DNA of 59,180 nt. Source: a virus (Duplodnaviria > Caudoviricetes). The notes under the pieces are model-generated. The model was not told the origin of the DNA, searched no databases, and worked only from the letters and a program-made list of their open reading frames with translations. The stretch is from positions 1 through 59,180 of the IMG/VR virus record IMGVR_UViG_3300014501_000021; one strand, given 5' to 3'. Positions 1 to 59,180 of the stretch are shown piece by piece; within the stretch, counting starts at the first letter, position 1, and the number at the start of each line of letters is the position of its first letter. The translations under genes were made by a program, and so were the position numbers.

Positions 1-1
1 A

Positions 2-349
2 GAAAGCAATGTACAACAGCCGCTCCAGGGGCCTGGCGGACTTACGGTAGGTGTTGGTTACGACTATACCAATTTCGATCGTGGTGGTCTTATCAGCGTA
101 TTCCAGAACGGTGGTTCGTTTGAGCTTTTCAACGACCAAGGCGAACTTGCGCCTCTTTCCCCAAGTGGTGGTAACCCTTTCGTTATCGGTGACACCTTCG
201 TATCAAATAACTACGTGTATGCACAGGTCAATACTGGTTTAGTTACTGCCGTTGCCGCTGGTAACTCTGCCCCAATCGGCTCATGCATTTCCGTAACGAA
301 TGCCGGCAGCGCTGCAGATATGGTACTGCAGATCAAGCTAAGCATCTAA
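2..349 (+). CDS. 5'-truncated ORF, probable capsid decoration/cement protein
   Basis: Not in the ORF track. Frame 2 is open from the window start (ESNVQQPLQGPGG...APIGSCISVTNAGSAADMVLQIKLSI) to TAA at 347-349, directly upstream of the capsid RBS. Position and beta-rich composition fit a decoration protein. Confidence 0.55.
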   Translation, partial: ESNVQQPLQGPGGLTVGVGYDYTNFDRGGLISVFQNGGSFELFNDQGELAPLSPSGGNPFVIGDTFVSNNYVYAQVNTGLVTAVAAGNSAPIGSCISVTNAGSAADMVLQIKLSI

Positions 350-358
350 AAGGAGACA

Positions 359-1360
359 ATGAACATGGAATCTAAAGTAACTCCTGCAGATGAGCAGGTC
401 TATGGTATTAACTTAACTTCATCTCAGGTTGAGGATCGCCTCAGCCGTTTGATGAACAGCCCGGGTGGCCTACAGAAAATTGCGCAACAGATGCTTTCAC
501 CTCTGAAGCGTGATCTTTTGTTTGAGGGTCGTATTCGCCAGATCTACCAGACGTACAAGTTAGCTCTTGGTGAAGAGGCCGTATTCGACGCAGATCTTGA
601 CGTACCGGCAGCTAGTATTTCTGTCGAAGGTTTGCCCGAACAGCTAGAAGTTAGATCAGACCGTATTCGTATTGAAACGTCTCCAATTACCGTTCGTCCT
701 ATGGTACGTTGGAACGAGTCTAACTTCCGTAAGTTCGACGTGCTTAACCGTGCGCAGGAAAGAGGTAAGGCTTCCATTCAGTTCCAGGAAGATGCACGCG
801 GCTTCGCGCTTCTTCAGTACGCAGCAACTCTAACTAACCAGCCTCAGGTCGAGTCGTTAATCGCCTATGAGCTTGGTGCAGCTGGAGTTACAACTGCGGC
901 TAACAACAATGCAACAGTCGTGACCACTTCAGTTGGTGCCGGTCGCCTTCTGCAGGAGTCATTGGTTGAGGGTATTGTAGACCTTCGCGGTAAGCTCTTG
1001 GTCGCTAACAAGATCTTTATGCATCCGTTCCGCGGTAAGGACTTGATGTTATTCAACACCAGCGTCTCCGGATCTGGTGGCGCAGGAATCTTCGCGCCGA
1101 ACTTCCAGGATCAGGCCCTTAAGGCTGGTCGCGTCGGAAGCATTTGGGGCGTAGAAGTCTTAGAGGACATTATCGTTCCTACGAGTCAGGTATATGTCCT
1201 TGCTCCTGCTGACTATCTTGGAGTCATGGCGGTTCGTACTGACGTCTCCGTCGAGACACTTAAGGATAGCAACAAGTTCGCTGACGTATTCGCAATCTGG
1301 GAAGACGTTGGCTTCGTAATCCGTTACGCCAAGGGAATCTGTCAGATTCAAGTCAGCTAA
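359..1360 (+). CDS. major capsid protein (HK97-fold, inferred)
   Basis: 333 aa with AGGAG RBS and a strong hairpin downstream. C-terminal pattern (GRVGSIWGVEVLEDIIVP..VYVLAPADYLG...WEDVGFVIRYAKGI) is typical of HK97-type capsid proteins. Located at the head of the structural module. Confidence 0.85.
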   Translation: MNMESKVTPADEQVYGINLTSSQVEDRLSRLMNSPGGLQKIAQQMLSPLKRDLLFEGRIRQIYQTYKLALGEEAVFDADLDVPAASISVEGLPEQLEVRSDRIRIETSPITVRPMVRWNESNFRKFDVLNRAQERGKASIQFQEDARGFALLQYAATLTNQPQVESLIAYELGAAGVTTAANNNATVVTTSVGAGRLLQESLVEGIVDLRGKLLVANKIFMHPFRGKDLMLFNTSVSGSGGAGIFAPNFQDQALKAGRVGSIWGVEVLEDIIVPTSQVYVLAPADYLGVMAVRTDVSVETLKDSNKFADVFAIWEDVGFVIRYAKGICQIQVS

Positions 1361-1384
1361 GCGACGTTCTACACAAAAACAGAG

Positions 1385-1426
1385 CTGGCGGGGCGGCCGA
1401 AAGGCCGTCTCGCCAGTGATGTTTTC
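1385..1426 (+). terminator. intrinsic terminator-like hairpin after the capsid gene
   Basis: CTGGCGGGGCGGCC-GAAA-GGCCGTCTCGCCAG: 14-bp stem (2 G-U pairs) with a GNRA loop, followed by TGATGTTTT and preceded by AAAAAC. Confidence 0.7.
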
Positions 1427-1563
1427 ATTCTCAGGGACGAAACGTTAAGTCTAGCTGGAAGTTAACGATGTAGCCCTGCAACTAGTATTCTTGCTCGCCA
1501 TCGTTCTCTCCCTCCTCGGCTTGAGCACTTTCCCCTCCGATAATTCACTCGTTAGGAGTCTTC

Positions 1564-2229
1564 ATGGATAATGAAACGCTAAGAAAAGAAAAGTATCGTT
1601 GTACGTTCAAAGGATCAGATGGCATCACGATAAGCGACCTCGTAATTAAAGCGACAAACCCTACATATAATCGTAAGATATCCCTTCGTTACGGTGAGTA
1701 CATTCTTACTGAACTATTAGATTTTGAGGACTTAAAGAGATCGCGTATGGCAGGAGCTCTTGCTCGATTCATTGAGATGGGATGGGTTGTCGTTGAAAAT
1801 CCTTCCATCCCAGTTGAGAAAAGAGAGCCTGTTAAGCCAGTAGAGGCCGCGAAGCCCGCGGTCGTACGCGCCATTACAGAAGCGGCAGCACAAGGTCGCC
1901 CTGAGAAGCAAATATACGCGGCGACTGGTCCTACTAGTTCTATCGGCTTTCCAACGGAAGAGAAGACTGTGTCAACAGAGGTTATTTCTGTTGAACAATC
2001 GCGCAAACTTAACGGTCTTGCGATCTCCGAAGTAGATGTGAAGGTTGCTGCAGTCAATGCAACGGTTACGTTAGACAAGTTCAATGCCTTGCGCTATTTC
2101 CAAAAGCTGAAGACTATTAAAGATACTGAGGACATAGCGTTATTAGAACTAGTCGCGACAAAGTCTAACTATCCTCAGCTGGTCCACAACGCAAAAAATC
2201 GTCTTCGCGAGATCAAGAACGGTAGATAA
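1564..2229 (+). CDS. hypothetical protein (post-capsid; Pro/Ala linker, helical C-terminus)
   Basis: 221-aa ORF with AGGAG RBS; TAATG overlap with the next gene. Confidence 0.75.
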   Translation: MDNETLRKEKYRCTFKGSDGITISDLVIKATNPTYNRKISLRYGEYILTELLDFEDLKRSRMAGALARFIEMGWVVVENPSIPVEKREPVKPVEAAKPAVVRAITEAAAQGRPEKQIYAATGPTSSIGFPTEEKTVSTEVISVEQSRKLNGLAISEVDVKVAAVNATVTLDKFNALRYFQKLKTIKDTEDIALLELVATKSNYPQLVHNAKNRLREIKNGR

Positions 2230-4202
2230 TGGGAACAAAGTATACTGCGGACAATATCGGTGACCTTTCTATCATAGGAAACCTTACTGCTCTGGGTTCC
2301 CTAGCGATAGGCTCTTTCAGTTCGAGCCCCGCGTTAACCGTAACTACAGTTGGCAATTTTGCTACCGTTGGAAACATTTCAGCTGATGGAACGTTAGTAA
2401 TTGGAACTACTGGTCTCTTCGGCGGCAATGTTAACGCTCCTACATTTATTGGAGCGTTAACAGGTCATGCGTCGTTGGACTTGGCGTTGACAGGTGGTAC
2501 TCTTTCTGGTTTACTAACCGGTACGACTATTGATGCTACCACCTTTAATGGTGGAACATTTAATGGTACGCTTAGTGGGTCTAGTACAAGTCTTGCGGGA
2601 GGTACCGCAGGAGAAGTTCCTTATCAGACTGGCGCGAGTACTACCGCGTTTACATCTGGCGCGGGAAGTTCTGGGCAAGTATTAACTTCTTCTGGTGGCG
2701 GCGCTCCTACATGGACAACGCCTTCTCCTGGAGGAGTTACTAGCATTATAGCTGGTACTAATATAACCATTTCGCCTCTAGGCGGCACTGGGAACGTTAC
2801 TATCAACTCTACCGGCGGCGGAGGTGGGTCCTATTCTCGATCGTACGGAACTGGAGATAGTTCTACTACCGTCTTTACGGTTCCTACTTATGTACTAGGA
2901 AATAATTCTCTCTTAGTATATCAGGATGGTATCTTAGCCAAGCCTACCGTAGATTATACGGAGACTAGTACTACTTCTATTACGTTTGCGACAGCGCCTC
3001 CGACAGGTGCCATACTATCATTCGTAGTAGCGAGTACATCGGCCGTTGGAGGTATTGCAGGAGGCTCCGCTGGCGAAGTACTTTTCCAAACTGGTTCAGG
3101 TACTACAAGCTTCACTGCCGTAGGAACAACCGGTCAATATTTAACTTCAGCAGGAACAGGGACGCCAACTTGGACTACCGCCGGTGCAGCTAGCAGCCTT
3201 AGCGGAGGAGCTGCGGGAGAAGTTCCTTACCAGACAGGAGTAGGTACTACTGGCTTTACCGCAGTCGGTACGACAGGACAAGTTTTAACTTCAGCAGGAG
3301 CGGGTACTCCCACATGGACTACTATTTCGGGCGGTGGTGGAGGATATGCTAAAGTAGTGATGGCTGCTCCTACAGGTAGCTCTGCAGATACTACTGCAAT
3401 AAACGCGGCGCTTACCACTTTAGGATCGGCAGGCGGGGTTATAGTATTCAGAGAAGGAACTTACTGGATAACTTCCACCATAACAATTACTAATCCTGGA
3501 GTAACTTTTCAGGGACAGGGTAAAGATGTTACGATTCTTCAGGCGCAGTCTAGTGTAGGTAATGCTAGTGTCCTAACTCAGTCTGGTCCAATTAATTACT
3601 TCTCCATGCGAGATTTAACTATTGATGGAGGTTTTGCATCTAGGCCCGGCGTCAATACGAGCGATATATACTTAGTAGGCAGCACGTATAATGGTATAGT
3701 TACCAATTGTAAGTTTACTAATAATGCAAGTGGTAATACAACTCCATGGATGTTATGGGGTTTTGAAGTAATTCAAGGCTGCGACTTCTTAATAAACGGT
3801 AATACAACCGCTGAGGCAGCTGTTTCTATTGCGAATACAGGTGGAGTATTCTCAGGTAATACTATCATTGTAACGAAGGCTTGCGCCGAGGCGCTTTATA
3901 ACGGCGGTAACCAAGCAGTAACTGGTAATTATATTTCGATGGCGGCTAATATACAATATATAATTGAAACGGCAGGAGCCATCTGTTGTATTGCTAATAA
4001 TATTATTTCGTATACATCGGGAACTACGACCTACGCAATTCTTCTATCAGCATCCTCGAAAGTAACCGTTATGGGTAATATCTCTACTTCTACGTCAGCA
4101 GGAGGGATTTTCTTCAGTACGGGAGGCTTCTCATCTACCGGTACATGTATCGGTAACATGGGCTTTAGCTCATACACGGGAACTACTTCCGGTAACATTT
4201 AA
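2229..4202 (+). CDS. virion fibre/spike protein with C-terminal pectate-lyase-like beta-helix (putative depolymerase)
   Basis: GQVLTSxGxGxPTW fibre repeats, an Ig-like GDSSTTVFTVP module, then DTTAINAAL..GGVIVFREGTYWIT..GVTFQGQG and Asn/Gly-Asn-Ile ladders characteristic of right-handed parallel beta-helices. Confidence 0.7.
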   Translation: MGTKYTADNIGDLSIIGNLTALGSLAIGSFSSSPALTVTTVGNFATVGNISADGTLVIGTTGLFGGNVNAPTFIGALTGHASLDLALTGGTLSGLLTGTTIDATTFNGGTFNGTLSGSSTSLAGGTAGEVPYQTGASTTAFTSGAGSSGQVLTSSGGGAPTWTTPSPGGVTSIIAGTNITISPLGGTGNVTINSTGGGGGSYSRSYGTGDSSTTVFTVPTYVLGNNSLLVYQDGILAKPTVDYTETSTTSITFATAPPTGAILSFVVASTSAVGGIAGGSAGEVLFQTGSGTTSFTAVGTTGQYLTSAGTGTPTWTTAGAASSLSGGAAGEVPYQTGVGTTGFTAVGTTGQVLTSAGAGTPTWTTISGGGGGYAKVVMAAPTGSSADTTAINAALTTLGSAGGVIVFREGTYWITSTITITNPGVTFQGQGKDVTILQAQSSVGNASVLTQSGPINYFSMRDLTIDGGFASRPGVNTSDIYLVGSTYNGIVTNCKFTNNASGNTTPWMLWGFEVIQGCDFLINGNTTAEAAVSIANTGGVFSGNTIIVTKACAEALYNGGNQAVTGNYISMAANIQYIIETAGAICCIANNIISYTSGTTTYAILLSASSKVTVMGNISTSTSAGGIFFSTGGFSSTGTCIGNMGFSSYTGTTSGNI

Positions 4203-4211
4203 GGGTAATCT

Positions 4212-5333
4212 ATGTCTACTACTGTACATCCAGTCTACCTTACTCAAACATCTACTCCTCCGACTACTGGGCAAGTATTGACTGCTACTAGCGGTACCGC
4301 CGCTGCCTGGCAGACTCCTTCAGCAGGGACAGCAACAAATCTTTCTCTTGCAGGCTCGTCAGCAGGGGAAGTTGTCTACCAGACTAGCGCAACTACGACA
4401 GGTAACACTGCGGTTGGAACTTCTGGACAAGTTCTTACCTCTGCAGGAACGGGAGCGCCTACTTGGTCAAACACAGTCAATGAAGCGGTCTATTCGGTAA
4501 GTCCTTGGTCAAATAAAGTTTCTTTTTCGTCTAGTACTACGTTTACTGTCCCTTACGGCGTAACTAATATTCTTGTTGAATGTTATGGCGCAGGTGGCGG
4601 AGGTAACGGCGGAGGAGGCGGAGGCGGAGGGACTACAGCTTTTTCACAAAACTTTGCAGGAGGGGGAGGAGCAGGCGGTTGTGGAGGTTCCGGCGGAGGC
4701 TACACTCGTGATATTCTTGTCACTACCGCGGGCACAGTCATTACCGTTACAGTTGGGACAGGCGGCACTGGTGGAGCTGGAGGCGTTGGCGGCACCGGAG
4801 GTACAACTGGAGCGCTCGGAGGTACTCCGGGAAGTGGCGGTCTAGGTGGCACAACTTCTTTCGGAACTATAAATTCAACGGGTGGCGTTGGTTGCGAAGC
4901 TCCCTACTCTTTGGCGAACACTGTAGGGTATGGAGGTAGTAATAGCGAGGGTAACGTCGGAGGTACCGCCTTCTACGGATTACCTGGTGGTGTTGGTAGC
5001 GGCATAATCGATACACCTGGTGAAGCAGAGATTGCTAGCAGTAATGGGACTGGTTCTACCTATGTAAATAATAATCTTTCTACTCCCGCAGGAGCTGGAG
5101 GCGCTGGTAGTAAGGGTGCGTTATGTTATCCGCAGTCATCCGGAGGAGGCAACGCAGGAGCTGCTGGAGCGATTAATTCTGGAAACGGAACTGCTGGAAC
5201 TAACGCAACACAAGTTGGCTGTGGTGGCGGTGGTGGAGGTGGTGGCGGTGGTGGCGCAAACACCGGAGGCGTTGGCGGTAATGGTGGTGCAGGTGGTAAC
5301 GGCGCAAACGGTTTAGTCAATATTTGGTATTAA
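4212..5333 (+). CDS. fibre protein with glycine-rich C-terminal domain
   Basis: PTTGQVLTATS..AAW motif, then FTVPYGVTNILVECYGAGGGG and long Gly tracts ending in GANGLVNIWY, the common phage Gly-rich domain. Confidence 0.7.
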   Translation: MSTTVHPVYLTQTSTPPTTGQVLTATSGTAAAWQTPSAGTATNLSLAGSSAGEVVYQTSATTTGNTAVGTSGQVLTSAGTGAPTWSNTVNEAVYSVSPWSNKVSFSSSTTFTVPYGVTNILVECYGAGGGGNGGGGGGGGTTAFSQNFAGGGGAGGCGGSGGGYTRDILVTTAGTVITVTVGTGGTGGAGGVGGTGGTTGALGGTPGSGGLGGTTSFGTINSTGGVGCEAPYSLANTVGYGGSNSEGNVGGTAFYGLPGGVGSGIIDTPGEAEIASSNGTGSTYVNNNLSTPAGAGGAGSKGALCYPQSSGGGNAGAAGAINSGNGTAGTNATQVGCGGGGGGGGGGGANTGGVGGNGGAGGNGANGLVNIWY

Positions 5334-5336
5334 CTA

Positions 5337-7943
5337 ATGGGAACAAAGTACACAGCAGATAATTTTGGCGACATCACAGCCGTAGGTTCTTTAACTATAG
5401 GCTCCCTGGGGCAGTTTGTTGTATCAACCCTAGGTGTCGTCACTGCTCCCTCATTTATCGGGCCGCTCACAGGTCACGCTAGCTTAGACTTGTCTTTGAC
5501 AGGAGGTACACTAACAGGATTATTAACGGGCACTTCTATTACTGCGACGACCTTCACAGGAGCATTGATTGGGGGAGCTAGCCTCGATTTACCTTTGACG
5601 GGCGGTACACTAACAGGAAACCTTACTGCTCCAACCTTCTTCGGCAACCTAACGGGAAATGTAACAGGTAGTGCGTCGTTGGACTTACCTCTAACAGGAG
5701 GAACACTGACAGGTGCCTTAGCAGGTACTACGTTTAGTGGCGATGGCTCAGCGCTAACTAATTTAACGCCGGCAAATATTGCAGCAGGTACTGCAAATAT
5801 CAGCATCACAGGGACTGCGGCATCTGCGTCGTCGGTCGCAGCGAATACGTTAACTGGAACTACTTTAGCTTCTAACGTAGTAACTTCTTCGCTTACATCT
5901 TTAGGTACTCAGGCGTCTTCCCTTAATATGGGAAGTAACCAAATTATCAATTTAGCAGATCCGTCTTCGGCCCAAGGAGCGGCAACTAAGAATTACGTAG
6001 ACAGCGCTATAGCGGGTCTATATTGGAAAGAAGCGTGTCTTCTAGCCACCACTACAACCCTCCCTGCCTACAGCTATCTCAATGGATCCAGCGGTGTAGG
6101 TGCTACGATTACTGCTACAGCTACTGGCGCAGTCACTATTGACGGAACAGTTTTAGCTTTGACCGACCGACTTCTCGTTAAGAATGAAGTAGGTGGTAAC
6201 CAGCCGTATAATGGTATTTATACGGTTACGACAGCGGGAGCTCCAGGAGTACAACTTGTTTTAACTAGAGCTATAGATTATGATAGTACTGCTACTATCA
6301 ATGCGGGCGATGCGGTATTCATTGAGTCTGGAACTATCAATGCGACGTCTGCGTGGGTTCAGACAACCGTAGGACCTATAAACGTAGGTGTTACCGATCT
6401 TGATTTCGTTCAGTTTTCAGGTCCAGGATCTTATACTGCTGGAACAGGATTAACTTTAGTAGGAGTGCAGTTTAGTTTAACGACGCCTGTCACGATCTCC
6501 GATGGAGGTACAGGCACTGCTTTTACCTCCCAGAGCTTTGCGTTTATTGGTCCCTCTTCTGGATCAGGGGCGCCGTCATTCAGAGCGTTGGTCGCAAGTG
6601 ACATACCTACTCTGAATCAGAACACAACAGGTAGCGCAGCGACAGCAGCTGTTGCTACTACCGCAGATGGTCTAGCAACATCTTCCACTACAGTAGTTGT
6701 ATCTGGAGCTACCGCTCCTACTAGCGGTCAGGTATTGACCGCATCATCTGGTACTTTAGCTAGCTGGGTAAGTCCTTCGGCAGGAGGCATAAGCGCACTG
6801 ACTGGTGATGTCACTGCGTCAGGGTCAGGCTCAGTTGTGGCGACTGCTGCTGCAACTCAACCGAATATAACTACTCTTTCGAACGCTTCTGGTGTATCGA
6901 TTACCGGTACAAATTTAACATTACCTGATTTGTTACTAACGACTAACTCGATAGAAGCTACTAATCCATCGCTACCTGCACTCAACTTAAGTGCATACGG
7001 CGGAGCAAATGCAGTTCGAATTAATTCAGATCCTTATACGGGTACGGGTGGTATTGCAATATTTTCAGGTGCAGGAGCAACGCCTACTCAGGTAGCATCT
7101 ATTGATGGTAGCGGTAACCTCTCAGTTTCAGGAACTACTAGTTTAGATAACGGGGCTATAACTACAGACGGCTCCGGAGATCTCCAAACTACGGGCGTCC
7201 TGTACGCAGGCTATGGATACTCTTCTAGTATCGGTACTAATATTGTTACGGGCGGGTCAATTTTAGCTTCAGGACCTATTCAATCAGATTCTGGAGGCAC
7301 AGGCGTAACAAGAATAGTAGGTACTGGGGTTACCCAGACAGGTGCAGGACAGAATTTAGTTCTTACAGCTCCAGGCGGCGCGAGTATTACTACTACTAAT
7401 AATTTTAGTGGTACGACTATTTCTGCTACTACGTTTACAGGCGCACTAACGGGGAGTGCAACAGAGGTAGGAGGAATTACTGTTACAGGAACTCCTTCTT
7501 CGGGCCAAGTCCTTACAGCAACCTCTACGACCGCAGCGGATTGGCAGACACCTAGTGGTGGTGGTGCGTCTCTTTCTTGGACGTCATACACTTTACCTTA
7601 TACTTCTTTTACAACAGGCGCCCCAAGCGCATCAATATTTACTTTAGCTGCCCAGGAAATGGTACACGCCGTTGTAATTAAACATTCTACAGCATTTACC
7701 GGTGGCGGCTTGACAGGCTATACGATTAGTGTAGGACCTATTTATTCAGTTAATAAATATGCTAGCGCATTCAATGTTTTCCAGACAGTCGGATCTCAAG
7801 CCGCACAAACTTCTCAGTGTCTCTTTATAGAAGATTTCAGTTCGGCTAATGTTATTTATGCTACCGCGGTTGCTACAGGTGCTGCAGTTAGTGCTGCTAC
7901 AGCTGGGAGCGTAACAATATGGATTTTAACTAGCACAATATAA
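5337..7943 (+). CDS. long fibre protein
   Basis: N-terminus MGTKYTADN shared with the 2229 gene; SLDLxLTGGTL repeats; IINLADP..AATKNYVD motif; the widespread fibre domain WKEACLLATT..TIDG..DRLLVKNE..NGIYTV..LTRAIDYD. Confidence 0.75.
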   Translation: MGTKYTADNFGDITAVGSLTIGSLGQFVVSTLGVVTAPSFIGPLTGHASLDLSLTGGTLTGLLTGTSITATTFTGALIGGASLDLPLTGGTLTGNLTAPTFFGNLTGNVTGSASLDLPLTGGTLTGALAGTTFSGDGSALTNLTPANIAAGTANISITGTAASASSVAANTLTGTTLASNVVTSSLTSLGTQASSLNMGSNQIINLADPSSAQGAATKNYVDSAIAGLYWKEACLLATTTTLPAYSYLNGSSGVGATITATATGAVTIDGTVLALTDRLLVKNEVGGNQPYNGIYTVTTAGAPGVQLVLTRAIDYDSTATINAGDAVFIESGTINATSAWVQTTVGPINVGVTDLDFVQFSGPGSYTAGTGLTLVGVQFSLTTPVTISDGGTGTAFTSQSFAFIGPSSGSGAPSFRALVASDIPTLNQNTTGSAATAAVATTADGLATSSTTVVVSGATAPTSGQVLTASSGTLASWVSPSAGGISALTGDVTASGSGSVVATAAATQPNITTLSNASGVSITGTNLTLPDLLLTTNSIEATNPSLPALNLSAYGGANAVRINSDPYTGTGGIAIFSGAGATPTQVASIDGSGNLSVSGTTSLDNGAITTDGSGDLQTTGVLYAGYGYSSSIGTNIVTGGSILASGPIQSDSGGTGVTRIVGTGVTQTGAGQNLVLTAPGGASITTTNNFSGTTISATTFTGALTGSATEVGGITVTGTPSSGQVLTATSTTAADWQTPSGGGASLSWTSYTLPYTSFTTGAPSASIFTLAAQEMVHAVVIKHSTAFTGGGLTGYTISVGPIYSVNKYASAFNVFQTVGSQAAQTSQCLFIEDFSSANVIYATAVATGAAVSAATAGSVTIWILTSTI

Positions 7944-7946
7944 ACT

Positions 7947-8813
7947 ATGCCATTTGTATACTATTACGACCCAAGTGACGGAGTTCCATCTGAATCAAAG
8001 GTAGGTGCTTTGACTGGAGCAGCGACCAATGTGCCTGGAGTTTTAACAAACGCTACTCCTCCTTCAGCTAACCAAGTTTTGGCTACCACAGATGCTAACG
8101 ATGCCACGTGGACTTCTACTCCTACCATTAATATTACAGGTAGTGCCTCCTTGGACTTGCCTCTGACAGGAGGATCGTTGTCGGGCGCAATATCCATTCC
8201 TAGCGGCGATTTCTATACGTGGACAACTGCGGGAGATCAAATCCCAGGTATAGGTGCTACAGCTTCCACGAACGGGATTATGGTTCTTCAAACGTATGGA
8301 GGAACCGGCGCAGTCTACATTAACCCTAATCCTTCTACAGGTACAGGTGGTCTTGTTGTATGTGCTGGAGGAGTAACGACCTTCTCTGCCGTTGGAGGCA
8401 TCAGTGGCGCTGGAGTCGTAAGCGGTACATCTCTTTCCGTATCTGGTCAAGTTGGAGGAGGCTCTGCAAATATTACGGGAGCAGTCCTCGGCGGTCAGTT
8501 TACAGACACGATTGATAACTTAACCCCAGGCAGTGGAAGTTATACTGTCAGCTGGGCGTCAGGCGCAATCGTTAATCTCGATTTAACTACGAGCACCACT
8601 ATTACTTTTTCTGGTGCGGTAGCTGGACAGACTCTAACATTCTTCTTAACTCAAGGCGGTTCCGGATCAAATACGGTTGCTTGGGCGAATACTATAAGAT
8701 GGCCCGGCGGTACTGCTCCGACACTTACAACGACCGAAAGTAAGACAGATGTTATATCTTTCTTTTATAATGGATCGAGCTACTTCGGATTCATTGGTGG
8801 ATTAAATTTCTAA
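7947..8813 (+). CDS. fibre-associated protein
   Basis: C-terminal LTQGGSGSNTVAW..WPGGTAPTLTTT..KTDVISFFY domain is common in phage fibre proteins; shares an internal segment (YGGxxAVxINxxPxTGTGG) with the 5337 protein. Confidence 0.65.
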   Translation: MPFVYYYDPSDGVPSESKVGALTGAATNVPGVLTNATPPSANQVLATTDANDATWTSTPTINITGSASLDLPLTGGSLSGAISIPSGDFYTWTTAGDQIPGIGATASTNGIMVLQTYGGTGAVYINPNPSTGTGGLVVCAGGVTTFSAVGGISGAGVVSGTSLSVSGQVGGGSANITGAVLGGQFTDTIDNLTPGSGSYTVSWASGAIVNLDLTTSTTITFSGAVAGQTLTFFLTQGGSGSNTVAWANTIRWPGGTAPTLTTTESKTDVISFFYNGSSYFGFIGGLNF

Positions 8814-8814
8814 T

Positions 8815-9456
8815 ATGCGTATTGGTCATCTCGTTATAGATGCGTACAAAGGCTTACTTCCTAATATATACTCAACGCCGGGGAGTTATTCTTTAACAGT
8901 ACCTTCTGGCCATACGCAAGCGACTATCCTCCTACACGGTCCCGGCGGAGGCGCCGGAGGAAGCGGAGATCCTTTGAATGAAGAAGGAGGATATTGCGGT
9001 GGAGGTGGAGGTGGATTTACCGCGGGATCTACGGGAACTTATGGTTATGGTGATCCTCCAGGAACTGCGGGAACTAACACTACTCTTTCACATAGTAGTA
9101 CTACTATAGCGATAGCAGCAGTTGGCGCCGGAGGTCAAGGAGGAAATGGTCCGGGTAATTCTGGTTTTCCAGGACCTTTCGTCGGAGGTGTTGGAGGCTC
9201 TGCCGGAACTAGTTCTGCATCAGGACTTACGCTAGTAGCGGGCGGAGGCTCGTCTGGCGGCGCTCCTGTTTTATTCAATGGTTCTGGAGGTTCTTCAGGT
9301 GACGCAGTAAGTGGCACAATTTCGGTTACTAACGGAGAAGTACTTACTATTGTCGTAGGAACAGGAGGCGGGGGAGGCGCGTGCTCGTACGCCGGTTTTT
9401 CTCCTCCTAAGGGTAATCCTGGCTCGTCTGGGTACGTGTCTATAACTTTTATTTAA
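8815..9456 (+). CDS. glycine-rich domain protein (adhesin/fibre tip-like)
   Basis: YSTPGSYSLTVP..GPGGGAGG...GSSGYVSITF; same domain type as the 4212 and 47618 proteins. Confidence 0.65.
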   Translation: MRIGHLVIDAYKGLLPNIYSTPGSYSLTVPSGHTQATILLHGPGGGAGGSGDPLNEEGGYCGGGGGGFTAGSTGTYGYGDPPGTAGTNTTLSHSSTTIAIAAVGAGGQGGNGPGNSGFPGPFVGGVGGSAGTSSASGLTLVAGGGSSGGAPVLFNGSGGSSGDAVSGTISVTNGEVLTIVVGTGGGGGACSYAGFSPPKGNPGSSGYVSITFI

Positions 9457-9457
9457 T

Positions 9458-9775
9458 ATGAAAATGATAAGATGGCTCGGAACAAATATAAGCTGGTTCT
9501 TCGATAAGCTAACAAAAGATTTAAACAAGCACAGGACTATACTGTGTTGGGTATATTCTATCTCATATCTGGTATTAGTTAGGTACTGTGTACTGACTAA
9601 TCCGTCGACAATGAATACAGCTATTATGACCACAGGCGGAGTTTGTGGTACGATTTTTTCAGCATGGGTAATTGGTAGCGCCCACGTTTCTGCTACGCGA
9701 ATTCAGTATCCAATGCCGGTTACACCCGGTAGTACAGGCGGCGATCCCGTAGATATGACCGACCCCGGATTCTAA
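9458..9775 (+). CDS. small two-TM membrane protein, holin-like
   Basis: 105 aa with two hydrophobic segments (ILCWVYSISYLVLV; AIMTTGGVCGTIFSAWVIG). Confidence 0.45.
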   Translation: MKMIRWLGTNISWFFDKLTKDLNKHRTILCWVYSISYLVLVRYCVLTNPSTMNTAIMTTGGVCGTIFSAWVIGSAHVSATRIQYPMPVTPGSTGGDPVDMTDPGF

Positions 9776-9786
9776 GGAGTATTTAA

Positions 9787-10131
9787 ATGGGTAGAGATCC
9801 AGACAGAGAGTGGCAGCTGCAAATGACTTCGTTAATTGCGGAAGTTAAAACTAATCAAGAAAATTTACATGTGACGTTAAATAATTATTGTGAAGCTACT
9901 AATAAGCGATTAGAGAAGATGGAGCACATCGTTATAGGAAATGGAAAGCCAGGCTTGTCCGAAGAGGTAAGAAGCCTCAAGGGTAAGTGGGCTGCTTTTT
10001 ATGGACTAGGTCTGCTCCTTCTATCCGGTTTGATTAATTACGCGGTAGAATCCGCTATCTTTAATAGACCAGTAGCTAGTTCACATGTGCCAGTAATAGA
10101 ATCGACAGCTAGTGCGGAAACGACAAGATAA
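9787..10131 (+). CDS. coiled-coil plus single-TM protein, holin/XhlA-like
   Basis: AGGAG RBS; N-terminal heptads, GNGKPGL motif, then TM segment WAAFYGLGLLLLSGLINYAV. Confidence 0.5.
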   Translation: MGRDPDREWQLQMTSLIAEVKTNQENLHVTLNNYCEATNKRLEKMEHIVIGNGKPGLSEEVRSLKGKWAAFYGLGLLLLSGLINYAVESAIFNRPVASSHVPVIESTASAETTR

Positions 10132-10140
10132 GGAGATCCC

Positions 10141-10377
10141 ATGAAGAAATGGATAAGCAACGTTAAAGAATGGTTTAGAAAGCTTTTTGTAAAGGTAGAG
10201 ACTGGTGCGCTTGAAAGGATAGTTCGTGAAAAATTAGCAGCGAGTCCAATAAATTCGTGTGATCATAAGTTTGCAGTAAAGCAGGTATGGACTCGAGTAG
10301 CGACTAGACAGTTTGAGTTGCAGAACGAAATAACTTGCGTAAAGTGCAGTGATCGTAGAGTGGAAGCTATTAGGTAA
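10141..10377 (+). CDS. small hypothetical protein with CxH/CxxC metal-binding motif
   Basis: AAGGAG RBS; CDHKF...CVKC. Confidence 0.65.
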   Translation: MKKWISNVKEWFRKLFVKVETGALERIVREKLAASPINSCDHKFAVKQVWTRVATRQFELQNEITCVKCSDRRVEAIR

Positions 10378-10380
10378 GTT

Positions 10381-10545
10381 ATGGTTTGCGAACTTTGCGA
10401 CAAGCCGTTTGACAAAGAGAAACGCAAACTAACCGTACGCGGTAAGATATTTTACGTGCATGATATGTGTTTAAGAAAGGCTACTAAGAGGCAGTTGGTG
10501 GCTAAAAAAATTATAAAGAAGGACGACTTCAGCTGGAGACTTTAA
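10381..10545 (+). CDS. 54-aa CxxC...HxxC zinc-finger-like protein
   Basis: Below the ORF-track cut-off. Reads MVCELCDKPF...FYVHDMCLRK...WRL* and fills the gap between 10377 and 10551. Confidence 0.6.
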   Translation: MVCELCDKPFDKEKRKLTVRGKIFYVHDMCLRKATKRQLVAKKIIKKDDFSWRL

Positions 10546-10550
10546 ACTAA

Positions 10551-13500
10551 ATGGCAAATCTACCAGGTATTATACAACTATCCGACCTTGCTAACTTCAC
10601 AGCGTCTGCGACAGAGCTTGGCTTAATTCAGCTTCTCGGAGACCTTGGAGGATCAGCTACGCTCCCCGAAGTAGTAGGTTTGCGAGGCGTTCCTGTCTCG
10701 TCTACAGCTCCCGTCTTTAATCAAGTTCTTACTTTCGACGGTGCTGCATGGATTCCTTCGTATCTTGGTAACATGGCTGTCGGAGGAGATCTACGCGGAT
10801 CGATATTAGATGCTACGGTCGTAGCGATTCAAGGTATACAGATTATTCCTTATGGAACTGTAACATCAGGAACATCTACATCAGGAGCGAGCCCCTCAAC
10901 AAATCTAACAGGCTTGTCTCCTGCTACAACTGCTGCGGTAGGCGTAACGGTTGATGGCTTATACTTACCATATGTAACATTCAACGCGCTAACTTCTATC
11001 ACTGGTCCCGCTATAGCTTCTAACTTACAGAATGCTATCAATGCTGCGCTATCTGCGACTACAACCGATTCTACTACGGAAGCATTAACCGTTAGTCCCT
11101 CATTCCCTTACACCGTTACACTAGCGCACCTTCCTGTAAATATACCAACAATCTCGGGATATTCCTATGCAGTTAGTACTCCTGCGGCAGGCCAGTTTAC
11201 TGTCAATTTTTCTACAGGAGTTCTGACATTCAATCTAACCGCGGCAGGTTTCCCTGTTGTAGTCGATTACGCCTACACACGTCCCACTTTATCAGTAACT
11301 GCTACGTATACCGGTTCTCATTATGTTGTCACATCTAACTCTTCAGGTCCCTCTAGCTCCGTAGTATTTTCTTCTCCGATATTCGTTGCTCCTCTCGCGA
11401 ACTGGCCAGATGTAACTCCTCTACTCAAGCTCGGCGTAGCTAACGGAGGTACAGAAGTAGCAGGTACTTCAGGAGCTATACCTGTCGGGTACGTACTGAC
11501 CTCAGCAGGATCTAATACTGCTTCTTGGCAAGCAGGCGGAGGCGGAGGTGGTGGATCGGGTCAGGCGCCGGTATTTTTCCCTTCAGTAACTCCTGTATCT
11601 TTTGCGGTACAGACTTTTACTGTTCCAGGAGCAATTAGCTTATGGGCTGGAGTATTTGATGGAACTAATTTTTGGCTAGTAGATAACGGGAGCGATACTG
11701 CAACCTATGTAACGAGTTCTGGCAGTGTACTAAGCAGTTTCTCGGTCGCCGAAGGTATGTCGGGAGTAACATTTGATGGCACTAATCTGTGGATGAGTAG
11801 TGACGGCGAAAGTAATTTATATGTGTACTCAACAGCAGGAACATTACTTCAGACTTACCCTATAAGTAACCCCGCACTGTCTATCACATACGACGGTTCT
11901 ACTTTCTGGGTGACGGATAATGGCGGTAACTTAGTACAGTATTCAAACCTCGGAGTGTTACTGAATACGTATACATTCTCATTTTTTGCGGGGCAGGTCG
12001 TATACGCTGGAGGAAATCTTTGGGCGCTAGATAACGTTAATAATCTTCAAAAGATTTCACTTTCGGGTGTACTTTTAAATACATATCCGCTACCTACTCA
12101 AACCGCTTCTTCTATAACTTTCGATGGTTCTTCTACCCTTTGGATATGGGATGCGTCAAATCCTACGGCACGTCTAGTAAGTGCAACCCTTTCTGGGGTA
12201 ATTACTCTCGTTAATAGCGTACCTTACGATCAAGAAAATTTCAATAATCTCGTTTTTGGGGACGGAAATTTATATGGGATTGGCGGAGGACCCGCTGGTG
12301 ATAATTTCTCGTTAATTAGCACAACTGGCGCAATAACGTATACATGGGAAGTAACGTCTACAACAGAAAGTCAGGTACAGATGGCGGTGCCTTTCGCTAC
12401 TACTGCAGCTAATCTCTACGTATTGCCTACCTCTACTACCGCAGGTGGTTCTTCAGTTTCTGTAACCTTAAGAAAGAATGGTGTAAATACTACATTAACC
12501 GTTACGATTCCTGCAGGCACCTCTACCGCAATATTTGATACAACACACACTGTAGCATTTGCTGCAGGGGATCTCATAGACTTTGGGGTGGCTTCGAACT
12601 TTACATCTACTGGCACTGATCTTCAAATCAGTCTCACGTTATCAGGAGCTGGGGGCGGAGGAGGCGGATCTCCGACAGGTCCTGCGAGTGGTGACTTAGC
12701 AGGAAATTACCCAGACCCAATTGTTAATTCTATCCAAGGCGTAGTTATCACAGGTACTCCAACTGTAGGGCAGGTTCTCGAGGCTACCTCCCCTACTGCG
12801 GCTACATGGCATACTATTACTAGTTCCGCTACATATAGCCGCTCTCCAGCGACAGGAGACGGCAGTACAACCGTATTCACTGTTCCTTCCTACGTACTTG
12901 GTAATAATTCTCTTCTAGTATTTAATGATGGCGTCTTAATGTTAGCGACGGTAGATTATACTGAGACTACTACTACCTCTGTTACCTTCGCGACTGCACC
13001 TGTTTCAGGAGCTACATTATCCTTTATTGTGGCAAGTTCTTCTGCAGGAGGCGGTGGCGCTCCTGGCGGAGTAACTGGCGATATTCAATATAATAACGCG
13101 GGAACATTTGCAGGAGATACCTCATTCACTACAGACGGTGCAGGTAATGTAACGGTAACTACTTTATCCGCCGCAGATATAGGCGCCGCTGCTTCTGTGA
13201 GTGTGGGTGGTGAACTTTCCGTTGTTGGTATATCCTCTTTAGATAACGGAACTATCATTACAGACGGTACTGGCAATGTTAATATGGGTGCATCCCTAAC
13301 GATGGATGGGAACGCTACCAGCATTCATATCTTGGAAACATCCCTGACGCAAGGAGCAATAGTAGGTTATCTCAACGCCTTCCCTTGGTTACACGACGGC
13401 TCCGAACTTGAATTTGGAGGATATTACAGCGGTACTACACCGTTCGCTGTTTCGATGAATGCTCCAAGCGGAAATTTCTACATAGGAGCCGACGGATTTA

Positions 13501-15404
13501 CCCGCTGGGGTGTCGGAGTCAATCCATCCATTGGAACTCTAACGATTGATCAGGCAACTGGAAATCTAGTTTCTCTCGGTACCGCGTCATTCTCAAGTTT
13601 ACAACTAACTCTTGGAGCTACTGCTGGTTATGTCTTAACTTCTGATGCATCGGGTGATGGCTCGTGGCAGCCTGCCGCGAGTATCCCTCCTTCTCTGTTA
13701 TATGAGGGAGGAGTACTTACTGGCCCTATACTTACTCCTTCTATTGTTCCAGGTTCTATAAGCGATTCTTGGACATTTGATTCCTTCCCTACAAGCGGAA
13801 GTTTTCCGATTGGTATAGTATTTGACGGCACCAACATGTGGGTCGCAAATCTATTTAGCGACTCTGTATCGGTATATGCCCCGGACGGGTCGTTATCAGC
13901 AACCTATACAGGTACAGGTTCACAGCCAATAGGTATGGCGTTTGACGGTAGTAATGTATGGACTACCAATAGAGGCGACGGCTCCGTCTCTATAATAACG
14001 TCGGGTGGCGTAATTTCCAACTACTCAATTGGAGCATCTGCTCCTCAGGCTATCTGTTGGGATGGTACCAATATGTGGGTACCGAGTAACGACGGTAATT
14101 TGATTCAAGTAACTCCTTCTGGATCTTTTACTGCTTTCAATCTTTTCCCCGGTGATCAGCCTATAGGTATTGCATTCGATAATACCAATCTATGGGTAAC
14201 GCTGCTTGCTGCAGGGGCAGTCGCAGAAGTTAACACTAGCGGAGTTTTACTAAATACTTATCCTACGGAAGGCGGAGGCTACCCTACAGCTATCGTTTAC
14301 GATAATCTTTTCATGTGGATAGCCAATGAAGGAGGCGCTCTAACTAAAATGGATCCTTCTGGTGGGGTGACCAATTATTATGGTATCCCTACTAGCACAG
14401 GCACTGGCGTGCAGTATATGGGCTGGGACGGTACTAATATCTGGATATCTTCTAACAGTACAGTAGCTGTTGTCCAGAACGGCTTATTAATAGAATCCTA
14501 CCCCTTTGCAGATCCAGGTGGTATTGCATTCGATGGTACTCACATGTGGTTCCCAGACAGAGGAACTAATCTTCTGTGGGAAAGTTTTCCGGGTACATCT
14601 TTCCAAGGTCCTGTTGTAGGTGGAACAGTTGCTGGTGGCGACCTCAGTGGTACTTACCCAAATCCCACGGTTGTTTCCGCTGCTGGAAACTTTACAGTTG
14701 ACGGTAATCTTATCGTTAATGGAACTACTACTCTCGATGATGGGTCAATTACTACAGACGGAGCGGGCAACGCGTCGCTAGTGTCGTTAAATGCCCTTCC
14801 TACTCCGGGCAGCGACTTAACTCTCAATGGATATAATGCCCCTACTGGTCACCGCGGAGGTGACATTGATATTAATGCAGGGCAGGGTGGTACTGCCGGT
14901 GGGACAGTTAGCATAGAGGCCGGCACTGCATTCGACCTGGGCGGTACTGGTGGATCAGTTACCATCGCAGGGGGTTCCAACGCGCTCGGCGGAGAAGTTC
15001 GTATCACTGCTGGTAGTGATTCCAATGGTAACAACGGAGGAGTAATTACTATTGGAGCAGGTGGCTCATCCCATGGCGGTAACATTACACTTACTCCTGG
15101 AGCGGGTTCACCTAACGGGCATGTTCAAATTGTTGACGGTACTCAGGCAGCAGGTAAAGTACTTACTTCTGACTCCTTTGGTAATGCATCGTGGCAGTCT
15201 GCTGGATCCGGATCTGATTCAAATGTGCCTGTTTCTTCTGTAACGACCTATACAGTAACACATAACTTAGGATTCTACCCGATTGTACAAGTCATAGACA
15301 GCAGTGGTTACCTAGAAATTCCAAACAGCGTACAGCACACGGATGTAAATAACTTCACGGTAACATGGGCAACTTCGTTCACAGGCACAATCATTTACAG
15401 GTAA
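10551..15404 (+). CDS. very large modular fibre/adhesin with two FDGxNxW beta-propellers
   Basis: 1617 aa; GGDLxGxxPxPxV repeats, a 6-repeat and a 7-repeat FDG-N-W cluster, an Ig-like module, and C-terminal TVTHNLG..P.VQV.D domain. Confidence 0.75.
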   Translation: MANLPGIIQLSDLANFTASATELGLIQLLGDLGGSATLPEVVGLRGVPVSSTAPVFNQVLTFDGAAWIPSYLGNMAVGGDLRGSILDATVVAIQGIQIIPYGTVTSGTSTSGASPSTNLTGLSPATTAAVGVTVDGLYLPYVTFNALTSITGPAIASNLQNAINAALSATTTDSTTEALTVSPSFPYTVTLAHLPVNIPTISGYSYAVSTPAAGQFTVNFSTGVLTFNLTAAGFPVVVDYAYTRPTLSVTATYTGSHYVVTSNSSGPSSSVVFSSPIFVAPLANWPDVTPLLKLGVANGGTEVAGTSGAIPVGYVLTSAGSNTASWQAGGGGGGGSGQAPVFFPSVTPVSFAVQTFTVPGAISLWAGVFDGTNFWLVDNGSDTATYVTSSGSVLSSFSVAEGMSGVTFDGTNLWMSSDGESNLYVYSTAGTLLQTYPISNPALSITYDGSTFWVTDNGGNLVQYSNLGVLLNTYTFSFFAGQVVYAGGNLWALDNVNNLQKISLSGVLLNTYPLPTQTASSITFDGSSTLWIWDASNPTARLVSATLSGVITLVNSVPYDQENFNNLVFGDGNLYGIGGGPAGDNFSLISTTGAITYTWEVTSTTESQVQMAVPFATTAANLYVLPTSTTAGGSSVSVTLRKNGVNTTLTVTIPAGTSTAIFDTTHTVAFAAGDLIDFGVASNFTSTGTDLQISLTLSGAGGGGGGSPTGPASGDLAGNYPDPIVNSIQGVVITGTPTVGQVLEATSPTAATWHTITSSATYSRSPATGDGSTTVFTVPSYVLGNNSLLVFNDGVLMLATVDYTETTTTSVTFATAPVSGATLSFIVASSSAGGGGAPGGVTGDIQYNNAGTFAGDTSFTTDGAGNVTVTTLSAADIGAAASVSVGGELSVVGISSLDNGTIITDGTGNVNMGASLTMDGNATSIHILETSLTQGAIVGYLNAFPWLHDGSELEFGGYYSGTTPFAVSMNAPSGNFYIGADGFTRWGVGVNPSIGTLTIDQATGNLVSLGTASFSSLQLTLGATAGYVLTSDASGDGSWQPAASIPPSLLYEGGVLTGPILTPSIVPGSISDSWTFDSFPTSGSFPIGIVFDGTNMWVANLFSDSVSVYAPDGSLSATYTGTGSQPIGMAFDGSNVWTTNRGDGSVSIITSGGVISNYSIGASAPQAICWDGTNMWVPSNDGNLIQVTPSGSFTAFNLFPGDQPIGIAFDNTNLWVTLLAAGAVAEVNTSGVLLNTYPTEGGGYPTAIVYDNLFMWIANEGGALTKMDPSGGVTNYYGIPTSTGTGVQYMGWDGTNIWISSNSTVAVVQNGLLIESYPFADPGGIAFDGTHMWFPDRGTNLLWESFPGTSFQGPVVGGTVAGGDLSGTYPNPTVVSAAGNFTVDGNLIVNGTTTLDDGSITTDGAGNASLVSLNALPTPGSDLTLNGYNAPTGHRGGDIDINAGQGGTAGGTVSIEAGTAFDLGGTGGSVTIAGGSNALGGEVRITAGSDSNGNNGGVITIGAGGSSHGGNITLTPGAGSPNGHVQIVDGTQAAGKVLTSDSFGNASWQSAGSGSDSNVPVSSVTTYTVTHNLGFYPIVQVIDSSGYLEIPNSVQHTDVNNFTVTWATSFTGTIIYR

Positions 15405-15408
15405 AACA

Positions 15409-18261
15409 ATGGAACTTAATGGATCTCTAAATATTGACGCTAACCTAATTGTTAAGGGAACTGCTTCTCTTGACAACGGCGCTATCACTACTGATGGTTC
15501 TGGTAATATCAATACTACTGGATCTTTCACAGTAGGAGGTAATCCTCTTCCAGGGGCAGTTGGTTCCATGACTTCTTACGCGTTAAGCGGTACACCTGTA
15601 GGAGTTGCCTTTGATGGTATTAATATGTGGACAGCTAACTATGGTAGCAATACTATAGATAAGATTGGGCCTACTGGAGTTGTAACTACTTATAGCGGTC
15701 TTCAACCCAGCCCAGAAGCTATTGCTTTCGACGGTGTCAATATGTGGATCACTTCTCTCAGTGTAGGAGGATCCGGCCCAGGATTCGTGACTAAAGTTGC
15801 ACCAGATGGTACCGCAACTATTTATAGTGGTACTGGAACAAATCCGGTAGGTATTGCTTTCGATGGCGTTAATATGTGGACGGCTAATGTAGTAGGTCAG
15901 ACGCTATCTAAGGTGGCGCCTGACGGTTCGATGACTGCCTATGCGCTACCTACTAGCGAACCGTATGACCTAGCTTTTGATGGTACGAATATGTGGGTTA
16001 CGGATTACGCTACTGGCAATATAATGGTAGTTACGCCAGACGGCGGAGTTACAGTATATCCATCTCCAGGTGTAGGAACTCCTTACGCTATCGTCTTTGA
16101 TGGTATCGATATGTGGGTAATTTACACAAGTGGTGGGGGTAGTTCTCTAGTTAAGGTTGCGCCAGATGGTACGATGACAGTTACCCCAAATACTGTACAG
16201 TACGCGGATTATCTGTGCTATGATGGTACTAACTTGTGGACTAATTCTTTTGATGGTACTCATCGTATCGCTGTTAAAATTGGCCCAGACGATAGTCTAA
16301 CTTACTACGAAGCAGTAGGAGGTAGCTTAGCTGATATGGCTTTCGATGGTCTAAATATCTGGGCGGTCAGCGAAAACGATCACACCATTACCAAAATTGT
16401 AACAGCCTCTCCTGTCCGAAAACAGCCCGCAAATCTTTATGATTTCGCTCTCGCTTCCGCGCAACTTCCTAGTAGTGCTGCAGGACCGTCTGGCGGAGAT
16501 CTCAGTGGTACTTATCCAAATCCAGTTGTAGCGCAATCTTCGGCGGCAACATTTACGGTAACAGGCGCCCTCGCCGTAGATGGATCAACTTCGCTTGACA
16601 GCGGCACTATAACTACAAATGGTAGCGGTACTCTAACTGCAGCTGGATTAATTACTTCAACACTTCAGGTGACTACAGGAGTAACTTCTGGCGACGTATT
16701 AACTTCCGACGCATCTGGAAATGCAACTTGGCAACCCGCTTCTAGTAGCGCGCCCGGCGGAGTAACTGGAGATATTCAATATAATAACGCGGGAGTATTC
16801 GCGGGAGACACTTCCTTTACTACGAATGGAAGTGGAGGTGTAAGCGTTAATAGCTTATCTATTGGAATTACTCAAGTACTCGACTCAAGTCGCAACTTGA
16901 GTGTTAATAACCTAAGTGTTGGTGGATTATTTTCAGTTTCTAATTTAACTATAAACCAAAATATTACAGTTGATGGTTTAGTAGTATATCAACCCAATAG
17001 TATGGCTCCTGGCGCTGTGCAAGGAGGGGTTTACTATAATTCAAGTCTTAATGCATTGGAAGTTTCGCTAGACGGCTCTACATTCACTCCGATACTAACT
17101 TCTTCATCCAGTATTGCCGCAGCTAATATTTCAGCAGGTACAGCTGGGATTAACATTACAGGTAATGCTGCTACTGCCAACGCACTGAACTCTGCTACGA
17201 CAGTTGTCAACGTTAGTTCCGCGACAGCTCCTACAACTGGACAAGTTCTTACGGCTACTTCAGGTACTGCAGCAACTTGGCAGACTCCTGGAGGATCAAG
17301 CGGTACTCCTGGTTTCACAAGTGTTCTCGGTACGGGAGCAGATGGAGCAGTTGTCATTTCTTCAAATACTGCATTAGCTTCAACATACAACTTTGGAACT
17401 CAAGGAAACGTCGCCGTCAAAAATTATTCTAGCTTAACCGTTAATAACGGATCTACTCTTAGCTTAGCATCTGGAGTAAATGGAATGATTCTTTACTGCA
17501 CAGGAACTGTAACGGTTAACGGTACTATTACCGCGAGTGGACAAGGAGCAACAGGCGGCGTAAACACAGTTGGAAATAACGGCGGCGAAGTTATTGGATG
17601 GGCGACACCTTCTTCAGCACTATTTACGCAATTATTCGCAAATCCGTCTGCTCTCACTGGATCAGATAGCTATCAGGGTTTCGCAAGCGGTAACGCAATC
17701 ATATCGGGAGCAGGGAGTGCAGGAAACAGTGGTAACCCTGGCGGCGCGCACGGCGTAGGTCTTGGAGGACCCGCTCCGTCTGCGGCCCAGCTCGCAATCT
17801 TTAACAACATGCCTGCTTACGCTTACTCTTGGGGAATATTACTCACGGGAGCAGGAGGCGGCGGCCTTGGTAACGGAGAAACGGGACAAGGTGGAAGTGG
17901 CGGTGGATTCGTTATGATCTTTTGCAATAGCCTCATTATTGGCGCGACAGGAGTGATATCTGCCAACGGCGGAAGCGGTCCTACTAGCGGTGCACAGGGT
18001 ATTCCTGGAGCGGGTGGAGGAGGAGCAGGTCTTATTGTTCTTGCGTACGAAACTATCTCTAATAGCGGCTCTCTTCAGTGTAACGGTGGAGCAGGCGGAA
18101 GCGTTGCGGCAGGTGTTGCTCCTGGCGGCGCTGGCGGAACTAATACGACTATCAACGGAACTCCTACTTCAGGATCTAACGGAGTCACAGCAACTGGCGC
18201 GGATATCTCAGCCAGCGGTGGTGGCGGATCAGGCGGACCTATCGTCGGAATTGTAATCTAA
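15409..18261 (+). CDS. fibre/adhesin with 7-blade FDGxNMW propeller and Gly-rich C-terminal domain
   Basis: Seven (F/Y)DGxN(M/L/I)W-type repeats; GTGADGAVVIS..YSSLTVNNGSTL..GGSGGG C-terminal domain. Confidence 0.75.
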   Translation: MELNGSLNIDANLIVKGTASLDNGAITTDGSGNINTTGSFTVGGNPLPGAVGSMTSYALSGTPVGVAFDGINMWTANYGSNTIDKIGPTGVVTTYSGLQPSPEAIAFDGVNMWITSLSVGGSGPGFVTKVAPDGTATIYSGTGTNPVGIAFDGVNMWTANVVGQTLSKVAPDGSMTAYALPTSEPYDLAFDGTNMWVTDYATGNIMVVTPDGGVTVYPSPGVGTPYAIVFDGIDMWVIYTSGGGSSLVKVAPDGTMTVTPNTVQYADYLCYDGTNLWTNSFDGTHRIAVKIGPDDSLTYYEAVGGSLADMAFDGLNIWAVSENDHTITKIVTASPVRKQPANLYDFALASAQLPSSAAGPSGGDLSGTYPNPVVAQSSAATFTVTGALAVDGSTSLDSGTITTNGSGTLTAAGLITSTLQVTTGVTSGDVLTSDASGNATWQPASSSAPGGVTGDIQYNNAGVFAGDTSFTTNGSGGVSVNSLSIGITQVLDSSRNLSVNNLSVGGLFSVSNLTINQNITVDGLVVYQPNSMAPGAVQGGVYYNSSLNALEVSLDGSTFTPILTSSSSIAAANISAGTAGINITGNAATANALNSATTVVNVSSATAPTTGQVLTATSGTAATWQTPGGSSGTPGFTSVLGTGADGAVVISSNTALASTYNFGTQGNVAVKNYSSLTVNNGSTLSLASGVNGMILYCTGTVTVNGTITASGQGATGGVNTVGNNGGEVIGWATPSSALFTQLFANPSALTGSDSYQGFASGNAIISGAGSAGNSGNPGGAHGVGLGGPAPSAAQLAIFNNMPAYAYSWGILLTGAGGGGLGNGETGQGGSGGGFVMIFCNSLIIGATGVISANGGSGPTSGAQGIPGAGGGGAGLIVLAYETISNSGSLQCNGGAGGSVAAGVAPGGAGGTNTTINGTPTSGSNGVTATGADISASGGGGSGGPIVGIVI

Positions 18262-18271
18262 CGGAAATATA

Positions 18272-21200
18272 ATGACAACTATTCATCCTATATTACTAAC
18301 ACAAACGGGAACAGCTCCTACGACTGGAGAAGTTCTAACAGCTACTTCTTCAACAACTGCTAGCTGGCTACCTGCTTCAGGAGGTGGTAGTAATGGTCCC
18401 AACTACTACATAATTGGTCCTACAGGTAATTATTCCACTCTGACACAGGCGGTCGCGGCTCACCCAGAATGGACCGATGGGACATTAGCGGTTACGGTCA
18501 CTATATTCTTCCAGGCGGGTGATTATGTAGAATCGCCTATCGTTCTTAATGGAGGAACTGGAAGTATAAATCTAACATGTACAACTAGCCCAGATAGTTT
18601 AGCTATCCTTAATTACAATTCGGCTACTCCTGCGATAACACATGCGGGCGGTACTCTTACTATTGCGCAGTTGCAGATTACGAATCCTGTTGGCGTAGTT
18701 ATAAATTGTACGGGTACGTTTCCTAGTGATGGTCTTATTATTGGTAACGATTCCTTCATAGATACCGATCTTGGCGCAGTCCCTTACGCATTGACGTTTA
18801 ATTCTGCAGGCTCTCTCAATGTTCAGGGTAACTCTCTCGTATTCGGTATTCACTATAATGGATCAGGAACGCAGAGTAGCCTTAATCTTAACCAGGCGCT
18901 TGTTTTCAATTATGGAGCACCTCCTCTATATATTGCAAACGGCCCAGAATTTGGAACACCGTTTGGATTTACCGTTAATTATTCTCAGCTCAGCGAGTTT
19001 AGTAATACGTTCCCTGCTATATTCGGTGCTGCAAATGGCTACGGTGGAAATATCAGTTTCAACGATCTCAATGGATCCGCTCCTACGAGTAATAATATCG
19101 GTACCAACGCGGGCGCGATTGGAAGCGTTCCACTAGCTACAAATCCTAGCGGCGGCGGGGGAATACTTCAAGTACAGGGAGATTTTTCTGCTAACTCTAT
19201 AACAACTCCAGCATTTCAAGTAACAACAGGTGCATCCGCGGGAGCCGTTCTGACTTCTGATGGTTCAGGAAACGCAACTTGGCAGGCTCCTGCGGCCGGA
19301 TTCGTTTTAGGAGCGGTTACTTCATATGCTATAGGTACCACTACCGCTGATGACATTGCGTTTGATGGCGTCAATATGTGGGTATCTGATGGATCTAGTG
19401 GAGGCGGGGTAGCCAAAGTTTCTCCAGATGGTGGCTACACCTTCTATCCTGCAGGATCGGGCTATCCTGGAGGTATCGCGTTTGATGGCGTCAATATGTG
19501 GCAAACGGGCTACACCCTCGCTAAAATAGCTCCGAACGGAACTGCAATCACCTTTGCTGCGGCAGCAGGTCAGCCGCAGAGTATCGCTTTCGATGGCGTC
19601 AACATGTGGACGGCTAACTACTCCGATAACTCTGTTACCAAGATCACTCCAGATTTAACACAAACAGTTTACTCTATACCGGATTGCACTACGCCTGGAG
19701 GTATCGCGTTTGATGGCGTCAATATGTGGATGGCTGGGATTGTTAGTAATACTATTTCGATGATTACTCCCAGCGGCGTATCTGTTACTTACCCTTTGTC
19801 AGGAATTAACCCATACGGCGTTGCATTCGATGGCACGAATATGTGGGTCGCATTCGGAGGAAGTCAGGCGGTTTCTATGGTCGCACCTGATGGAACAGAA
19901 ACCTATTATTCTGGAGCTCCAGACTTTGGGGCAAAAATAGCATTTGATGGTACCGATATGTGGGTTACGTGCGGCGGCGGAAGTGGTTCAGGAAATGTCA
20001 TACAAGTATCCCCATCTGGCGCTTTTACACTATGGCCTGTTGCTTCGTCGTATAGTCAAGGTATTGCGTGGGATGGCCAAAATATGTGGGTGGCTTCCTT
20101 CAGTAATAATGTTTATAAAGTAGCGGTTAGCCCAGATTATCACATTGCGCCGAATCCCGATGATCTTTTTGGATACGCAGTATTAAATAAAGAGGGCCAG
20201 GAGAACATAGCGGTAGGAACTACCCTGCTCGATATACCGATTGCTGGAGGATATCAGACAATATTCGATGGAACAAATATTTGGGTTCTCAATTATGCTA
20301 GCAATACAGCTACTCCTGTTTTAGCTTCAACGGGGACTATCGGAACGTCAATTACTGTTGGTAATAATCCATTCAGAGGAGTATTTGACGGAACCAATAT
20401 CTGGGTGATAAGCGCGACTGACGCTAGTGTAACACAAGTTTCAGTTGATACTTTATCGCCAGTTGCAACTTACGTAATAGCAGGGGCCAGTGCTCCTTCT
20501 GGTATTTCTTTTGATGGAACTTATTTTTGGATCGCAGATTATGCTACAGGTGACGTTTATAAAATGAATAATCTGGGAACAGTGTTAGATACTATCCCGG
20601 TTGCCGGCGAATTGTACGGAATACCTTTCGATGGGGCTAACGTCTGGGCAGTGAGCGCATCAGCTAATACCGTAACAAAAATACAGACTTCTAACTCTGC
20701 AATTATAGGCACTTACCCAACAAATCTCAGCTATTCCTACGAAGCGTGCTTTGACGGAAATAATATTTGGGTGTCTGACGCAGGCGGAACTAATGTTACT
20801 AAGTTCCAAGCATCAACAGGTACTCTTCTAGGAACTTTCCCTGCTGGAAATAATTGTTACGGATTGTGTTTTGATGGTACCTATATTTGGTCGCCGGGTA
20901 ACCTCGATAATGTATTAGTTCAGCTTCTCGCAGCGACTGGCGCAACCGTAGGAACTTATCATATTTCTTCGGGCGGCACCCTTGTGGGAGTAACATTTGA
21001 TGGGAATAATATCTGGACAGTTTCCGCGGTCGACTTAACTAAGGTAGCGGACCCCTTGCCACTTGATCCGTGGGCAATACTTCCTCGCGGAGCAATCTTA
21101 TCAACAGGATTAGCAATTCCAACTGGAGCTGCAGGTGGCGATTTGTCGGGAACTTACCCGGATCCTGTCGTATCATCTATAGATGGCGTGCCAGTCTCAA

Positions 21201-21721
21201 ATGTTGCGGGTGGTATCAATGTTCATTTAGCTACTGATGCTAACTTTTTAGTACAGACATTTGGCGTAGGAGACGTGACCCTTTCTGCGGTAAATGACGC
21301 ATACAACGCTAATACGCCAATGGCGTTCCGCGCGAGCAGCTATGTTTTTGAGAATCCGGGCGCAAGCACTGCTACTTTTAACGTTCCAGTTACAATCGCG
21401 GATGGTACACAAGCAGCGGGGTATGTATTCACTTCCGATGCATCGGGCGATGGTTCGTGGCAGGCGCCTGCTGCGCAGCCACAGGTATTAGCTCTTATGT
21501 CTAGTCCGGGAGCTGTTGGGGGAGCTACACAGACATTGACGGTGACAGGGCTTCTTGCTACAGATACTATCTTGGCGGTGACACAGATTACTCCAGGCGC
21601 GTCAGCAACGCTATCATTACTAGGAGTTAATCTACCTCAATCAGACGGATCTATATCCGTTTATTGGGTAGCAGATCCGGGAGTCGGCGCGGTTGTACTC
21701 GTATCAGTTTTACGATCTTAA
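18272..21721 (+). CDS. fibre/adhesin with beta-helix-like segment and two 7-blade FDG propellers
   Basis: N-terminus paralogous to 4212 (MTTIHPILLTQT); GNYSTLTQAV..FFQAGDYVE beta-helix-type start; 14 FDG-W repeats in two clusters. Confidence 0.75.
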   Translation: MTTIHPILLTQTGTAPTTGEVLTATSSTTASWLPASGGGSNGPNYYIIGPTGNYSTLTQAVAAHPEWTDGTLAVTVTIFFQAGDYVESPIVLNGGTGSINLTCTTSPDSLAILNYNSATPAITHAGGTLTIAQLQITNPVGVVINCTGTFPSDGLIIGNDSFIDTDLGAVPYALTFNSAGSLNVQGNSLVFGIHYNGSGTQSSLNLNQALVFNYGAPPLYIANGPEFGTPFGFTVNYSQLSEFSNTFPAIFGAANGYGGNISFNDLNGSAPTSNNIGTNAGAIGSVPLATNPSGGGGILQVQGDFSANSITTPAFQVTTGASAGAVLTSDGSGNATWQAPAAGFVLGAVTSYAIGTTTADDIAFDGVNMWVSDGSSGGGVAKVSPDGGYTFYPAGSGYPGGIAFDGVNMWQTGYTLAKIAPNGTAITFAAAAGQPQSIAFDGVNMWTANYSDNSVTKITPDLTQTVYSIPDCTTPGGIAFDGVNMWMAGIVSNTISMITPSGVSVTYPLSGINPYGVAFDGTNMWVAFGGSQAVSMVAPDGTETYYSGAPDFGAKIAFDGTDMWVTCGGGSGSGNVIQVSPSGAFTLWPVASSYSQGIAWDGQNMWVASFSNNVYKVAVSPDYHIAPNPDDLFGYAVLNKEGQENIAVGTTLLDIPIAGGYQTIFDGTNIWVLNYASNTATPVLASTGTIGTSITVGNNPFRGVFDGTNIWVISATDASVTQVSVDTLSPVATYVIAGASAPSGISFDGTYFWIADYATGDVYKMNNLGTVLDTIPVAGELYGIPFDGANVWAVSASANTVTKIQTSNSAIIGTYPTNLSYSYEACFDGNNIWVSDAGGTNVTKFQASTGTLLGTFPAGNNCYGLCFDGTYIWSPGNLDNVLVQLLAATGATVGTYHISSGGTLVGVTFDGNNIWTVSAVDLTKVADPLPLDPWAILPRGAILSTGLAIPTGAAGGDLSGTYPDPVVSSIDGVPVSNVAGGINVHLATDANFLVQTFGVGDVTLSAVNDAYNANTPMAFRASSYVFENPGASTATFNVPVTIADGTQAAGYVFTSDASGDGSWQAPAAQPQVLALMSSPGAVGGATQTLTVTGLLATDTILAVTQITPGASATLSLLGVNLPQSDGSISVYWVADPGVGAVVLVSVLRS
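19466..19729 (+). repeat. exact 36-nt direct repeat inside propeller-coding sequence
   Basis: CCTGGAGGTATCGCGTTTGATGGCGTCAATATGTGG at 19466-19501 and 19694-19729; its 24-nt core also occurs at 19358-19381. Confidence 0.9.
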
Positions 21722-21737
21722 TTATAAGGAGATTAAA

Positions 21738-22202
21738 ATGAAAATTCGTTACGATGGTTCAGGAAATATTAATGCGTGTTGCGTCAATTCCGCCTCTCTT
21801 GGTGGATCAACAGTTATTACTATCCCCGATAACGCCGCACTTCTATCGAACCCTTGGAAGTATACATGGAATGCAACTACTGGTTCTTTAGTACTTAGAG
21901 AGGCGGTGGTTCTATCTACTGCGACTCCTCTTACTAACGGAGTGCCAACCGCTTCCGTGAATACTAACATTGTTGTTACCTTGACTGCTAAGAATTCTTC
22001 TGGGGCAACAGATACATCCGCAAACTTTGTGGTATCTCTTTCGGACTTGAACGCGGCGCCTGGCTCTCCTGCTATCCCTAGCGTCACGCTAGCTTCAGGG
22101 GTAGGTACAGCTACTCTTACATCCGCTACTGCAAAGAAGATGCTTCTATGTGCTCGCTCAGCAGGAGTTTGCTCCGGTAGCCTTGCTGTAGCGTTCGCGT
22201 AA
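21738..22202 (+). CDS. small structural protein with Ig-like C-terminus
   Basis: Start reassigned to ATG 21738, downstream of AAGGAGA; beta-rich C-terminus. Confidence 0.65.
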   Translation: MKIRYDGSGNINACCVNSASLGGSTVITIPDNAALLSNPWKYTWNATTGSLVLREAVVLSTATPLTNGVPTASVNTNIVVTLTAKNSSGATDTSANFVVSLSDLNAAPGSPAIPSVTLASGVGTATLTSATAKKMLLCARSAGVCSGSLAVAFA

Positions 22203-22246
22203 AGTAATTTATACTTACAGGCCAGTAGTCTCGTTGAGGATAAACT

Positions 22247-22801
22247 ATGTTAAACTGTGAATGTCGAGATCATAATCGTTGGCACGATAAATGTAATAAT
22301 CACTGCGCTAGTTGCTTTGAGCGCAGATGGAGTGATCAGGAAAGAAAACTTGTTCGTGATTCAATGATTCTTATGCCTGAGCGCTTCAGGGCTACTGCTA
22401 ACGACGAAAGAGTTTTGATGTTCCTCGAAACAGTTGTCGCGGATATCAATGCTATTCCCCCGTCTGAAAGCCTTCGCATAGATGATTTATCTCCGATCAT
22501 AATTCCTATTGTTCGATTCGGTGCGAGCTTGTATGCCCAGATCTTTCAGCAGATGGGTGCGACAATCGACGACTTCACTTGGAGTGACCAGGGTATAACT
22601 GTCGCCATCGATCAGACAAGTAAAATCAATGCGTCTCTCGCAAATACAACGAAGGCGTATGAACGTATGCTTGTTAATTATAAGAAGACTCGTGTTATTG
22701 CACAAGGTGGTCGTGGATTGGGTACTCCTCGGTATCAATCGCAGCTTGGGCAGTTCTTAAAGATTGCGCTTGGAAGCTCGTTCTTATTCAACTCTTTTTA
22801 A
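22247..22801 (+). CDS. probable head-tail adaptor/neck protein
   Basis: Helical 184 aa with D.F.WSDQGITVAID motif; first gene of the neck/tail block; GAGGA RBS. Confidence 0.5.
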   Translation: MLNCECRDHNRWHDKCNNHCASCFERRWSDQERKLVRDSMILMPERFRATANDERVLMFLETVVADINAIPPSESLRIDDLSPIIIPIVRFGASLYAQIFQQMGATIDDFTWSDQGITVAIDQTSKINASLANTTKAYERMLVNYKKTRVIAQGGRGLGTPRYQSQLGQFLKIALGSSFLFNSF

Positions 22802-22834
22802 CGCTTGTCCAAAGCATTTTAAGCGTTTAAGGAT

Positions 22835-22978
22835 ATGTTTAATAAGCTTTGCTGCTTAGTAAATCCTATTTGTGATGATGGTCCTTGTATTGATTGTATG
22901 CGTGAGTTAGCAAGGAAGTATATGGCTCTAGTTGACGGTGATTTTGTCGCGGCGAAAAATTTGACAGATTTAGTATAG
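22835..22978 (+). CDS. possible 47-aa Cys-rich ORF
   Basis: MFNKLCCLVNPICDDGPCIDCMRE...TDLV*; fills the intergenic gap, but RBS spacing is poor. Confidence 0.35.
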   Translation: MFNKLCCLVNPICDDGPCIDCMRELARKYMALVDGDFVAAKNLTDLV

Positions 22979-22990
22979 ACCGTTTATAAT
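22961..22990 (+). promoter_or_regulatory. consensus sigma70/sigmaA promoter
   Basis: TTGACA (22961-22966), N18, TATAAT (22985-22990); 15 nt upstream of ATG 23006 with an AGGA RBS. Confidence 0.75.
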
Positions 22991-23005
22991 AGCGAACAGG
23001 ATACT

Positions 23006-23482
23006 ATGGAAAAACTGAATAAGTTGAGCGCGAAAGAAGAGTCCGGCGAACAAAATCTTAGTGGCTTGTATAGAGTCACTATGGATGTCCATGTTACTGA
23101 TCAAAATGTCGAAGCTCTTAAGGAGCTTGCAAAGAAGCTGGGCGACATTAATGATATGACAATTGAGAGGCATGCCTCTGAGTCGCCCTTTAGTATTGGC
23201 GACACAATTGAATTGACATCAGAATACACCTGCGACAAATCTGTTTATCAAGATTCTTGCGGGAATCTATTCATCTCTGACAGACCCGTAGAAGGCAGTG
23301 TCGAGAAGATTGGGGTGTTCCGGGTTAGTTTGCCTGCAGGCACTTTCGCTGAAGTCAATAACAAGTCAACAAATGGCTCTACAGAGGTACTCTTCTCTGG
23401 TGAATCTATTTATTTAGATGACATTAGCAGAATTGCCTATCTAGGGATTTTAGCACTACCTTCGGCACTGCTTGCTAAATAA
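23006..23482 (+). CDS. hypothetical protein
   Basis: 158-aa acidic ORF with its own promoter; TAATG-coupled to the next gene. Confidence 0.7.
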   Translation: MEKLNKLSAKEESGEQNLSGLYRVTMDVHVTDQNVEALKELAKKLGDINDMTIERHASESPFSIGDTIELTSEYTCDKSVYQDSCGNLFISDRPVEGSVEKIGVFRVSLPAGTFAEVNNKSTNGSTEVLFSGESIYLDDISRIAYLGILALPSALLAK

Positions 23483-24072
23483 TGATTGCTCCTACTCCAG
23501 TCTATGGCGTATCCGTTGAGAATCTTCTCGCTGGGCGTCGTATGCTCATCGAGTGGGATCTTAACCCATTGAATCAAGGTATAACGCAATATACTGTTTG
23601 GCGTTCGACTCAGGAGTATCAGGGCTTTGAGAAGATCGCAACTCTCAATTCTCCTACGTACCAGTTCATTGATAAGGTTCCTTATACGTTCGGCGTAATA
23701 TTCTTTTATAAAGTTCTGGCTGTTAATGCCGCAGGTGTTTCAAGTAACATCACTCAGTCTAATGCCGTATCAGATCAGACGTTTGATGACTTCGAAGAAA
23801 AACCATTCAGAGCTACTACGTTACAATTTGATGCATTAGTAACTAATGAGACTCCCGGTGGTACCGTTGACGGCGTAAATAAAACATTTACAACAGCTAA
23901 CTTATTCAGATTTGATTCTTTGCAAGTTTATCTTAATGGTATCAACCGCATTAACGCAAATTCAAACGCTTCCGTAGTTGACTATACCGAGGGAGCGAAC
24001 CAGATGTCCTTTACGTTTTCGAATGCGCCGGCGCAAAATGATATCATAGTTGTTACTTATCTTAAACTATAA
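23482..24072 (+). CDS. structural protein, fibronectin-III-like plus Ig-like module
   Basis: LIEWD..ITQYTVWRS..FIDK...YKVLAVNAAGVSS (FN3 pattern); C-terminal DGVNKTFTT..LQVYLNG..DYTE..FTFSNAP module. Confidence 0.65.
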   Translation: MIAPTPVYGVSVENLLAGRRMLIEWDLNPLNQGITQYTVWRSTQEYQGFEKIATLNSPTYQFIDKVPYTFGVIFFYKVLAVNAAGVSSNITQSNAVSDQTFDDFEEKPFRATTLQFDALVTNETPGGTVDGVNKTFTTANLFRFDSLQVYLNGINRINANSNASVVDYTEGANQMSFTFSNAPAQNDIIVVTYLKL

Positions 24073-24677
24073 TGGCACATCTTCAGATTCTTCCATCGAT
24101 CAACGATCGCGTTGATCCGCTTGTTGAGAGATTCCTCGACATGCGAGAGAAGCTTCGATGGATGTTAGCGATGGGTGGAGAGCGTGTCCTTCTTTATAAG
24201 AGATTGTATTCTGGAGAGCTCTCTCCTTATTATGATCCAATTAGAAAGACGGTGCAGGCGAATCCAACAGATTTTATTGGATACGGTACGCCATTCGTTG
24301 GGGGCTTTTACGGACCGTTTGAAATTTTCGTAAGCTTACAGAGCGGTTCAACCCCCCAACAGATCACTTCTTATGATCAAGGATTGAGAAGAACCTTCAA
24401 CGCTGTTGGTAACTGGGCGCTATGGGAACCGCAGCTTAATAATAAAGATTTTATTGTACGTAGAAACAATCAGAGATTGTGGATCACAGATGTAGATATT
24501 TCCAAATGGAGACATCACGTTCTTCATTATTCTTTTAAGACAAGTGAAATTGAGCGTAGCAACGTTATTTACAATATCCCTATAACTGGGTTAGCGGATA
24601 CTCAGACAGGCTTAGTTTGTCCTATAACTCCGTTACCTACATCTCCTCCATTACCAATATCTGAAGTGCAAGTTTAA
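24072..24677 (+). CDS. probable head-closure/neck protein
   Basis: GGERVLLYKR...GTPFVGGFYGP...WALWEPQLNNKDFIVR pattern and position between adaptor and tail terminator. Confidence 0.5.
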   Translation: MAHLQILPSINDRVDPLVERFLDMREKLRWMLAMGGERVLLYKRLYSGELSPYYDPIRKTVQANPTDFIGYGTPFVGGFYGPFEIFVSLQSGSTPQQITSYDQGLRRTFNAVGNWALWEPQLNNKDFIVRRNNQRLWITDVDISKWRHHVLHYSFKTSEIERSNVIYNIPITGLADTQTGLVCPITPLPTSPPLPISEVQV

Positions 24678-24684
24678 ATTTTAA

Positions 24685-25536
24685 ATGGCCAACTATTCAT
24701 GGATCGGTCCCATCATCATCAAACGTGTTCGGGATGCGATTGTCCTGAACTTACGTCGACAATTTTCGTATGACACGATGTATCCCTATGTAGAGACTGT
24801 AACGTTTACAGCTCTTCCAGGTGTAGTGAATCTTGATCTTGAATCGCCGTACGTAACAGGCGCTGGCACTAATTTTACAAAAACTCTTAACGCTGGAAAC
24901 AGAATTCAGTTTGCAAGTGATGTTAATTATTACTACGTCCTATCCGTTGCGAGCGATACTAGTTTAACGTTGACGACTAATTATACGGGACAGACAGTTT
25001 CGAGCGCGACAATAAGTATTGCGTCTAACGTTGTGGTAAATTTTGATTGTACGCGTATAGCCATCAACGACGCAACGCCTCAAGACTATTACTACTTACC
25101 TGCACTTGTAGTAAAGACGGCTGCTGGTGAAGAACATCGTTTTCTACAAGAAGATTTTTTCGAAGAATTTACAGATGTGAATGGAAACCAAAGCGAACGC
25201 AGAGGCGCTCCTATGGATATCAACGTAACGATAGAGGCGTTAGCTATAGACGTAATCACAAGAGATCAGCTGGTAGACCGCTTATACGAAAAGTTCAAAA
25301 TTATTACGACGGATCTTGCAGAAAATGGTATAGGTATCTTAAAGACGTCGATACTTCCTGACGATCGAAAATTCGAAAATGATCGTTGGTGGTATACATC
25401 CAGTATTTCGATGAAGTTGTACGCAGAGTGGTTGGATGAGGATATCGCAGCATTGAATTCGTCGATGACGGGCGTTAAGACGGGAATCTACACAGCACAT
25501 GGCGTTGATCAACGTTTCCAGATCAAAGATAGTTAA
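24685..25536 (+). CDS. probable tail completion/terminator protein with an inserted beta-barrel module
   Basis: Immediately upstream of the sheath; TIEALAIDVITRDQLVD motif; insertion VTGAGTNFT..GNRIQF..VLSVASDTSLTL. Confidence 0.55.
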   Translation: MANYSWIGPIIIKRVRDAIVLNLRRQFSYDTMYPYVETVTFTALPGVVNLDLESPYVTGAGTNFTKTLNAGNRIQFASDVNYYYVLSVASDTSLTLTTNYTGQTVSSATISIASNVVVNFDCTRIAINDATPQDYYYLPALVVKTAAGEEHRFLQEDFFEEFTDVNGNQSERRGAPMDINVTIEALAIDVITRDQLVDRLYEKFKIITTDLAENGIGILKTSILPDDRKFENDRWWYTSSISMKLYAEWLDEDIAALNSSMTGVKTGIYTAHGVDQRFQIKDS

Positions 25537-25565
25537 TACGGTCAAAAATTTAGGAGAAAATCCCT

Positions 25566-28500
25566 ATGGCAGACACAGCACCTTCTTTAGCGGCAGAGAA
25601 TGCCGAAAGCGGCGTAGTAGTTACATACGTACCCGCTACTAACCAGCCTTCTGTTCCGGGTGGTATACGTGTAGTCGGTCTTATCGGCACGGGATTGAAT
25701 TACAAGAATGTTACCGTTAAGGTAACTCGTGGGTCCGTTCTTAATGGACTTGATCCGCTAACTCCTGTGGCACTATCGCTACCTAGCACGATCACTGATG
25801 AAAACTATGTTGTCTACGCGTTAAATGCTGATTATACTCTTTCATTACCTGAGAGTATCTCTGGCAGCTGGACTCCTGTATCTCTTATAACCGGAATCCT
25901 TGCTCTTAATATTAACGGAGACGGACAGCAGACGATCATGCTTAATCTCGCGGATTCGGGTGGAGCGCAGATCGCAGCAGACATCCAGACTAAGGTGCGC
26001 GCTCTTGTACCTTTCAACTCGTCCAACGCTCTTGCGTATAGCGGCTTCTTAGCCTCTTATAATAATGGACAATTCACGCTAGAGTCTGGAACATTTCCTA
26101 TCGGGTCCGTTGTCGTCAACCCTGCAATCGGTGACGCGGGTATTTTAAATCTAGGAGTCGGTAATCCTGGCGCGGTAGAGACGGCTGGCGGAGGAGTTAA
26201 CTGGGGTCCTGAAGGATTTGCGTTCGATACTGGATCTATTAACGTAGGTGTCGGAGCATTCCCTTACGGAGTTAACCTTGACGGACAGACCTTTGAAGTC
26301 TACGCCAACGGCAGCCAGATGGCGCAGCTCGTTGACTTCGTTGGAGTTAACATTCGCCCTTCCTTCTTTACAGCATTAACAGGTTCTGTATCTCTTACTG
26401 TTGGATCAACAACGGTAACGGGTACGGGTACTACCTTCCTTTCACAGTTAGCTCCTGGCGATATTGTTCAGTTTACAGGAGATCCTACTCATACGTATAC
26501 TGTTGTAAGCATCGCAAGCAATCTCAGCATGCAGCTTGCTACACCTTACGCAGGACCTGCATTAGCTCTTGGATACGCTCTCGTTGCTGCAACTGCCATC
26601 ACGGGATCCGCTGGAGTAGGCACTATCATCAACGGCGATTTAGACATCGCCCCTAACGACCTTACTTCTGTCACTAACTTCCCGCCGGGTGTTGTTAACG
26701 GCGGACAGCATGGTGATGACGCAACCGCCATCGCGGCTCAAGCGGCGGCCTTGGCAGCATTCACAGCCGGGCAGACTGCGGGTGCATCTGGTACTACAAT
26801 TCCATCAACCTTAGATGGACAGACTCTTCTTCCTGGAGCGTATCAGTTTGCGTCGGGCACCGCGACATTGGCTACATCAGGTCCCGGAACTCTTACGTTC
26901 AACGGTCCTTCATCCGCAAGCTGGATCATCTATACAGCTACTACGTTAACGACGGGAGCAGGCGGTACACCTACAATGTCGTTTATTGGTGGATGTTCTG
27001 CGGCAAACGTTCTATGGATTATTGGATCTTCTGCTACACTTAACAGTGGAGTTTCTGGTACTTTTGGTGGAAATCTTATCGCGTATACAAGTATTACGGT
27101 TACTTCAGGTGGAATTGTTAACGGCTCATTGGCAGCGCTGAACGGTGCTATCACTCTATCAGCTCCTACTATCGTTAATGGCTCTTCCGCAAATACCGTT
27201 GTAAGTCTTGGTACTGGAATTATTCAGCAGATGAATGCTGCATTCTCTCCTGTAATAACGTTTAATTCTACTATCTCCTCAGCGTCATATACCGTTACTC
27301 TTCCACAGTTGCCTCAAGCGGGAGATACATTAATTGTATACGTAGGTTCTTCAAGTCCTACTCTTTATACGTGGACTGCGGGAGTACCGCTAGCTACTCA
27401 GTACAACTTGAATCCAGCAACAGGAATCGTAACGTTCAATGCAGCTGCGGCAAATCAATTCGTTGCAATCACTTACGCAGTAGCACCTACGTTAGTAGCG
27501 TCTGTTGATATCGAGGGTAGCGCAAACTACATCAAGGTATCCACTACTTCTAATGATAACGCGGTAGTCCAGATCGGTAATGGTACTGTTAACGCAAGCC
27601 TTGGATTCACAGCAGGTACTCAAGTAGCTGGTCCTAAGGAGCCTGCTTACCTTACGACTTATTCTTTCACGTATGGAACACCAAAGGTATCAACGCTCAC
27701 GCTGGACGATTACGGTCCTACTCTGTACACTGACTTAACAAGTCTTGTTGGAGCGTATGGTCCTGTTGCAACGACAAACGATCTCGCGGGATCTCCTTAC
27801 TCTGTAACTAATACGCTCCCGCTAGGTGCTCAGATTGTCTTTACAAACAGCGCAAACACTGGTGGAATTATGGCAGTACAGTGTAATCCAGCAGATGGTA
27901 CTCCGTTAGCTCAGTTCCAGGCGGCTCTAAATAAGCTAGCATCTGTCCCAGGCGTTAACATCGTTGTATGTTTGACTCCGATGTCTCTTTTGTATCCGTC
28001 TATCGTAGCCCACGTCGTTAACTGCAGTCAGCCGCTAGATGGTCTTTTCCGCACGGCTGTCATGGGGTTTGATCCGACAACAACTACAATTGAGTCAGCA
28101 ATCAATCAGGCGGAAGGAATTGCAGCAAGTGGTAATGGAAGACGCTTCTTAATGCCATGGCCTGCATCTGTCAATATTGCTCTTGCTAACAACACGAACG
28201 CACAACTTGATGGATCCTTCCTTGCAGCTGCTATCGCAGGACTACGTATCAATGGAAACAACGACGTCGCTACTCCGTTACTAAGACAGCAGCTATATCC
28301 GTTCACAACCGCCGCTGTTAACCTTCTTCGCACAGATAAGCTCGAACTGCGCGACGGTGGAGTAACCGTTGTAGAACTTCAGAACGGACTTGTTCGTATC
28401 ACTGAGGATACAACGACCGATCGTTCAACAATTGATAACCAGGAATTCTCTGTAACTGAAATCGTCGACTTCGTTGCAACGACTTGTGCCACACTTCTTA

Positions 28501-28727
28501 ACTCAATCTTCATCGGCGTTAAGATTCTTTCAAATACTACAAGTATCGTTACAGCGACAGTGCAGGTACTTCTTAATAACTTGATCGCCTTGAACATTCT
28601 TACAGACTATCAAAACGTTCAAGTTCAGGTTAACCCGCTGGACCCTAGACAGATCGATATCTCATTCGAAGTCGCTCCTGTATACGGTCTTAGATACATC
28701 TCCGTCACCTTCTCACTAGAGCAGTAA
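25566..28727 (+). CDS. contractile tail sheath protein with multiple inserted domains including a DUF3494-like ice-binding domain
   Basis: N-terminal GVVVT..RVVGLIGTG; C-terminal sheath core (DGSFLAAAIAG..LRDGGVTVVE..VRITEDTTT..QEFSVTEIVDFV..DPRQIDISFEVAPVYGLRYISVTF). Confidence 0.9.
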   Translation: MADTAPSLAAENAESGVVVTYVPATNQPSVPGGIRVVGLIGTGLNYKNVTVKVTRGSVLNGLDPLTPVALSLPSTITDENYVVYALNADYTLSLPESISGSWTPVSLITGILALNINGDGQQTIMLNLADSGGAQIAADIQTKVRALVPFNSSNALAYSGFLASYNNGQFTLESGTFPIGSVVVNPAIGDAGILNLGVGNPGAVETAGGGVNWGPEGFAFDTGSINVGVGAFPYGVNLDGQTFEVYANGSQMAQLVDFVGVNIRPSFFTALTGSVSLTVGSTTVTGTGTTFLSQLAPGDIVQFTGDPTHTYTVVSIASNLSMQLATPYAGPALALGYALVAATAITGSAGVGTIINGDLDIAPNDLTSVTNFPPGVVNGGQHGDDATAIAAQAAALAAFTAGQTAGASGTTIPSTLDGQTLLPGAYQFASGTATLATSGPGTLTFNGPSSASWIIYTATTLTTGAGGTPTMSFIGGCSAANVLWIIGSSATLNSGVSGTFGGNLIAYTSITVTSGGIVNGSLAALNGAITLSAPTIVNGSSANTVVSLGTGIIQQMNAAFSPVITFNSTISSASYTVTLPQLPQAGDTLIVYVGSSSPTLYTWTAGVPLATQYNLNPATGIVTFNAAAANQFVAITYAVAPTLVASVDIEGSANYIKVSTTSNDNAVVQIGNGTVNASLGFTAGTQVAGPKEPAYLTTYSFTYGTPKVSTLTLDDYGPTLYTDLTSLVGAYGPVATTNDLAGSPYSVTNTLPLGAQIVFTNSANTGGIMAVQCNPADGTPLAQFQAALNKLASVPGVNIVVCLTPMSLLYPSIVAHVVNCSQPLDGLFRTAVMGFDPTTTTIESAINQAEGIAASGNGRRFLMPWPASVNIALANNTNAQLDGSFLAAAIAGLRINGNNDVATPLLRQQLYPFTTAAVNLLRTDKLELRDGGVTVVELQNGLVRITEDTTTDRSTIDNQEFSVTEIVDFVATTCATLLNSIFIGVKILSNTTSIVTATVQVLLNNLIALNILTDYQNVQVQVNPLDPRQIDISFEVAPVYGLRYISVTFSLEQ
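26574..27179 (+). other. DUF3494-type ice-binding domain, copy 1 (in tail sheath)
   Basis: YALVAATAIT..INGDLDIAP..SVTNFPPG..G.QH.DD..A..AQ..A..AF; LDGQTLLPGAY; TLTT; AANVLWIIGSSATL; F.GNLIA.TSITV..G..VNGSLAA.NGAITL. This is the full DUF3494 motif series. Confidence 0.85.
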
Positions 28728-28735
28728 TCTGACCA

Positions 28736-29326
28736 ATGGCTACGCCGCAACTACCGCAAACAGAACAGCGTCTAGCGACATCGCTCTCCATTTATTTCTT
28801 ACCGGAGAGTTCGATTAGCTTAAGCACTTCTTTTGCAAGTATCTTTGCGCCGAGATCTACGACAACGGCCGTTGTAAATCAAATGCAACAGTTAGATGGT
28901 ATTGTTTCTTTTAATGAAGAACAGTCTAGAACGTTAGACTGGCGGTATGAAATAGATTCGGACGGCATTGGGGCCCCGCTAGAAGTTATGGCGTCCCCAG
29001 TGCGTCATACTATTAAACTTAAAAGGGCTGTAACGTACTATGCCGACTTAATTAGTATTCTTGGATTCAACTCATTAGGGATTAATTCAAGTCAAGGAAT
29101 ACCCGCTGACGGAACAGTTGACGGCGGATTGCTCGCGCAAGCTATCACAAACCCCTATATCTTCATAAAGAAAGAGATTGATCCGTCGGGTAACGATATT
29201 GTTACTTTTTATAGAAATTGCTTGCTAGGCACCATAACGAAGGATGCGGCTGTAAATGCAGGGGTGCTAGGCATGTATGAAGACGCCGTGATTTACTACG
29301 CAGATCGTCAACTATTTACAGGCTAA
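28736..29326 (+). CDS. tail tube protein paralog 1
   Basis: Directly after the sheath; RLATSLSI..GIVSFNEEQSR..RYEI..IKLKRAVTY..TFYRNCLL tube-like pattern. Confidence 0.7.
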   Translation: MATPQLPQTEQRLATSLSIYFLPESSISLSTSFASIFAPRSTTTAVVNQMQQLDGIVSFNEEQSRTLDWRYEIDSDGIGAPLEVMASPVRHTIKLKRAVTYYADLISILGFNSLGINSSQGIPADGTVDGGLLAQAITNPYIFIKKEIDPSGNDIVTFYRNCLLGTITKDAAVNAGVLGMYEDAVIYYADRQLFTG

Positions 29327-29341
29327 TCGCAGGAGAAATAA

Positions 29342-29869
29342 ATGGCAACACCACAATTACCAGTAACAGTAGCCCGATTATCTACATCGGTTACTATCAG
29401 ACTTATTCCGATGGATACTCTTAATGCGGCAGCATTAGCTAACCCTGCGTCTATTCTGACAGCGGTGCAGAGCTCCCCTATTGGTGCTGTAGAGAGTTTT
29501 TCGGAAACTAATTCGCGCCCAGCGGTAATCCGTTTCGAGATGAACTCTGACGCTCCAGGAGTTGTACAAGAAGTAACTCCTAACCAGGTTGAAGCTCGTA
29601 CTATTACTCTTGATCGCGTTGTATTGTATTCTGGCGACGTTCTCGATACCTTTGATGTTACGAATGGAGATATCGTATTCCAGTATTATCCCTTCGCATT
29701 GATCAAGGTAGAAGTAGCGCCGGCATCCGCTAACCTTCCCGACATTATCACCGTTTATCGTGACTGTTGGTTCACAACTAACCCGAAGGCATACGCAGTC
29801 CGTACTGACTTAAAGATCATCCAGACGGTTAACATCACATACTCAGAGAGAGAAGTCGTACAAGTATAA
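29342..29869 (+). CDS. tail tube protein paralog 2
   Basis: Same MATPQLP start and IGAVESFSETNSR..ITLDRVVLY..TVYRDCWF pattern; strong AGGAG RBS. Confidence 0.75.
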   Translation: MATPQLPVTVARLSTSVTIRLIPMDTLNAAALANPASILTAVQSSPIGAVESFSETNSRPAVIRFEMNSDAPGVVQEVTPNQVEARTITLDRVVLYSGDVLDTFDVTNGDIVFQYYPFALIKVEVAPASANLPDIITVYRDCWFTTNPKAYAVRTDLKIIQTVNITYSEREVVQV

Positions 29870-29897
29870 TTCGTTTTGATTTATCGGAGAAGAAAAG

Positions 29898-30290
29898 ATG
29901 ACACAAGCAACCGCAGGAACGCCCGATCCAAAAAAGCCAATGACGTTAGCAGACATATCCCAGCTTGGTTACATTCAGAAAACCCGCGAAGTATTCGAGG
30001 GTGCGACTCTGACTGTCCAAACTTTGTCGTTATCCCGCCAACAAAAAATCCTACTAAACATTCCCGCCGACACGACGGACCCTCTTGTGCGGTATACTCA
30101 TCTACAGATTGAGACCCTGGCAAATGCGACGCTTGCAATTAACGATGAGAAGTACTCCGAGGCAGATGTAGATCGTTTACGGAAGTTTTACAGTGGTTTG
30201 CAGGCCAGCGTCTTACAGTCGTTCTACGAAGTCTACCAGGAAATGATGGTTGACCAAGAGAAGACGCTTGCGAGTTTAAAAAAAACCTAA
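29898..30290 (+). CDS. tail assembly chaperone (gpG-like)
   Basis: Between tube and tape measure; ends at a slippery site. Confidence 0.75.
   Translation: MTQATAGTPDPKKPMTLADISQLGYIQKTREVFEGATLTVQTLSLSRQQKILLNIPADTTDPLVRYTHLQIETLANATLAINDEKYSEADVDRLRKFYSGLQASVLQSFYEVYQEMMVDQEKTLASLKKT
30275..30286 (+). promoter_or_regulatory. programmed -1 ribosomal frameshift site
   Basis: T-TTA-AAA and A-AAA-AAA X-XXY-YYZ heptamers in frame just before TAA; the -1 frame is open into the 30302 ORF. Confidence 0.8.
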
Positions 30291-30301
30291 ACCTTGAGGA
30301 G

Positions 30302-30625
30302 TTGCCGTTTCGTGACGAATACGAAATATGCAAGCTCTTAAACTGTACTCCTAACGATTCGAAGTTTACGGACCTTACTAAAGCCCAACGGCTTTGGTTC
30401 TTGCTTAATATCCATAAGGATAAAATGGAGCAAGCAGAGATGGTGCTAAATCTCTGCAAGCATATACAGCCACAGGCCTATTTCAAGAAGCAGGCTGACG
30501 CTGTAAATACCGACTTTATCTCGGATATTTTGGCAAAGTTAGGCCGCGAGCTCACTCCCGAAGAAAAACTTGCTTTAAATGTTCCTGACGATAAGGATGA
30601 TGTTGATATAATCACGAGGGACTAA
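30302..30625 (+). CDS. tail assembly chaperone extension (gpT-like; probably made as a frameshift fusion)
   Basis: In the -1 frame relative to 29898; the listed TTG start has no spaced RBS; TAATG-coupled to the tape measure gene. Confidence 0.7.
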   Translation: MPFRDEYEICKLLNCTPNDSKFTDLTKAQRLWFLLNIHKDKMEQAEMVLNLCKHIQPQAYFKKQADAVNTDFISDILAKLGRELTPEEKLALNVPDDKDDVDIITRD

Positions 30626-32388
30626 TGAACGAAGACGCCTCAGGCGCACCATTAGATTCAGGCGGCACCCCGTCTGTTCCAAATCAAAATGATACATTAG
30701 ACCACCTTAAGAGGGAAATCGACCTCATTAACGGGAAGAATAGAGCTCTAGAATCTACTAATACTCTCGGGGCAGAGTCTGTTAAGCAAGCGCTAACGTA
30801 CGCGGAGGCGATGGCGAGAGTCCAGGCAAGTTATGAATCAGTTAGACATGATCTGATAGGTCTTACTGGTGAGCGTCATAAAGAAGGGATTGCTCTAGCT
30901 AGGGTAGCGGACCATAATATTAAGTTGATGGCGTCGGCTGAAAAGTTTCTTGGGATCACAGATAAAACAAATAAGTTAATCCAAGAACGTAAAGACGTCA
31001 TGCTTGGCCTATTGCAGATAGGCAAGCAGATGAATATTTTGGGTACTGAAGAGTATACCGACGCTGTTAAGCGCGCAGACTTAGACTTTAAGAAGCAACT
31101 GTACGATAGGGCTAAAGGTGATTGGACCAGTGCAATAAATACCGCTGGTGAGATAATCAACTATCAGTTCCAGTCGCAGATGCTCGGAGCGATGGGAAGA
31201 GGACGTACCTTGATGCAAGGTGCGGGTATGGGTCCCTCAACTCCTGGCGGGGCCCTAGGCGGCGCTGATCGTATGTTTGGCGCTACAGGTTCTGCAATGA
31301 ATCCTTTGGAGCGAATGAGCGCCTTCAATAAGATCCTTGAAGAAGCGCCACGTGCGGCTAACCAATCTACGGCGTCCATGAAGAACATGATTGGTACTAT
31401 GGCCTACTTCGGTGCGTCTACCGATAAGATGGTAGCCTCACTGATCAAGGGTTCCAGAGAAGCAGGCATGACCGCGAATGATATCGCGAAAGTTTATAGT
31501 TTCTCTAGTATTTCCGCAAAAGAGCTTGGATTATCTACTATGGAGACAGGAGATAATCTATTAGAATTAACTCATATCTTTAGACAAGTCGGCGGTGGAG
31601 TTAACCAGGCCGCAGCTGTTCTAAGTATGTTTAGTCATAACATCCACGCTCTAGGTATAAATTTACAAGGTGTTGAGAAACTAGAATTAGCTTCAAAATT
31701 TGTGCAGGGTATCTCGTCACTGCCTTTTGATAAAATGGCAGGCTTGACGATGTACAACACAGGAAAGCCGCTACAAGCTATCACAGAGCAAGATATGAGT
31801 AGCCCTTTGAAAACAGCTATGGCGACCTTTCAGAGAATTTCAAGCCAGATAGGTCCTGGCTTCGTTAACCAAGGTGCCGCGGTAGAGAAGACTGCGGAGT
31901 TACTTGGCATGCATTTGAATGCACTGCAAACAGTGTCTTTACAGAAGATTTTAAGAGAGGGCGGTACAGCAAACGAAAAGGCTTTCGAAAAGTTAGCAGA
32001 CCCGACGAAGTATATGGCAGAAGGTATTGACAATCTAAAAGAGAGCATGGAACCTCTTAAGAGTATTGACAATAATATAAAGAATATACAAGGTATGATG
32101 TCGAGTATGCTTTCATGGGGCTCCGCTATAACTGGCGTGATTCCTGCGCTTACGGGTCTTAGAATTCTTGGAGGAGCTGCAGGCATTTCTGGCGGGCTTG
32201 GTACTGTAGCTGCTGGTGCTTCATCACTGGTTCTAGGAGAAGAGGCGGCCGCAGCAATAGGTACGGGTGTTGCTGGCGCCTTTAGTGCTCCAGCGTTAGT
32301 AGGCGTGGGCGCCTTGGGAGCTCTCGCTTACGGAGGATATAAGGCAGGACAGATGGCTAAGAAGTCGTTCGGGACGGGGAGGCAGTAA
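30625..32388 (+). CDS. tape measure protein
   Basis: 587 aa, helical, Ala/Gly/Met-rich with a hydrophobic C-terminus; follows the chaperone pair. Confidence 0.8.
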   Translation: MNEDASGAPLDSGGTPSVPNQNDTLDHLKREIDLINGKNRALESTNTLGAESVKQALTYAEAMARVQASYESVRHDLIGLTGERHKEGIALARVADHNIKLMASAEKFLGITDKTNKLIQERKDVMLGLLQIGKQMNILGTEEYTDAVKRADLDFKKQLYDRAKGDWTSAINTAGEIINYQFQSQMLGAMGRGRTLMQGAGMGPSTPGGALGGADRMFGATGSAMNPLERMSAFNKILEEAPRAANQSTASMKNMIGTMAYFGASTDKMVASLIKGSREAGMTANDIAKVYSFSSISAKELGLSTMETGDNLLELTHIFRQVGGGVNQAAAVLSMFSHNIHALGINLQGVEKLELASKFVQGISSLPFDKMAGLTMYNTGKPLQAITEQDMSSPLKTAMATFQRISSQIGPGFVNQGAAVEKTAELLGMHLNALQTVSLQKILREGGTANEKAFEKLADPTKYMAEGIDNLKESMEPLKSIDNNIKNIQGMMSSMLSWGSAITGVIPALTGLRILGGAAGISGGLGTVAAGASSLVLGEEAAAAIGTGVAGAFSAPALVGVGALGALAYGGYKAGQMAKKSFGTGRQ

Positions 32389-32891
32389 TGGCTAATACGA
32401 AGTTTCCTCTTAAACTAAATGGCGTAAGTTTTCTAGTTAACCCGACTAACATAAGTGTTAAGAAACCCATCGTTAAAGGGTCACTTAATACTCAGGGCGG
32501 TGTACGATTTCAGGTATGGTATAATGAACCGGAGATATTGATCATCAATGGTATCTCTACTGGACAGTCTGCCTACGCTGAATTACAATTTCTTAAGCAG
32601 AACTACGAAGTTACTAAGACGACAAATTTAAGTACGCTTTTTTACAAGACTAAGAATTATCGCGGCTTTATAGACTCTATAGAGGTGGGACACTCGATTG
32701 ATAGGCATCAGCGGTGGCCTTATACGATTCAATTCCAATTGCTTCAGGGAGAGCAATTTAACATACAAGACTTCGCTCTACAGCCTAGTGGCCTTGTCGG
32801 GCAGGTTACGAACTTGCTGGAACAAAATATCAACGCACCTATCGCAAGAGCGACCGGGGCTCTTGGATCTGCTCTAGGTAAGATTATCTAA
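32388..32891 (+). CDS. probable tail tube initiator/baseplate protein
   Basis: FLVNPTNISV..TQGG..W..I.ING..YRGFIDSIEV..W.YTIQF pattern; located after the tape measure gene. Confidence 0.55.
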   Translation: MANTKFPLKLNGVSFLVNPTNISVKKPIVKGSLNTQGGVRFQVWYNEPEILIINGISTGQSAYAELQFLKQNYEVTKTTNLSTLFYKTKNYRGFIDSIEVGHSIDRHQRWPYTIQFQLLQGEQFNIQDFALQPSGLVGQVTNLLEQNINAPIARATGALGSALGKII

Positions 32892-35800
32892 TGGGAGTAA
32901 ATTACTCAACAGGAGTTGTATCTCCTAATACGGCTACGAGTGGACCGCCTAGCGGCTCACCTAGTGGACAACCATCGGACCAGGATGCATCTAGTCCGTT
33001 GCTAATCGACTATTTGAAAACTCGCTGCTATTTATATAAGTTTACTCCAAATATAGTCTATGGCGGCGCGAATGGTCAGCAGAATGTCGCTCCTACTTCT
33101 CTACAAAAGAATCTGAATGCTCAGGTAGCCTCTCAGCAGATAATGGCTAATACGTTAATAGCCCTTATGAATGCGTTGAATGGTATCGGACAAGTAACAT
33201 CGGCTACCAATCGTTTTGACACAAATATCGTAAATGCGGGTAATCTTCTTGCAGCATTTCTTAATCTTCCAAACGTTCAGAGCGGCAATCTAAACGTAGG
33301 TACTGCTACCCAACTCCCTATAGACCCTACGACTCTCTCGGAAGCCAACGCATTAAAGAATTGGTTCTTTACGGGCTCGGGGTTTACGTTTGGTGGTGGA
33401 AGTATCAATAGCTGGATCTCAGCTGTTACTAAGTGGCTAGCTGGTACTATTTATACCCTTCAGGTATCGATCGATACGGAGCAGTCACAGACTGCACCAC
33501 AGTTAGCGGCCCAGCAGCAGTTAATTGAAGGAGCCCTATCCCAATTTCAAGTTAGTCGATTCACTTATGATTTAAATGTCGCAGATTTAACTCGCTACGA
33601 TATTTCTAAATTCATGAGCGGGTATACTATTGACCAACAGTTGGGTAATGTTTCTGCAGTTGGTTTTATTAATGGCTCAGCTACGTTGCAGAACGCGATA
33701 ATCCCTCTGCAAGATTTACAACCGGTGCCTGGCCCTACAGCTGTTAGACGTCCGATCTTCTTCCCTAACGCTAATGGAGATTATCCTGGCTATACAAACG
33801 GGTTGCCAGTAGCGGCTGCTCTCAAAGCAAATAACCCTCCTATCCTGGATCCCATGTCGCAGGAACCGATATCGACTCTACAATCGGTGGGAGTAGGTAA
33901 CGAGAATTTAATAACACGCATAGCGATACTCCAGACTCTAGAAGATAACGGAGGAGGCAATGGCCCTCCTACAGGTATCCAGGGTTTTAATGATGCTTAT
34001 CTCGCTGACGCAGCTACAGTAGAGATAGCAATTCGTTTGCGGGGGATAAGTAACCCCAGAAAGAGAGAATTGATTGTCAAGTATTTTAGTACGGGTACTG
34101 TAGACGATGAACTCGTTCGTCTAGTAGCAGTAATCGGGTCCCAGCCGAGCTTATCTAATATGGTTGCAACCGCACAGTTGCAAGCGGGTCCTGCGTTAGG
34201 CTTACCTGGCTCACTCGCTAGCGCAACTACGTTAACAGCGGCGCAACAGAAAATCAAAAACAAGTTAACATCGAAGCCGGGGCAGGTAGGAAGTCAGCTT
34301 GATGATTTACAGCTCACTCTCTCAGATCCTAGAGTAGATGGTATTACGCTAGGCGACTTGATACAGAAGTACGATTTCTTTAGCATCTTCGTTTATAAAC
34401 ACGAAGTTTCTCCAGATGTCGTTGAAAGTACTGTACAGGGTATTACAAACGATCCTAACTTCTTCGATAAGGAATCGTTATTTATAGCGACTCCTGTTAC
34501 ATTCCTTTTAAATCAAGCCGACAATAGAAATTTCGCGATGTATAGCCCCGAGATCAACGGTTTCGTAGTAGAGACCTCTTATACCTCTACGCCCTCAAAT
34601 GTAAATACTATAACAGTCAATCTTATGGGTTCCATGGGATTGATGGGCGCAACAAAACGAGTGTACAACTCAACCATATTCCAGCAGTCCGTTTTCGATG
34701 CTGCAGAACTAATGGATAGCAGTATATTCAATCTTTATCAAAATTTATATCAGGGTAAGGATCCTTTACAGATTCTAACGATATTATTAGATAGTCTGTA
34801 CATGTTGCGCGTAGTATTTCCAAAACCTGCGCAACAAATCACATTAGATCCTATCGCGGCTCAAACTATCGCGACCAATTTGACGACTGCGGCGGCTAAC
34901 GCAGTACCTCCTGTTGCACCCGGAAGTGCTGCATTAACTACTGCGATTACTAACGCACAAGCGTTAGCGTTACAGCAATTACAATTAACAACGCTCGGTG
35001 GTAAGGTTCTTCATGATAATACGGGGAACCTATTTTCCTATTTTGATATCCTTAGCTTACGCGCCTTTGATCAATTCAACATGACGGGGGATGACGGAGT
35101 ATTTCTTGGACCGTTACATCTCTTCAACATGGCTTCATTCCTTTACGCCAACGTCATGCGCTCGAGAAAGTTTAATGTCAGAGTTGCTACGCAGGCTCAG
35201 GTAAATGAATTGGATCCGGAGTATGGTGGAGCAGGCGTTTCTCCGACAGGTACATTCCCTTATTATATTACGGAGAATGGTTCTGACTTAGGCGCCTTCC
35301 AGCCGTTTACTCCTACGGCAGGAGTTCTCACTTATCTGCCTAAGGAAGCAGATGGATCAGGTGGAAGCGTTTTAGAGATTAATCCTCTTATAGATACCTC
35401 TACTACAAATCCTGCGGCGACAGTTCCGCAAGCGCTAGCTTGGAAATCTTACTTCGTTTTCTTAACAGCAAGTCTGGGAAACTTCGTCGCCGATCTAAAA
35501 ACCCCTTTTGAAATAATGAATGATGTTGCCAATTCTTGTTATTTAGAATTGTATGAAACTCCAGGCGGCCGCTTTGTCTTTAGAACACCTCAGTACAATA
35601 ATAATATAGCATTGTACCAGCTTAATTCTCAGAGCGGAACGGTTACTAGTTCTGCTTCTCCGTCATTAGTAACAAGCGCTGGCGGCACGACAACTCTACA
35701 AACAACAACGTCTGAATCATTTCAGAGTGCGCACATGCTCACGTCGAGTGACATAATTGTTATCTCGACACAGTATAATCAAACCGTAAAAAATTTGATA

Positions 35801-36550
35801 TCTAAGCAAGCTATGGCTTACGGCGCAGATCTAATCGGCGTTCCTATTGAACAGCTGTATTACTTCTACAGTAACGGTAAGATGGTATCGCAGTATGGTC
35901 TATCATTAGGAAGTGCTGTTGAAAACCCCAACGTGAGAGCCATCCCTCGCGCTAAGTTGTTAGACGCTGACTTGACTTCTCAGAATTCTACATACATGAT
36001 GGGAGTATTCCATTACTGTCGTTTCTTCTTGGAATACACTAACATGAATAACTTTACGGCCACTATTACTGCTGTAGGAGATCCGGCTATCGAAGCGGGA
36101 CGTACCTATTTCGATATTGAGAATCAAAAGTTTGGGTATATAAGTCACGTGACTAAGGAATTGTCTGTGGGAAGTACTTATACGTGTACATTCCAGTTAA
36201 CTGCGGTTCGTGACGCATGTTACGGCGCTGTACCTGCTCCTCAGGGTAATGTTAATGCACAAGTACCTCTCGGAGTTCCGGTATTTCGCATATTGCCAGA
36301 GATGGAAGATTTTATTCCTAAATTTACGGGAAGCGTTGTGGATCTTCTCAATCTATCACCTATACAGTTTAGTAAAGCACCTCCGGTATCCGCAGCAAGC
36401 ATATTGGTGTACAATGGTCCTATAGGCCCTTCTGCAAATTCTTCCCAGAGTATGTCGTCAGCGGTACTAAATCCTTACAATTTGACGGCGCCGCAGCCTT
36501 CGATAAATGCCGCTTCTGTTCCTACTATGCAAGCAGGACCTCCTCAATAA
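32891..36550 (+). CDS. baseplate hub protein (large, with insertions)
   Basis: ELYETPGGRFVFRTPQYN and GDPAIEAG..YISHVTKELSVGSTYTCTFQL motifs typical of hub proteins; position before the spike. Confidence 0.65.
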   Translation: MGVNYSTGVVSPNTATSGPPSGSPSGQPSDQDASSPLLIDYLKTRCYLYKFTPNIVYGGANGQQNVAPTSLQKNLNAQVASQQIMANTLIALMNALNGIGQVTSATNRFDTNIVNAGNLLAAFLNLPNVQSGNLNVGTATQLPIDPTTLSEANALKNWFFTGSGFTFGGGSINSWISAVTKWLAGTIYTLQVSIDTEQSQTAPQLAAQQQLIEGALSQFQVSRFTYDLNVADLTRYDISKFMSGYTIDQQLGNVSAVGFINGSATLQNAIIPLQDLQPVPGPTAVRRPIFFPNANGDYPGYTNGLPVAAALKANNPPILDPMSQEPISTLQSVGVGNENLITRIAILQTLEDNGGGNGPPTGIQGFNDAYLADAATVEIAIRLRGISNPRKRELIVKYFSTGTVDDELVRLVAVIGSQPSLSNMVATAQLQAGPALGLPGSLASATTLTAAQQKIKNKLTSKPGQVGSQLDDLQLTLSDPRVDGITLGDLIQKYDFFSIFVYKHEVSPDVVESTVQGITNDPNFFDKESLFIATPVTFLLNQADNRNFAMYSPEINGFVVETSYTSTPSNVNTITVNLMGSMGLMGATKRVYNSTIFQQSVFDAAELMDSSIFNLYQNLYQGKDPLQILTILLDSLYMLRVVFPKPAQQITLDPIAAQTIATNLTTAAANAVPPVAPGSAALTTAITNAQALALQQLQLTTLGGKVLHDNTGNLFSYFDILSLRAFDQFNMTGDDGVFLGPLHLFNMASFLYANVMRSRKFNVRVATQAQVNELDPEYGGAGVSPTGTFPYYITENGSDLGAFQPFTPTAGVLTYLPKEADGSGGSVLEINPLIDTSTTNPAATVPQALAWKSYFVFLTASLGNFVADLKTPFEIMNDVANSCYLELYETPGGRFVFRTPQYNNNIALYQLNSQSGTVTSSASPSLVTSAGGTTTLQTTTSESFQSAHMLTSSDIIVISTQYNQTVKNLISKQAMAYGADLIGVPIEQLYYFYSNGKMVSQYGLSLGSAVENPNVRAIPRAKLLDADLTSQNSTYMMGVFHYCRFFLEYTNMNNFTATITAVGDPAIEAGRTYFDIENQKFGYISHVTKELSVGSTYTCTFQLTAVRDACYGAVPAPQGNVNAQVPLGVPVFRILPEMEDFIPKFTGSVVDLLNLSPIQFSKAPPVSAASILVYNGPIGPSANSSQSMSSAVLNPYNLTAPQPSINAASVPTMQAGPPQ

Positions 36551-36553
36551 GAT

Positions 36554-37588
36554 ATGATAAAATGGTACGAAGGGGAAATTGTTTCGTATAATCCTTCCGG
36601 ATTTCAGACAACTCCGGTAGTGAGAGGTACTGTTCGCGAATTAACTCAGGGCGTAGAGATTCAGAACGTACAATTTCCATTACTTTCTGCTAATCAAATT
36701 AGACCAGCTGTAGGTACGAAAATTGCATTTTATCGCGACTCTGCTGCGACTGCGAAATTTGGATTTATTATAAGCGATCCATTACCTATCTTTTCTCCTA
36801 TTTATTATGACACAGCTGCTCTCGAGTCAGAGCAAGGCGCTACTGTTTTCGATTATGGCGAAGTAGCAATGGCCGCAGCAGGTATAAATACTGCAACATC
36901 ATTTAACCCTGGCGGCAAGATGTGGCTTAGAAATACGGGCGATGCTATGTTTATTTCTGGCTCAGGAGTACAGAGAATAAATGCTAGCGACTCTTCTAAC
37001 TCTATCGACATACAAGGTACTAATGTCGATATCTACGGAACAGGTAACCTACTACTAACTAACTTTTTTAATATCAAGAATACTCTAGGCATAACTACTT
37101 TGAGTCTGGGCCTCCGAAACCCTATCACAGGCATCGGTTATACCACTTTAGAGTGGAACGACGATGGTTCTTTTGACATGGGAGATTCGTTAGGTCTCTC
37201 TGGTATTAGTTATAATCTGATTGCGTCGCTGCCTCTCGTATCAGAAGTGCCTCAGATATCTTTGACTTCAGTACCTCTAGTATCCGAGTTGATTGTCAAT
37301 CCACTAGGTCTTACTGTCTTTGGGCCCAAAATATCTTTGTCGGGAATCATGACTATAGATGGAGCTACGACAATCACGGGTGATACGGATATTACGGGAG
37401 ACGTTAGTATTACTGGCGATACAGATATCGAGGGCTTGGTATCTATTAAAGGAGACGTAGCGATTGATGGAGACATAGGCCTCGTGGGCCTCTTGAGTAT
37501 TAATGAAGTTCCAGGCTTTACAGGATCGGTAACTATTGCCGGCGTCACTCTTGTTTACGATAGCGGCATTCTAATTGCGGTAACATAA
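36554..37588 (+). CDS. baseplate central spike (gpV/gp5-like)
   Basis: N-terminal OB-like region (GEIVSY..RPAVGTKI) and C-terminal hexapeptide (I/V)xGD beta-helix repeats. Confidence 0.7.
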   Translation: MIKWYEGEIVSYNPSGFQTTPVVRGTVRELTQGVEIQNVQFPLLSANQIRPAVGTKIAFYRDSAATAKFGFIISDPLPIFSPIYYDTAALESEQGATVFDYGEVAMAAAGINTATSFNPGGKMWLRNTGDAMFISGSGVQRINASDSSNSIDIQGTNVDIYGTGNLLLTNFFNIKNTLGITTLSLGLRNPITGIGYTTLEWNDDGSFDMGDSLGLSGISYNLIASLPLVSEVPQISLTSVPLVSELIVNPLGLTVFGPKISLSGIMTIDGATTITGDTDITGDVSITGDTDIEGLVSIKGDVAIDGDIGLVGLLSINEVPGFTGSVTIAGVTLVYDSGILIAVT

Positions 37589-37589
37589 T

Positions 37590-38165
37590 ATGGGTTTAGA
37601 TATTCTAACAGCGGAGCTTCAGAATCTCCGCAAAAATCAAGCAGCTGCTAACAACGTAGGTTTTCTTTTAAACATCGCAAACCTACTTTGTCTCGATGAA
37701 TTTTTAGCATTCTTAGCTCAGCATATAACCGTCCTCACCGCATTTAAGAATATGTTGAATGCTATGATTGCTACCGCGGCTGCTCAGATCGCACTTCTCA
37801 ATGTAGTTGTTGCAGAACTTGAAGCAGCCAATACAATTTTAGAAACTTTTATCAATATCTTTAAATCGGCATTAACAGCTGCACAATCTAAGTTGCAATT
37901 ATTTCCTTTTAACAATCCTAATTTTATACAGTGTCCGCCGGTTCAGTTTATTGAATCAGCTATAGCATCTGTTCTTCCGTCGCCTTCAAGTGCTTTCGCG
38001 AAACTATATAAACAGAGTTTAGCGGATATTAACGAAATGCAATATCGTCTTATTTTGAATGGTAAACAAATACAACAATTAACTCAAAAGATAGCACAGC
38101 TTCAGGCACAGGTTCTTGCGTGGCAAGCTATCGTAAATGCTATCGCGGCACAATTCCACGCATAA
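37590..38165 (+). CDS. hypothetical coiled-coil protein
   Basis: 191 aa with Ala/Leu/Gln heptads. Confidence 0.7.
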   Translation: MGLDILTAELQNLRKNQAAANNVGFLLNIANLLCLDEFLAFLAQHITVLTAFKNMLNAMIATAAAQIALLNVVVAELEAANTILETFINIFKSALTAAQSKLQLFPFNNPNFIQCPPVQFIESAIASVLPSPSSAFAKLYKQSLADINEMQYRLILNGKQIQQLTQKIAQLQAQVLAWQAIVNAIAAQFHA

Positions 38166-38174
38166 GGAGAATAA

Positions 38175-38651
38175 ATGGATTTTCTTTTACAGACGCTTCA
38201 AAATTATAATGATCCTTATAGTAATCCTGTTTCGAATGCTTTATCCAATACATTTTGGGGTCAAGGCACAAACGATCTAATTGTCGACACTACGGGCGAT
38301 TTTGCTACGGTGGACGGCCTTAACAATTTGGCCCAATCGATGATGAAGATTATTACAACCGAGAGGGGCGCTAATATATTCACACCGATGTACGGCTCTA
38401 CTCTTAACGATTTTGTCGGCGCCGACATTAATATCGATGAGCTTAGAGCTAACGTTAAGACCGACATGATTGACACTCTTCGTATATACCAGTTTATTAA
38501 TCAAGGAAATCCAGATCTAAATGAGCAGATCGATACGTTACAGTCTCTTGCTGTCAACTTAATCCCAGGAATTAACGGAATTAACGTTAGTTTTCAAGTA
38601 ATTACTCGGTCGGGACTCCAAGCGGGTAGTACTATACAAGTCGAAGGATAA
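38175..38651 (+). CDS. baseplate wedge protein, gp25/GPW-like
   Basis: GDFATVDGLNNLAQSMMKIITTERGANIFTPMYGSTL signature. Confidence 0.85.
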   Translation: MDFLLQTLQNYNDPYSNPVSNALSNTFWGQGTNDLIVDTTGDFATVDGLNNLAQSMMKIITTERGANIFTPMYGSTLNDFVGADINIDELRANVKTDMIDTLRIYQFINQGNPDLNEQIDTLQSLAVNLIPGINGINVSFQVITRSGLQAGSTIQVEG

Positions 38652-38654
38652 TCT

Positions 38655-40109
38655 ATGATTCGCACGGTAACTCAAGTAATTAACAGCGCTGTTTCATATA
38701 TCCAAGGCGTCATCCCTGGACTATCTCTTTTGGCAGGTACTGTCGGCAGAGATGTCGTAGTTGAATCCCCCGCTCAAGAATTTGGATTAGTATGGACCGA
38801 GCTGGGCCGCGTTGAGTCTATGCAGCTTATGAATGATCCTACAGCATTCATTAATAATGAGCTTGACGACTTAGCTTCTAGCTTTGGATTAACGAGAAAT
38901 CCCGGTACTGCTTCACAGGGTTCAGCAATTTTTGCGCTTACTACTTTCTCGACAGCATCTTCCAATGTTGTCATTCCTGTCGGTACCGATATCTCTACTC
39001 AGTCTAGTCTTTCTAATAATGTAGTAATTTCTTTCGTGACTACCGCAACAGCTACTTTCGTGGCCGCGAACGCTAGTGAATATTTTAACCCGCTTGATGG
39101 TTTGTATGAATTAACGGTGCCTATCCAAGCCTCCGCAATAGGATCTGCTAGCAACGTCGCGGCTGATACTATCACGGTGTTAACAACTTCTATTCCAGGT
39201 GGCCCTACTGTTAACAACCCTAATCAAACAGCGGGAGGAAGCGATGCGGAATCAGACGCGTCACTGCTATCTCGTATTCAAACTAAGCTAGCGGGTACTG
39301 CTATGGGTACGCCTAACGGCATCCTTAGCTTTGTCGACGCCAACCCTAACGTTATAGCCTCTTTACTTGTTGGCCCAACGGATCCACTATTAGTGCGTAG
39401 CTCGTATGGTAACGCTGCTGACGTATATATCATTGGAGATATTCCAACGCCTGTCACAGAGAGCCAGACGTACATAGCGGGTATTAACACTTACGTGTTG
39501 GAGCAACAGCCTGTAGAGGCTGGGTCTGTTAATTCTATTATTCTTGGAACCGTTGGCGGCGTAGCGTTCAATTTTATACAGAATACTAACTTCGTAGTTA
39601 ACCAAGATAATACGACGTCGTATGGAGGATCGTCATCCGCCCAGACTTCTATTACGTTTCTTGGTTCGCCTTTTCCGGACGCCAACACCGCTTTCACAGT
39701 TAACTATTCTATCAATAGTTTAATCGTTACGTTGCAGACTGCAATCAATTCAGACGCTAACCAGATCATCGGTACGAATATTTTGATAAGAGAGGCTATC
39801 GAAATTCTTGTTAACGTTGGTGCCTACATTACTGTCTACCCTGGTTTCACAAAAGCGAATGTAACTGCCGCCGCAGAAAATAACGTTGAAACTTTGTTGA
39901 ATACATCGACGTTAGGAACGTCAATTAGTGAGTCCGATATTATTGCGACTATCCAAGATACGCCAGGAGTGCAGGCGGTTCAGATACCTATCTCCATAGA
40001 AATATCAACTCCTACGATGCCGACGTTTACATCCGTCTCTACGCTTACAACTGCAGAGAACGAATATCTGCGACCGAACCCTGCGCCTAACTCAATAGCA
40101 ATTACTTAA
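38655..40109 (+). CDS. baseplate J-like protein
   Basis: LDDLASSFGLTR..A.G...GSASNVAADTIT..VNNP..TAGGSDAESDASLLSRI..ADVYI signature. Confidence 0.9.
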   Translation: MIRTVTQVINSAVSYIQGVIPGLSLLAGTVGRDVVVESPAQEFGLVWTELGRVESMQLMNDPTAFINNELDDLASSFGLTRNPGTASQGSAIFALTTFSTASSNVVIPVGTDISTQSSLSNNVVISFVTTATATFVAANASEYFNPLDGLYELTVPIQASAIGSASNVAADTITVLTTSIPGGPTVNNPNQTAGGSDAESDASLLSRIQTKLAGTAMGTPNGILSFVDANPNVIASLLVGPTDPLLVRSSYGNAADVYIIGDIPTPVTESQTYIAGINTYVLEQQPVEAGSVNSIILGTVGGVAFNFIQNTNFVVNQDNTTSYGGSSSAQTSITFLGSPFPDANTAFTVNYSINSLIVTLQTAINSDANQIIGTNILIREAIEILVNVGAYITVYPGFTKANVTAAAENNVETLLNTSTLGTSISESDIIATIQDTPGVQAVQIPISIEISTPTMPTFTSVSTLTTAENEYLRPNPAPNSIAIT

Positions 40110-40121
40110 CGAGGATCTAAA

Positions 40122-40739
40122 ATGGCTCTATTAACTCTTAATCCTGTTCCAATTCTATCCACTAGCCTTGTAACAGAATTTGATCAACACACTTTTACTC
40201 CGACATCATATACTTTCCAGCTATATGTTGTGCCTAGCGATGGGGTTGTCTTCTTGCAGGAAGACCCACTGCAGATAAGCCAGAGTATCCCTACAGGAGT
40301 AACTGTTACGGAAACGTCTGGTACTAATGTTGGAACCATGATTGAGGTTACGACAGCGCCAGGTCCTGGCCAATTTCAGGTTAATTATTTTAACGGTTCC
40401 ATACTGTTTAGTATTGCCGTTGGAGGAGACGCAGGAGCCACAGTTGCCGTTTCATATGAAGGAATAGGATCCGTCGTCTTAGCGGAGACTATTAACAATA
40501 TGAATAGTTATCTAATCCCTGCGTACAACTTCGCCGCTACTATCAATCCTTCTAACGACTTGACGAACTTTACTTTTACTAATGTTACGGTTACAGGAAC
40601 TCTTATCGCTGAAGTTAAAGATGTAGAAGCGGTGCTTTCTATGGATCCTGTCTCTCCAGCAGTAGGGCAGATCTGGTTTAATACGACCGACGCTCAATTT
40701 AAAGGATGGAATGGTGCTGCTGTTGTAATCTTAGGATAA
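40122..40739 (+). CDS. baseplate/fibre-associated structural protein
   Basis: PGPGQFQVNY module and C-terminal DPVSPAVGQIWFNTTDAQFKGWNG motif common in fibre proteins. Confidence 0.65.
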   Translation: MALLTLNPVPILSTSLVTEFDQHTFTPTSYTFQLYVVPSDGVVFLQEDPLQISQSIPTGVTVTETSGTNVGTMIEVTTAPGPGQFQVNYFNGSILFSIAVGGDAGATVAVSYEGIGSVVLAETINNMNSYLIPAYNFAATINPSNDLTNFTFTNVTVTGTLIAEVKDVEAVLSMDPVSPAVGQIWFNTTDAQFKGWNGAAVVILG

Positions 40740-40740
40740 T

Positions 40741-43700
40741 ATGTCCTTATACTCAACAATTCTATATACTGGTCCCTACGGCCCTACCAATCTCTATACA
40801 GGTAGCGGAGGAGACCAACTTCAAGACCTCGATTTCTACAGAACAGAAGCCGACGGCGAATACGTATTTCACTGGACATTTTTACAGTCTTTTATAAGTC
40901 CGGCGATCGATAATCTTGATTATGAATTGCAGTTGGATACAAACGAAGATTTTACGTTACCTACTTCTTTTGAAACATTCACTGAAACACCTATAAATAT
41001 TATTGCTCAGGGTTTTTCTGAGTCAGCCGTATACGCTGCGACAAATGCGAGTGGAGAGATTTTATATTTCCAGATTGACGGCGATGGATTTAGAAATATT
41101 ACGCTCGGAGTTGATGTAGGCGGAGCAGCTGTTGCTGCGGATATTCAAGCTAAGGTGAAAGCGTTAACCGCTAATAACCCTGCCCTGCAGGCATCTTATT
41201 CTAATTTTACCGCTGTATTCAATGTTACCCATAACACATACACGTTGACATCAGGCGGTACATCATACACAAGTCAAGTCACTGTATATCCTGGCCCTGC
41301 AGCTTCATTATTATACTTGGGCCGTTCTAACGGAGGATATGAGATAAGAGGAAATACTTATATCTTATCACAGCTTCCCGGCGGAATCTTGTCAGTAACA
41401 GATAGCTCTGGGCTAGTTTACCTTGACGTTTCACAGACTACAAATAGTCCTGCGCCGGGGCAGTACGTTACGAGCTTACCTCTGGGGCAGATATCCTTTA
41501 ACTCTGTAAATGTTCCCGACACAATAACTGTTGTCTATTACCCGTCTACAAGCGCGCCTATTCTTGACTACCAAGATGGTAACGTAGAGAAGGGTTTTAC
41601 TGTTCCGGTACCTTCGCGAATAGCTAGTGCTCCCGTTGTCTTCTACGCTCGAGTAGCTATCAAGCAAGGTAACTCGCTAGGCCCTTGGTCGGATACTCTG
41701 AAGGTATTAACGATCCCGAACGTCATATTGGAAACTGCCAGCCGTCTGTTAAATGCGCTTCCAGATTTTCATGTATATCCTACTGACGATCAATTTAGAC
41801 TTGCGCGTTCTCTTGTTGACGGAATAATCTATGCGCCGGGTAATAGCGTACCTCTGCCTAATTACTTGAGTAATATTGCTAAAGTATACATGGCTTATGC
41901 TAATGAATTCGATACAGAGTATCTTGAAAAAGAAAACTGCATAAGAGATGTTAGACAGGATAGGGTACGAGACGACCGCATTGGTCCTATCCTAGGATCT
42001 TTATATAAGTACCCACAGCCTGCTAACATGGTTAATGTGGATTATCGTTTAATTCTCAGCAACATGAAAGCGGCATCGTTAGACGGTGCTACGTACGAAG
42101 CGGTTAAGCTGGTTGGCGCAGCATTTACTGGAGTCGATCCGACAATATTCCCAATATCAAAAATCCTTAATTTTATAACAGCGGGATTTGATCCAGAGAA
42201 TACTGGCCCTTTTTATGATGGAAATGTCCAGAATATAACTGTTAATTCTAGCTTCCAAGCAACGCTCACTAATGGGACTGCAAACGATCCGATTATTCCT
42301 GGATCGCTTATATCGGGCCCTGAGTCGCTTGTTGCCGTAACGCCGACGATACCGTTAACGTCTCCCTATACTATTACGCTATCGCCTACTCCGGCTAGCG
42401 TTCCTACTATACCTGGGTATACTTTTGTATCCACCACAACATTAGCTAATACGGAAACAGATGTTATTAGCAATACCTTTCCGTACATTATTACTTTACA
42501 GTTTCCGCCTCTTAATATCCCTACGATTTCGGGATACTCATATACAACAGGGGTTCCTTCGCCCACGCAGTTTACTGTTAATTTTACCACAGGCGTTGTC
42601 ACGTTTAACGCGGCGGTTGCGAATACATCCGTTACACCGTCATACTTGTATGCCTCTGCGCTGCCATTATCTGGACAATTTAACGTTAACTTTTTAACAG
42701 GTGTTCTTACGTTCAATGCCGCTCAGGCGGGAATGACTCCTTCGATTACGTACATACCGAATTATCTTAGTGTTCTTTCCGGAGAGACTCTCACAATTAA
42801 CGTCGATAGCCTTGGCCCGCAAACTGTCACATTGGAAGGAGGGCCGTATACAACTAAGGATCAGGTTGCTGCAGCTATCGAAGCGGCTGTACAAGCTCTC
42901 GGAGCTCCTCCAGCGGTTACCTTCTTAGGCCTTTTAGCATACTCTACTATCACTAACGTTGGTTTTACTGTAGTCACAGGGGATGTAGATTTATACCCAG
43001 GTACTTCTGTAACAGGTTTTCCTCCTGGAACTTTCTCTGGTACGTTAAATATAGCAAATCCGGTTGCGCAAAACGCAATGACGGTAGCTACCGCAAAGTA
43101 TACTTCAGGACAAACTGCAGGTCTCGCGGGTACTACAATTCCTTCAGTACTTGATGGACAGACTCTAGTGCCGGGAGCGTATCAGTTTGCGTCGGGTGCT
43201 GCGACGTTAGCGGCGTCTGGTAACGCGTCTATGACGTTCAACGGTGCAGGTAATTACATTATATACACCGCGAGTACTCTTAAGACAGGAGCTGGCGGAA
43301 CAGCTACTATGAATCTTACGGGTGGAGCTACTGCGGCTAATATCTTATGGGTAGTTGGATCATCTGCTACTCTTAATATCACTAATGCAGGTGCAGGAAC
43401 CTTTGAAGGCAATGTAATCGCGCAAGCGAGCATTACTACAAACGGCGGAACGATAGATGGGTCACTATCGGCTCTTACAGGTGCGATCACTATTAGTAAT
43501 GCTACTGCGGTGCTGGGCGCAGGCGGCCCCGTTTCTCCTAGTGAAGAAACGGCCTATACGGACTTCTTGGCTAATTATAATTCTGCTACAGATCAATACA
43601 CTCTTATTTCCGGAAATCAGAACCCCACATCGACTAGCACTGTTGTTGTGACGGGAGGTACTGCTGCCACCCAGTTAAGCCTATTAGCAGGTGATGGAGC

Positions 43701-44562
43701 GATTCAGACGTACGGATTAGCTTATGTAACTCCGACTCCGTCTGGCCCCGCGGTTCCAACCGCTGGACAATTTACTAACAACATACTCACTAGCAATGGA
43801 AGTCTGTTAACATTCCCCGCGATTGAAGTAGGCAACCAGCACACAGTACTTTTTTATTCAGCTAATGAAATTTTTACGTATCTTCCTGGAAAGTATACAG
43901 AAACGCTCGTAGTTCCGTCTGTTGCTCCTTATACAGTAACTACATTATACCCTTCCTGCGATATTCCTGTCGTTGCAAAATATGATGCAGGAACTGTATC
44001 TACTGTGCATAATACGAATACTATGACTGGATCTGGAACCTCCTTTTTAACAGATTACTCGCCAGGCGATACTGTCGCATTTTCAGGACAGATGGGAGAT
44101 AGTATTACGTATACTGTCGCGTCCGTTGCTGATGATTTTAATTTAACGGTAACATCTAGCTATACTGGATTAACAACTTCAGGTCTTTTGAGTAACTTAA
44201 GTAGAGGCTACCAGTTTGTACCAACTCCTACAGTAGTGGTACCTCCGGCCGCTTTACCTCCTCCAGTGGTGCTCCTAGCGGATCAATGGACGGATAATTT
44301 TGATTCTCCTGCAACTTTAACGTTTAACGCGTCGTTCGTGAGTAAGGTAGTAGTTGTATCATATACGATAAGGGTTCCTATCCAAGACATAGATACGGTT
44401 AAAGACCATCCTATATTATTTAGCGGTACCGAAGCAGGATTCGGCATTGAAATTATCTTAAACAATCCGGGGCTATTCACTTTGGACCTAACGACCATAG
44501 CATTCCTAATGACCGAAATACTACCAGCGACAACTAAATTCATTCTGACGGAAGTAGAATAA
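40741..44562 (+). CDS. large baseplate wedge protein (tail protein I-like core) with inserted modules including a DUF3494-like domain
   Basis: LLNALPDF..LGSLY..YRLIL..GAT.EAVK..FTG core and C-terminal EILPATT motif; follows baseplate J. Confidence 0.7.
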   Translation: MSLYSTILYTGPYGPTNLYTGSGGDQLQDLDFYRTEADGEYVFHWTFLQSFISPAIDNLDYELQLDTNEDFTLPTSFETFTETPINIIAQGFSESAVYAATNASGEILYFQIDGDGFRNITLGVDVGGAAVAADIQAKVKALTANNPALQASYSNFTAVFNVTHNTYTLTSGGTSYTSQVTVYPGPAASLLYLGRSNGGYEIRGNTYILSQLPGGILSVTDSSGLVYLDVSQTTNSPAPGQYVTSLPLGQISFNSVNVPDTITVVYYPSTSAPILDYQDGNVEKGFTVPVPSRIASAPVVFYARVAIKQGNSLGPWSDTLKVLTIPNVILETASRLLNALPDFHVYPTDDQFRLARSLVDGIIYAPGNSVPLPNYLSNIAKVYMAYANEFDTEYLEKENCIRDVRQDRVRDDRIGPILGSLYKYPQPANMVNVDYRLILSNMKAASLDGATYEAVKLVGAAFTGVDPTIFPISKILNFITAGFDPENTGPFYDGNVQNITVNSSFQATLTNGTANDPIIPGSLISGPESLVAVTPTIPLTSPYTITLSPTPASVPTIPGYTFVSTTTLANTETDVISNTFPYIITLQFPPLNIPTISGYSYTTGVPSPTQFTVNFTTGVVTFNAAVANTSVTPSYLYASALPLSGQFNVNFLTGVLTFNAAQAGMTPSITYIPNYLSVLSGETLTINVDSLGPQTVTLEGGPYTTKDQVAAAIEAAVQALGAPPAVTFLGLLAYSTITNVGFTVVTGDVDLYPGTSVTGFPPGTFSGTLNIANPVAQNAMTVATAKYTSGQTAGLAGTTIPSVLDGQTLVPGAYQFASGAATLAASGNASMTFNGAGNYIIYTASTLKTGAGGTATMNLTGGATAANILWVVGSSATLNITNAGAGTFEGNVIAQASITTNGGTIDGSLSALTGAITISNATAVLGAGGPVSPSEETAYTDFLANYNSATDQYTLISGNQNPTSTSTVVVTGGTAATQLSLLAGDGAIQTYGLAYVTPTPSGPAVPTAGQFTNNILTSNGSLLTFPAIEVGNQHTVLFYSANEIFTYLPGKYTETLVVPSVAPYTVTTLYPSCDIPVVAKYDAGTVSTVHNTNTMTGSGTSFLTDYSPGDTVAFSGQMGDSITYTVASVADDFNLTVTSSYTGLTTSGLLSNLSRGYQFVPTPTVVVPPAALPPPVVLLADQWTDNFDSPATLTFNASFVSKVVVVSYTIRVPIQDIDTVKDHPILFSGTEAGFGIEIILNNPGLFTLDLTTIAFLMTEILPATTKFILTEVE
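42922..43512 (+). other. DUF3494-type ice-binding domain, copy 2 (in baseplate protein)
   Basis: FLGLLAYSTITNVGFTVVTGDVDLYPGTSVTGFPPG..LDGQTLVPGAY..STLKTG..GGATAANILWVVGSSATL..FEGNVIAQASITT..IDGSLSALTGAITI. Confidence 0.9.
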
Positions 44563-44563
44563 C

Positions 44564-47500
44564 ATGCAGAAAGAACAATTCTTTGAAGATCAACCAATAC
44601 TCGTAAGCGATCTAGAGCTTGCGCAAAGTAGTAAGGAGAGCGCTATCGAACAGCGTCAGCGCGATCTTCTAGATCCTGGCGTCATCATCGGTTCTCAATT
44701 ATTGGGCGAAGTTAGCGCTATGCAAGTTACTAACTCTGCTGACGGGGTAACAAGCGTCGGTTTATTTATTACCGTTAATACCGGTGTCGCCGTCTCCCCT
44801 ATAGCTGAGCGTATTATTATCCCTTCTTTAATAACCTATAACGTGGCGAACCCTATAGCCGTATCAGACAATGGAATTGGTGGAACGGTATTAACTCCGC
44901 AATCTTCTGGGTCTTTAAATGTGCCTGTAATGGATCGATCAATTCCCGGAGGTACAATTAACTGTATCTGGGTAGGTTATCTAGAAACAACCGATACAAC
45001 TGTATTTACAATAAGCGAGGGAAATAATTCCCGCTTATTTGTTAAGCACGACGACGGTTATACTATTGCGGTAACAAGTGCTCCTTCTAACGGACCGGCT
45101 GCTTACACAAATCCTGACCCGTCTGTTTATGTCTTAGTTGCGCAGGTTACTACGAATGGTGGGCTCGTTACATTAATCAACCAAACTAACTTCCTACAAC
45201 CTGCGACGTTTAGTGGAACTATACCGTCTCTTTCACCGTATCAGCTATCATTAATTGGATCTATTCTACCTAATCTTCCGCCGGACTTAGATAGACCTAA
45301 TAGTATTCCAGCTATTCCAGGCTTTACTTACACCGCAGGCGCACCTGCAGCGGGACAATTCTCCGTCAATTTCACTACAGGAACCTTAACGTTTAATGTA
45401 GCAAATGCAAGCACAGCTATAACTGCGTCGTTTCTGGTTTTGAATGTATGTATTCAAAACAGCGTCACTACAGGTAGTACGGTGGGAGCACAGTTGCACT
45501 TGAACGAAAAGACGTTAGTGTATGCTCTTGGATCGGAAGTCACACTAACAGGTCATGTCAACGCTTACGGATCAGGCGTTGTTGGCCCTAATAACCCTCA
45601 CGGAATAGGCGCTGCTGACATCGGATTAGCTAGTGTTAACGAGCTTGGTATCGTATTGGCGGATCAGGGTCTCGTAACTCCCACAGGAAATGCTAGCTCT
45701 ACTACTTCATCTTTATCTCCTTCAGCAGTTTTCCAGGCGTTGCCTCCGTCGGCTAACCTTGTAACTATCGCGCCACTCATTGCAGGCGAGTATGTAAACT
45801 TAAGTGGAAGTATCGTTTCAGCTACTAATATCCCTATTGCGACAACATTCAGCTTTGTAAATCCAAATACGCTAGCACCTCTTCCTGCGGGCACTTATTA
45901 CTTTTACATAGATCCTACGCTACTTACTGTACAACAAGGTACTTCATTACCTACAGGTGCTTACCCTATAGCTTCTATTATGTGGAATGGAGCTACAGTT
46001 GTACTACCAGTAACTGATCTTCGCACATTTGGAGTTATCGGTAAAAATAATCTTCGATTAGAAGTTTTGTTAGGTTTGGCGACGGGAGCGGCTACTGATA
46101 ATAGAACAACTACTCTTTATAGTGCTAAAGTTATTGGGTCAAATATTGCAGTAGCGCCTTACTCTACCTTTGCGGTAGGAGGCTATACGCTAGATATAAC
46201 AGTAAATGGTAACCCAGAGTCAGTAACATTTACAGGCACACTGGGTTCTAATTTATTAATATCGCAAGTTGTTGAACAAATCGAATCGGCTATCCCTAGT
46301 ATAACTGCAGTGGCACTAGATAATCAATTAAAGCTTTTATCGTCGGAATCGATAGCGGTTACAAGTGGCACTGCAGCCACTGTGCTTGGTTTTACGGGTG
46401 TCGCTACCGCAGGTACTTCTGTATCTGGAGTAGGACCCGCAACTACCGCTGCGCCCTCCGGCCTGACGTTCTATGTAAATATCAACGGAGACGGTGCTCA
46501 AGCAGTTAATATCCCGGATACGGCTACTACTGGAGCGTTAGTTGCGTCGGATATGCAAGCTGCTATCGAGGCTCTTATTGCGTTTAACCCAGGCAACCAA
46601 GCGGCTATCAATGCTACAACTGTTTCCTATTCTGCAGGAACAGGATATGCTTTACTTGCTTATTCAGCTATCACAGGCTCTACAGGGATTGGATCTACGG
46701 TTAACGGCAGTCTTTATATTACCCCTACCGCTTTAACGGGTATTACTAACTTCCCTCCTAGCACGTATAGCGGTGTTGAGCTTGGAGGGTCGGCACCCGC
46801 AGCTGTGGCGGCTATGACAGCAGCTAATACTACCTACTCTAACGTTGTATTGGCATCTTCAGGATATACAACTATCTTGCCTACTCTTGATGGTCAGATA
46901 TTAACTCCAGGAGGGTACAACGCAGGTGCCGCTCATTTAGCTACTTCTGGACCAGCTACTCTTACATTCAACGGCGCGGGCAATTATACTATCTATTGTT
47001 CAAGTACTTTGGTGACAGGTGCAGGAGGTATCCCAACTATGAATCTTACGGGAGGAGCTACCGCTGCTAATATCCTATGGGTAGTTGGATCATCTGCTAC
47101 TCTTAACTCAGGTACGGCGGGTACTTTTCAAGGAAGTGTTATAGCTAATGCTAGCATTACGGTTACCGCAGGAGGTACTATTAATGGATCGTTAGCAGCT
47201 CTTAACGGGGCCGCTACTCTTACGGGTACTACGATAGTTAATGCGCCAGCGTCTGGTCCTGCTGAATACATAATTACCTCAGGTACTGTAGGATCAAATA
47301 GCTCAGTCGTTATCACAGGCGCGGGAGCAGCTACACTAGAATTAGGGGTGCCGAATGGTGGTACTGAAACTACCGGAAGCGGCGGTTCAACGGATAGCGG
47401 TAACATTAAAGAAATCTTGATAACCGGAAGTACTTCTTCTACCGGTGTTGCGGGGCAGATTATCCCGGCTGAAATGGATTTAATCTATAATGGAAGCGGG

Positions 47501-47608
47501 GCGTTAATTCAGGTGGTCGCTTTTATGGGTAATGATACGCTTACGACAAATCTTATTTACAATTCTGATGGTTCTCTTAACTCCATCCAAGAAATAGTGA
47601 GCTTTTAA
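44564..47608 (+). CDS. baseplate-attached tail fibre protein with DUF3494-like domain
   Basis: N-terminus FFEDQPILVSDLELAQ.. paralogous to 48422; NPHG motif; DLR motif. Confidence 0.7.
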   Translation: MQKEQFFEDQPILVSDLELAQSSKESAIEQRQRDLLDPGVIIGSQLLGEVSAMQVTNSADGVTSVGLFITVNTGVAVSPIAERIIIPSLITYNVANPIAVSDNGIGGTVLTPQSSGSLNVPVMDRSIPGGTINCIWVGYLETTDTTVFTISEGNNSRLFVKHDDGYTIAVTSAPSNGPAAYTNPDPSVYVLVAQVTTNGGLVTLINQTNFLQPATFSGTIPSLSPYQLSLIGSILPNLPPDLDRPNSIPAIPGFTYTAGAPAAGQFSVNFTTGTLTFNVANASTAITASFLVLNVCIQNSVTTGSTVGAQLHLNEKTLVYALGSEVTLTGHVNAYGSGVVGPNNPHGIGAADIGLASVNELGIVLADQGLVTPTGNASSTTSSLSPSAVFQALPPSANLVTIAPLIAGEYVNLSGSIVSATNIPIATTFSFVNPNTLAPLPAGTYYFYIDPTLLTVQQGTSLPTGAYPIASIMWNGATVVLPVTDLRTFGVIGKNNLRLEVLLGLATGAATDNRTTTLYSAKVIGSNIAVAPYSTFAVGGYTLDITVNGNPESVTFTGTLGSNLLISQVVEQIESAIPSITAVALDNQLKLLSSESIAVTSGTAATVLGFTGVATAGTSVSGVGPATTAAPSGLTFYVNINGDGAQAVNIPDTATTGALVASDMQAAIEALIAFNPGNQAAINATTVSYSAGTGYALLAYSAITGSTGIGSTVNGSLYITPTALTGITNFPPSTYSGVELGGSAPAAVAAMTAANTTYSNVVLASSGYTTILPTLDGQILTPGGYNAGAAHLATSGPATLTFNGAGNYTIYCSSTLVTGAGGIPTMNLTGGATAANILWVVGSSATLNSGTAGTFQGSVIANASITVTAGGTINGSLAALNGAATLTGTTIVNAPASGPAEYIITSGTVGSNSSVVITGAGAATLELGVPNGGTETTGSGGSTDSGNIKEILITGSTSSTGVAGQIIPAEMDLIYNGSGALIQVVAFMGNDTLTTNLIYNSDGSLNSIQEIVSF
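46646..47242 (+). other. DUF3494-type ice-binding domain, copy 3 (in tail fibre)
   Basis: YALLAYSAITGS..VNGSL..P..ITNFPP..LDGQILTPGGY..STLVTG..GGATAANILWVVGSSATL..FQGSVIANASITV..INGSLAALNGAATL. Confidence 0.88.
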
Positions 47609-47617
47609 GGAGAGACA

Positions 47618-48412
47618 ATGTTAGCAGCTATTTTGAGCTTAGTTCAAAAGATTTATAATATCGTAGCGAATAGCCCTATCGCGGGCTCTGGCGTTCAAAA
47701 TTTTACGGCATCCGGTGCCTTTACGGTTCCCGCCAACATAACTACAGTCCAAGTTACGATGTATGGCGGCGGTGGGGGAGGAGCAGGAAGCGGTGATGGC
47801 GGTGCAGGTGGCGGCGGAGGGAGCGGAGGCGCCTGGGTTAATTATTCTGTCGCGGTTACTCCTTTAGCGGTCGTTACTGTAACTGTAGGAACTCCCGGCA
47901 CAGCAGGTACCGCAGGCGCTAGTGGAGGCGCTGGAGGAAATACTTCATTCGGATCTCTTATCGCTTACGGAGGTCAAGGTGGTGTTTACGGCGGAGGGGG
48001 TGGAAACGGTGGAGGCTCTTCAGGCGCAGGTGCTGGGGGAACTGATCCGAGTGGTACTGGAGGCATTGGTTCGTATATAGGTTCTTTCTACTTTCCCGGC
48101 AGTGGAGGGGGAGGCTCTGGCTCTATTCTCAACAGTGCTGCTGATGGCGGTACAGGTGGATCGTTTATCCAGTATATCGGGGGAACAGGTGGTACTCCTC
48201 CAGGAAATATTGGAACAGGATCTGTCGGAGGAGGTGGAGGAGGCGCTGCAGGATATGCAGGTAGTGGGGGTAACGGCGGCTCTGGAGTAGGCGCAGGGTC
48301 TCCTGCGGCAGCAAATACGGGCGCAGGTGGCGGCGGAGCCGGCGGAGGATTTAATAACGGAGGAGCTGCTGGAGCTGCTGGAGGAAGTGGCTTCTGTACG
48401 GTCTCGTGGTAA
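47618..48412 (+). CDS. glycine-rich domain protein (fibre tip/adhesin-like)
   Basis: FTASGAFTVPANITTVQVTMYGGGGGG...GGSGFCTVSW; AAGGAG RBS. Confidence 0.7.
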   Translation: MLAAILSLVQKIYNIVANSPIAGSGVQNFTASGAFTVPANITTVQVTMYGGGGGGAGSGDGGAGGGGGSGGAWVNYSVAVTPLAVVTVTVGTPGTAGTAGASGGAGGNTSFGSLIAYGGQGGVYGGGGGNGGGSSGAGAGGTDPSGTGGIGSYIGSFYFPGSGGGGSGSILNSAADGGTGGSFIQYIGGTGGTPPGNIGTGSVGGGGGGAAGYAGSGGNGGSGVGAGSPAAANTGAGGGGAGGGFNNGGAAGAAGGSGFCTVSW

Positions 48413-48421
48413 GAGGAAATA

Positions 48422-50584
48422 ATGGAACAAGAAATCTGGCAGGAAGATCAACCTGTACTCGTAAGCGATCTTAATCGCGCGCAATCTACGAAAGAAGATG
48501 CTATTACTTCTCGTATGGGCGACGAATTTTATGCTGGCGTTGTTCCTGATTCACAGATGCTCGCTGAGTCTGTTCCTTTCCTAATAACGGTCGTAACAAG
48601 CACTACTATTAATGTAGGGACGGGTGTAGCGTATGATGTTAATGGACAACGCATCGTTATCCCAGGGCCAGCGCTCGTAACATATAACGGGGCAAATCCT
48701 ACGACACAAACCGATAATGGTATCGGTGGAACGACTTTAACACCTATATCCACAGGTAGTTTAACTATTCCTATCCCACTAAGCACAATATGCTATGTTT
48801 ACATTACGTATATTAACGCGATAGATCCTACTATCTTTACTATAAGTGAGTACAACAACTCACGCTTATTCATTTCAGGGACTGACGGATATCGTATTGA
48901 TATACAGACGGTAGAAGTTCCTCCTTTTCCGGCGTCAATGTTTCTTGGAGCGGTAAGCGCTACACAGACATTGTCAACCACAGGACAGCCTGTCTTCAAT
49001 TTAAAGCCTGGTAATCTTTTAGCATTAGTTCCTCAAGCTACTCAGACGCTTGGAGCGTTAGGATTGCCATACGCAGCCGGTCAATTAGTAACGTTTGGGC
49101 GCGATCCCAGCTTGGCTTATTCAGATCACGTAAGCGGCATAGGCACGGGTACTGTAACTCCTACTAATGTTCACGGTTTATCTATTGCGGACATATCAGG
49201 TACATCTACAGCGGTGCCGCAGTTATTCATGAATAGCGGTATCTCAAATGCTCCGCAGCCTCCAGAAGGAGGGTATAATACTTCAGCGTTATATGGACAG
49301 ATCTTTCCGGGAGGAGGATCTCCTATTCCTCCAGGATATGGTTATGACAACTTCTTAATCTACCCGTTGTCAGGATCACAGACCTTATTAGTAAATGGTC
49401 AGACTATTACTGCGTCAGCGTTTACTCAGGCGCTAGGTTATTTATTCTACTTTATAAGCCCCACAGGCGTCCCTTTGTCTGCGGGTGTATATACAATTTA
49501 CTACAATGCCGGAACTAATCAATTATTACTGGCGGCTAACGGAAGCCCTACTAACACAGCGTATAGTGTGCAGGGTCAAAATTCGTTAACTTTCTTTACT
49601 TCTAACGTCTTACCAATTTCCACTGTTGAAGCTAACCCTAATAATTTCTTACTATGGCAAATTACTTGGGCAGGACTTTCTGGACCTTATCTAGGTATCT
49701 GTCCGTCGTGCGCAGTAGACTTGCGCCAGTTTGGAACAATTGGAAGTACTTCTCTTCAGAGAGATGCGTTAACAGATACGGTTACAATACAGCACAACGT
49801 AGATATTACGGCAGATCCTCTGGGAGTCGGTTTAGGAAATCTCAACGTAGCAGGTAACGCTAATGTAGAGGGGGCCCTCACAGCCGGAGAGTTTGACCCA
49901 ATCTATGTTCCGCCTATTGGTAATAGTCTTAAGGCTAATGCGGTGACTACTGCGACAAGTAATACATTAGCTACGTTCACTGCTGATGTATTGTCCGTCC
50001 AAGGAGTTATACTTGACGCGGTGAACGTAACAGCGAATATTGCGGTGTCGGGAGCTAATGGGCTCGACACAGGCTCTAAGACTACAAATACATGGTATGC
50101 TATACATGTAATTACAAATGACACTTCCTCTGTTGTAGCGGCTCTTCTTTCCTTATCAGCAACAGCTCCTACTCTCCCTTCTGGTTATACGCGATTCCGA
50201 AGAGTAGGCTGGGTTAGAAATAACTCATCAAATGTCTTTAATTATTTTCTAAGTGTTGGAGAAGTGATTATGTATCTCAGCACTATCCCTAATTTAGGAA
50301 CCCCAACAGGAACAGTATCTTTTGCAGCGTATATCCCTCCCACTTCTAGGATGGGAAAATTTACGTTGTACGGTTCTTCTGGAGCTGGAGGATCGGATGC
50401 AGCTACCTTCACAACTCCCGGGTTTTCGAATAGCTTGCTTGTGTGGTATACTGGAGCGCCTCCTAACCCTAATATCGGTCTTAGTGGTAGCTCCGTTGAC
50501 TTTATGACAGACGCCTCTCAGAACGTATCTATTTCAGGTGGCGCCTTTAATCTATTCGTGCCTGGATATTACGACCCAATCTAA
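48422..50584 (+). CDS. second baseplate-attached tail fibre protein
   Basis: N-terminus paralogous to 44564; C-terminal GANGLDTGS..NTWYAI..LLSLSATAPTLPSGYTRFRRVGWVR fibre domain. Confidence 0.75.
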   Translation: MEQEIWQEDQPVLVSDLNRAQSTKEDAITSRMGDEFYAGVVPDSQMLAESVPFLITVVTSTTINVGTGVAYDVNGQRIVIPGPALVTYNGANPTTQTDNGIGGTTLTPISTGSLTIPIPLSTICYVYITYINAIDPTIFTISEYNNSRLFISGTDGYRIDIQTVEVPPFPASMFLGAVSATQTLSTTGQPVFNLKPGNLLALVPQATQTLGALGLPYAAGQLVTFGRDPSLAYSDHVSGIGTGTVTPTNVHGLSIADISGTSTAVPQLFMNSGISNAPQPPEGGYNTSALYGQIFPGGGSPIPPGYGYDNFLIYPLSGSQTLLVNGQTITASAFTQALGYLFYFISPTGVPLSAGVYTIYYNAGTNQLLLAANGSPTNTAYSVQGQNSLTFFTSNVLPISTVEANPNNFLLWQITWAGLSGPYLGICPSCAVDLRQFGTIGSTSLQRDALTDTVTIQHNVDITADPLGVGLGNLNVAGNANVEGALTAGEFDPIYVPPIGNSLKANAVTTATSNTLATFTADVLSVQGVILDAVNVTANIAVSGANGLDTGSKTTNTWYAIHVITNDTSSVVAALLSLSATAPTLPSGYTRFRRVGWVRNNSSNVFNYFLSVGEVIMYLSTIPNLGTPTGTVSFAAYIPPTSRMGKFTLYGSSGAGGSDAATFTTPGFSNSLLVWYTGAPPNPNIGLSGSSVDFMTDASQNVSISGGAFNLFVPGYYDPI

Positions 50585-50596
50585 CGGAGAATTACA

Positions 50597-50782
50597 ATGG
50601 CAGATATCGTAGCTAATAGCATGAGTGCTACCTCTAGTGTATCTATGACGGTAGGGCAAACTCTTCAGGTGCAGGTTATCAACGCGGATGGCAGTGTGAG
50701 CACTACCCTTTACAGTGGTACTGTTCCTGCTACTTCCACATCTTTTTCAGGCACGGTTTATATAGCAGGTACCCTTAGTTAA
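50597..50782 (+). CDS. small beta-rich structural protein
   Basis: 61 aa with GGAG RBS; fills the gap. Confidence 0.65.
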   Translation: MADIVANSMSATSSVSMTVGQTLQVQVINADGSVSTTLYSGTVPATSTSFSGTVYIAGTLS

Positions 50783-50793
50783 CGGAGAATGAC

Positions 50794-51249
50794 ATGTCAA
50801 TTAATATTTCACAAAATTTTGAACTTACAGTTAACGGCATAAGCCCCAACGCGGGCGCAGGGCTTACGTTGCTTGCTAACCCCTCGTTATCGACAGCTAA
50901 TACTGTCTACGACGACTACCTAGCTGATACGTTTACCCTCAACCCAAGCGTCGCAGCTCCTACCCCTATCTTATCCGTAGGTACTTTAGATGTAGGAGAC
51001 ATTGTAGGATCCTATGTCATGTGGATTCAGACGGATCAGCCTATCACAATTAACTTTGTACAGAACTTAGTAACTAGCTCTATCTTAGTAGATAACTTCT
51101 TTTATATAAGTATGAATCCTCTAGGAGGAAATCCAATGGATAATCCTATTACCTTTACTAATTCTTCAACAGTTAACCCGGCTCATATCACAGTCGTAAT
51201 AGCAGGGGATCGTGCGGTTAATCCGGGAACACCTGGAAATCTATATTAA
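50794..51249 (+). CDS. hypothetical structural protein
   Basis: 151 aa with GGAG RBS; contains no Lys, like the other virion proteins. Confidence 0.65.
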   Translation: MSINISQNFELTVNGISPNAGAGLTLLANPSLSTANTVYDDYLADTFTLNPSVAAPTPILSVGTLDVGDIVGSYVMWIQTDQPITINFVQNLVTSSILVDNFFYISMNPLGGNPMDNPITFTNSSTVNPAHITVVIAGDRAVNPGTPGNLY

Positions 51250-51250
51250 T

Positions 51251-51892
51251 ATGAATCAGTGGTTGGCTAAATTAAGCGCTATTGTAGAACTGCTGTTCAG
51301 TTCAAACGGGCAGAGGAATGTTGTAGCTCCTGTTGCTCCGCCAGTTGTTGCGGGGGAAGGAGTTGCTATATTCAGGCAGGATATGCAGCTATCTCCTCAC
51401 TTCTCTCTATATGAACTAACAGCAACGGCGAATGCTTCGCTGCAGGAAGAGAATAGAACTCTGACTGACGATCAGGTTGCGAAGCTAGTGCTTCTGGCAC
51501 AACAGGGAGAGAAGATTAGAGCCATCGTAAATCTTCCTGTTATCGTTCATTCGGGCTATAGATGTGACGCGCTTAACGGTGTCATTCCCGGAAGCTCATC
51601 AACATCTCAACATCCGAGATGCGAAGCGTTGGATTTAGCTATACAGGGTCAAACTATTGATGATACGTTTAACGCATTATTAACTGCTGCGAAAGCTGGC
51701 AGTTTCACATTTGGGCAGTTAATTATAGAAGAGGCTGTGAGAAGTTACGGCGTTGTAAGGTGGGTTCATTGTAGTACAATTGGTACTCTCTCAGCAGAGA
51801 AAGTGGGGCAAGTTATGCAGATGCAAGCAGGGGCAGATGGCGTGCCTCATTATGTGCTTGTTGACAAACTTGATTTCAATGGCCAAAGATAA
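51251..51892 (+). CDS. endolysin, peptidase M15A family
   Basis: LSPHFSLYEL, HSGYRC..LN...SSTSQH..EALD, GQLIIE, WVH zinc-peptidase motifs. Start reassigned to ATG 51251, just after the previous stop. Confidence 0.85.
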   Translation: MNQWLAKLSAIVELLFSSNGQRNVVAPVAPPVVAGEGVAIFRQDMQLSPHFSLYELTATANASLQEENRTLTDDQVAKLVLLAQQGEKIRAIVNLPVIVHSGYRCDALNGVIPGSSSTSQHPRCEALDLAIQGQTIDDTFNALLTAAKAGSFTFGQLIIEEAVRSYGVVRWVHCSTIGTLSAEKVGQVMQMQAGADGVPHYVLVDKLDFNGQR

Positions 51893-52253
51893 CTATAGAC
51901 TTAGATACAGAAAAGAAGTTTTCTATCCGCGACATAAGGAAAGACTGCTGCAAGAACAGGCGGTCTATTCTAAAACATATTCGATTCTTCATAAAGAGGA
52001 CCGACTATTTTATATGAAGGACTATCAGTATGGTCTTTCAAAAGAACAGTATCAAGAGATGCTGCGACAGCAAAAGTCTTCGTGCGCTATCTGTAGTAAA
52101 GCATTTAAACAAAACCCCTGCGTTGACCATGATCATGAAACAAATAAAGTCAGAGGGCTCCTCTGTCGTAAGTGTAACTCATTACTTGGTTATGCAGGCG
52201 ACAATGTAGTCGTTCTTAAAAACGCAATTGCCTATTTAAAGAGGCAGAAATAA
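51879..52253 (+). CDS. endonuclease VII-family HNH endonuclease
   Basis: YGLS.EQY..ML..Q...CAIC..VDHDHETNKVRGLLCRKCNSLLG..DN..L..AI.YL. Start reassigned to ATG 51879. Confidence 0.88.
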   Translation: MAKDNYRLRYRKEVFYPRHKERLLQEQAVYSKTYSILHKEDRLFYMKDYQYGLSKEQYQEMLRQQKSSCAICSKAFKQNPCVDHDHETNKVRGLLCRKCNSLLGYAGDNVVVLKNAIAYLKRQK

Positions 52254-52277
52254 ATGTTTAGTCTTCGGGAGGTAGTC

Positions 52278-52466
52278 ATGTTCTTTTTCGCATGCCCCGC
52301 ATGTTCTAGCCGTATTGTTATGTGTGCAGGTAAGGTTGCACCCGTTGTTACTCGATGTCCGGAATGCTCTGTGTTGTTAGCTTTTATCCATGAGCAGCGT
52401 ACGTTGTTAGATAAAATTAAAGACGCTTGGACCCCTTCAGATCTTATTAGAGCGGCCAACGATTAA
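52278..52466 (+). CDS. small zinc-ribbon protein
   Basis: CPAC...CPEC; GGAGGT RBS upstream of ATG 52278. Confidence 0.6.
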   Translation: MFFFACPACSSRIVMCAGKVAPVVTRCPECSVLLAFIHEQRTLLDKIKDAWTPSDLIRAAND

Positions 52467-52477
52467 GGAGAAAAACT

Positions 52478-53131
52478 ATGGCACAGTCTTACGGAAATTA
52501 TGTCCCAACAACGTTGGCTAATCCGACAGATAGTATTACGGGCGTGTACAGCGTTGAACAACTATTAGGTACTTCTATATCAGGAGCAGGCCCTGTAGGT
52601 TTTGCAGCACCATCTACATTAACTGTAACTGATAATAGCGTGCCTTATGCGATAACAATACCTGCGTTAACGAATCTATATGATATCGCGGCTTCTATTC
52701 AGTCACAGATAGTAACTGCCGGCGATGCTGGTTTCACTGCTAGATATGATTCAGGGCTAGACCAACTTGTCTTATCTTCAGCAACTGCGGGACAAGCGGC
52801 GAGTAAGTGTACGGTTACTGCGGGAACGGCGCAACCGTTTCTTAAGTTAGGAGTTGCGTATGGTGGTACAGAATCATATGCAACAGCGGAGGTTATTACT
52901 TACTATGTTACCTATTTGTTTGTATATACCGGAAGCTCTTTCGGGGTAGGATCTGTTGTAGTAAATAGTTCTGATATGGTAACTCCTACTAACTTATCAC
53001 AGATGGAAGCTATCGCAAACAAGAGAGCGGCGCAGCTTAAGATAGAGCTGCAGCCTGGATTCCACGTCAATCCTCCTACAGTGGGAACAGCTATTACGTC
53101 ACTGAATGGAGCAGTTGTTCTTAACGCTTAA
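52478..53131 (+). CDS. structural protein carrying the shared 'IAAxIQ...LKLGVxxGGTE' module
   Basis: AAGGAG RBS; DIAASIQSQI..FTARYD..LVLSS..LKLGVAYGGTE matches modules in the sheath, baseplate and fibres. Confidence 0.65.
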   Translation: MAQSYGNYVPTTLANPTDSITGVYSVEQLLGTSISGAGPVGFAAPSTLTVTDNSVPYAITIPALTNLYDIAASIQSQIVTAGDAGFTARYDSGLDQLVLSSATAGQAASKCTVTAGTAQPFLKLGVAYGGTESYATAEVITYYVTYLFVYTGSSFGVGSVVVNSSDMVTPTNLSQMEAIANKRAAQLKIELQPGFHVNPPTVGTAITSLNGAVVLNA

Positions 53132-53562
53132 GGACTGACTGTTAGTTGTCCGGCTACTGTTGGTGAGACCCACTGCGCGTTAGAAGCAGAGGAGGTGGCG
53201 GTAAGTATTGATCCAGTAGTAATATTTGTCGTAGTATATCCACCGGCGAATTGGCCACCTAATGAGATCGTTCCGACGTCATATTGCGGAGATGTATTGA
53301 TAGAAGGGATTTCTTTGGTATTTAATACTAGAGAGATCCCTTTTATATTTTCCGTTAAGCATTCGACGGAACAAATATCGAGACCACGAGAGTAACCATG
53401 TTGGGTTAAATATGGCCCATGCGAGGGATCGCGGGGCTCTTCACGGCGGGCTTGAACGCGGATGACTGCGGCTCCGTCCTTTGCTGTGTTACCGCAGATG
53501 TCACAAACGGTACGGCTTACATTAACATCTATCTCGCGCTTCTCTTTAAATTCTTTCTGCAT
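53128..53562 (-). CDS. CxxC/C..C protein, paralog A
   Basis: MQKEFKEKREI..SRTVCDICG..LDICSVECL..NIKGI; paralogous to the adjacent ORF. Confidence 0.75.
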   Translation of the reverse strand: MQKEFKEKREIDVNVSRTVCDICGNTAKDGAAVIRVQARREEPRDPSHGPYLTQHGYSRGLDICSVECLTENIKGISLVLNTKEIPSINTSPQYDVGTISLGGQFAGGYTTTNITTGSILTATSSASNAQWVSPTVAGQLTVSP

Positions 53563-53895
53563 TTATTTTCCTATAGAAATTGGTATGTATATTTTCGGCG
53601 ATTTTTTATATTCAACGTCTTCGCACTTCTCTGTAGCATAATTCTTTTCGCGGATACCTGTATCAGCACCTGGTATCATCTTGCCGTCAAGAACACATCT
53701 AATACCTTTAATATTCTTTTCTAAGCAGGCGGGAGTACATACTTCTAATGAATCATCTCGACTTGACGGTCGGCTATCATCCGTTGCATAAAGCCGAATG
53801 AATGGCTTGTCCATTACTATATCACCACAGATGTCACATATCGTCCTACTGATTGATTCTGTGATTTCTCTCTTCTCTTCAAACTTTCTCTGCAT
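53563..53895 (-). CDS. CxxC/C..C protein, paralog B
   Basis: MQRKFEEKREI..SRTICDICG..LEVCTPACLEKNIKGI. Confidence 0.75.
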   Translation of the reverse strand: MQRKFEEKREITESISRTICDICGDIVMDKPFIRLYATDDSRPSSRDDSLEVCTPACLEKNIKGIRCVLDGKMIPGADTGIREKNYATEKCEDVEYKKSPKIYIPISIGK

Positions 53896-53913
53896 AATTT
53901 ACGCTCACGACAT

Positions 53914-53921
53914 ATTATACA
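53914..53921 (-). promoter_or_regulatory. -10 element (TGTATAAT) for the minus-strand pair
   Basis: ATTATACA on + reads TGTATAAT on -, 18 nt upstream of ATG 53895; no clear -35. Confidence 0.4.
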
Positions 53922-53941
53922 TATTCTCTGTTCTATTATCG

Positions 53942-53990
53942 CGCACATGGTCACATGTGCGATTATGAAGTAGTTACTTTAGTAACTACT
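53942..53990. repeat. two adjacent perfect inverted repeats
   Basis: CGCACATG-gtca-CATGTGCG (53942-53961) and AGTAGTTACT-tt-AGTAACTACT (53969-53990). Confidence 0.85.
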
Positions 53991-54292
53991 GAAGAATCGG
54001 AATCTAAGATTGAATTAAGATTTTATTTGAATTAGAATTAGATTTAGAAGCTGTGGCAATGTGACAATGTGCACTTTAATCATACAGATAGTCGCCTCTT
54101 TAAATAACCCCGCCAATTTCTCCTCATATTCTTGCGCTAATCGCAGTAGCCAACCTACTAGTAACATACCGCTAATTCCTTCATAACTGCGAATTCCTAG
54201 GCTCATATCCTTTAATTATACAGGAAGGCTTATAGGCGTCTTCTGGAGCTTGTCCCGCGACCTTTAGAAAAGGCATCATAGCTCCCAGTTTT

Positions 54293-54300
54293 TGTATAAT
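54293..54300 (+). promoter_or_regulatory. -10 element (TGTATAAT) 5 nt upstream of the helicase ATG
   Basis: TATAAT at 54295-54300, ATG at 54306, no SD; suggests a leaderless mRNA. Confidence 0.5.
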
Positions 54301-54305
54301 TATTA

Positions 54306-55805
54306 ATGGCGATCCTCCCGGAGTCTGCAAAAATAATACAGTGTACGGCCCATATCGGTAATGTTACGACGATGATTACCGGGGAAGTACCTCTCGACTT
54401 CTGGGAAGACTTATCTTTACGAATGTCGTACGAAGTACCCGGCGCTCTGTTTTCTCAAGCGGCTCAGAGTGGTCATTGGGATGGTCGTAAGAAACTCTTT
54501 AACAAACGGGGGTTATCATTCCCCACAGGATTGTTTTCCCACTTCAGGGATGCTTGTTATGATCACGGCATCGCGTATGACATCAATGACACGCGTAGGG
54601 TACCGACGCTTGGTACTCCTCTTCCCATAGTAGGTTTGACATTAAGAGACTACCAGATAGAGTCTGCTGACAAAGCCTTTGCGAAGCAGCGGGGTATGGT
54701 TAGAGTTGCTACCGGTGGTGGCAAATCTCTAATTATTGCATCGTTAATTGGTAAGCTTAATGTACCAACGCTGCTTCTAATTCACAAACAAGACATCTTT
54801 CACCAGTTGGTTAAAGGCCTTAACAGAGATCTAGGTATTAACGTGGGTGAGATCGGTTGCGGAAAAGTTATTCCCCGCGACATCACTGTTGCGATGATTC
54901 AAACGATACACCGCGCCTACGGTGGTACTTACCAAGGGTTGAAAGACGTTGAAAAAGATGCTACGGTCATTTCCAAGCCTGAGCTTATACAGCAGGTAGT
55001 AGAGCGGGCGGAGTGCGTTATCATCGACGAGGCCCACCATGTTTCCTCCACTATTTATACGAAAGTTATGTCTGAATGTCAGAAAGCGTATTACAGATGG
55101 GGCTTCAGCGCTTCTCCGTGGCGTGAAGACAACTCTGACCTACTTCTGGACGCGCACACCGGGGCACGTTGCGTTGACATCTCTGCTTCTGAACTTATAC
55201 GACGCGGCTATCTTAGCAGGCCTACTATTTATCTACATGAGTTTGATCACGGCCGCCCTAATGCTTTTGGTTATCCACACATGTACGAGCAACAGGTGGT
55301 TAATAATACCTTCAGAAATAAAGCAGTGGTTAGAGTAGCTCTGAAGGCCGTAGCCGCGGGTAAGTCCTGCCTGATCGCTGTTACCCGCATCGAACATGGT
55401 AAGATGTTAGAAGCTATGCTCAAGACCGTCGTCCCCGGTAAGGTTAGATTCGCTAGTGGCCAGATAGACTCCATCGAGCGAAGAAACATTTTAGAGGACC
55501 TTAACAACAAGAAGGTTAGTGTTGTTATAGCTACCACTGTATTCGGAGAGGGCATCGACTGTCCATCTCTTGACGTCCTCATCAATGCGAAAGCTAACAA
55601 GTCTTCGATCGATTCCCTCCAGCTAGTCGGCCGGGCATTACGCAAGACTGCTAAGAAAGATAAGGTTACTATCATAGATATGTACGACGACCATTGCAAA
55701 TATTTAGGTACGCACGCAAAAGATCGTTTAAAAATATATAAGACGGAACCGGAATTCATTCTTAAGAAAGTAAAAGGGCCAGAAGAAATAATATTTTCAG
55801 CGTAA
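54306..55805 (+). CDS. superfamily 2 DEAH helicase (UvsW/ResIII-like)
   Basis: LRDYQ (Q motif), ATGGGKS (Walker A), IIDEAHH (II), SASP (III), GEGIDCP (V), QLVGRALR (VI). Confidence 0.92.
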   Translation: MAILPESAKIIQCTAHIGNVTTMITGEVPLDFWEDLSLRMSYEVPGALFSQAAQSGHWDGRKKLFNKRGLSFPTGLFSHFRDACYDHGIAYDINDTRRVPTLGTPLPIVGLTLRDYQIESADKAFAKQRGMVRVATGGGKSLIIASLIGKLNVPTLLLIHKQDIFHQLVKGLNRDLGINVGEIGCGKVIPRDITVAMIQTIHRAYGGTYQGLKDVEKDATVISKPELIQQVVERAECVIIDEAHHVSSTIYTKVMSECQKAYYRWGFSASPWREDNSDLLLDAHTGARCVDISASELIRRGYLSRPTIYLHEFDHGRPNAFGYPHMYEQQVVNNTFRNKAVVRVALKAVAAGKSCLIAVTRIEHGKMLEAMLKTVVPGKVRFASGQIDSIERRNILEDLNNKKVSVVIATTVFGEGIDCPSLDVLINAKANKSSIDSLQLVGRALRKTAKKDKVTIIDMYDDHCKYLGTHAKDRLKIYKTEPEFILKKVKGPEEIIFSA

Positions 55806-55835
55806 GATTTTGTCGCAGATGCTGTAATATTTGTC

Positions 55836-55982
55836 ATGACTCTTCAACAAGCTCTAGATCACGCAGCAAAAGCAACCGCGTGGGGTTTAGATATGTCCTA
55901 CGAAGTAGACCAGGATGCTCTGCAGTCTATCTATCGAGCTTATATCAAGGGCGAACTTATTATCAACGCGGAGAAGAAATGA
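55836..55982 (+). CDS. 48-aa hypothetical protein
   Basis: MTLQQALDHAAKATAWGLD...NAEKK*; ATGA overlap with the next gene; not in the ORF track. Confidence 0.55.
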   Translation: MTLQQALDHAAKATAWGLDMSYEVDQDALQSIYRAYIKGELIINAEKK

Positions 55983-56389
55983 ACGTTTCAGAAGCAGTAA
56001 TTGGGGAAGTATACTCTACTCGATCCGGACTTAGTGTCGAGATCGTAGAGAAGCAGGTAGATAAGGTCATAGTGAAGTCATTAGCTACAGGAAACAATGT
56101 AACAGTACTTCCAACTTATCAGATTACCCCAATTGAGAAAGCTATAGTCGTAAAGGAGGAAACCATGTCAGAAACTAATCAGCCCACGGGTTTGGCAACA
56201 GCTGTTGCCGAGGCGAAGCCGAAGGCGGGGAAGCTAAAGAAGTCTAACGTTGTCGATGACGGTCTTCGTGCAGGGCTGTCTGTAGATGATATCGTTAAGA
56301 ACGTTTTGGCTGCCTTTCCAGAGACGCCCGAAAAGGCCGTACGTAATCTTGTGAGCGTTCGCCGCTCCAAGCTTAAGAAGACTGCTTAA
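55979..56389 (+). CDS. hypothetical protein with basic helical C-terminal (possible DNA-binding) domain
   Basis: Start reassigned to ATG 55979 (GGAG RBS, ATGA coupling); an internal in-frame AAGGAGG-N5-ATG lies at 56165. Confidence 0.7.
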   Translation: MNVSEAVIGEVYSTRSGLSVEIVEKQVDKVIVKSLATGNNVTVLPTYQITPIEKAIVVKEETMSETNQPTGLATAVAEAKPKAGKLKKSNVVDDGLRAGLSVDDIVKNVLAAFPETPEKAVRNLVSVRRSKLKKTA

Positions 56390-56428
56390 TTTTTGAGAGC
56401 ATCGGGCTGCTCACTCAAAGAAGCAACT

Positions 56429-56463
56429 TGGGCGCCTCTGTAAAAGGAGGCGCCCATTTTATT
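56429..56463 (+). terminator. intrinsic terminator
   Basis: TGGGCGCCTC-tgtaaaag-GAGGCGCCCA followed by TTTTATT. Confidence 0.85.
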
Positions 56464-56465
56464 CT

Positions 56466-56639
56466 ATGATAGATCCAAAATGGTTCATCTTACCCCATAG
56501 AAGATGTTGGAGATGTTCACTTAAGAATATTAAGTGGATCAACTGGGAACCCATACTCAGTCAAGAATGTATGTATTGGTATTTACCTCCCTACGGCCCC
56601 ATTTTTACAACAGTCACAGTCACATTCGATATTAAATAA
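56466..56639 (+). CDS. possible 57-aa ORF
   Basis: MIDPKWFILPHRRCWRCS...FDIK* fills the gap between the terminator and 56641; no RBS. Confidence 0.3.
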   Translation: MIDPKWFILPHRRCWRCSLKNIKWINWEPILSQECMYWYLPPYGPIFTTVTVTFDIK

Positions 56640-56640
56640 A

Positions 56641-57045
56641 ATGCTAATGGTACAACGAGAAAAGAGTATTCGAGACTACAACTCGAATGACTTCGTAAAA
56701 TATTTCGCAAAGAAATACCTTGTAGCGTACGATAAGGCATACCCCGTTATCTTCGCCAGAGACAGTTCTATAATGTTAAAGGTGATGAGAGCCTTCTTCG
56801 AGGAGAACCGTCCTCTTAAAGACATATTCAAATTTATCGATGATATGTTCGAGGAGTATCCGAAACGTAGAAGATTGACCTCGATAGATTTAAACTGGGT
56901 ATTCAATATGACAAAAATTTATTTACGGCCAGGTGCAGTAGAAAAGAAAGGTAACAAAGCTAAAGCTCCAGAAATGGAACTTGACGACGAGATGAAAGCA
57001 TGGCTAGAATCCGAAAAAGAAAAGCTTCAGAAGCCGAAGGATTAA
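56641..57045 (+). CDS. hypothetical replication-module protein (possible initiator-like helical domain)
   Basis: Helical, Lys/Phe-rich, upstream of the DnaC/DnaB pair; function inferred from position only. Confidence 0.55.
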   Translation: MLMVQREKSIRDYNSNDFVKYFAKKYLVAYDKAYPVIFARDSSIMLKVMRAFFEENRPLKDIFKFIDDMFEEYPKRRRLTSIDLNWVFNMTKIYLRPGAVEKKGNKAKAPEMELDDEMKAWLESEKEKLQKPKD

Positions 57046-57254
57046 AGGCTTTAAAAGAAGAAGAGCCCAATAAGTCGCTGTGTTGTAATGTCAACCCCGC
57101 CAGATCCTGCTCCAGATGTCCCACCCGTTATTGTGAAGATCATCTTAAGAAAGTATATGAAGGCGAAGGAATGATTTATTACATCCGCGGCAGATTTGTT
57201 TGTCATCGATGTTTAAGTATAGAGATACTGTTTGGAGAAGGCAATGCTAAGTGA
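57000..57254 (+). CDS. Cys-rich zinc-finger-like small protein (start uncertain)
   Basis: CC..CSRC..YCEDH..CHRC. Confidence 0.45.
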   Translation: MARIRKRKASEAEGLKALKEEEPNKSLCCNVNPARSCSRCPTRYCEDHLKKVYEGEGMIYYIRGRFVCHRCLSIEILFGEGNAK

Positions 57255-57933
57255 AAGAGACCGTAAACAACTGCTGAAGTTAAAGAAGCAGATAATTGAA
57301 GAGTGTCCACAGTGTCGCGGTATGGATTATCGTTGCAGTTGCGTTGATGCCTTCCGGTTTGAATTCAAGAAAGTAAAAGCGAATGTCGCTGCTAAGTATC
57401 GAGATCTCACCTTCGCACAGATAACCCACCCTCAGACAACGGAAGTCCGCGCGAAGATTGGTAAGTATATAACCGACATAGAAAAGAATTTAGATGAGGG
57501 TAAGGGTTTATTCTTGTACGGATCTACTGGATTAGCTAAGACAGGTTTAGCTTCAATCGTCCTAATGGAGGCTATCAAACGTGGTCGATCTGGTTACTTC
57601 ATAACGTTGAATGCTTTAGTTGATTTATATGCTGATGGATGGAAAGATGAAGATAAGAAACAACAGTACGAAGATCTTGTCCTGGGTGTTGATATACTTG
57701 TCATTGACGAGGTAGGAAATGAATCCAAGACTAACACAACTCTCGTCGGTGGATGTCTTAACGATGTACTTCGTAGGCGTTTCAATAATTTACAGACTAC
57801 TATCATTACCAGCAATCTTTATTTTAAGAAGGTCAAAGATGTTTACGGAGAAGAAGTGTATTCTATTCTTAGCGAGAGCACGACGCAACACGAATTTAAA
57901 GGCGTAGACTACAGACAGGGAATGGCATCATAA
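57244..57933 (+). CDS. DnaC/DnaI-like helicase loader (AAA+ ATPase)
   Basis: N-terminal CPQC..CSC; GLFLYGSTGLAKT Walker A; ILVIDEVGNE Walker B; TIITSN; G.DYR. Start reassigned to ATG 57244 after GGAG. Confidence 0.88.
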   Translation: MLSERDRKQLLKLKKQIIEECPQCRGMDYRCSCVDAFRFEFKKVKANVAAKYRDLTFAQITHPQTTEVRAKIGKYITDIEKNLDEGKGLFLYGSTGLAKTGLASIVLMEAIKRGRSGYFITLNALVDLYADGWKDEDKKQQYEDLVLGVDILVIDEVGNESKTNTTLVGGCLNDVLRRRFNNLQTTIITSNLYFKKVKDVYGEEVYSILSESTTQHEFKGVDYRQGMAS

Positions 57934-59180
57934 TGGCAGTAGAAAGAGAATTTTTAAAGAAAGCTTTATTTTCAACGTCTGAACTTTCGCTTGCTGCAGA
58001 AAAGCAAGTTGAATCGGATCTTATCCTAGATCCTGTTAATAAGAAATTATTTGAGATCGTATCGTGGTATTTCCAGAAGTATAGTGCAGTACCGACAACC
58101 GATACGCTCAAGATGATTCTAGCAAAGAGTAAGATTGACGAGGGTATGAAGCAGAAAGTACTACTCCTATTCACAGAGCTAGCGGCAGCTACCTATCCCG
58201 ATCGACCGCTTACCTTCCTTATCGATGAGCTAAAGCAGGATTTTAAGTCATTCAAGCTACGGGATACTCTGATAACGTCCGTTAACCACCTCGAAGCAGA
58301 TAAGATCGGGGAATCGATTAATAGCTTGAAAGAAGGTATCTCCAAGTTAGAGCTAGTAGGCCGTGATGATGTCCGTGAAGGCTACTTAGATAAGTCCGCT
58401 GACGACAGATTAGCTCACTACACTGACATCAAGACAAACCCTGATAAGTACAAAGGCATACCTATCGGCTGGCCCACCTTTGATACTATCACCAACGGAG
58501 TGCGCGGTGGTCAGTTAATGGTTATTATCGCCGCGGTTAAGGAAGGTAAGTCGACCGCCTTGATGAATATCGGCTACAGCTGCCATGCAGCCGGTTATAA
58601 TGTTTTGTACGTATCCGTAGAAATGCCTAAGGAACAGGTAGAAAGACGCTACGATTCTAGAGCTTCTGGTCTAGAGTATAGCAAGATCCGTGATGGTAAG
58701 CTTAACCCGATGGAAGAAGAGATCTACAAGCAGTGCCTCAATATACAAAAATCTAGAACGAATAAATTTTATGTGATTGACGCTCACGACTGCAATACGA
58801 CCTTGATTCGATCGAAGCTCAAGACTTTCCCTCAGAAGTTCGATCTTGTAATAGTAGACTACCTTACTATCGTAAAGCCCGCAGTAAAGGCTACAAGTGG
58901 TAGAGATCAGTGGGAATCGATCGGCAAGGTGACAGAAGAGATCCGAGCCATAGCCAGAGAGTTGAACATTCCTATCATTACAGCGGCACAGGCTAACCGC
59001 GACGGTATCAAAGAAGCAAAATACAAGTATAATGTAGAAAATATTGGTTTGTCACATCTTATCTCGGCACACGCTGATACTCTATTATCCCTTCGTTTAA
59101 CAGATAGGGACGAGTTGGAAGTTAGCGACGTTGTTGAAATGACAGCTGCTACGATAGCAATCCGTGATGACAAAGGCTGC
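57933..59180 (+). CDS. dnaB: replicative DNA helicase, DnaB family (3'-truncated by the window)
   Basis: Not in the ORF track. Open from the TAATG overlap to the window end: GIPIGWPTFDTITNGVRGGQLMVIIAAVKEGKST, VLYVSVEM, LVIVDYL, IARELNIPIITAAQANR. Confidence 0.93.
   Translation, partial: MAVEREFLKKALFSTSELSLAAEKQVESDLILDPVNKKLFEIVSWYFQKYSAVPTTDTLKMILAKSKIDEGMKQKVLLLFTELAAATYPDRPLTFLIDELKQDFKSFKLRDTLITSVNHLEADKIGESINSLKEGISKLELVGRDDVREGYLDKSADDRLAHYTDIKTNPDKYKGIPIGWPTFDTITNGVRGGQLMVIIAAVKEGKSTALMNIGYSCHAAGYNVLYVSVEMPKEQVERRYDSRASGLEYSKIRDGKLNPMEEEIYKQCLNIQKSRTNKFYVIDAHDCNTTLIRSKLKTFPQKFDLVIVDYLTIVKPAVKATSGRDQWESIGKVTEEIRAIARELNIPIITAAQANRDGIKEAKYKYNVENIGLSHLISAHADTLLSLRLTDRDELEVSDVVEMTAATIAIRDDKGC

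What the first reader, a model, noticed from the sequence alone, without database searches (positions are those of the whole stretch)
26574..47242. Three DUF3494-type ice-binding domains built into the tail sheath, baseplate and tail fibre: a candidate ice-binding virion
Seen: a ~200-aa domain occurs in frame at 26574-27179 (sheath), 42922-43512 (baseplate wedge) and 46646-47242 (fibre). Each copy has the ordered motifs (F/Y)xL(L/V)AxxxIT / (GD or GS)xxxxP / FPP / long Ala helix / LDGQxLxPGxY / AAN(I/V)LW(V/I)(V/I)GSSATL / FxG.(V/L)IA..SIT / GSL.ALxGA. Established: this is the DUF3494 (IBP-1) discontinuous beta-solenoid with a flanking helix, known from secreted or surface ice-binding proteins of cold-adapted bacteria, algae and fungi. 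Inference: the phage displays ice-binding domains on three parts of its tail, for attachment to ice or brine-channel surfaces, freeze-thaw protection, or co-localisation with ice-bound hosts. I know of no characterised phage with this architecture but cannot confirm novelty here.
Basis: partly seen in the sequence, partly recalled or inferred. Interest (0 to 1): 0.95.

Follow-up and report, generated by a model that had tools for sequence, protein, structure and literature searches.

The report
Ice-binding-type domains on phage tail
An uncultivated, roughly 200-kb phage found in permafrost and peat samples has the same ice-binding-type protein module built into its tail sheath and two tail-end proteins, so the virus particle may stick to ice or to some other surface, an arrangement not described for any studied phage.

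Summary
Three PF11999 (DUF3494, "Ice_binding") domains lie in frame at the stated coordinates, scoring 73-96 bits against a 28.7-bit cut-off. They sit in the tail sheath, in a 1273-aa protein at the tail-fibre position, and in a 1014-aa fibre-like protein. AlphaFold2 models two copies at pLDDT 86-98. The top 30 Foldseek PDB hits are solved ice-binding proteins, with TM 0.61-0.86.

New findings:
- The domain is a plug-in cassette. A complete 210-kb sister phage has syntenic orthologues of all three genes but no PF11999.
- A second, roughly 60%-identical phage has the same three insertions.
- The copies belong to a phage-type DUF3494 clade. At least 97 IMG/VR stretches encode it, and it is only 33-44% identical to cellular homologues.
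- Isolated phages, PHROGs and phage entries in BFVD lack the domain.
- The phage occurs in permafrost-labelled and peat runs.

Ice binding itself is untested. PF11999 is common in soil bacteria. My reading is a multivalent virion-surface adhesin, with ice as the leading but unproven ligand (about 0.4). This is a new variant of a known kind.

The parts
25566..28727 (+). Tail sheath gene (1053 aa) carrying DUF3494 copy 1 in a variable insertion region between a conserved N part (aa 1-255) and a conserved C part (aa ~650-1053)
   Evidence: PF17482 at aa 961-1050 and PHROG tail sheath 2839/279. tblastn matches the sheaths of 226 phage records, and all 30 rows shown align only to query aa 664-1051. 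Alignment A2 with 9 homologues. Foldseek hits to phage 812, pyocin R2 and P1 sheaths are weak because the core is modelled at low confidence.
26574..27179 (+). DUF3494 copy 1 (sheath aa 337-538)
   Evidence: PF11999 E 3.7e-27. phmmer to 6eio gives 2.4e-20. AF2 pLDDT is 86-97 with a helix at 386-407. Foldseek TM to solved IBPs is 0.67-0.86.
25878..26180 (+). About 100-aa alpha/beta module (motif INGDG...) in the sheath, aa 105-205. The same module hosts the nested DUF3494 in the other two carriers.
   Evidence: Internal blastp matches to 40741-44562 aa 107-204. pLDDT is 80-93. The module is conserved in all 10 rows of A2.
26358..26570 (+). About 70-aa module directly upstream of copy 1, shared with 24685-25536 and with 40741-44562 aa 1081-1149
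   Evidence: PHROG 1980/9922/2712 'tail fiber' N-terminal stretch. Present in 7 of 10 rows of A2.
40741..44562 (+). 1273-aa protein at the tail-fibre position, downstream of Baseplate_J and a 205-aa gene. It carries copy 2.
   Evidence: Gene order. Body homologues P0188-P0190 (855-986 aa) lack PF11999, and alignment A7 shows a clean insertion.
42922..43512 (+). DUF3494 copy 2 (aa 728-925), nested inside an INGDG-type module that is uninterrupted in the orthologues
   Evidence: PF11999 E 8.1e-24. The A7 insertion point lies between '...AVQALGA' and '...SPSEE'.
44564..47608 (+). 1014-aa fibre-like protein carrying copy 3. Its N-terminal 170 aa are 49% identical to the start of the next gene, 48422-50584.
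   Evidence: Orthologues of 664-802 aa (P0192-P0199) lack the cassette, and P0089 (1077 aa) has it.
46451..47383 (+). Inserted cassette in the 1014-aa protein: an INGDG-type module with DUF3494 nested inside it (approximate bounds, aa ~630-940)
   Evidence: Alignment A8. In the complete sister phage, query aa 623-938 have no counterpart.
46646..47242 (+). DUF3494 copy 3 (aa 695-893)
   Evidence: PF11999 E 3e-20. AF2 pLDDT is 90-98 with a helix at 745-767. The Foldseek top 30 are IBPs, TM up to 0.81.
38175..40109 (+). Baseplate genes that fix the context: a gp25-like wedge (38175-38651) and Baseplate_J (38655-40109)
   Evidence: PHROG 975/120/43 and PHROG 6. PF04865 E 5e-21.
359..1360 (+). Major head protein. 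It shows that the window is a phage and not a tail-like injection system.
   Evidence: phrog_2522 E 4.5e-32. tblastn to the Bacillus phage G and Tunturiibacter phage Tunturi_5 head proteins.

Best explanation
The window is about 28% of an uncultivated myovirus of roughly 200 kb. A phage-specific subfamily of the DUF3494 (IBP-1) beta-solenoid has been inserted as a self-contained cassette into surface loops of three tail proteins: the sheath, the protein at the tail-fibre position after Baseplate_J, and a second fibre-like protein. The N- and C-termini of this fold lie next to each other, so the domain can nest in a loop without breaking its host module (shown for copies 2 and 3).

Each copy keeps a flat, uncharged face made of Thr, Ser, Ala and Asn. 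This is the putative b-face, which is the ice-binding face in solved relatives. It is the most conserved exposed surface in the clade.

If the sheath copies point outward, as insertion domains of sheath proteins generally do (inferred), the tail would carry on the order of 100 copies along the sheath plus more at the baseplate end. That makes the tail a rigid multivalent adhesive rod.

I take ice, or ice-like ordered water films in frozen peat, as the most likely single ligand. It would hold virions at ice-water interfaces or within ice over freezing periods.

Shown: domain identity, fold, insertion architecture, lineage pattern, and presence in permafrost-labelled and peat runs. Inferred: outward display, copy number, adhesion, and the ligand.
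For: 1. Family and fold. PF11999 scores 73-96 bits. Sequence hits reach experimentally studied IBPs 6eio, 7bwx/7bwy and 6bg8. AF2 pLDDT is 86-98 for two copies, and 30 of the top 30 Foldseek PDB hits are DUF3494 IBPs.

2. The putative b-face. Its 16 outward positions have mean entropy 0.82 against 1.35 for all positions in the 91-sequence clade. Only 24 of 10,000 random 16-position sets score as low. Composition is T 47%, S 25%, A 16%, N 6%. In the alignment to ice-active 6eio, the phage keeps Thr where 6eio has T/S/T/T, and has T/S where 6eio has D/E. The domains have 0-1% K+R. A face with no aromatic or charged residues is unlike typical sugar-binding sites (general knowledge).

3. A conserved three-site pattern. 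A complete sister phage (G010, 210,348 bp, terminal repeats) has syntenic orthologues of all three genes and 0 PF11999 matches. A second phage (G011), whose sheath is about 60% identical, has exactly three PF11999 domains in the same genes with similar spacing. The sheath is not a receptor-binding part, so this argues for a generic extended target.

4. Habitat. One permafrost-labelled run holds 99% of the sampled words but may be the source. Three further permafrost-labelled runs from three studies, and one peat RNA library, hold contigs identical over 181-409 nt.

5. Precedent. A DUF3494 domain serves as a cell-surface ice adhesin in Shewanella frigidimarina (PDB 6bg8; passage of PMC12337378).
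Against: - No ice activity has been measured for any member of this phage-type clade.
- The clade is only 33-44% identical to the best of 138 cellular matches. It scores far lower against the Pfam model than cellular members do: 73-101 bits against 126-248 for most.
- PF11999 is not cold-specific. It occurs in 32 of 301 sampled genomes of one phylum and in many soil and freshwater taxa by record title. A passage of PMC11237643 lists it among abundant Pfams across all soils.
- The Thr ladder is also conserved in the cellular outgroup, so it may be structural.
- In PMC12337378, Ser/Gly/Thr rather than Ala in b-face column 2 is linked to possibly lower ice-binding efficiency.
- My face assignment rests on strand order in the model, not on coordinates.
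- The sheath copy has been swapped as a cassette between lineages. P0006 flanks are 72-94% identical to the window's sheath but its domain is only 48% identical. That pattern is more usual for host-interaction modules.
- The habitat evidence covers this phage only. The label 'permafrost metagenome' does not prove frozen conditions, and the 2019 studies may be one campaign.
- Habitats of the other IMG/VR carriers were not examined.
Confidence: 0.4

Rival explanations
1. Non-ice adhesin. The same surface-displayed modules bind a host-envelope polymer (capsule, EPS or cell-wall glycan) or soil organic or mineral surfaces. This would raise host encounter or retention, in the way Ig-like decoration domains are thought to work on other phages.
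For: DUF3494-type domains are described as substrate-binding or adhesive as well as ice-binding (PMC12337378 passages). PF11999 is widespread in soil bacteria. Within the phage-type clade, the few co-domains found are host-interaction parts: Phage_depo_C in 1, End_tail_spike in 1 and a chitobiase C-terminal domain in 1 of 76 members. Neighbouring genes are often baseplate, tail or fibre genes. The sheath domain shows cassette exchange. The virion carries many other putative binding modules.
Against: The conserved face has no aromatic or charged residues, which is atypical for sugar binding. That face is highly conserved across three different carriers and many phages, whereas receptor-binding surfaces usually vary. 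Display on the sheath is odd for a specific receptor. No ligand is known for any PF11999 member other than ice (PMC8286594 passage).
Confidence: 0.33
2. Structural decoration without an external ligand. The solenoid stiffens or shields the tail, for example by stabilising the extended sheath or fibres against premature contraction, proteases, low pH or drying.
For: The sheath family has an insertion hot-spot that accepts several unrelated modules. The domain is compact, uncharged and confidently folded. Thr ladders can be structural and are shared with the outgroup.
Against: This does not explain why the same domain was placed in three unrelated proteins and kept in all three in a second, divergent phage. 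It also does not explain why an exposed face is more conserved than the hydrophobic core positions (b_out 0.82 against b_in 1.09 and c_in 1.16).
Confidence: 0.17
3. Auxiliary gene for host cryoprotection. The domains act like the 'ice-binding-like' AMGs proposed for Arctic viral contigs and protect the infected cell rather than the virion.
For: PF11999 genes on Arctic vOTUs were interpreted in this way (PMC11515562 passages).
Against: Here the domains are internal parts of the sheath and tail-end proteins, not free genes. They have no signal peptide of their own. Sheath proteins act in the virion.
Confidence: 0.03

Closest known systems
Solved DUF3494 ice-binding proteins (EfcIBP 6eio, AnpIBP 7bwx/7bwy, SfIBP_1 6bg8, LeIBP 3uyu, FfIBP 4nu2, TisAFP 3vn3)
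   Same: Same Pfam family and the same discontinuous beta-solenoid with a flanking helix. Identity is 20-34% and TM 0.61-0.86. The putative b-face is rich in Thr, Ser and Ala.
   Different: Those are secreted or cell-anchored proteins of cold-adapted organisms with measured ice activity. The copies here are internal domains of virion proteins. They belong to a separate phage-type clade with two small clade-specific insertions, and their activity is unknown.
Cell-surface ice adhesins (the Shewanella frigidimarina SfIBP_1 DUF3494 adhesin; the Marinomonas primoryensis 1.5-MDa adhesin)
   Same: An ice-binding module is displayed on a large surface structure to hold a particle to ice (PMC12337378 passage; abstracts of PMC5014055 and PMC5550230 in the listing). 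This is what the phage would work like if ice is the ligand.
   Different: Those sit on bacterial cells in one or a few copies per protein. Here display would be on a virus tail, at three sites and in many copies. MpIBP's ice-binding region is not DUF3494.
'Ice-binding-like' PF11999 genes reported on viral contigs (Arctic vOTUs in PMC11515562; Hyperionvirus DUF3494 proteins in BFVD)
   Same: PF11999 encoded by viruses.
   Different: Those were read as auxiliary metabolic genes for host cryoprotection, or are free 261-623-aa giant-virus proteins. None is reported as part of a sheath, baseplate or fibre. The supplements of PMC11515562, which may show gene contexts, were not open to me.
Accessory decoration domains of phage virions (Ig-like domains such as T4 Hoc; extra outer domains of sheath proteins)
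   Same: A non-essential surface module is inserted in a structural protein, is present in some relatives and absent in others, and is thought to give weak multivalent adhesion (recalled knowledge; the insertion pattern is shown).
   Different: The fold here is a DUF3494 solenoid, not an Ig-like domain. The same module sits at three tail sites at once.
Diatom adhesive trail proteins with a DUF3494-like domain (PF20597)
   Same: A related solenoid is used for adhesion to non-ice substrates (cited in PMC12337378).
   Different: This is a different Pfam family with little sequence similarity to PF11999, according to that paper. The proteins are eukaryotic and secreted.

Membership tests
PF11999 / DUF3494 (IBP-1 fold) | Sequence match to the Pfam model above its gathering score over nearly the full model | tested here: met
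   95.8, 84.9 and 73.2 bits against a 28.7-bit cut-off, covering profile 2-206/207 of 208. Confirmed by a six-frame scan.
PF11999 / DUF3494 (IBP-1 fold) | Discontinuous beta-solenoid braced by one long alpha-helix | tested here: met
   AF2 pLDDT is 86-98, with helices at 386-407 (copy 1) and 745-767 (copy 3) followed by stacked short strands. Foldseek TM is 0.61-0.86 to 30 solved IBP chains. Copy 2 was not modelled; it is 58% identical to copy 1.
PF11999 / DUF3494 (IBP-1 fold) | Flat exposed face of small or hydroxyl residues (putative ice-binding site) | tested here: met
   The b-face outward positions are 94% T/S/A/N and strongly conserved. The face was assigned from strand order in the model and not checked on coordinates. 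The same ladder occurs in the cellular outgroup, so it is not diagnostic.
Functional ice-binding proteins | Measured ice affinity, ice shaping, thermal hysteresis or recrystallisation inhibition | not testable with these tools
   This needs a bench assay. No member of the phage-type clade has been assayed in the papers I searched.
Functional ice-binding proteins | Organism lives where ice forms | tested here: met
   The window's DNA is in one permafrost-labelled run (99% of words, possibly the source). Pieces identical over 181-409 nt are in three more permafrost-labelled runs and one peat RNA run. This was tested for this phage only.
Functional ice-binding proteins | Secretion signal or cell-surface anchor that takes the domain outside the cell | tested here: not met
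   The domains start at aa 337, 728 and 695 of virion proteins. Export would be by virion release. By eye, only 2 of the 52 clade proteins shorter than 480 aa that were printed show a signal-peptide-like start; no predictor was run.
Contractile tail sheath (PF17482, PHROG 2839/279) | Conserved C-terminal sheath domain and a sheath-type core | tested here: met
   PF17482 E 1.1e-6 at aa 961-1050. PHROG 2839 E 1.6e-32 over aa 719-1051. tblastn matches annotated sheaths. The core fold was modelled poorly (pLDDT 40-65), so structural matches to sheaths are weak.
Contractile tail sheath (PF17482, PHROG 2839/279) | Gene context: head genes upstream, baseplate genes downstream | tested here: met
   Major head protein at 359-1360, gp25-like wedge at 38175-38651 and Baseplate_J at 38655-40109. 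The two genes after the sheath (28736-29869) gave no family hit, so calling them tube genes rests on position only.
   The only hits are PF11999 and a 70-aa 'tail fiber' PHROG stretch. The position fits a tail fibre better.

The most novel reading that the evidence does not exclude
The virion itself is an ice-binding particle. About a hundred sheath-borne DUF3494 domains, plus more at the baseplate and fibres, let the phage tail lie on and adhere to ice crystal faces in frozen peat. Virions would then overwinter at or within ice and be released next to hosts on thaw. This trait would have been gained as a three-gene set by one lineage of 200-kb soil phages, and it draws on a large pool of phage-specific DUF3494 modules. 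It would be the first ice-binding virus particle and a natural multivalent ice-binding nanorod.
Probability: 0.35. Interest if true: 0.9.

Novelty: new variant of a known kind. Interest (0 to 1): 0.7.

Why it matters
If the domains bind ice, this would be the first case of a virus particle adapted to ice as a physical surface. Ice-binding proteins are known from cells and have been proposed as viral auxiliary genes, but not as parts of a virion. It would open a mechanism for how phages persist through freezing in permafrost-affected soils, and it would offer a natural rigid scaffold carrying many ice-binding domains.

If ice is not the ligand, the finding still has value. A distinct phage-type DUF3494 clade is widely used in tail, baseplate and other virion proteins of uncultivated phages and is absent from isolated phages. 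That would point to a non-ice function for a family that is annotated everywhere as 'ice-binding' and is counted as a cold-stress marker in soil metagenomics.

The all-or-none contrast between the window's phage and a complete sister genome gives a clean natural experiment for testing.

Tried and rejected
- Diversity-generating retroelement. A weak 'Mtd second domain' hit in 48422-50584 raised this idea. A direct-repeat scan of the whole window found no near-identical template/variable pair, so I dropped it.
- Host or prophage source. The first genome-contig scan, with narrow patterns, found nothing. The second found 138 cellular relatives, all at 44% identity or less and none in a prophage-like match to the clade. 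The host remains unknown. The nearest isolated phages by head, sheath and baseplate proteins are distant (19-37% identity): Bacillus phage G, Virus Rctr197k, Tunturiibacter phage Tunturi_5 and Mycobacterium phages.
- Precedents in studied phages. None was found by tblastn with copy 1 or with a cellular DUF3494, in PHROGs or in BFVD. PMC11515562 says homologues are associated with Synechococcus phage S-SKS1. My two tblastn queries did not recover such a hit, so a distant homologue in that phage is not excluded.
- Genomic context of the short (300-470 aa) clade proteins. A single-protein scan with P0046 found no viral locus. Their N-terminal parts match no PHROG.
- Atlas search of the INGDG-type module returned only unnamed clusters.
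- PF27067, listed for two carriers in precomputed Pfam columns, is not in the library at hand.
- RNA run X7 holds four contigs identical to the 3' end of the sheath gene, the next two genes and Baseplate_J. An RNA library can contain DNA, so I do not claim transcription. Parts of the stretch without cover in X2-X4 and X7 say nothing.
- Literature. 'DUF3494'+'phage' gave 1 paper, not read; in it DUF3494 occurs once. 'ice-binding'+'tail sheath' gave 0 papers. 'ice-binding'+'tail fiber' gave 4 papers. In three of them I read the 'ice-binding' passages and found only reference-list or cryoprotectant mentions; PMC10385804 was seen in the listing only. The five-term search with min_terms 2 was not discriminating; none of its 15 listed papers holds 'ice-binding'. 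'permafrost'+'viral'+'ice-binding' gave 21 papers. I opened passages of two, and neither reports virion-borne domains.
The tables of PMC11515562 that may show the gene context of its three PF11999 genes were not seen.

Full report
WHAT THE WINDOW IS. The window is a whole IMG/VR virus record of 59,180 bp. It is linear, and CheckV rates it 28% complete. Nearly all long ORFs lie on the + strand. Family scans identify:
- a major head protein (359-1360) and a head-decoration-like protein (5337-7943);
- a tail sheath (25566-28727);
- a gp25-like wedge protein (38175-38651) and Baseplate_J (38655-40109);
- helicases at the right end.

No tRNA was found. The nearest isolated phages are distant, at 19-37% identity for head, sheath and baseplate proteins. 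They are Bacillus phage G, Virus Rctr197k, Tunturiibacter phage Tunturi_5 and large Mycobacterium and Rhodococcus myoviruses. A complete sister genome is 210,348 bp. That size fits the 28% completeness estimate.

THE OBSERVATION. Each is a full-length PF11999 'Ice_binding' match:
- sheath aa 340-536, E 3.7e-27;
- 1273-aa protein aa 732-922, E 8.1e-24;
- 1014-aa protein aa 698-891, E 3e-20.

All three score far above the 28.7-bit cut-off. A six-frame scan finds exactly these three, and 17 other ORFs scanned against Pfam had none. The copies are 58-60% identical to copy 1. Copy 1 hits four solved sequences, all ice-binding proteins: 6eio at 2.4e-20, then 7bwx, 7bwy and 6bg8.

The 'sheath' label holds. 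The 'baseplate wedge' label for 40741-44562 has no family support; its place after Baseplate_J and a 205-aa gene is the tail-fibre position. The 1014-aa protein shares its first 170 aa (49% identity) with the next gene. This is what fibres that dock at the same site do.

FOLD. The full sheath was folded with a 40-row alignment. Overall confidence is low (pTM 0.34), but aa 335-540 reach pLDDT 86-97. The model shows a 22-residue helix (386-407) followed by stacked short strands. Foldseek against the PDB returns solved DUF3494 ice-binding and antifreeze proteins as the top 30 listed hits (E 5e-13 to 2.6e-7, target-normalised TM 0.67-0.86, apart from a two-domain chain). Phage sheaths follow, with weak scores. 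The 1014-aa protein gives the same result for copy 3: pLDDT 90-98 over 695-895, with IBPs as the top 30 hits. Copy 2 was not modelled.

THE DOMAIN IS A CASSETTE ADDED TO THREE DIFFERENT PROTEINS.
- Sheath. Twenty proteins align along the sheath body at 50% identity or more. Four carry PF11999 (the window's own, P0005, P0006 and P0007). Sixteen, of 668-871 aa, do not. Alignment of 10 of these 20 shows a conserved N part (aa 1-255) and C part (aa ~650-1053). Between them is a variable region that holds 0-3 extra modules, and the DUF3494 block is present in 4 of the 10 rows.
- 1273-aa protein. Zero of 3 body homologues carry the domain. The alignment shows it nested inside an alpha/beta module of about 100 aa that is uninterrupted in the homologues.
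- 1014-aa protein. One of 9 body homologues carries it. Here the inserted block is that same module type with the DUF3494 inside it.

Raymond's abstract (PMC11645318) says the last coil of this fold ends next to the first. This explains why the domain can sit in a loop.

THE LINEAGE PATTERN.
- The sister phage G010 is 210,348 bp, has terminal repeats and is rated 100% complete. It has no PF11999 match at E 0.01; the same search did find the domain in 12 of 12 other viral records tried.
- G010 nevertheless holds syntenic orthologues of the 1273-aa protein (a 957-aa frame) and of the 1014-aa protein (a 680-aa frame). Query residues 723-931 and 623-938, respectively, have no counterpart there.
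- A second phage, G011 (49,894 bp, 20% complete), has a sheath about 60% identical to the window's. It has exactly three PF11999 domains in the same three genes. They are spaced 16.8 and 4.1 kb apart, against 16.4 and 3.7 kb in the window.
- The three-site set is therefore kept across deep divergence and is wholly absent from a close relative.
- The sheath copy has also been exchanged as a cassette. P0006 is 72-94% identical to the window's sheath in the flanks but 48% in the domain. Its domain is 76% identical to that of P0007, whose flanks are only 53-77% identical to P0006.

A PHAGE-TYPE CLADE.
- phmmer with copy 1 against 1.84 billion cluster representatives gives 5003 hits at E 0.001 or better and 90 at 1e-30 or better.
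- I built a FastTree tree of 217 distinct full-length domain sequences. Duplicates of window proteins were dropped.
- In that tree the three window copies are not each other's nearest neighbours. Their common ancestor spans 91 of 217 tips, with support 0.74.
- Seventy-six proteins of that clade were scanned; three giants were left out for the size limit. All 76 match PF11999. The few with other hits show sheath, tail protein, depolymerase C-terminal, endosialidase tail-spike, invasin D3 and chitobiase C-terminal domains.
- By eye, only 2 of the 52 clade proteins under 480 aa start like a signal peptide.
- One 9-residue pattern found 105 stretches in IMG/VR. Of these, 97 encode a relative at 43-76% identity, and 78 loci were kept.
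- The loci hold 72 distinct carrier frames of about 320-2900 aa. Some have two or three domains, and some are fused to Baseplate_J.
- I scanned 108 immediate neighbour ORFs. The PHROG families matched by most of them include baseplate protein (4 and 3), major tail protein (4 and 3), head decoration (4), virion structural protein (3) and central tail fibre J (3). Many homing or HNH endonucleases also appear. The commonest family is unnamed (10).
- In one genome per 185,579 prokaryote species, the best of 138 relatives are only 33-44% identical.
- The clade has its own marks. Two small insertions, after 'TGAG' and after 'SSATL', are present in 85-91 of 91 clade members but in only 12-15 of 126 outgroup sequences.
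- Isolated phages lack the domain. In BFVD the only DUF3494 matches are three Hyperionvirus (giant virus) proteins.

THE EXPOSED FACE.
- I assigned faces from the strand order in the model. One face is hydrophobic (W/I/Y/L) and should pack on the helix. The other two are exposed.
- The face made of the 'xTxLTx', 'SATLN', 'SITVT' and 'AITLS' strands, plus two N-terminal strands, carries a six-rung Thr ladder at domain positions 10, 34, 124, 155, 175 and 194. Each rung is Thr in 82-91 of about 91 clade sequences.
- Its 16 outward positions have mean entropy 0.82, against 1.64 for the other exposed face and 1.35 overall. Only 24 of 10,000 random sets are as low. They are 94% T/S/A/N.
- The domains have 0-1% K+R and 1-3% D+E.
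- In the phmmer alignment to ice-active 6eio, the ladder positions are T/S/T/T in 6eio and T/T/T/T in the phage. The next column is T/-/D/E in 6eio and T/N/T/S in the phage.
- This fits an ice-binding surface but does not prove one. The ladder is also conserved in the cellular outgroup (70-92%), and the face assignment was not checked on coordinates.
- PMC12337378 (section read) links Ala down b-face column 2 to efficient ice binding. [quoted passage not shown]

HABITAT.
- Of 9 runs that hold part of a 9.9-kb stretch, one permafrost-labelled run holds 99% of the words and may be the source. Five further permafrost-labelled runs hold 7-20%, one run has no organism label, and two are peat metatranscriptomes.
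- I laid four of these on 20 kb. X2, X3 and X4 come from three studies, all dated 2019, so they may be one campaign. They give 33-42 contigs each, many at 99% or more, including pieces with no differences over 181-300 nt.
- The peat RNA run X7 gives five contigs. Four are identical over 201-409 nt and lie on the sheath 3' end, the next two genes and Baseplate_J.
- The phage or very close strains therefore occur in several permafrost-labelled and peat samples. I did not test the habitats of the other IMG/VR carriers or of the domain-free sister.

IS PF11999 A SAFE SIGN OF ICE BINDING? No.
- It is present in 32 of 301 evenly drawn genomes of the phylum of Aquihabitans daechungensis.
- Record titles of the best cellular relatives include Frankia, Kaistia soli, Mesorhizobium, Aurantimonas endophytica, Prosthecobacter, Thermoplasmata and many soil MAGs.
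- A passage of PMC11237643 lists PF11999 among abundant Pfams across 1512 soil metagenomes.
- Many of these soils do freeze in winter, so this does not rule out ice either.
- PMC8286594 treats PF11999 as the one adhesive domain whose ligand is ice.
- On virion cryoprotection, an ice-recrystallisation-inhibiting polymer gave phages no benefit in freeze-thaw tests (PMC8672357, passages).

MECHANISM AND ODDS. Four things are shown:
- a confidently folded IBP-1-type domain;
- its insertion into loops of three tail proteins;
- a set that is kept in one lineage and absent from its sister;
- one conserved uncharged Thr/Ser/Ala face.

Inferred from general knowledge of sheath proteins (recalled): conserved N and C parts form the inner core and inserted domains face outward. 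With a tape-measure candidate of 587 aa (30625-32388; a weak, sub-threshold TMP_3 hit), a T4-like tail of about 90 nm would carry on the order of 130 sheath subunits. The T4 figures are recalled.

A rigid rod with about 100 identical flat faces, plus more at its tip, is a multivalent adhesin. My odds are:
- ice as the ligand, about 0.4;
- a non-ice polymer or surface, about 0.33;
- pure structural decoration, about 0.17;
- an AMG-like role, about 0.03.

The points for ice are the nature of the face, the display on the sheath and the habitat. The points against are the family's wide range, the clade's distance from assayed proteins, and the cassette swapping.

COMPARISON AND NOVELTY. This is a member of PF11999 by sequence and fold. 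It is not shown to be a functional ice-binding protein. If ice is the ligand it would work like the cell-surface ice adhesins. If not, it would work like Ig-type virion decoration.

PF11999 genes on viral contigs have been reported, but as auxiliary genes for host protection (PMC11515562). My searches found no paper that joins DUF3494 or ice-binding with a tail sheath, fibre or baseplate. I rate it a new variant of a known kind.

The architecture, the lineage contrast and the size of the unreported phage-type clade still make it well worth a bench test. My interest score is 0.7.

Noticed in passing
window 10551-21721: Three very large adjacent ORFs (1617, 950 and 1149 aa) share repeated units. 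Direct-repeat family D1 has 10 copies ending in a '...FDG.NMW' type motif. They give weak or borderline hits to SGL/gluconolactonase-like and Vgb_lyase beta-propeller families. They lie between the head and tail genes, and their role in the virion is unknown.
   Followed up: partly
window 48422-50584 and 47618-48412: The 720-aa protein shares its first 170 aa (49% identity) with the DUF3494-bearing 1014-aa protein. It has a weak 'Mtd second domain' hit (E 5.8e-4, below the cut-off). The gene before it is a glycine-rich domain protein (PF21722). No DGR-like template repeat was found in the window.
   Followed up: partly
IMG/VR loci L007, L008, L009, L011, L012, L086, L087, L090, L091, L106 (carriers of about 350-950 aa): In one class of viral proteins the DUF3494 match runs from profile positions ~49-206 and is followed directly by positions 2 to ~57-111. 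This looks like a circularly permuted or extended solenoid. One such protein is named 'VgrG' by its source (P0215).
   Followed up: no
window 25878-26180, 42766-43740, 46451-47383: An alpha/beta module of about 100 aa (motif INGDG..., two helices) recurs in the sheath, twice in the 1273-aa protein and once in the 1014-aa protein. In the last two proteins it is the host of the nested DUF3494. It matches no Pfam or PHROG family, and the Atlas search gave only unnamed clusters.
   Followed up: partly
whole window: All 45 ORFs taken together are very poor in basic residues (K+R 4.6%, D+E 7.3%) and rich in Thr and Ser (19.6%). The virion proteins are a mosaic of short shared modules.
   Followed up: no
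window 28736-29326 and 29342-29869: Two adjacent paralogous genes (31% identity over about 195 aa) lie directly after the sheath, where tube genes are expected. Neither matches any PHROG family.
   Followed up: no
IMG/VR loci L033-L109: Genes next to DUF3494 carriers are often homing, HNH or endonuclease VII genes. At least 8 PHROG families of this kind appear among the 25 commonest families in 108 neighbour ORFs. This suggests mobile endonucleases in these tail modules.
   Followed up: no
window 28490-29826 and 39631-39839: A peat metatranscriptome run (X7) holds contigs identical to the sheath 3' end, the two following genes and Baseplate_J. This hints that the phage was active in that sample, though DNA carry-over cannot be excluded.
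   Followed up: partly

Follow-up and report, generated by a model that had tools for sequence, protein, structure and literature searches.

An IBP-1 (DUF3494) domain as an optional, probably surface-exposed cassette of the tail sheath in an uncultured myophage, with a putative role in ice binding

Why should the sheath subunit of a contractile phage tail carry a domain of an ice-binding protein family, and what could the domain do on the tail surface? The window analysed is a 59,180-nucleotide stretch of caudoviral DNA (IMG/VR record IMGVR_UViG_3300014501_000021); all features described here lie on its plus strand. The gene in question, P0001 (25566..28727), encodes 1053 aa and is defined by its open reading frame, profile matches and structure alignment. 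Residues 961–1050 match Phage_sheath_1C (PF17482) in Pfam with 29.1 bits against a cut-off of 26.9, and PHROGs tail-sheath families span residues 643–1052 (phrog_2839, E 1.6e-32). The full-length AlphaFold model (pLDDT 82.4; low at aa 1–4 and 23–32) aligns with the solved sheaths of phage 812 (Z 35.2) and pyocin R2 (Z 32.2) over ~322 core residues. Profiles and model together confirm the product as a contractile tail sheath, the identity that the initial annotation had given it. The window also supplies a contractile-tail context, with a PF10934 sheath initiator, a PF04865 baseplate J protein and a major head protein. Structures were predicted from alignments A3 (62 sheaths) and A4 (72 domains). 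A mixed alignment (A2, 128 sequences) was dropped because its domain columns received 0 residues from any DUF3494-only protein.

The sheath core fold is formed by the N-terminal and C-terminal parts combined, and the structural alignments start at aa 30–33 and run to aa 1053. An N-terminal arm with the N-terminal core piece occupies aa 1–45 (25566..25700; structure alignment). The conserved C-terminal core occupies aa 690–1053 (27633..28727; core HMM, Phage_sheath_1C and structure). T4 gp18 and the phage 812 sheath have the same plan, with extra domains between the two core-forming termini. In P0001 the intervening part begins with a variable surface region (aa 46–270; 25701..26375; alignment A1), 57–83% identical among relatives, which contains a ~100-aa unit duplicated in some of them. 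It is followed by a small beta module (aa 271–338; 26376..26579; PHROGs, PDB match and A1) common to fibre-type proteins (PHROGs 2712/9922/1980). The module matches a distal tail protein in the PDB (23gd_B, aa 4–73) and occurs in 10 of the 12 aligned relatives, DUF3494-free ones included. The DUF3494, or IBP-1 fold, cassette comes next (aa 339–546; 26580..27203; Pfam, domain model, Foldseek and A1). A helix and a second accessory insert complete the region (aa 547–689; 27204..27632; A1 and model); the insert, at aa ~560–640, is common only to P0001 and its relatives P0002–P0005. Alignment and structure ranges agree on the location of the DUF3494 domain: as first proposed, it lies in the variable middle region, with a core piece on either side.

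Profile and model likewise confirm that P0001 carries a complete IBP-1 fold, which the initial annotation had recognized as DUF3494-like. Residues 340–536 match Ice_binding (PF11999; Pfam) at E 3.7e-27, with 95.8 bits against a cut-off of 28.7, over profile positions 2–207 of 208. At E<=1 the Pfam scan of P0001 returned only this family and PF17482, with no ice-nucleation repeat family and no PF20597. The domain model (pLDDT 89.4; TM 0.86 on the AnpIBP target) predicts a triangular beta-solenoid of only 6–7 rungs with one long bracing helix (domain-model residues 73–94). VIA structure alignment superposes aa 334..542 on AnpIBP with Z 28.0 and rmsd 1.6 Å over 192 residues, and the domain aligns with EfcIBP at Z 27.4. 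The nearest solved sequences are EfcIBP (E 2.5e-20) and AnpIBP (9.4e-20), both proven ice-binding proteins (IBPs), and the best 27 of 31 Foldseek matches at E<=0.001 are all DUF3494 ice-binding proteins. AnpIBP (PDB 7BWX/7BWY) and EfcIBP (PDB 6EIO) share the PF11999 fold with the P0001 domain at 35% and 33% identity and an rmsd of 1.6 Å. They differ in being free, secreted proteins of ~200–220 aa with measured ice binding. The P0001 domain, unlike the free or secreted single- or tandem-domain members of the family, is internal to a 1053-aa sheath subunit that would polymerise as a six-start helix in the virion. The solved DUF3494 structures all come from cold organisms, an ascertainment bias. 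The GC3 of the cassette is 0.385, inside the 0.27–0.43 range of the remaining gene, and hence gives no sign of recent foreign origin.

The cassette is optional. Of the 20 closest sheath relatives, 4 carry DUF3494 and 16 lack it; in alignment A1 (12 relatives) it is a clean insert, absent in eight. Relatives' sheaths range from 669 to 1599 aa. A complete relative of 210,348 bp with terminal repeats has 0 PF11999 matches; record G001 has three and G004 four, the sheath included in each, and the window has three. A single-domain profile search of genome contigs for a possible host or donor gave one weak partial match, and no cassette-skipping joint was found in near-identical contigs from sequencing runs, which as contigs cannot reveal absence. 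Nine of the 71 sheath-core proteins in the analysed set bear DUF3494, at no fewer than five different positions; further sheath lineages bear the same fold elsewhere in the protein. The sheaths P0001 and P0003 are 93% identical in the core and only 48% in the cassette; between P0003 and P0004 the values are 77% and 74%. Sequence comparison shows that the cassette is swapped between sheath backbones. Such swapping was considered as evidence for a ligand that varies between strains, and its weight was lowered because the B face is the most conserved surface of the domain. Close relatives build tails without the cassette, an observation that counts against the ice-binding reading.

Positions of the putative ice-binding (B) face were obtained by transferring the AnpIBP ice-binding segments (PMC7277481) through sequence alignment rather than coordinates; they fall in aa 346–351, 367–370, 430–438, 459–464, 488–495, 508–513 and 527–532. 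In the P0001 domain, 25 of the 26 mapped outward positions are T, S, A or G. Over 13 virion-borne copies the face has a mean T/S/A/G fraction of 0.90, a charged or bulky fraction of 0.00 and an entropy of 0.80 bits. The 12 presumed C-face positions, a guess from strand periodicity, have 0.53 and 1.60 bits in the same copies, and the T/S/A/G fraction over the entire domain is 0.56. As judged from these alignments, the face equivalent to the proven AnpIBP ice-binding face is the most conserved surface of the domain. P0001 also resembles AnpIBP in the small-residue, hydroxyl-rich character of the face and in conserving S153 and T156, where mutation brings AnpIBP activity down to 17% (PMC7277481). 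The equivalents, S488 and T491, are invariant in 13 of 13 virion-borne copies; they cannot tell ice binders from other members, since the motif is nearly invariant across all 72 sequences of A4. Over all 147 domains the B face has a T/S/A/G fraction of 0.88, about the same as in the virion copies.

How the domain would be presented depends on the tail. The gene after the sheath, a presumed tail tube of 196 aa (28736..29326), is assigned by position only: its product has no family match in Pfam or PHROGs, and the same 196-aa ORF directly follows the sheath in relative L005. A probable tape measure of 587 aa, P0179 (30625..32388), which the initial annotation had also called a tape measure, is present in tape-measure position. 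It has no Pfam or PHROG match even at E 0.1, and resembles ESM Atlas tape-measure clusters (score 0.94; 25 of 30 matches PF10145). Its size is like that of the T4 tape measure, a 64.4-kDa protein that goes with 138 sheath subunits (PMC3004832), and an estimate of about a hundred subunits per tail is reasonable on that comparison. Some 22–23 hexameric rings of six copies would coat the extended tail with roughly 130 DUF3494 copies, a number that is probable because the tape measure is T4-sized. The nested inserts of T4 gp18 are solvent-exposed and directed outward (PMC3004832); by analogy the cassette, an insert between core pieces, would also be displayed on the sheath surface, in keeping with the earlier suggestion of outward projection. 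Contraction of the T4 sheath widens its diameter from 240 to 330 Å and increases the twist from 17.2 to 32.9 degrees, and the ring rise falls from 40.6 to 16.4 Å (PMC3004832). The lattice geometry would change accordingly, as had been anticipated, but such a change concerns spent particles only.

Further copies are encoded downstream. Beyond the sheath initiator (gp25-like) and baseplate J genes (38175..40109; PF10934, PF04865 and PHROGs) lies a gene for a 1273-aa post-baseplate protein (40741..44562), in which Pfam places a second DUF3494 at aa 724–941 (nt ~42910–43563). The next gene, for a 1014-aa protein (44564..47608), has a third at aa 689–909 (nt ~46628–47290; Pfam). The sheath cassette is 53–55% identical to these two domains.

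The reading we prefer, tentatively and as something just short of an even call, is that an optional sheath-surface cassette binds ice through its conserved B face, in multivalent form in the virion. In this ~210-kb uncultured myophage two short linkers tie one complete IBP-1 beta-solenoid into a part of each sheath subunit that lies outside the core and would face outward, and the two proteins encoded after the baseplate genes would add to the display. The Thr/Ser/Ala/Gly-rich B face may bind ice. The virion would thereby gain multivalent attachment to ice surfaces, or local ice recrystallisation inhibition, in frozen soil, and might be kept in, or protected at, thin liquid films with persisting hosts. 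Multimerised IBPs can gain avidity. The Marinomonas primoryensis ice adhesin MpIBP and the T4 Hoc-type Ig-like decorations are surface-displayed modules that act through many weak contacts; their folds are unrelated to DUF3494 and they serve as an analogy only. The available portion of PMC9097698 held nothing on multimerised IBPs.

The habitat label is consistent with ice binding. One run with the label permafrost metagenome contains the entire P0001 gene and may itself have supplied this DNA. Other studies contribute another three permafrost-labelled runs, in which pieces with 0–1 differences occur, one of them inside the DUF3494 region; in total, near-identical DNA is found in permafrost-labelled runs from four studies. 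These three other studies all date from a single year and could belong to one campaign. Peat, soil, bog and lake runs had small word shares, which were not counted as habitat evidence, and PF11999 is also known from rock, subsurface and other habitats. A more ambitious version of the ice-binding proposal is rather doubtful. It makes the coat an ice-binding lattice, through which the virus particle itself would be structurally adapted to cold, in place of a gene that helps the host. The lattice would pin the virion at ice–water boundaries in frozen soil. Only in the extended sheath would the spacing fit, and that fit, or a block of recrystallisation, would guard the metastable sheath from freeze–thaw contraction.

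The domains could instead be general adhesins with a non-ice ligand, such as host capsule or exopolysaccharide, a cell-surface glycan or a soil organic or mineral surface, keeping the virion near hosts as Ig-like or carbohydrate-binding decorations would. We consider this somewhat unlikely. Substrate-binding and adhesive proteins are described among the family's members, and in PMC12337378 diatom adhesive trail proteins are cited under the related family PF20597, although P0001 matches PF11999 and not PF20597 at E<=1. DUF3494 also stands on post-baseplate proteins, the usual gene position of receptor-binding proteins. Swapping of the kind seen between P0001 and P0003, and presence or absence among close relatives, are typical of host-interaction modules. 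The most conserved surface of the domain, however, has no charged or aromatic residues and is easier to reconcile with an invariant ligand than with strain-specific glycans, and the permafrost label also speaks against an adhesin. That same strong conservation also fits protein–protein contact. The flat hydrophobic faces might bind each other or other virion parts, cementing extended-state sheath subunits or docking DUF3494 fibre or baseplate proteins along the sheath, much as the retracted long fibres of T4 lie against its extended tail (PMC3004832). The all-or-none occurrence on the sheath and post-baseplate proteins together would agree with this, as would the tendency of ice-binding faces towards face-to-face packing in AnpIBP crystals (PMC7277481). 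Contact within the virion is nonetheless improbable: relatives build tails without the cassette, the cassette types of the sheath and the other proteins of the phage differ, and T4 gp18 domain I is described as making no inter-subunit contacts (PMC3004832).

A passenger role, in which the sheath tolerates the cassette and no function of it is under selection there, is distinctly improbable. The cassette is dispensable in relatives, whose wide range of sheath lengths indicates a surface that accepts many inserts. Against this, DUF3494 is a recurrent insert in several sheath lineages, where its sites differ, its presence on several virion proteins is coordinated, the B face is conserved despite the low overall cassette identity of P0001 and P0003, and the unremarkable GC3 argues against a recent arrival. 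Efficient ice nucleation by a sheath lattice of DUF3494 faces, the boldest suggestion in the initial annotation and the least supported, is very improbable. Many copies in a regular lattice would favour it, and IBPs nucleate weakly, with activity rising with size (PMC6843771). Potent nucleation, however, is reported to require continuous water-organising arrays, with a bulky insertion breaking activity (PMC9418140), and freezing near 0 °C to take tens of thousands of ordered waters and large fibres (PMC10727499). InaZ-type ice-nucleation proteins consist of long continuous tandem water-organising repeats; the P0001 domain lacks such an array, and P0001 has no ice-nucleation repeat family in Pfam at E<=1. 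Single faces would measure ~14 nm2 (1,418 Å2 in AnpIBP; PMC7277481) at ~4 nm axial spacing on a curved cylinder. With such small and discontinuous faces, the coat is unlikely to be a potent ice nucleator.

Cultured phages offer no close counterpart. The DUF3494 domain has no match among 50,697 cultured-phage records, and no cultured phage exceeds 29% identity to the P0001 sheath core. The sheath matches 226 such records, the head protein nine and baseplate J 29, the best relatives being at most 37% identical; none of these records is a Myxococcus phage. No published description of a sheath carrying an IBP-1 fold was found. Viral PF11999 genes in Arctic viromes, which like P0001 combine this Pfam family with viral contigs and a cold habitat, are reported as auxiliary metabolic genes and read as cryoprotection (PMC11515562). 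They differ in being taken to benefit the host, whereas the P0001 domain is part of a virion structural protein. If the domains bind ice, they would represent a virion-level physical adaptation to frozen habitats, bearing on phage persistence in permafrost. The tail would then be a natural scaffold of more than 100 ice-binding faces at fixed spacing, and a test object for the influence of valency and spacing on avidity, recrystallisation inhibition and nucleation. Should their ligand be another one, the 'ice-binding' family would include a general phage adhesin, and PF11999 on viral contigs should be taken for a cryoprotection gene only with caution. Among BFVD viral proteins the DUF3494 fold was found only in Hyperionvirus (3 matches at E<=0.001), a eukaryotic giant virus whose proteins are non-tail and 18–26% identical.

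The tail sheath gene (25566..28727, + strand; 1053 aa) is assigned from Pfam, PHROGs and structure matches. Only two Pfam families match the protein at E<=1: Ice_binding PF11999, which covers aa 340-536 with 95.8 bits (E 3.7e-27) against a cut-off of 28.7, and Phage_sheath_1C, which covers aa 961-1050 with 29.1 bits against 26.9. Matches to tail-sheath PHROGs span aa 643-1052. A full-length AlphaFold model was built on a 62-sequence alignment (pLDDT 82.4, pTM 0.58). Solved sheaths match this model across aa 31..1053 with ~322 core residues aligned; the best examples are those of phage 812 (Z 35.2, rmsd 2.4 A) and pyocin R2 (Z 32.2, 322 residues of a 385-residue chain). Model residues 334..542 match the proven DUF3494 ice-binding proteins AnpIBP (Z 28.0, rmsd 1.6 A, 192 residues) and EfcIBP (Z 27.4), which are also the best solved relatives of the domain by sequence (E 9.4e-20 and 2.5e-20, respectively). 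Modelled alone on 72 sequences, the domain reaches pLDDT 89.4, and the best 27 (27/27) of the 31 Foldseek matches to this model at E<=0.001 are DUF3494 ice-binding proteins. The sheath with an ice-binding-fold domain, as described in the initial annotation, is real.

Its placement in the variable middle of the sheath also holds. A 12-sequence alignment reveals a clean insert, or cassette, from aa ~338 to ~547 with conserved sequence on either flank, and PF11999 is found in four of the 20 closest sheath relatives (P0001, the sheath itself, to P0020) and absent from 16. P0001 and P0003 are 93% identical in the core and 48% in the cassette, whereas the values for P0003 and P0004 are 77% and 74%; the P0004 core is 86% identical to that of P0005, which has no cassette. 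Segment identities among the sheath relatives are mosaic. The four sheath copies group as two pairs, both well supported, within a 20-row clade of a 140-domain FastTree. These pairs are not each other's sisters, but all four copies may still share one origin. In the N-terminal surface region, a ~100-aa unit aligning to sheath aa ~110-200 is doubled in P0019 and P0020, so that the sheath surface varies in repeat number as well as in cassette. A short module at sheath aa 272-339 matches PHROGs families annotated as tail fibre. This ~70-aa module is common to three virion proteins (24685-25536, 26376-26579 and aa 1081-1149 of ORF 40741-44562) and also matches the N-terminus of the distal tail protein PDB 23gd_B. 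Like the DUF3494 cassette, this module is a shuffled unit, and the two are independent of each other.

DUF3494 occurs in nine of 71 proteins matching a sheath-core HMM, a count that is not a frequency because the query held both sheath and DUF3494 and fusions are enriched accordingly. The domain lies at aa ~290-562 in P0001-P0004, ~165-390 in P0022 and P0046, 51-252 in P0034, 158-370 in P0091, and 127-399 in P0160, a 922-aa sheath relative. The P0160 domain is circularly permuted (HMM positions ~50-207 then ~2-50), as are those of P0132 and P0145. Three PF11999 matches are present in the window. Besides the sheath, full DUF3494 domains occur in two large proteins whose genes closely follow that for baseplate J: one of 1273 aa (40741-44562; domain at aa 724-941, 55% identity to the sheath domain) and one of 1014 aa (44564-47608; domain at aa 689-909, 53% identity). 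PF11999 is present in two of five related virus records, G001 with three matches and G004 with four, the sheath being among them in each; a search of the complete record G002 gave none. The contig that encodes P0062, a DUF3494 protein of 389 aa, is as long (106,146 bp) as the one recorded for P0001. P0062 is not encoded in the window; the same phage probably has it as a fourth DUF3494 protein, with its gene beyond the window.

First and last coils of the DUF3494 fold adjoin, as described in PMC11645318, and PMC7277481 gives the stacking of the AnpIBP face as beta1, beta6, beta5, beta4, beta3, beta2; both linkers would therefore exit one end of the solenoid. The flat B face is predicted to extend from the attached to the free end, lying along the flank of the projecting domain and not at its tip. 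The AnpIBP ice-binding segments listed in PMC7277481 were transferred to the sheath via sequence alignment, yielding 26 outward B-face positions. Thr, Ser, Ala or Gly occupies 25 of these in P0001, V351 being the exception. AnpIBP S153Y and T156Y bring activity down to 17% (PMC7277481); these residues align with S488 and T491 in P0001, a motif almost invariant across all 72 aligned domains. Among 13 virion-borne copies (four sheaths, two other window proteins, seven from G001 and G004), the B-face positions have a T/S/A/G fraction of 0.90, a charged or bulky fraction of 0.00 and an entropy of 0.80 bits, against 0.53, 0.08 and 1.60 bits at 12 presumed C-face positions. Across all 147 domains the B-face values are 0.88, 0.03 and 1.26 bits; the T/S/A/G fraction over the whole domain is 0.56.

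The B face of the sheath cassette is conserved and ice-site-like, but this conservation holds subfamily-wide and so does not discriminate between ice binders and other members. Ice binding by the sheath domains is plausible, at slightly under an even chance. The main rival, somewhat less likely, is that the displayed domains adhere to another, non-ice ligand. The entire sheath gene was found in one run labelled permafrost metagenome, possibly the source of the window DNA. Three further runs labelled permafrost, each from a different other study but all of one year and possibly of one campaign, contain short contigs with 0-1 differences; one of these contigs (27040-27188) falls within the cassette. 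The possible source run also contains contigs that match the cassette at 26790-26857 only, carry 3-7 differences there before diverging, and probably represent additional DUF3494 genes of the same community.

Gene position and resemblance to tape-measure clusters make P0179 (30625..32388, + strand; 587 aa) the probable tape measure. Tape measures generally follow a rule of 1.5 A per residue. In T4, a 64.4-kDa tape measure accompanies 138 gp18 subunits in 23 rings; gp18 inserts are nested and exposed, and protruding domain I makes no inter-subunit contacts (PMC3004832). By this analogy the tail would comprise ~22-23 rings and ~130 sheath subunits, in keeping with the order of a hundred copies originally proposed. 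Architecture and multivalent display of the domain are, we infer, well supported. The tail is cylindrical, so only one side's subunits would meet a flat ice front, and real valency would be far below 130. The T4 sheath passes from a rise of 40.6 A, twist of 17.2 degrees and diameter of 240 A when extended to 16.4 A, 32.9 degrees and 330 A when contracted (PMC3004832). The proposed change of spacing would follow this pattern. Contraction occurs at infection, so the altered lattice would matter solely for spent particles. Strong ice nucleation by the lattice, also proposed, is unlikely. Nucleation by ice-binding proteins is reported to be weak and to scale with size (PMC6843771). Continuity of the water-organizing array is described as critical in potent nucleators and is broken by a bulky insertion (PMC9418140), and freezing near 0 C is stated to require tens of thousands of ordered water molecules (PMC10727499). 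The AnpIBP ice-binding face covers 1,418 A2 (~14 nm2; PMC7277481), and potent nucleation is improbable from separate faces of this size arranged on a curved lattice.

Our literature search found no paper pairing DUF3494 or ice-binding with a phage tail sheath; viral PF11999 genes from Arctic viromes are reported as auxiliary metabolic genes (PMC11515562). The cassette domain has no match at E<=1e-3 among 50,697 cultured-phage records, and only three in BFVD, all from a giant virus. The best cultured relatives are distant: Rhodococcus phage E3 for the sheath core (28.7% identity), Bacillus phage G for the head protein (28.2%), and at most 36.7% for baseplate J. In the window, a block of myophage structural genes precedes the replication genes; the encoded products include a major head protein, sheath initiator, baseplate J, endolysin and helicases. 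CheckV estimates this IMG/VR virus record as 28% complete, implying a genome of ~210 kb; 210,348 bp is the length of a relative that has terminal repeats. Charged residues are very scarce across the whole sheath (25566-28727; K 0.9%, R 1.4%, E 1.8%, D 3.8%), and Thr, Ala and Gly make up 34%. Between the head and tail modules (10551-21721) lie three very large ORFs of 1617, 950 and 1149 aa, two with weak beta-propeller-type matches (SGL, Vgb_lyase-like), which may be further surface fibres.
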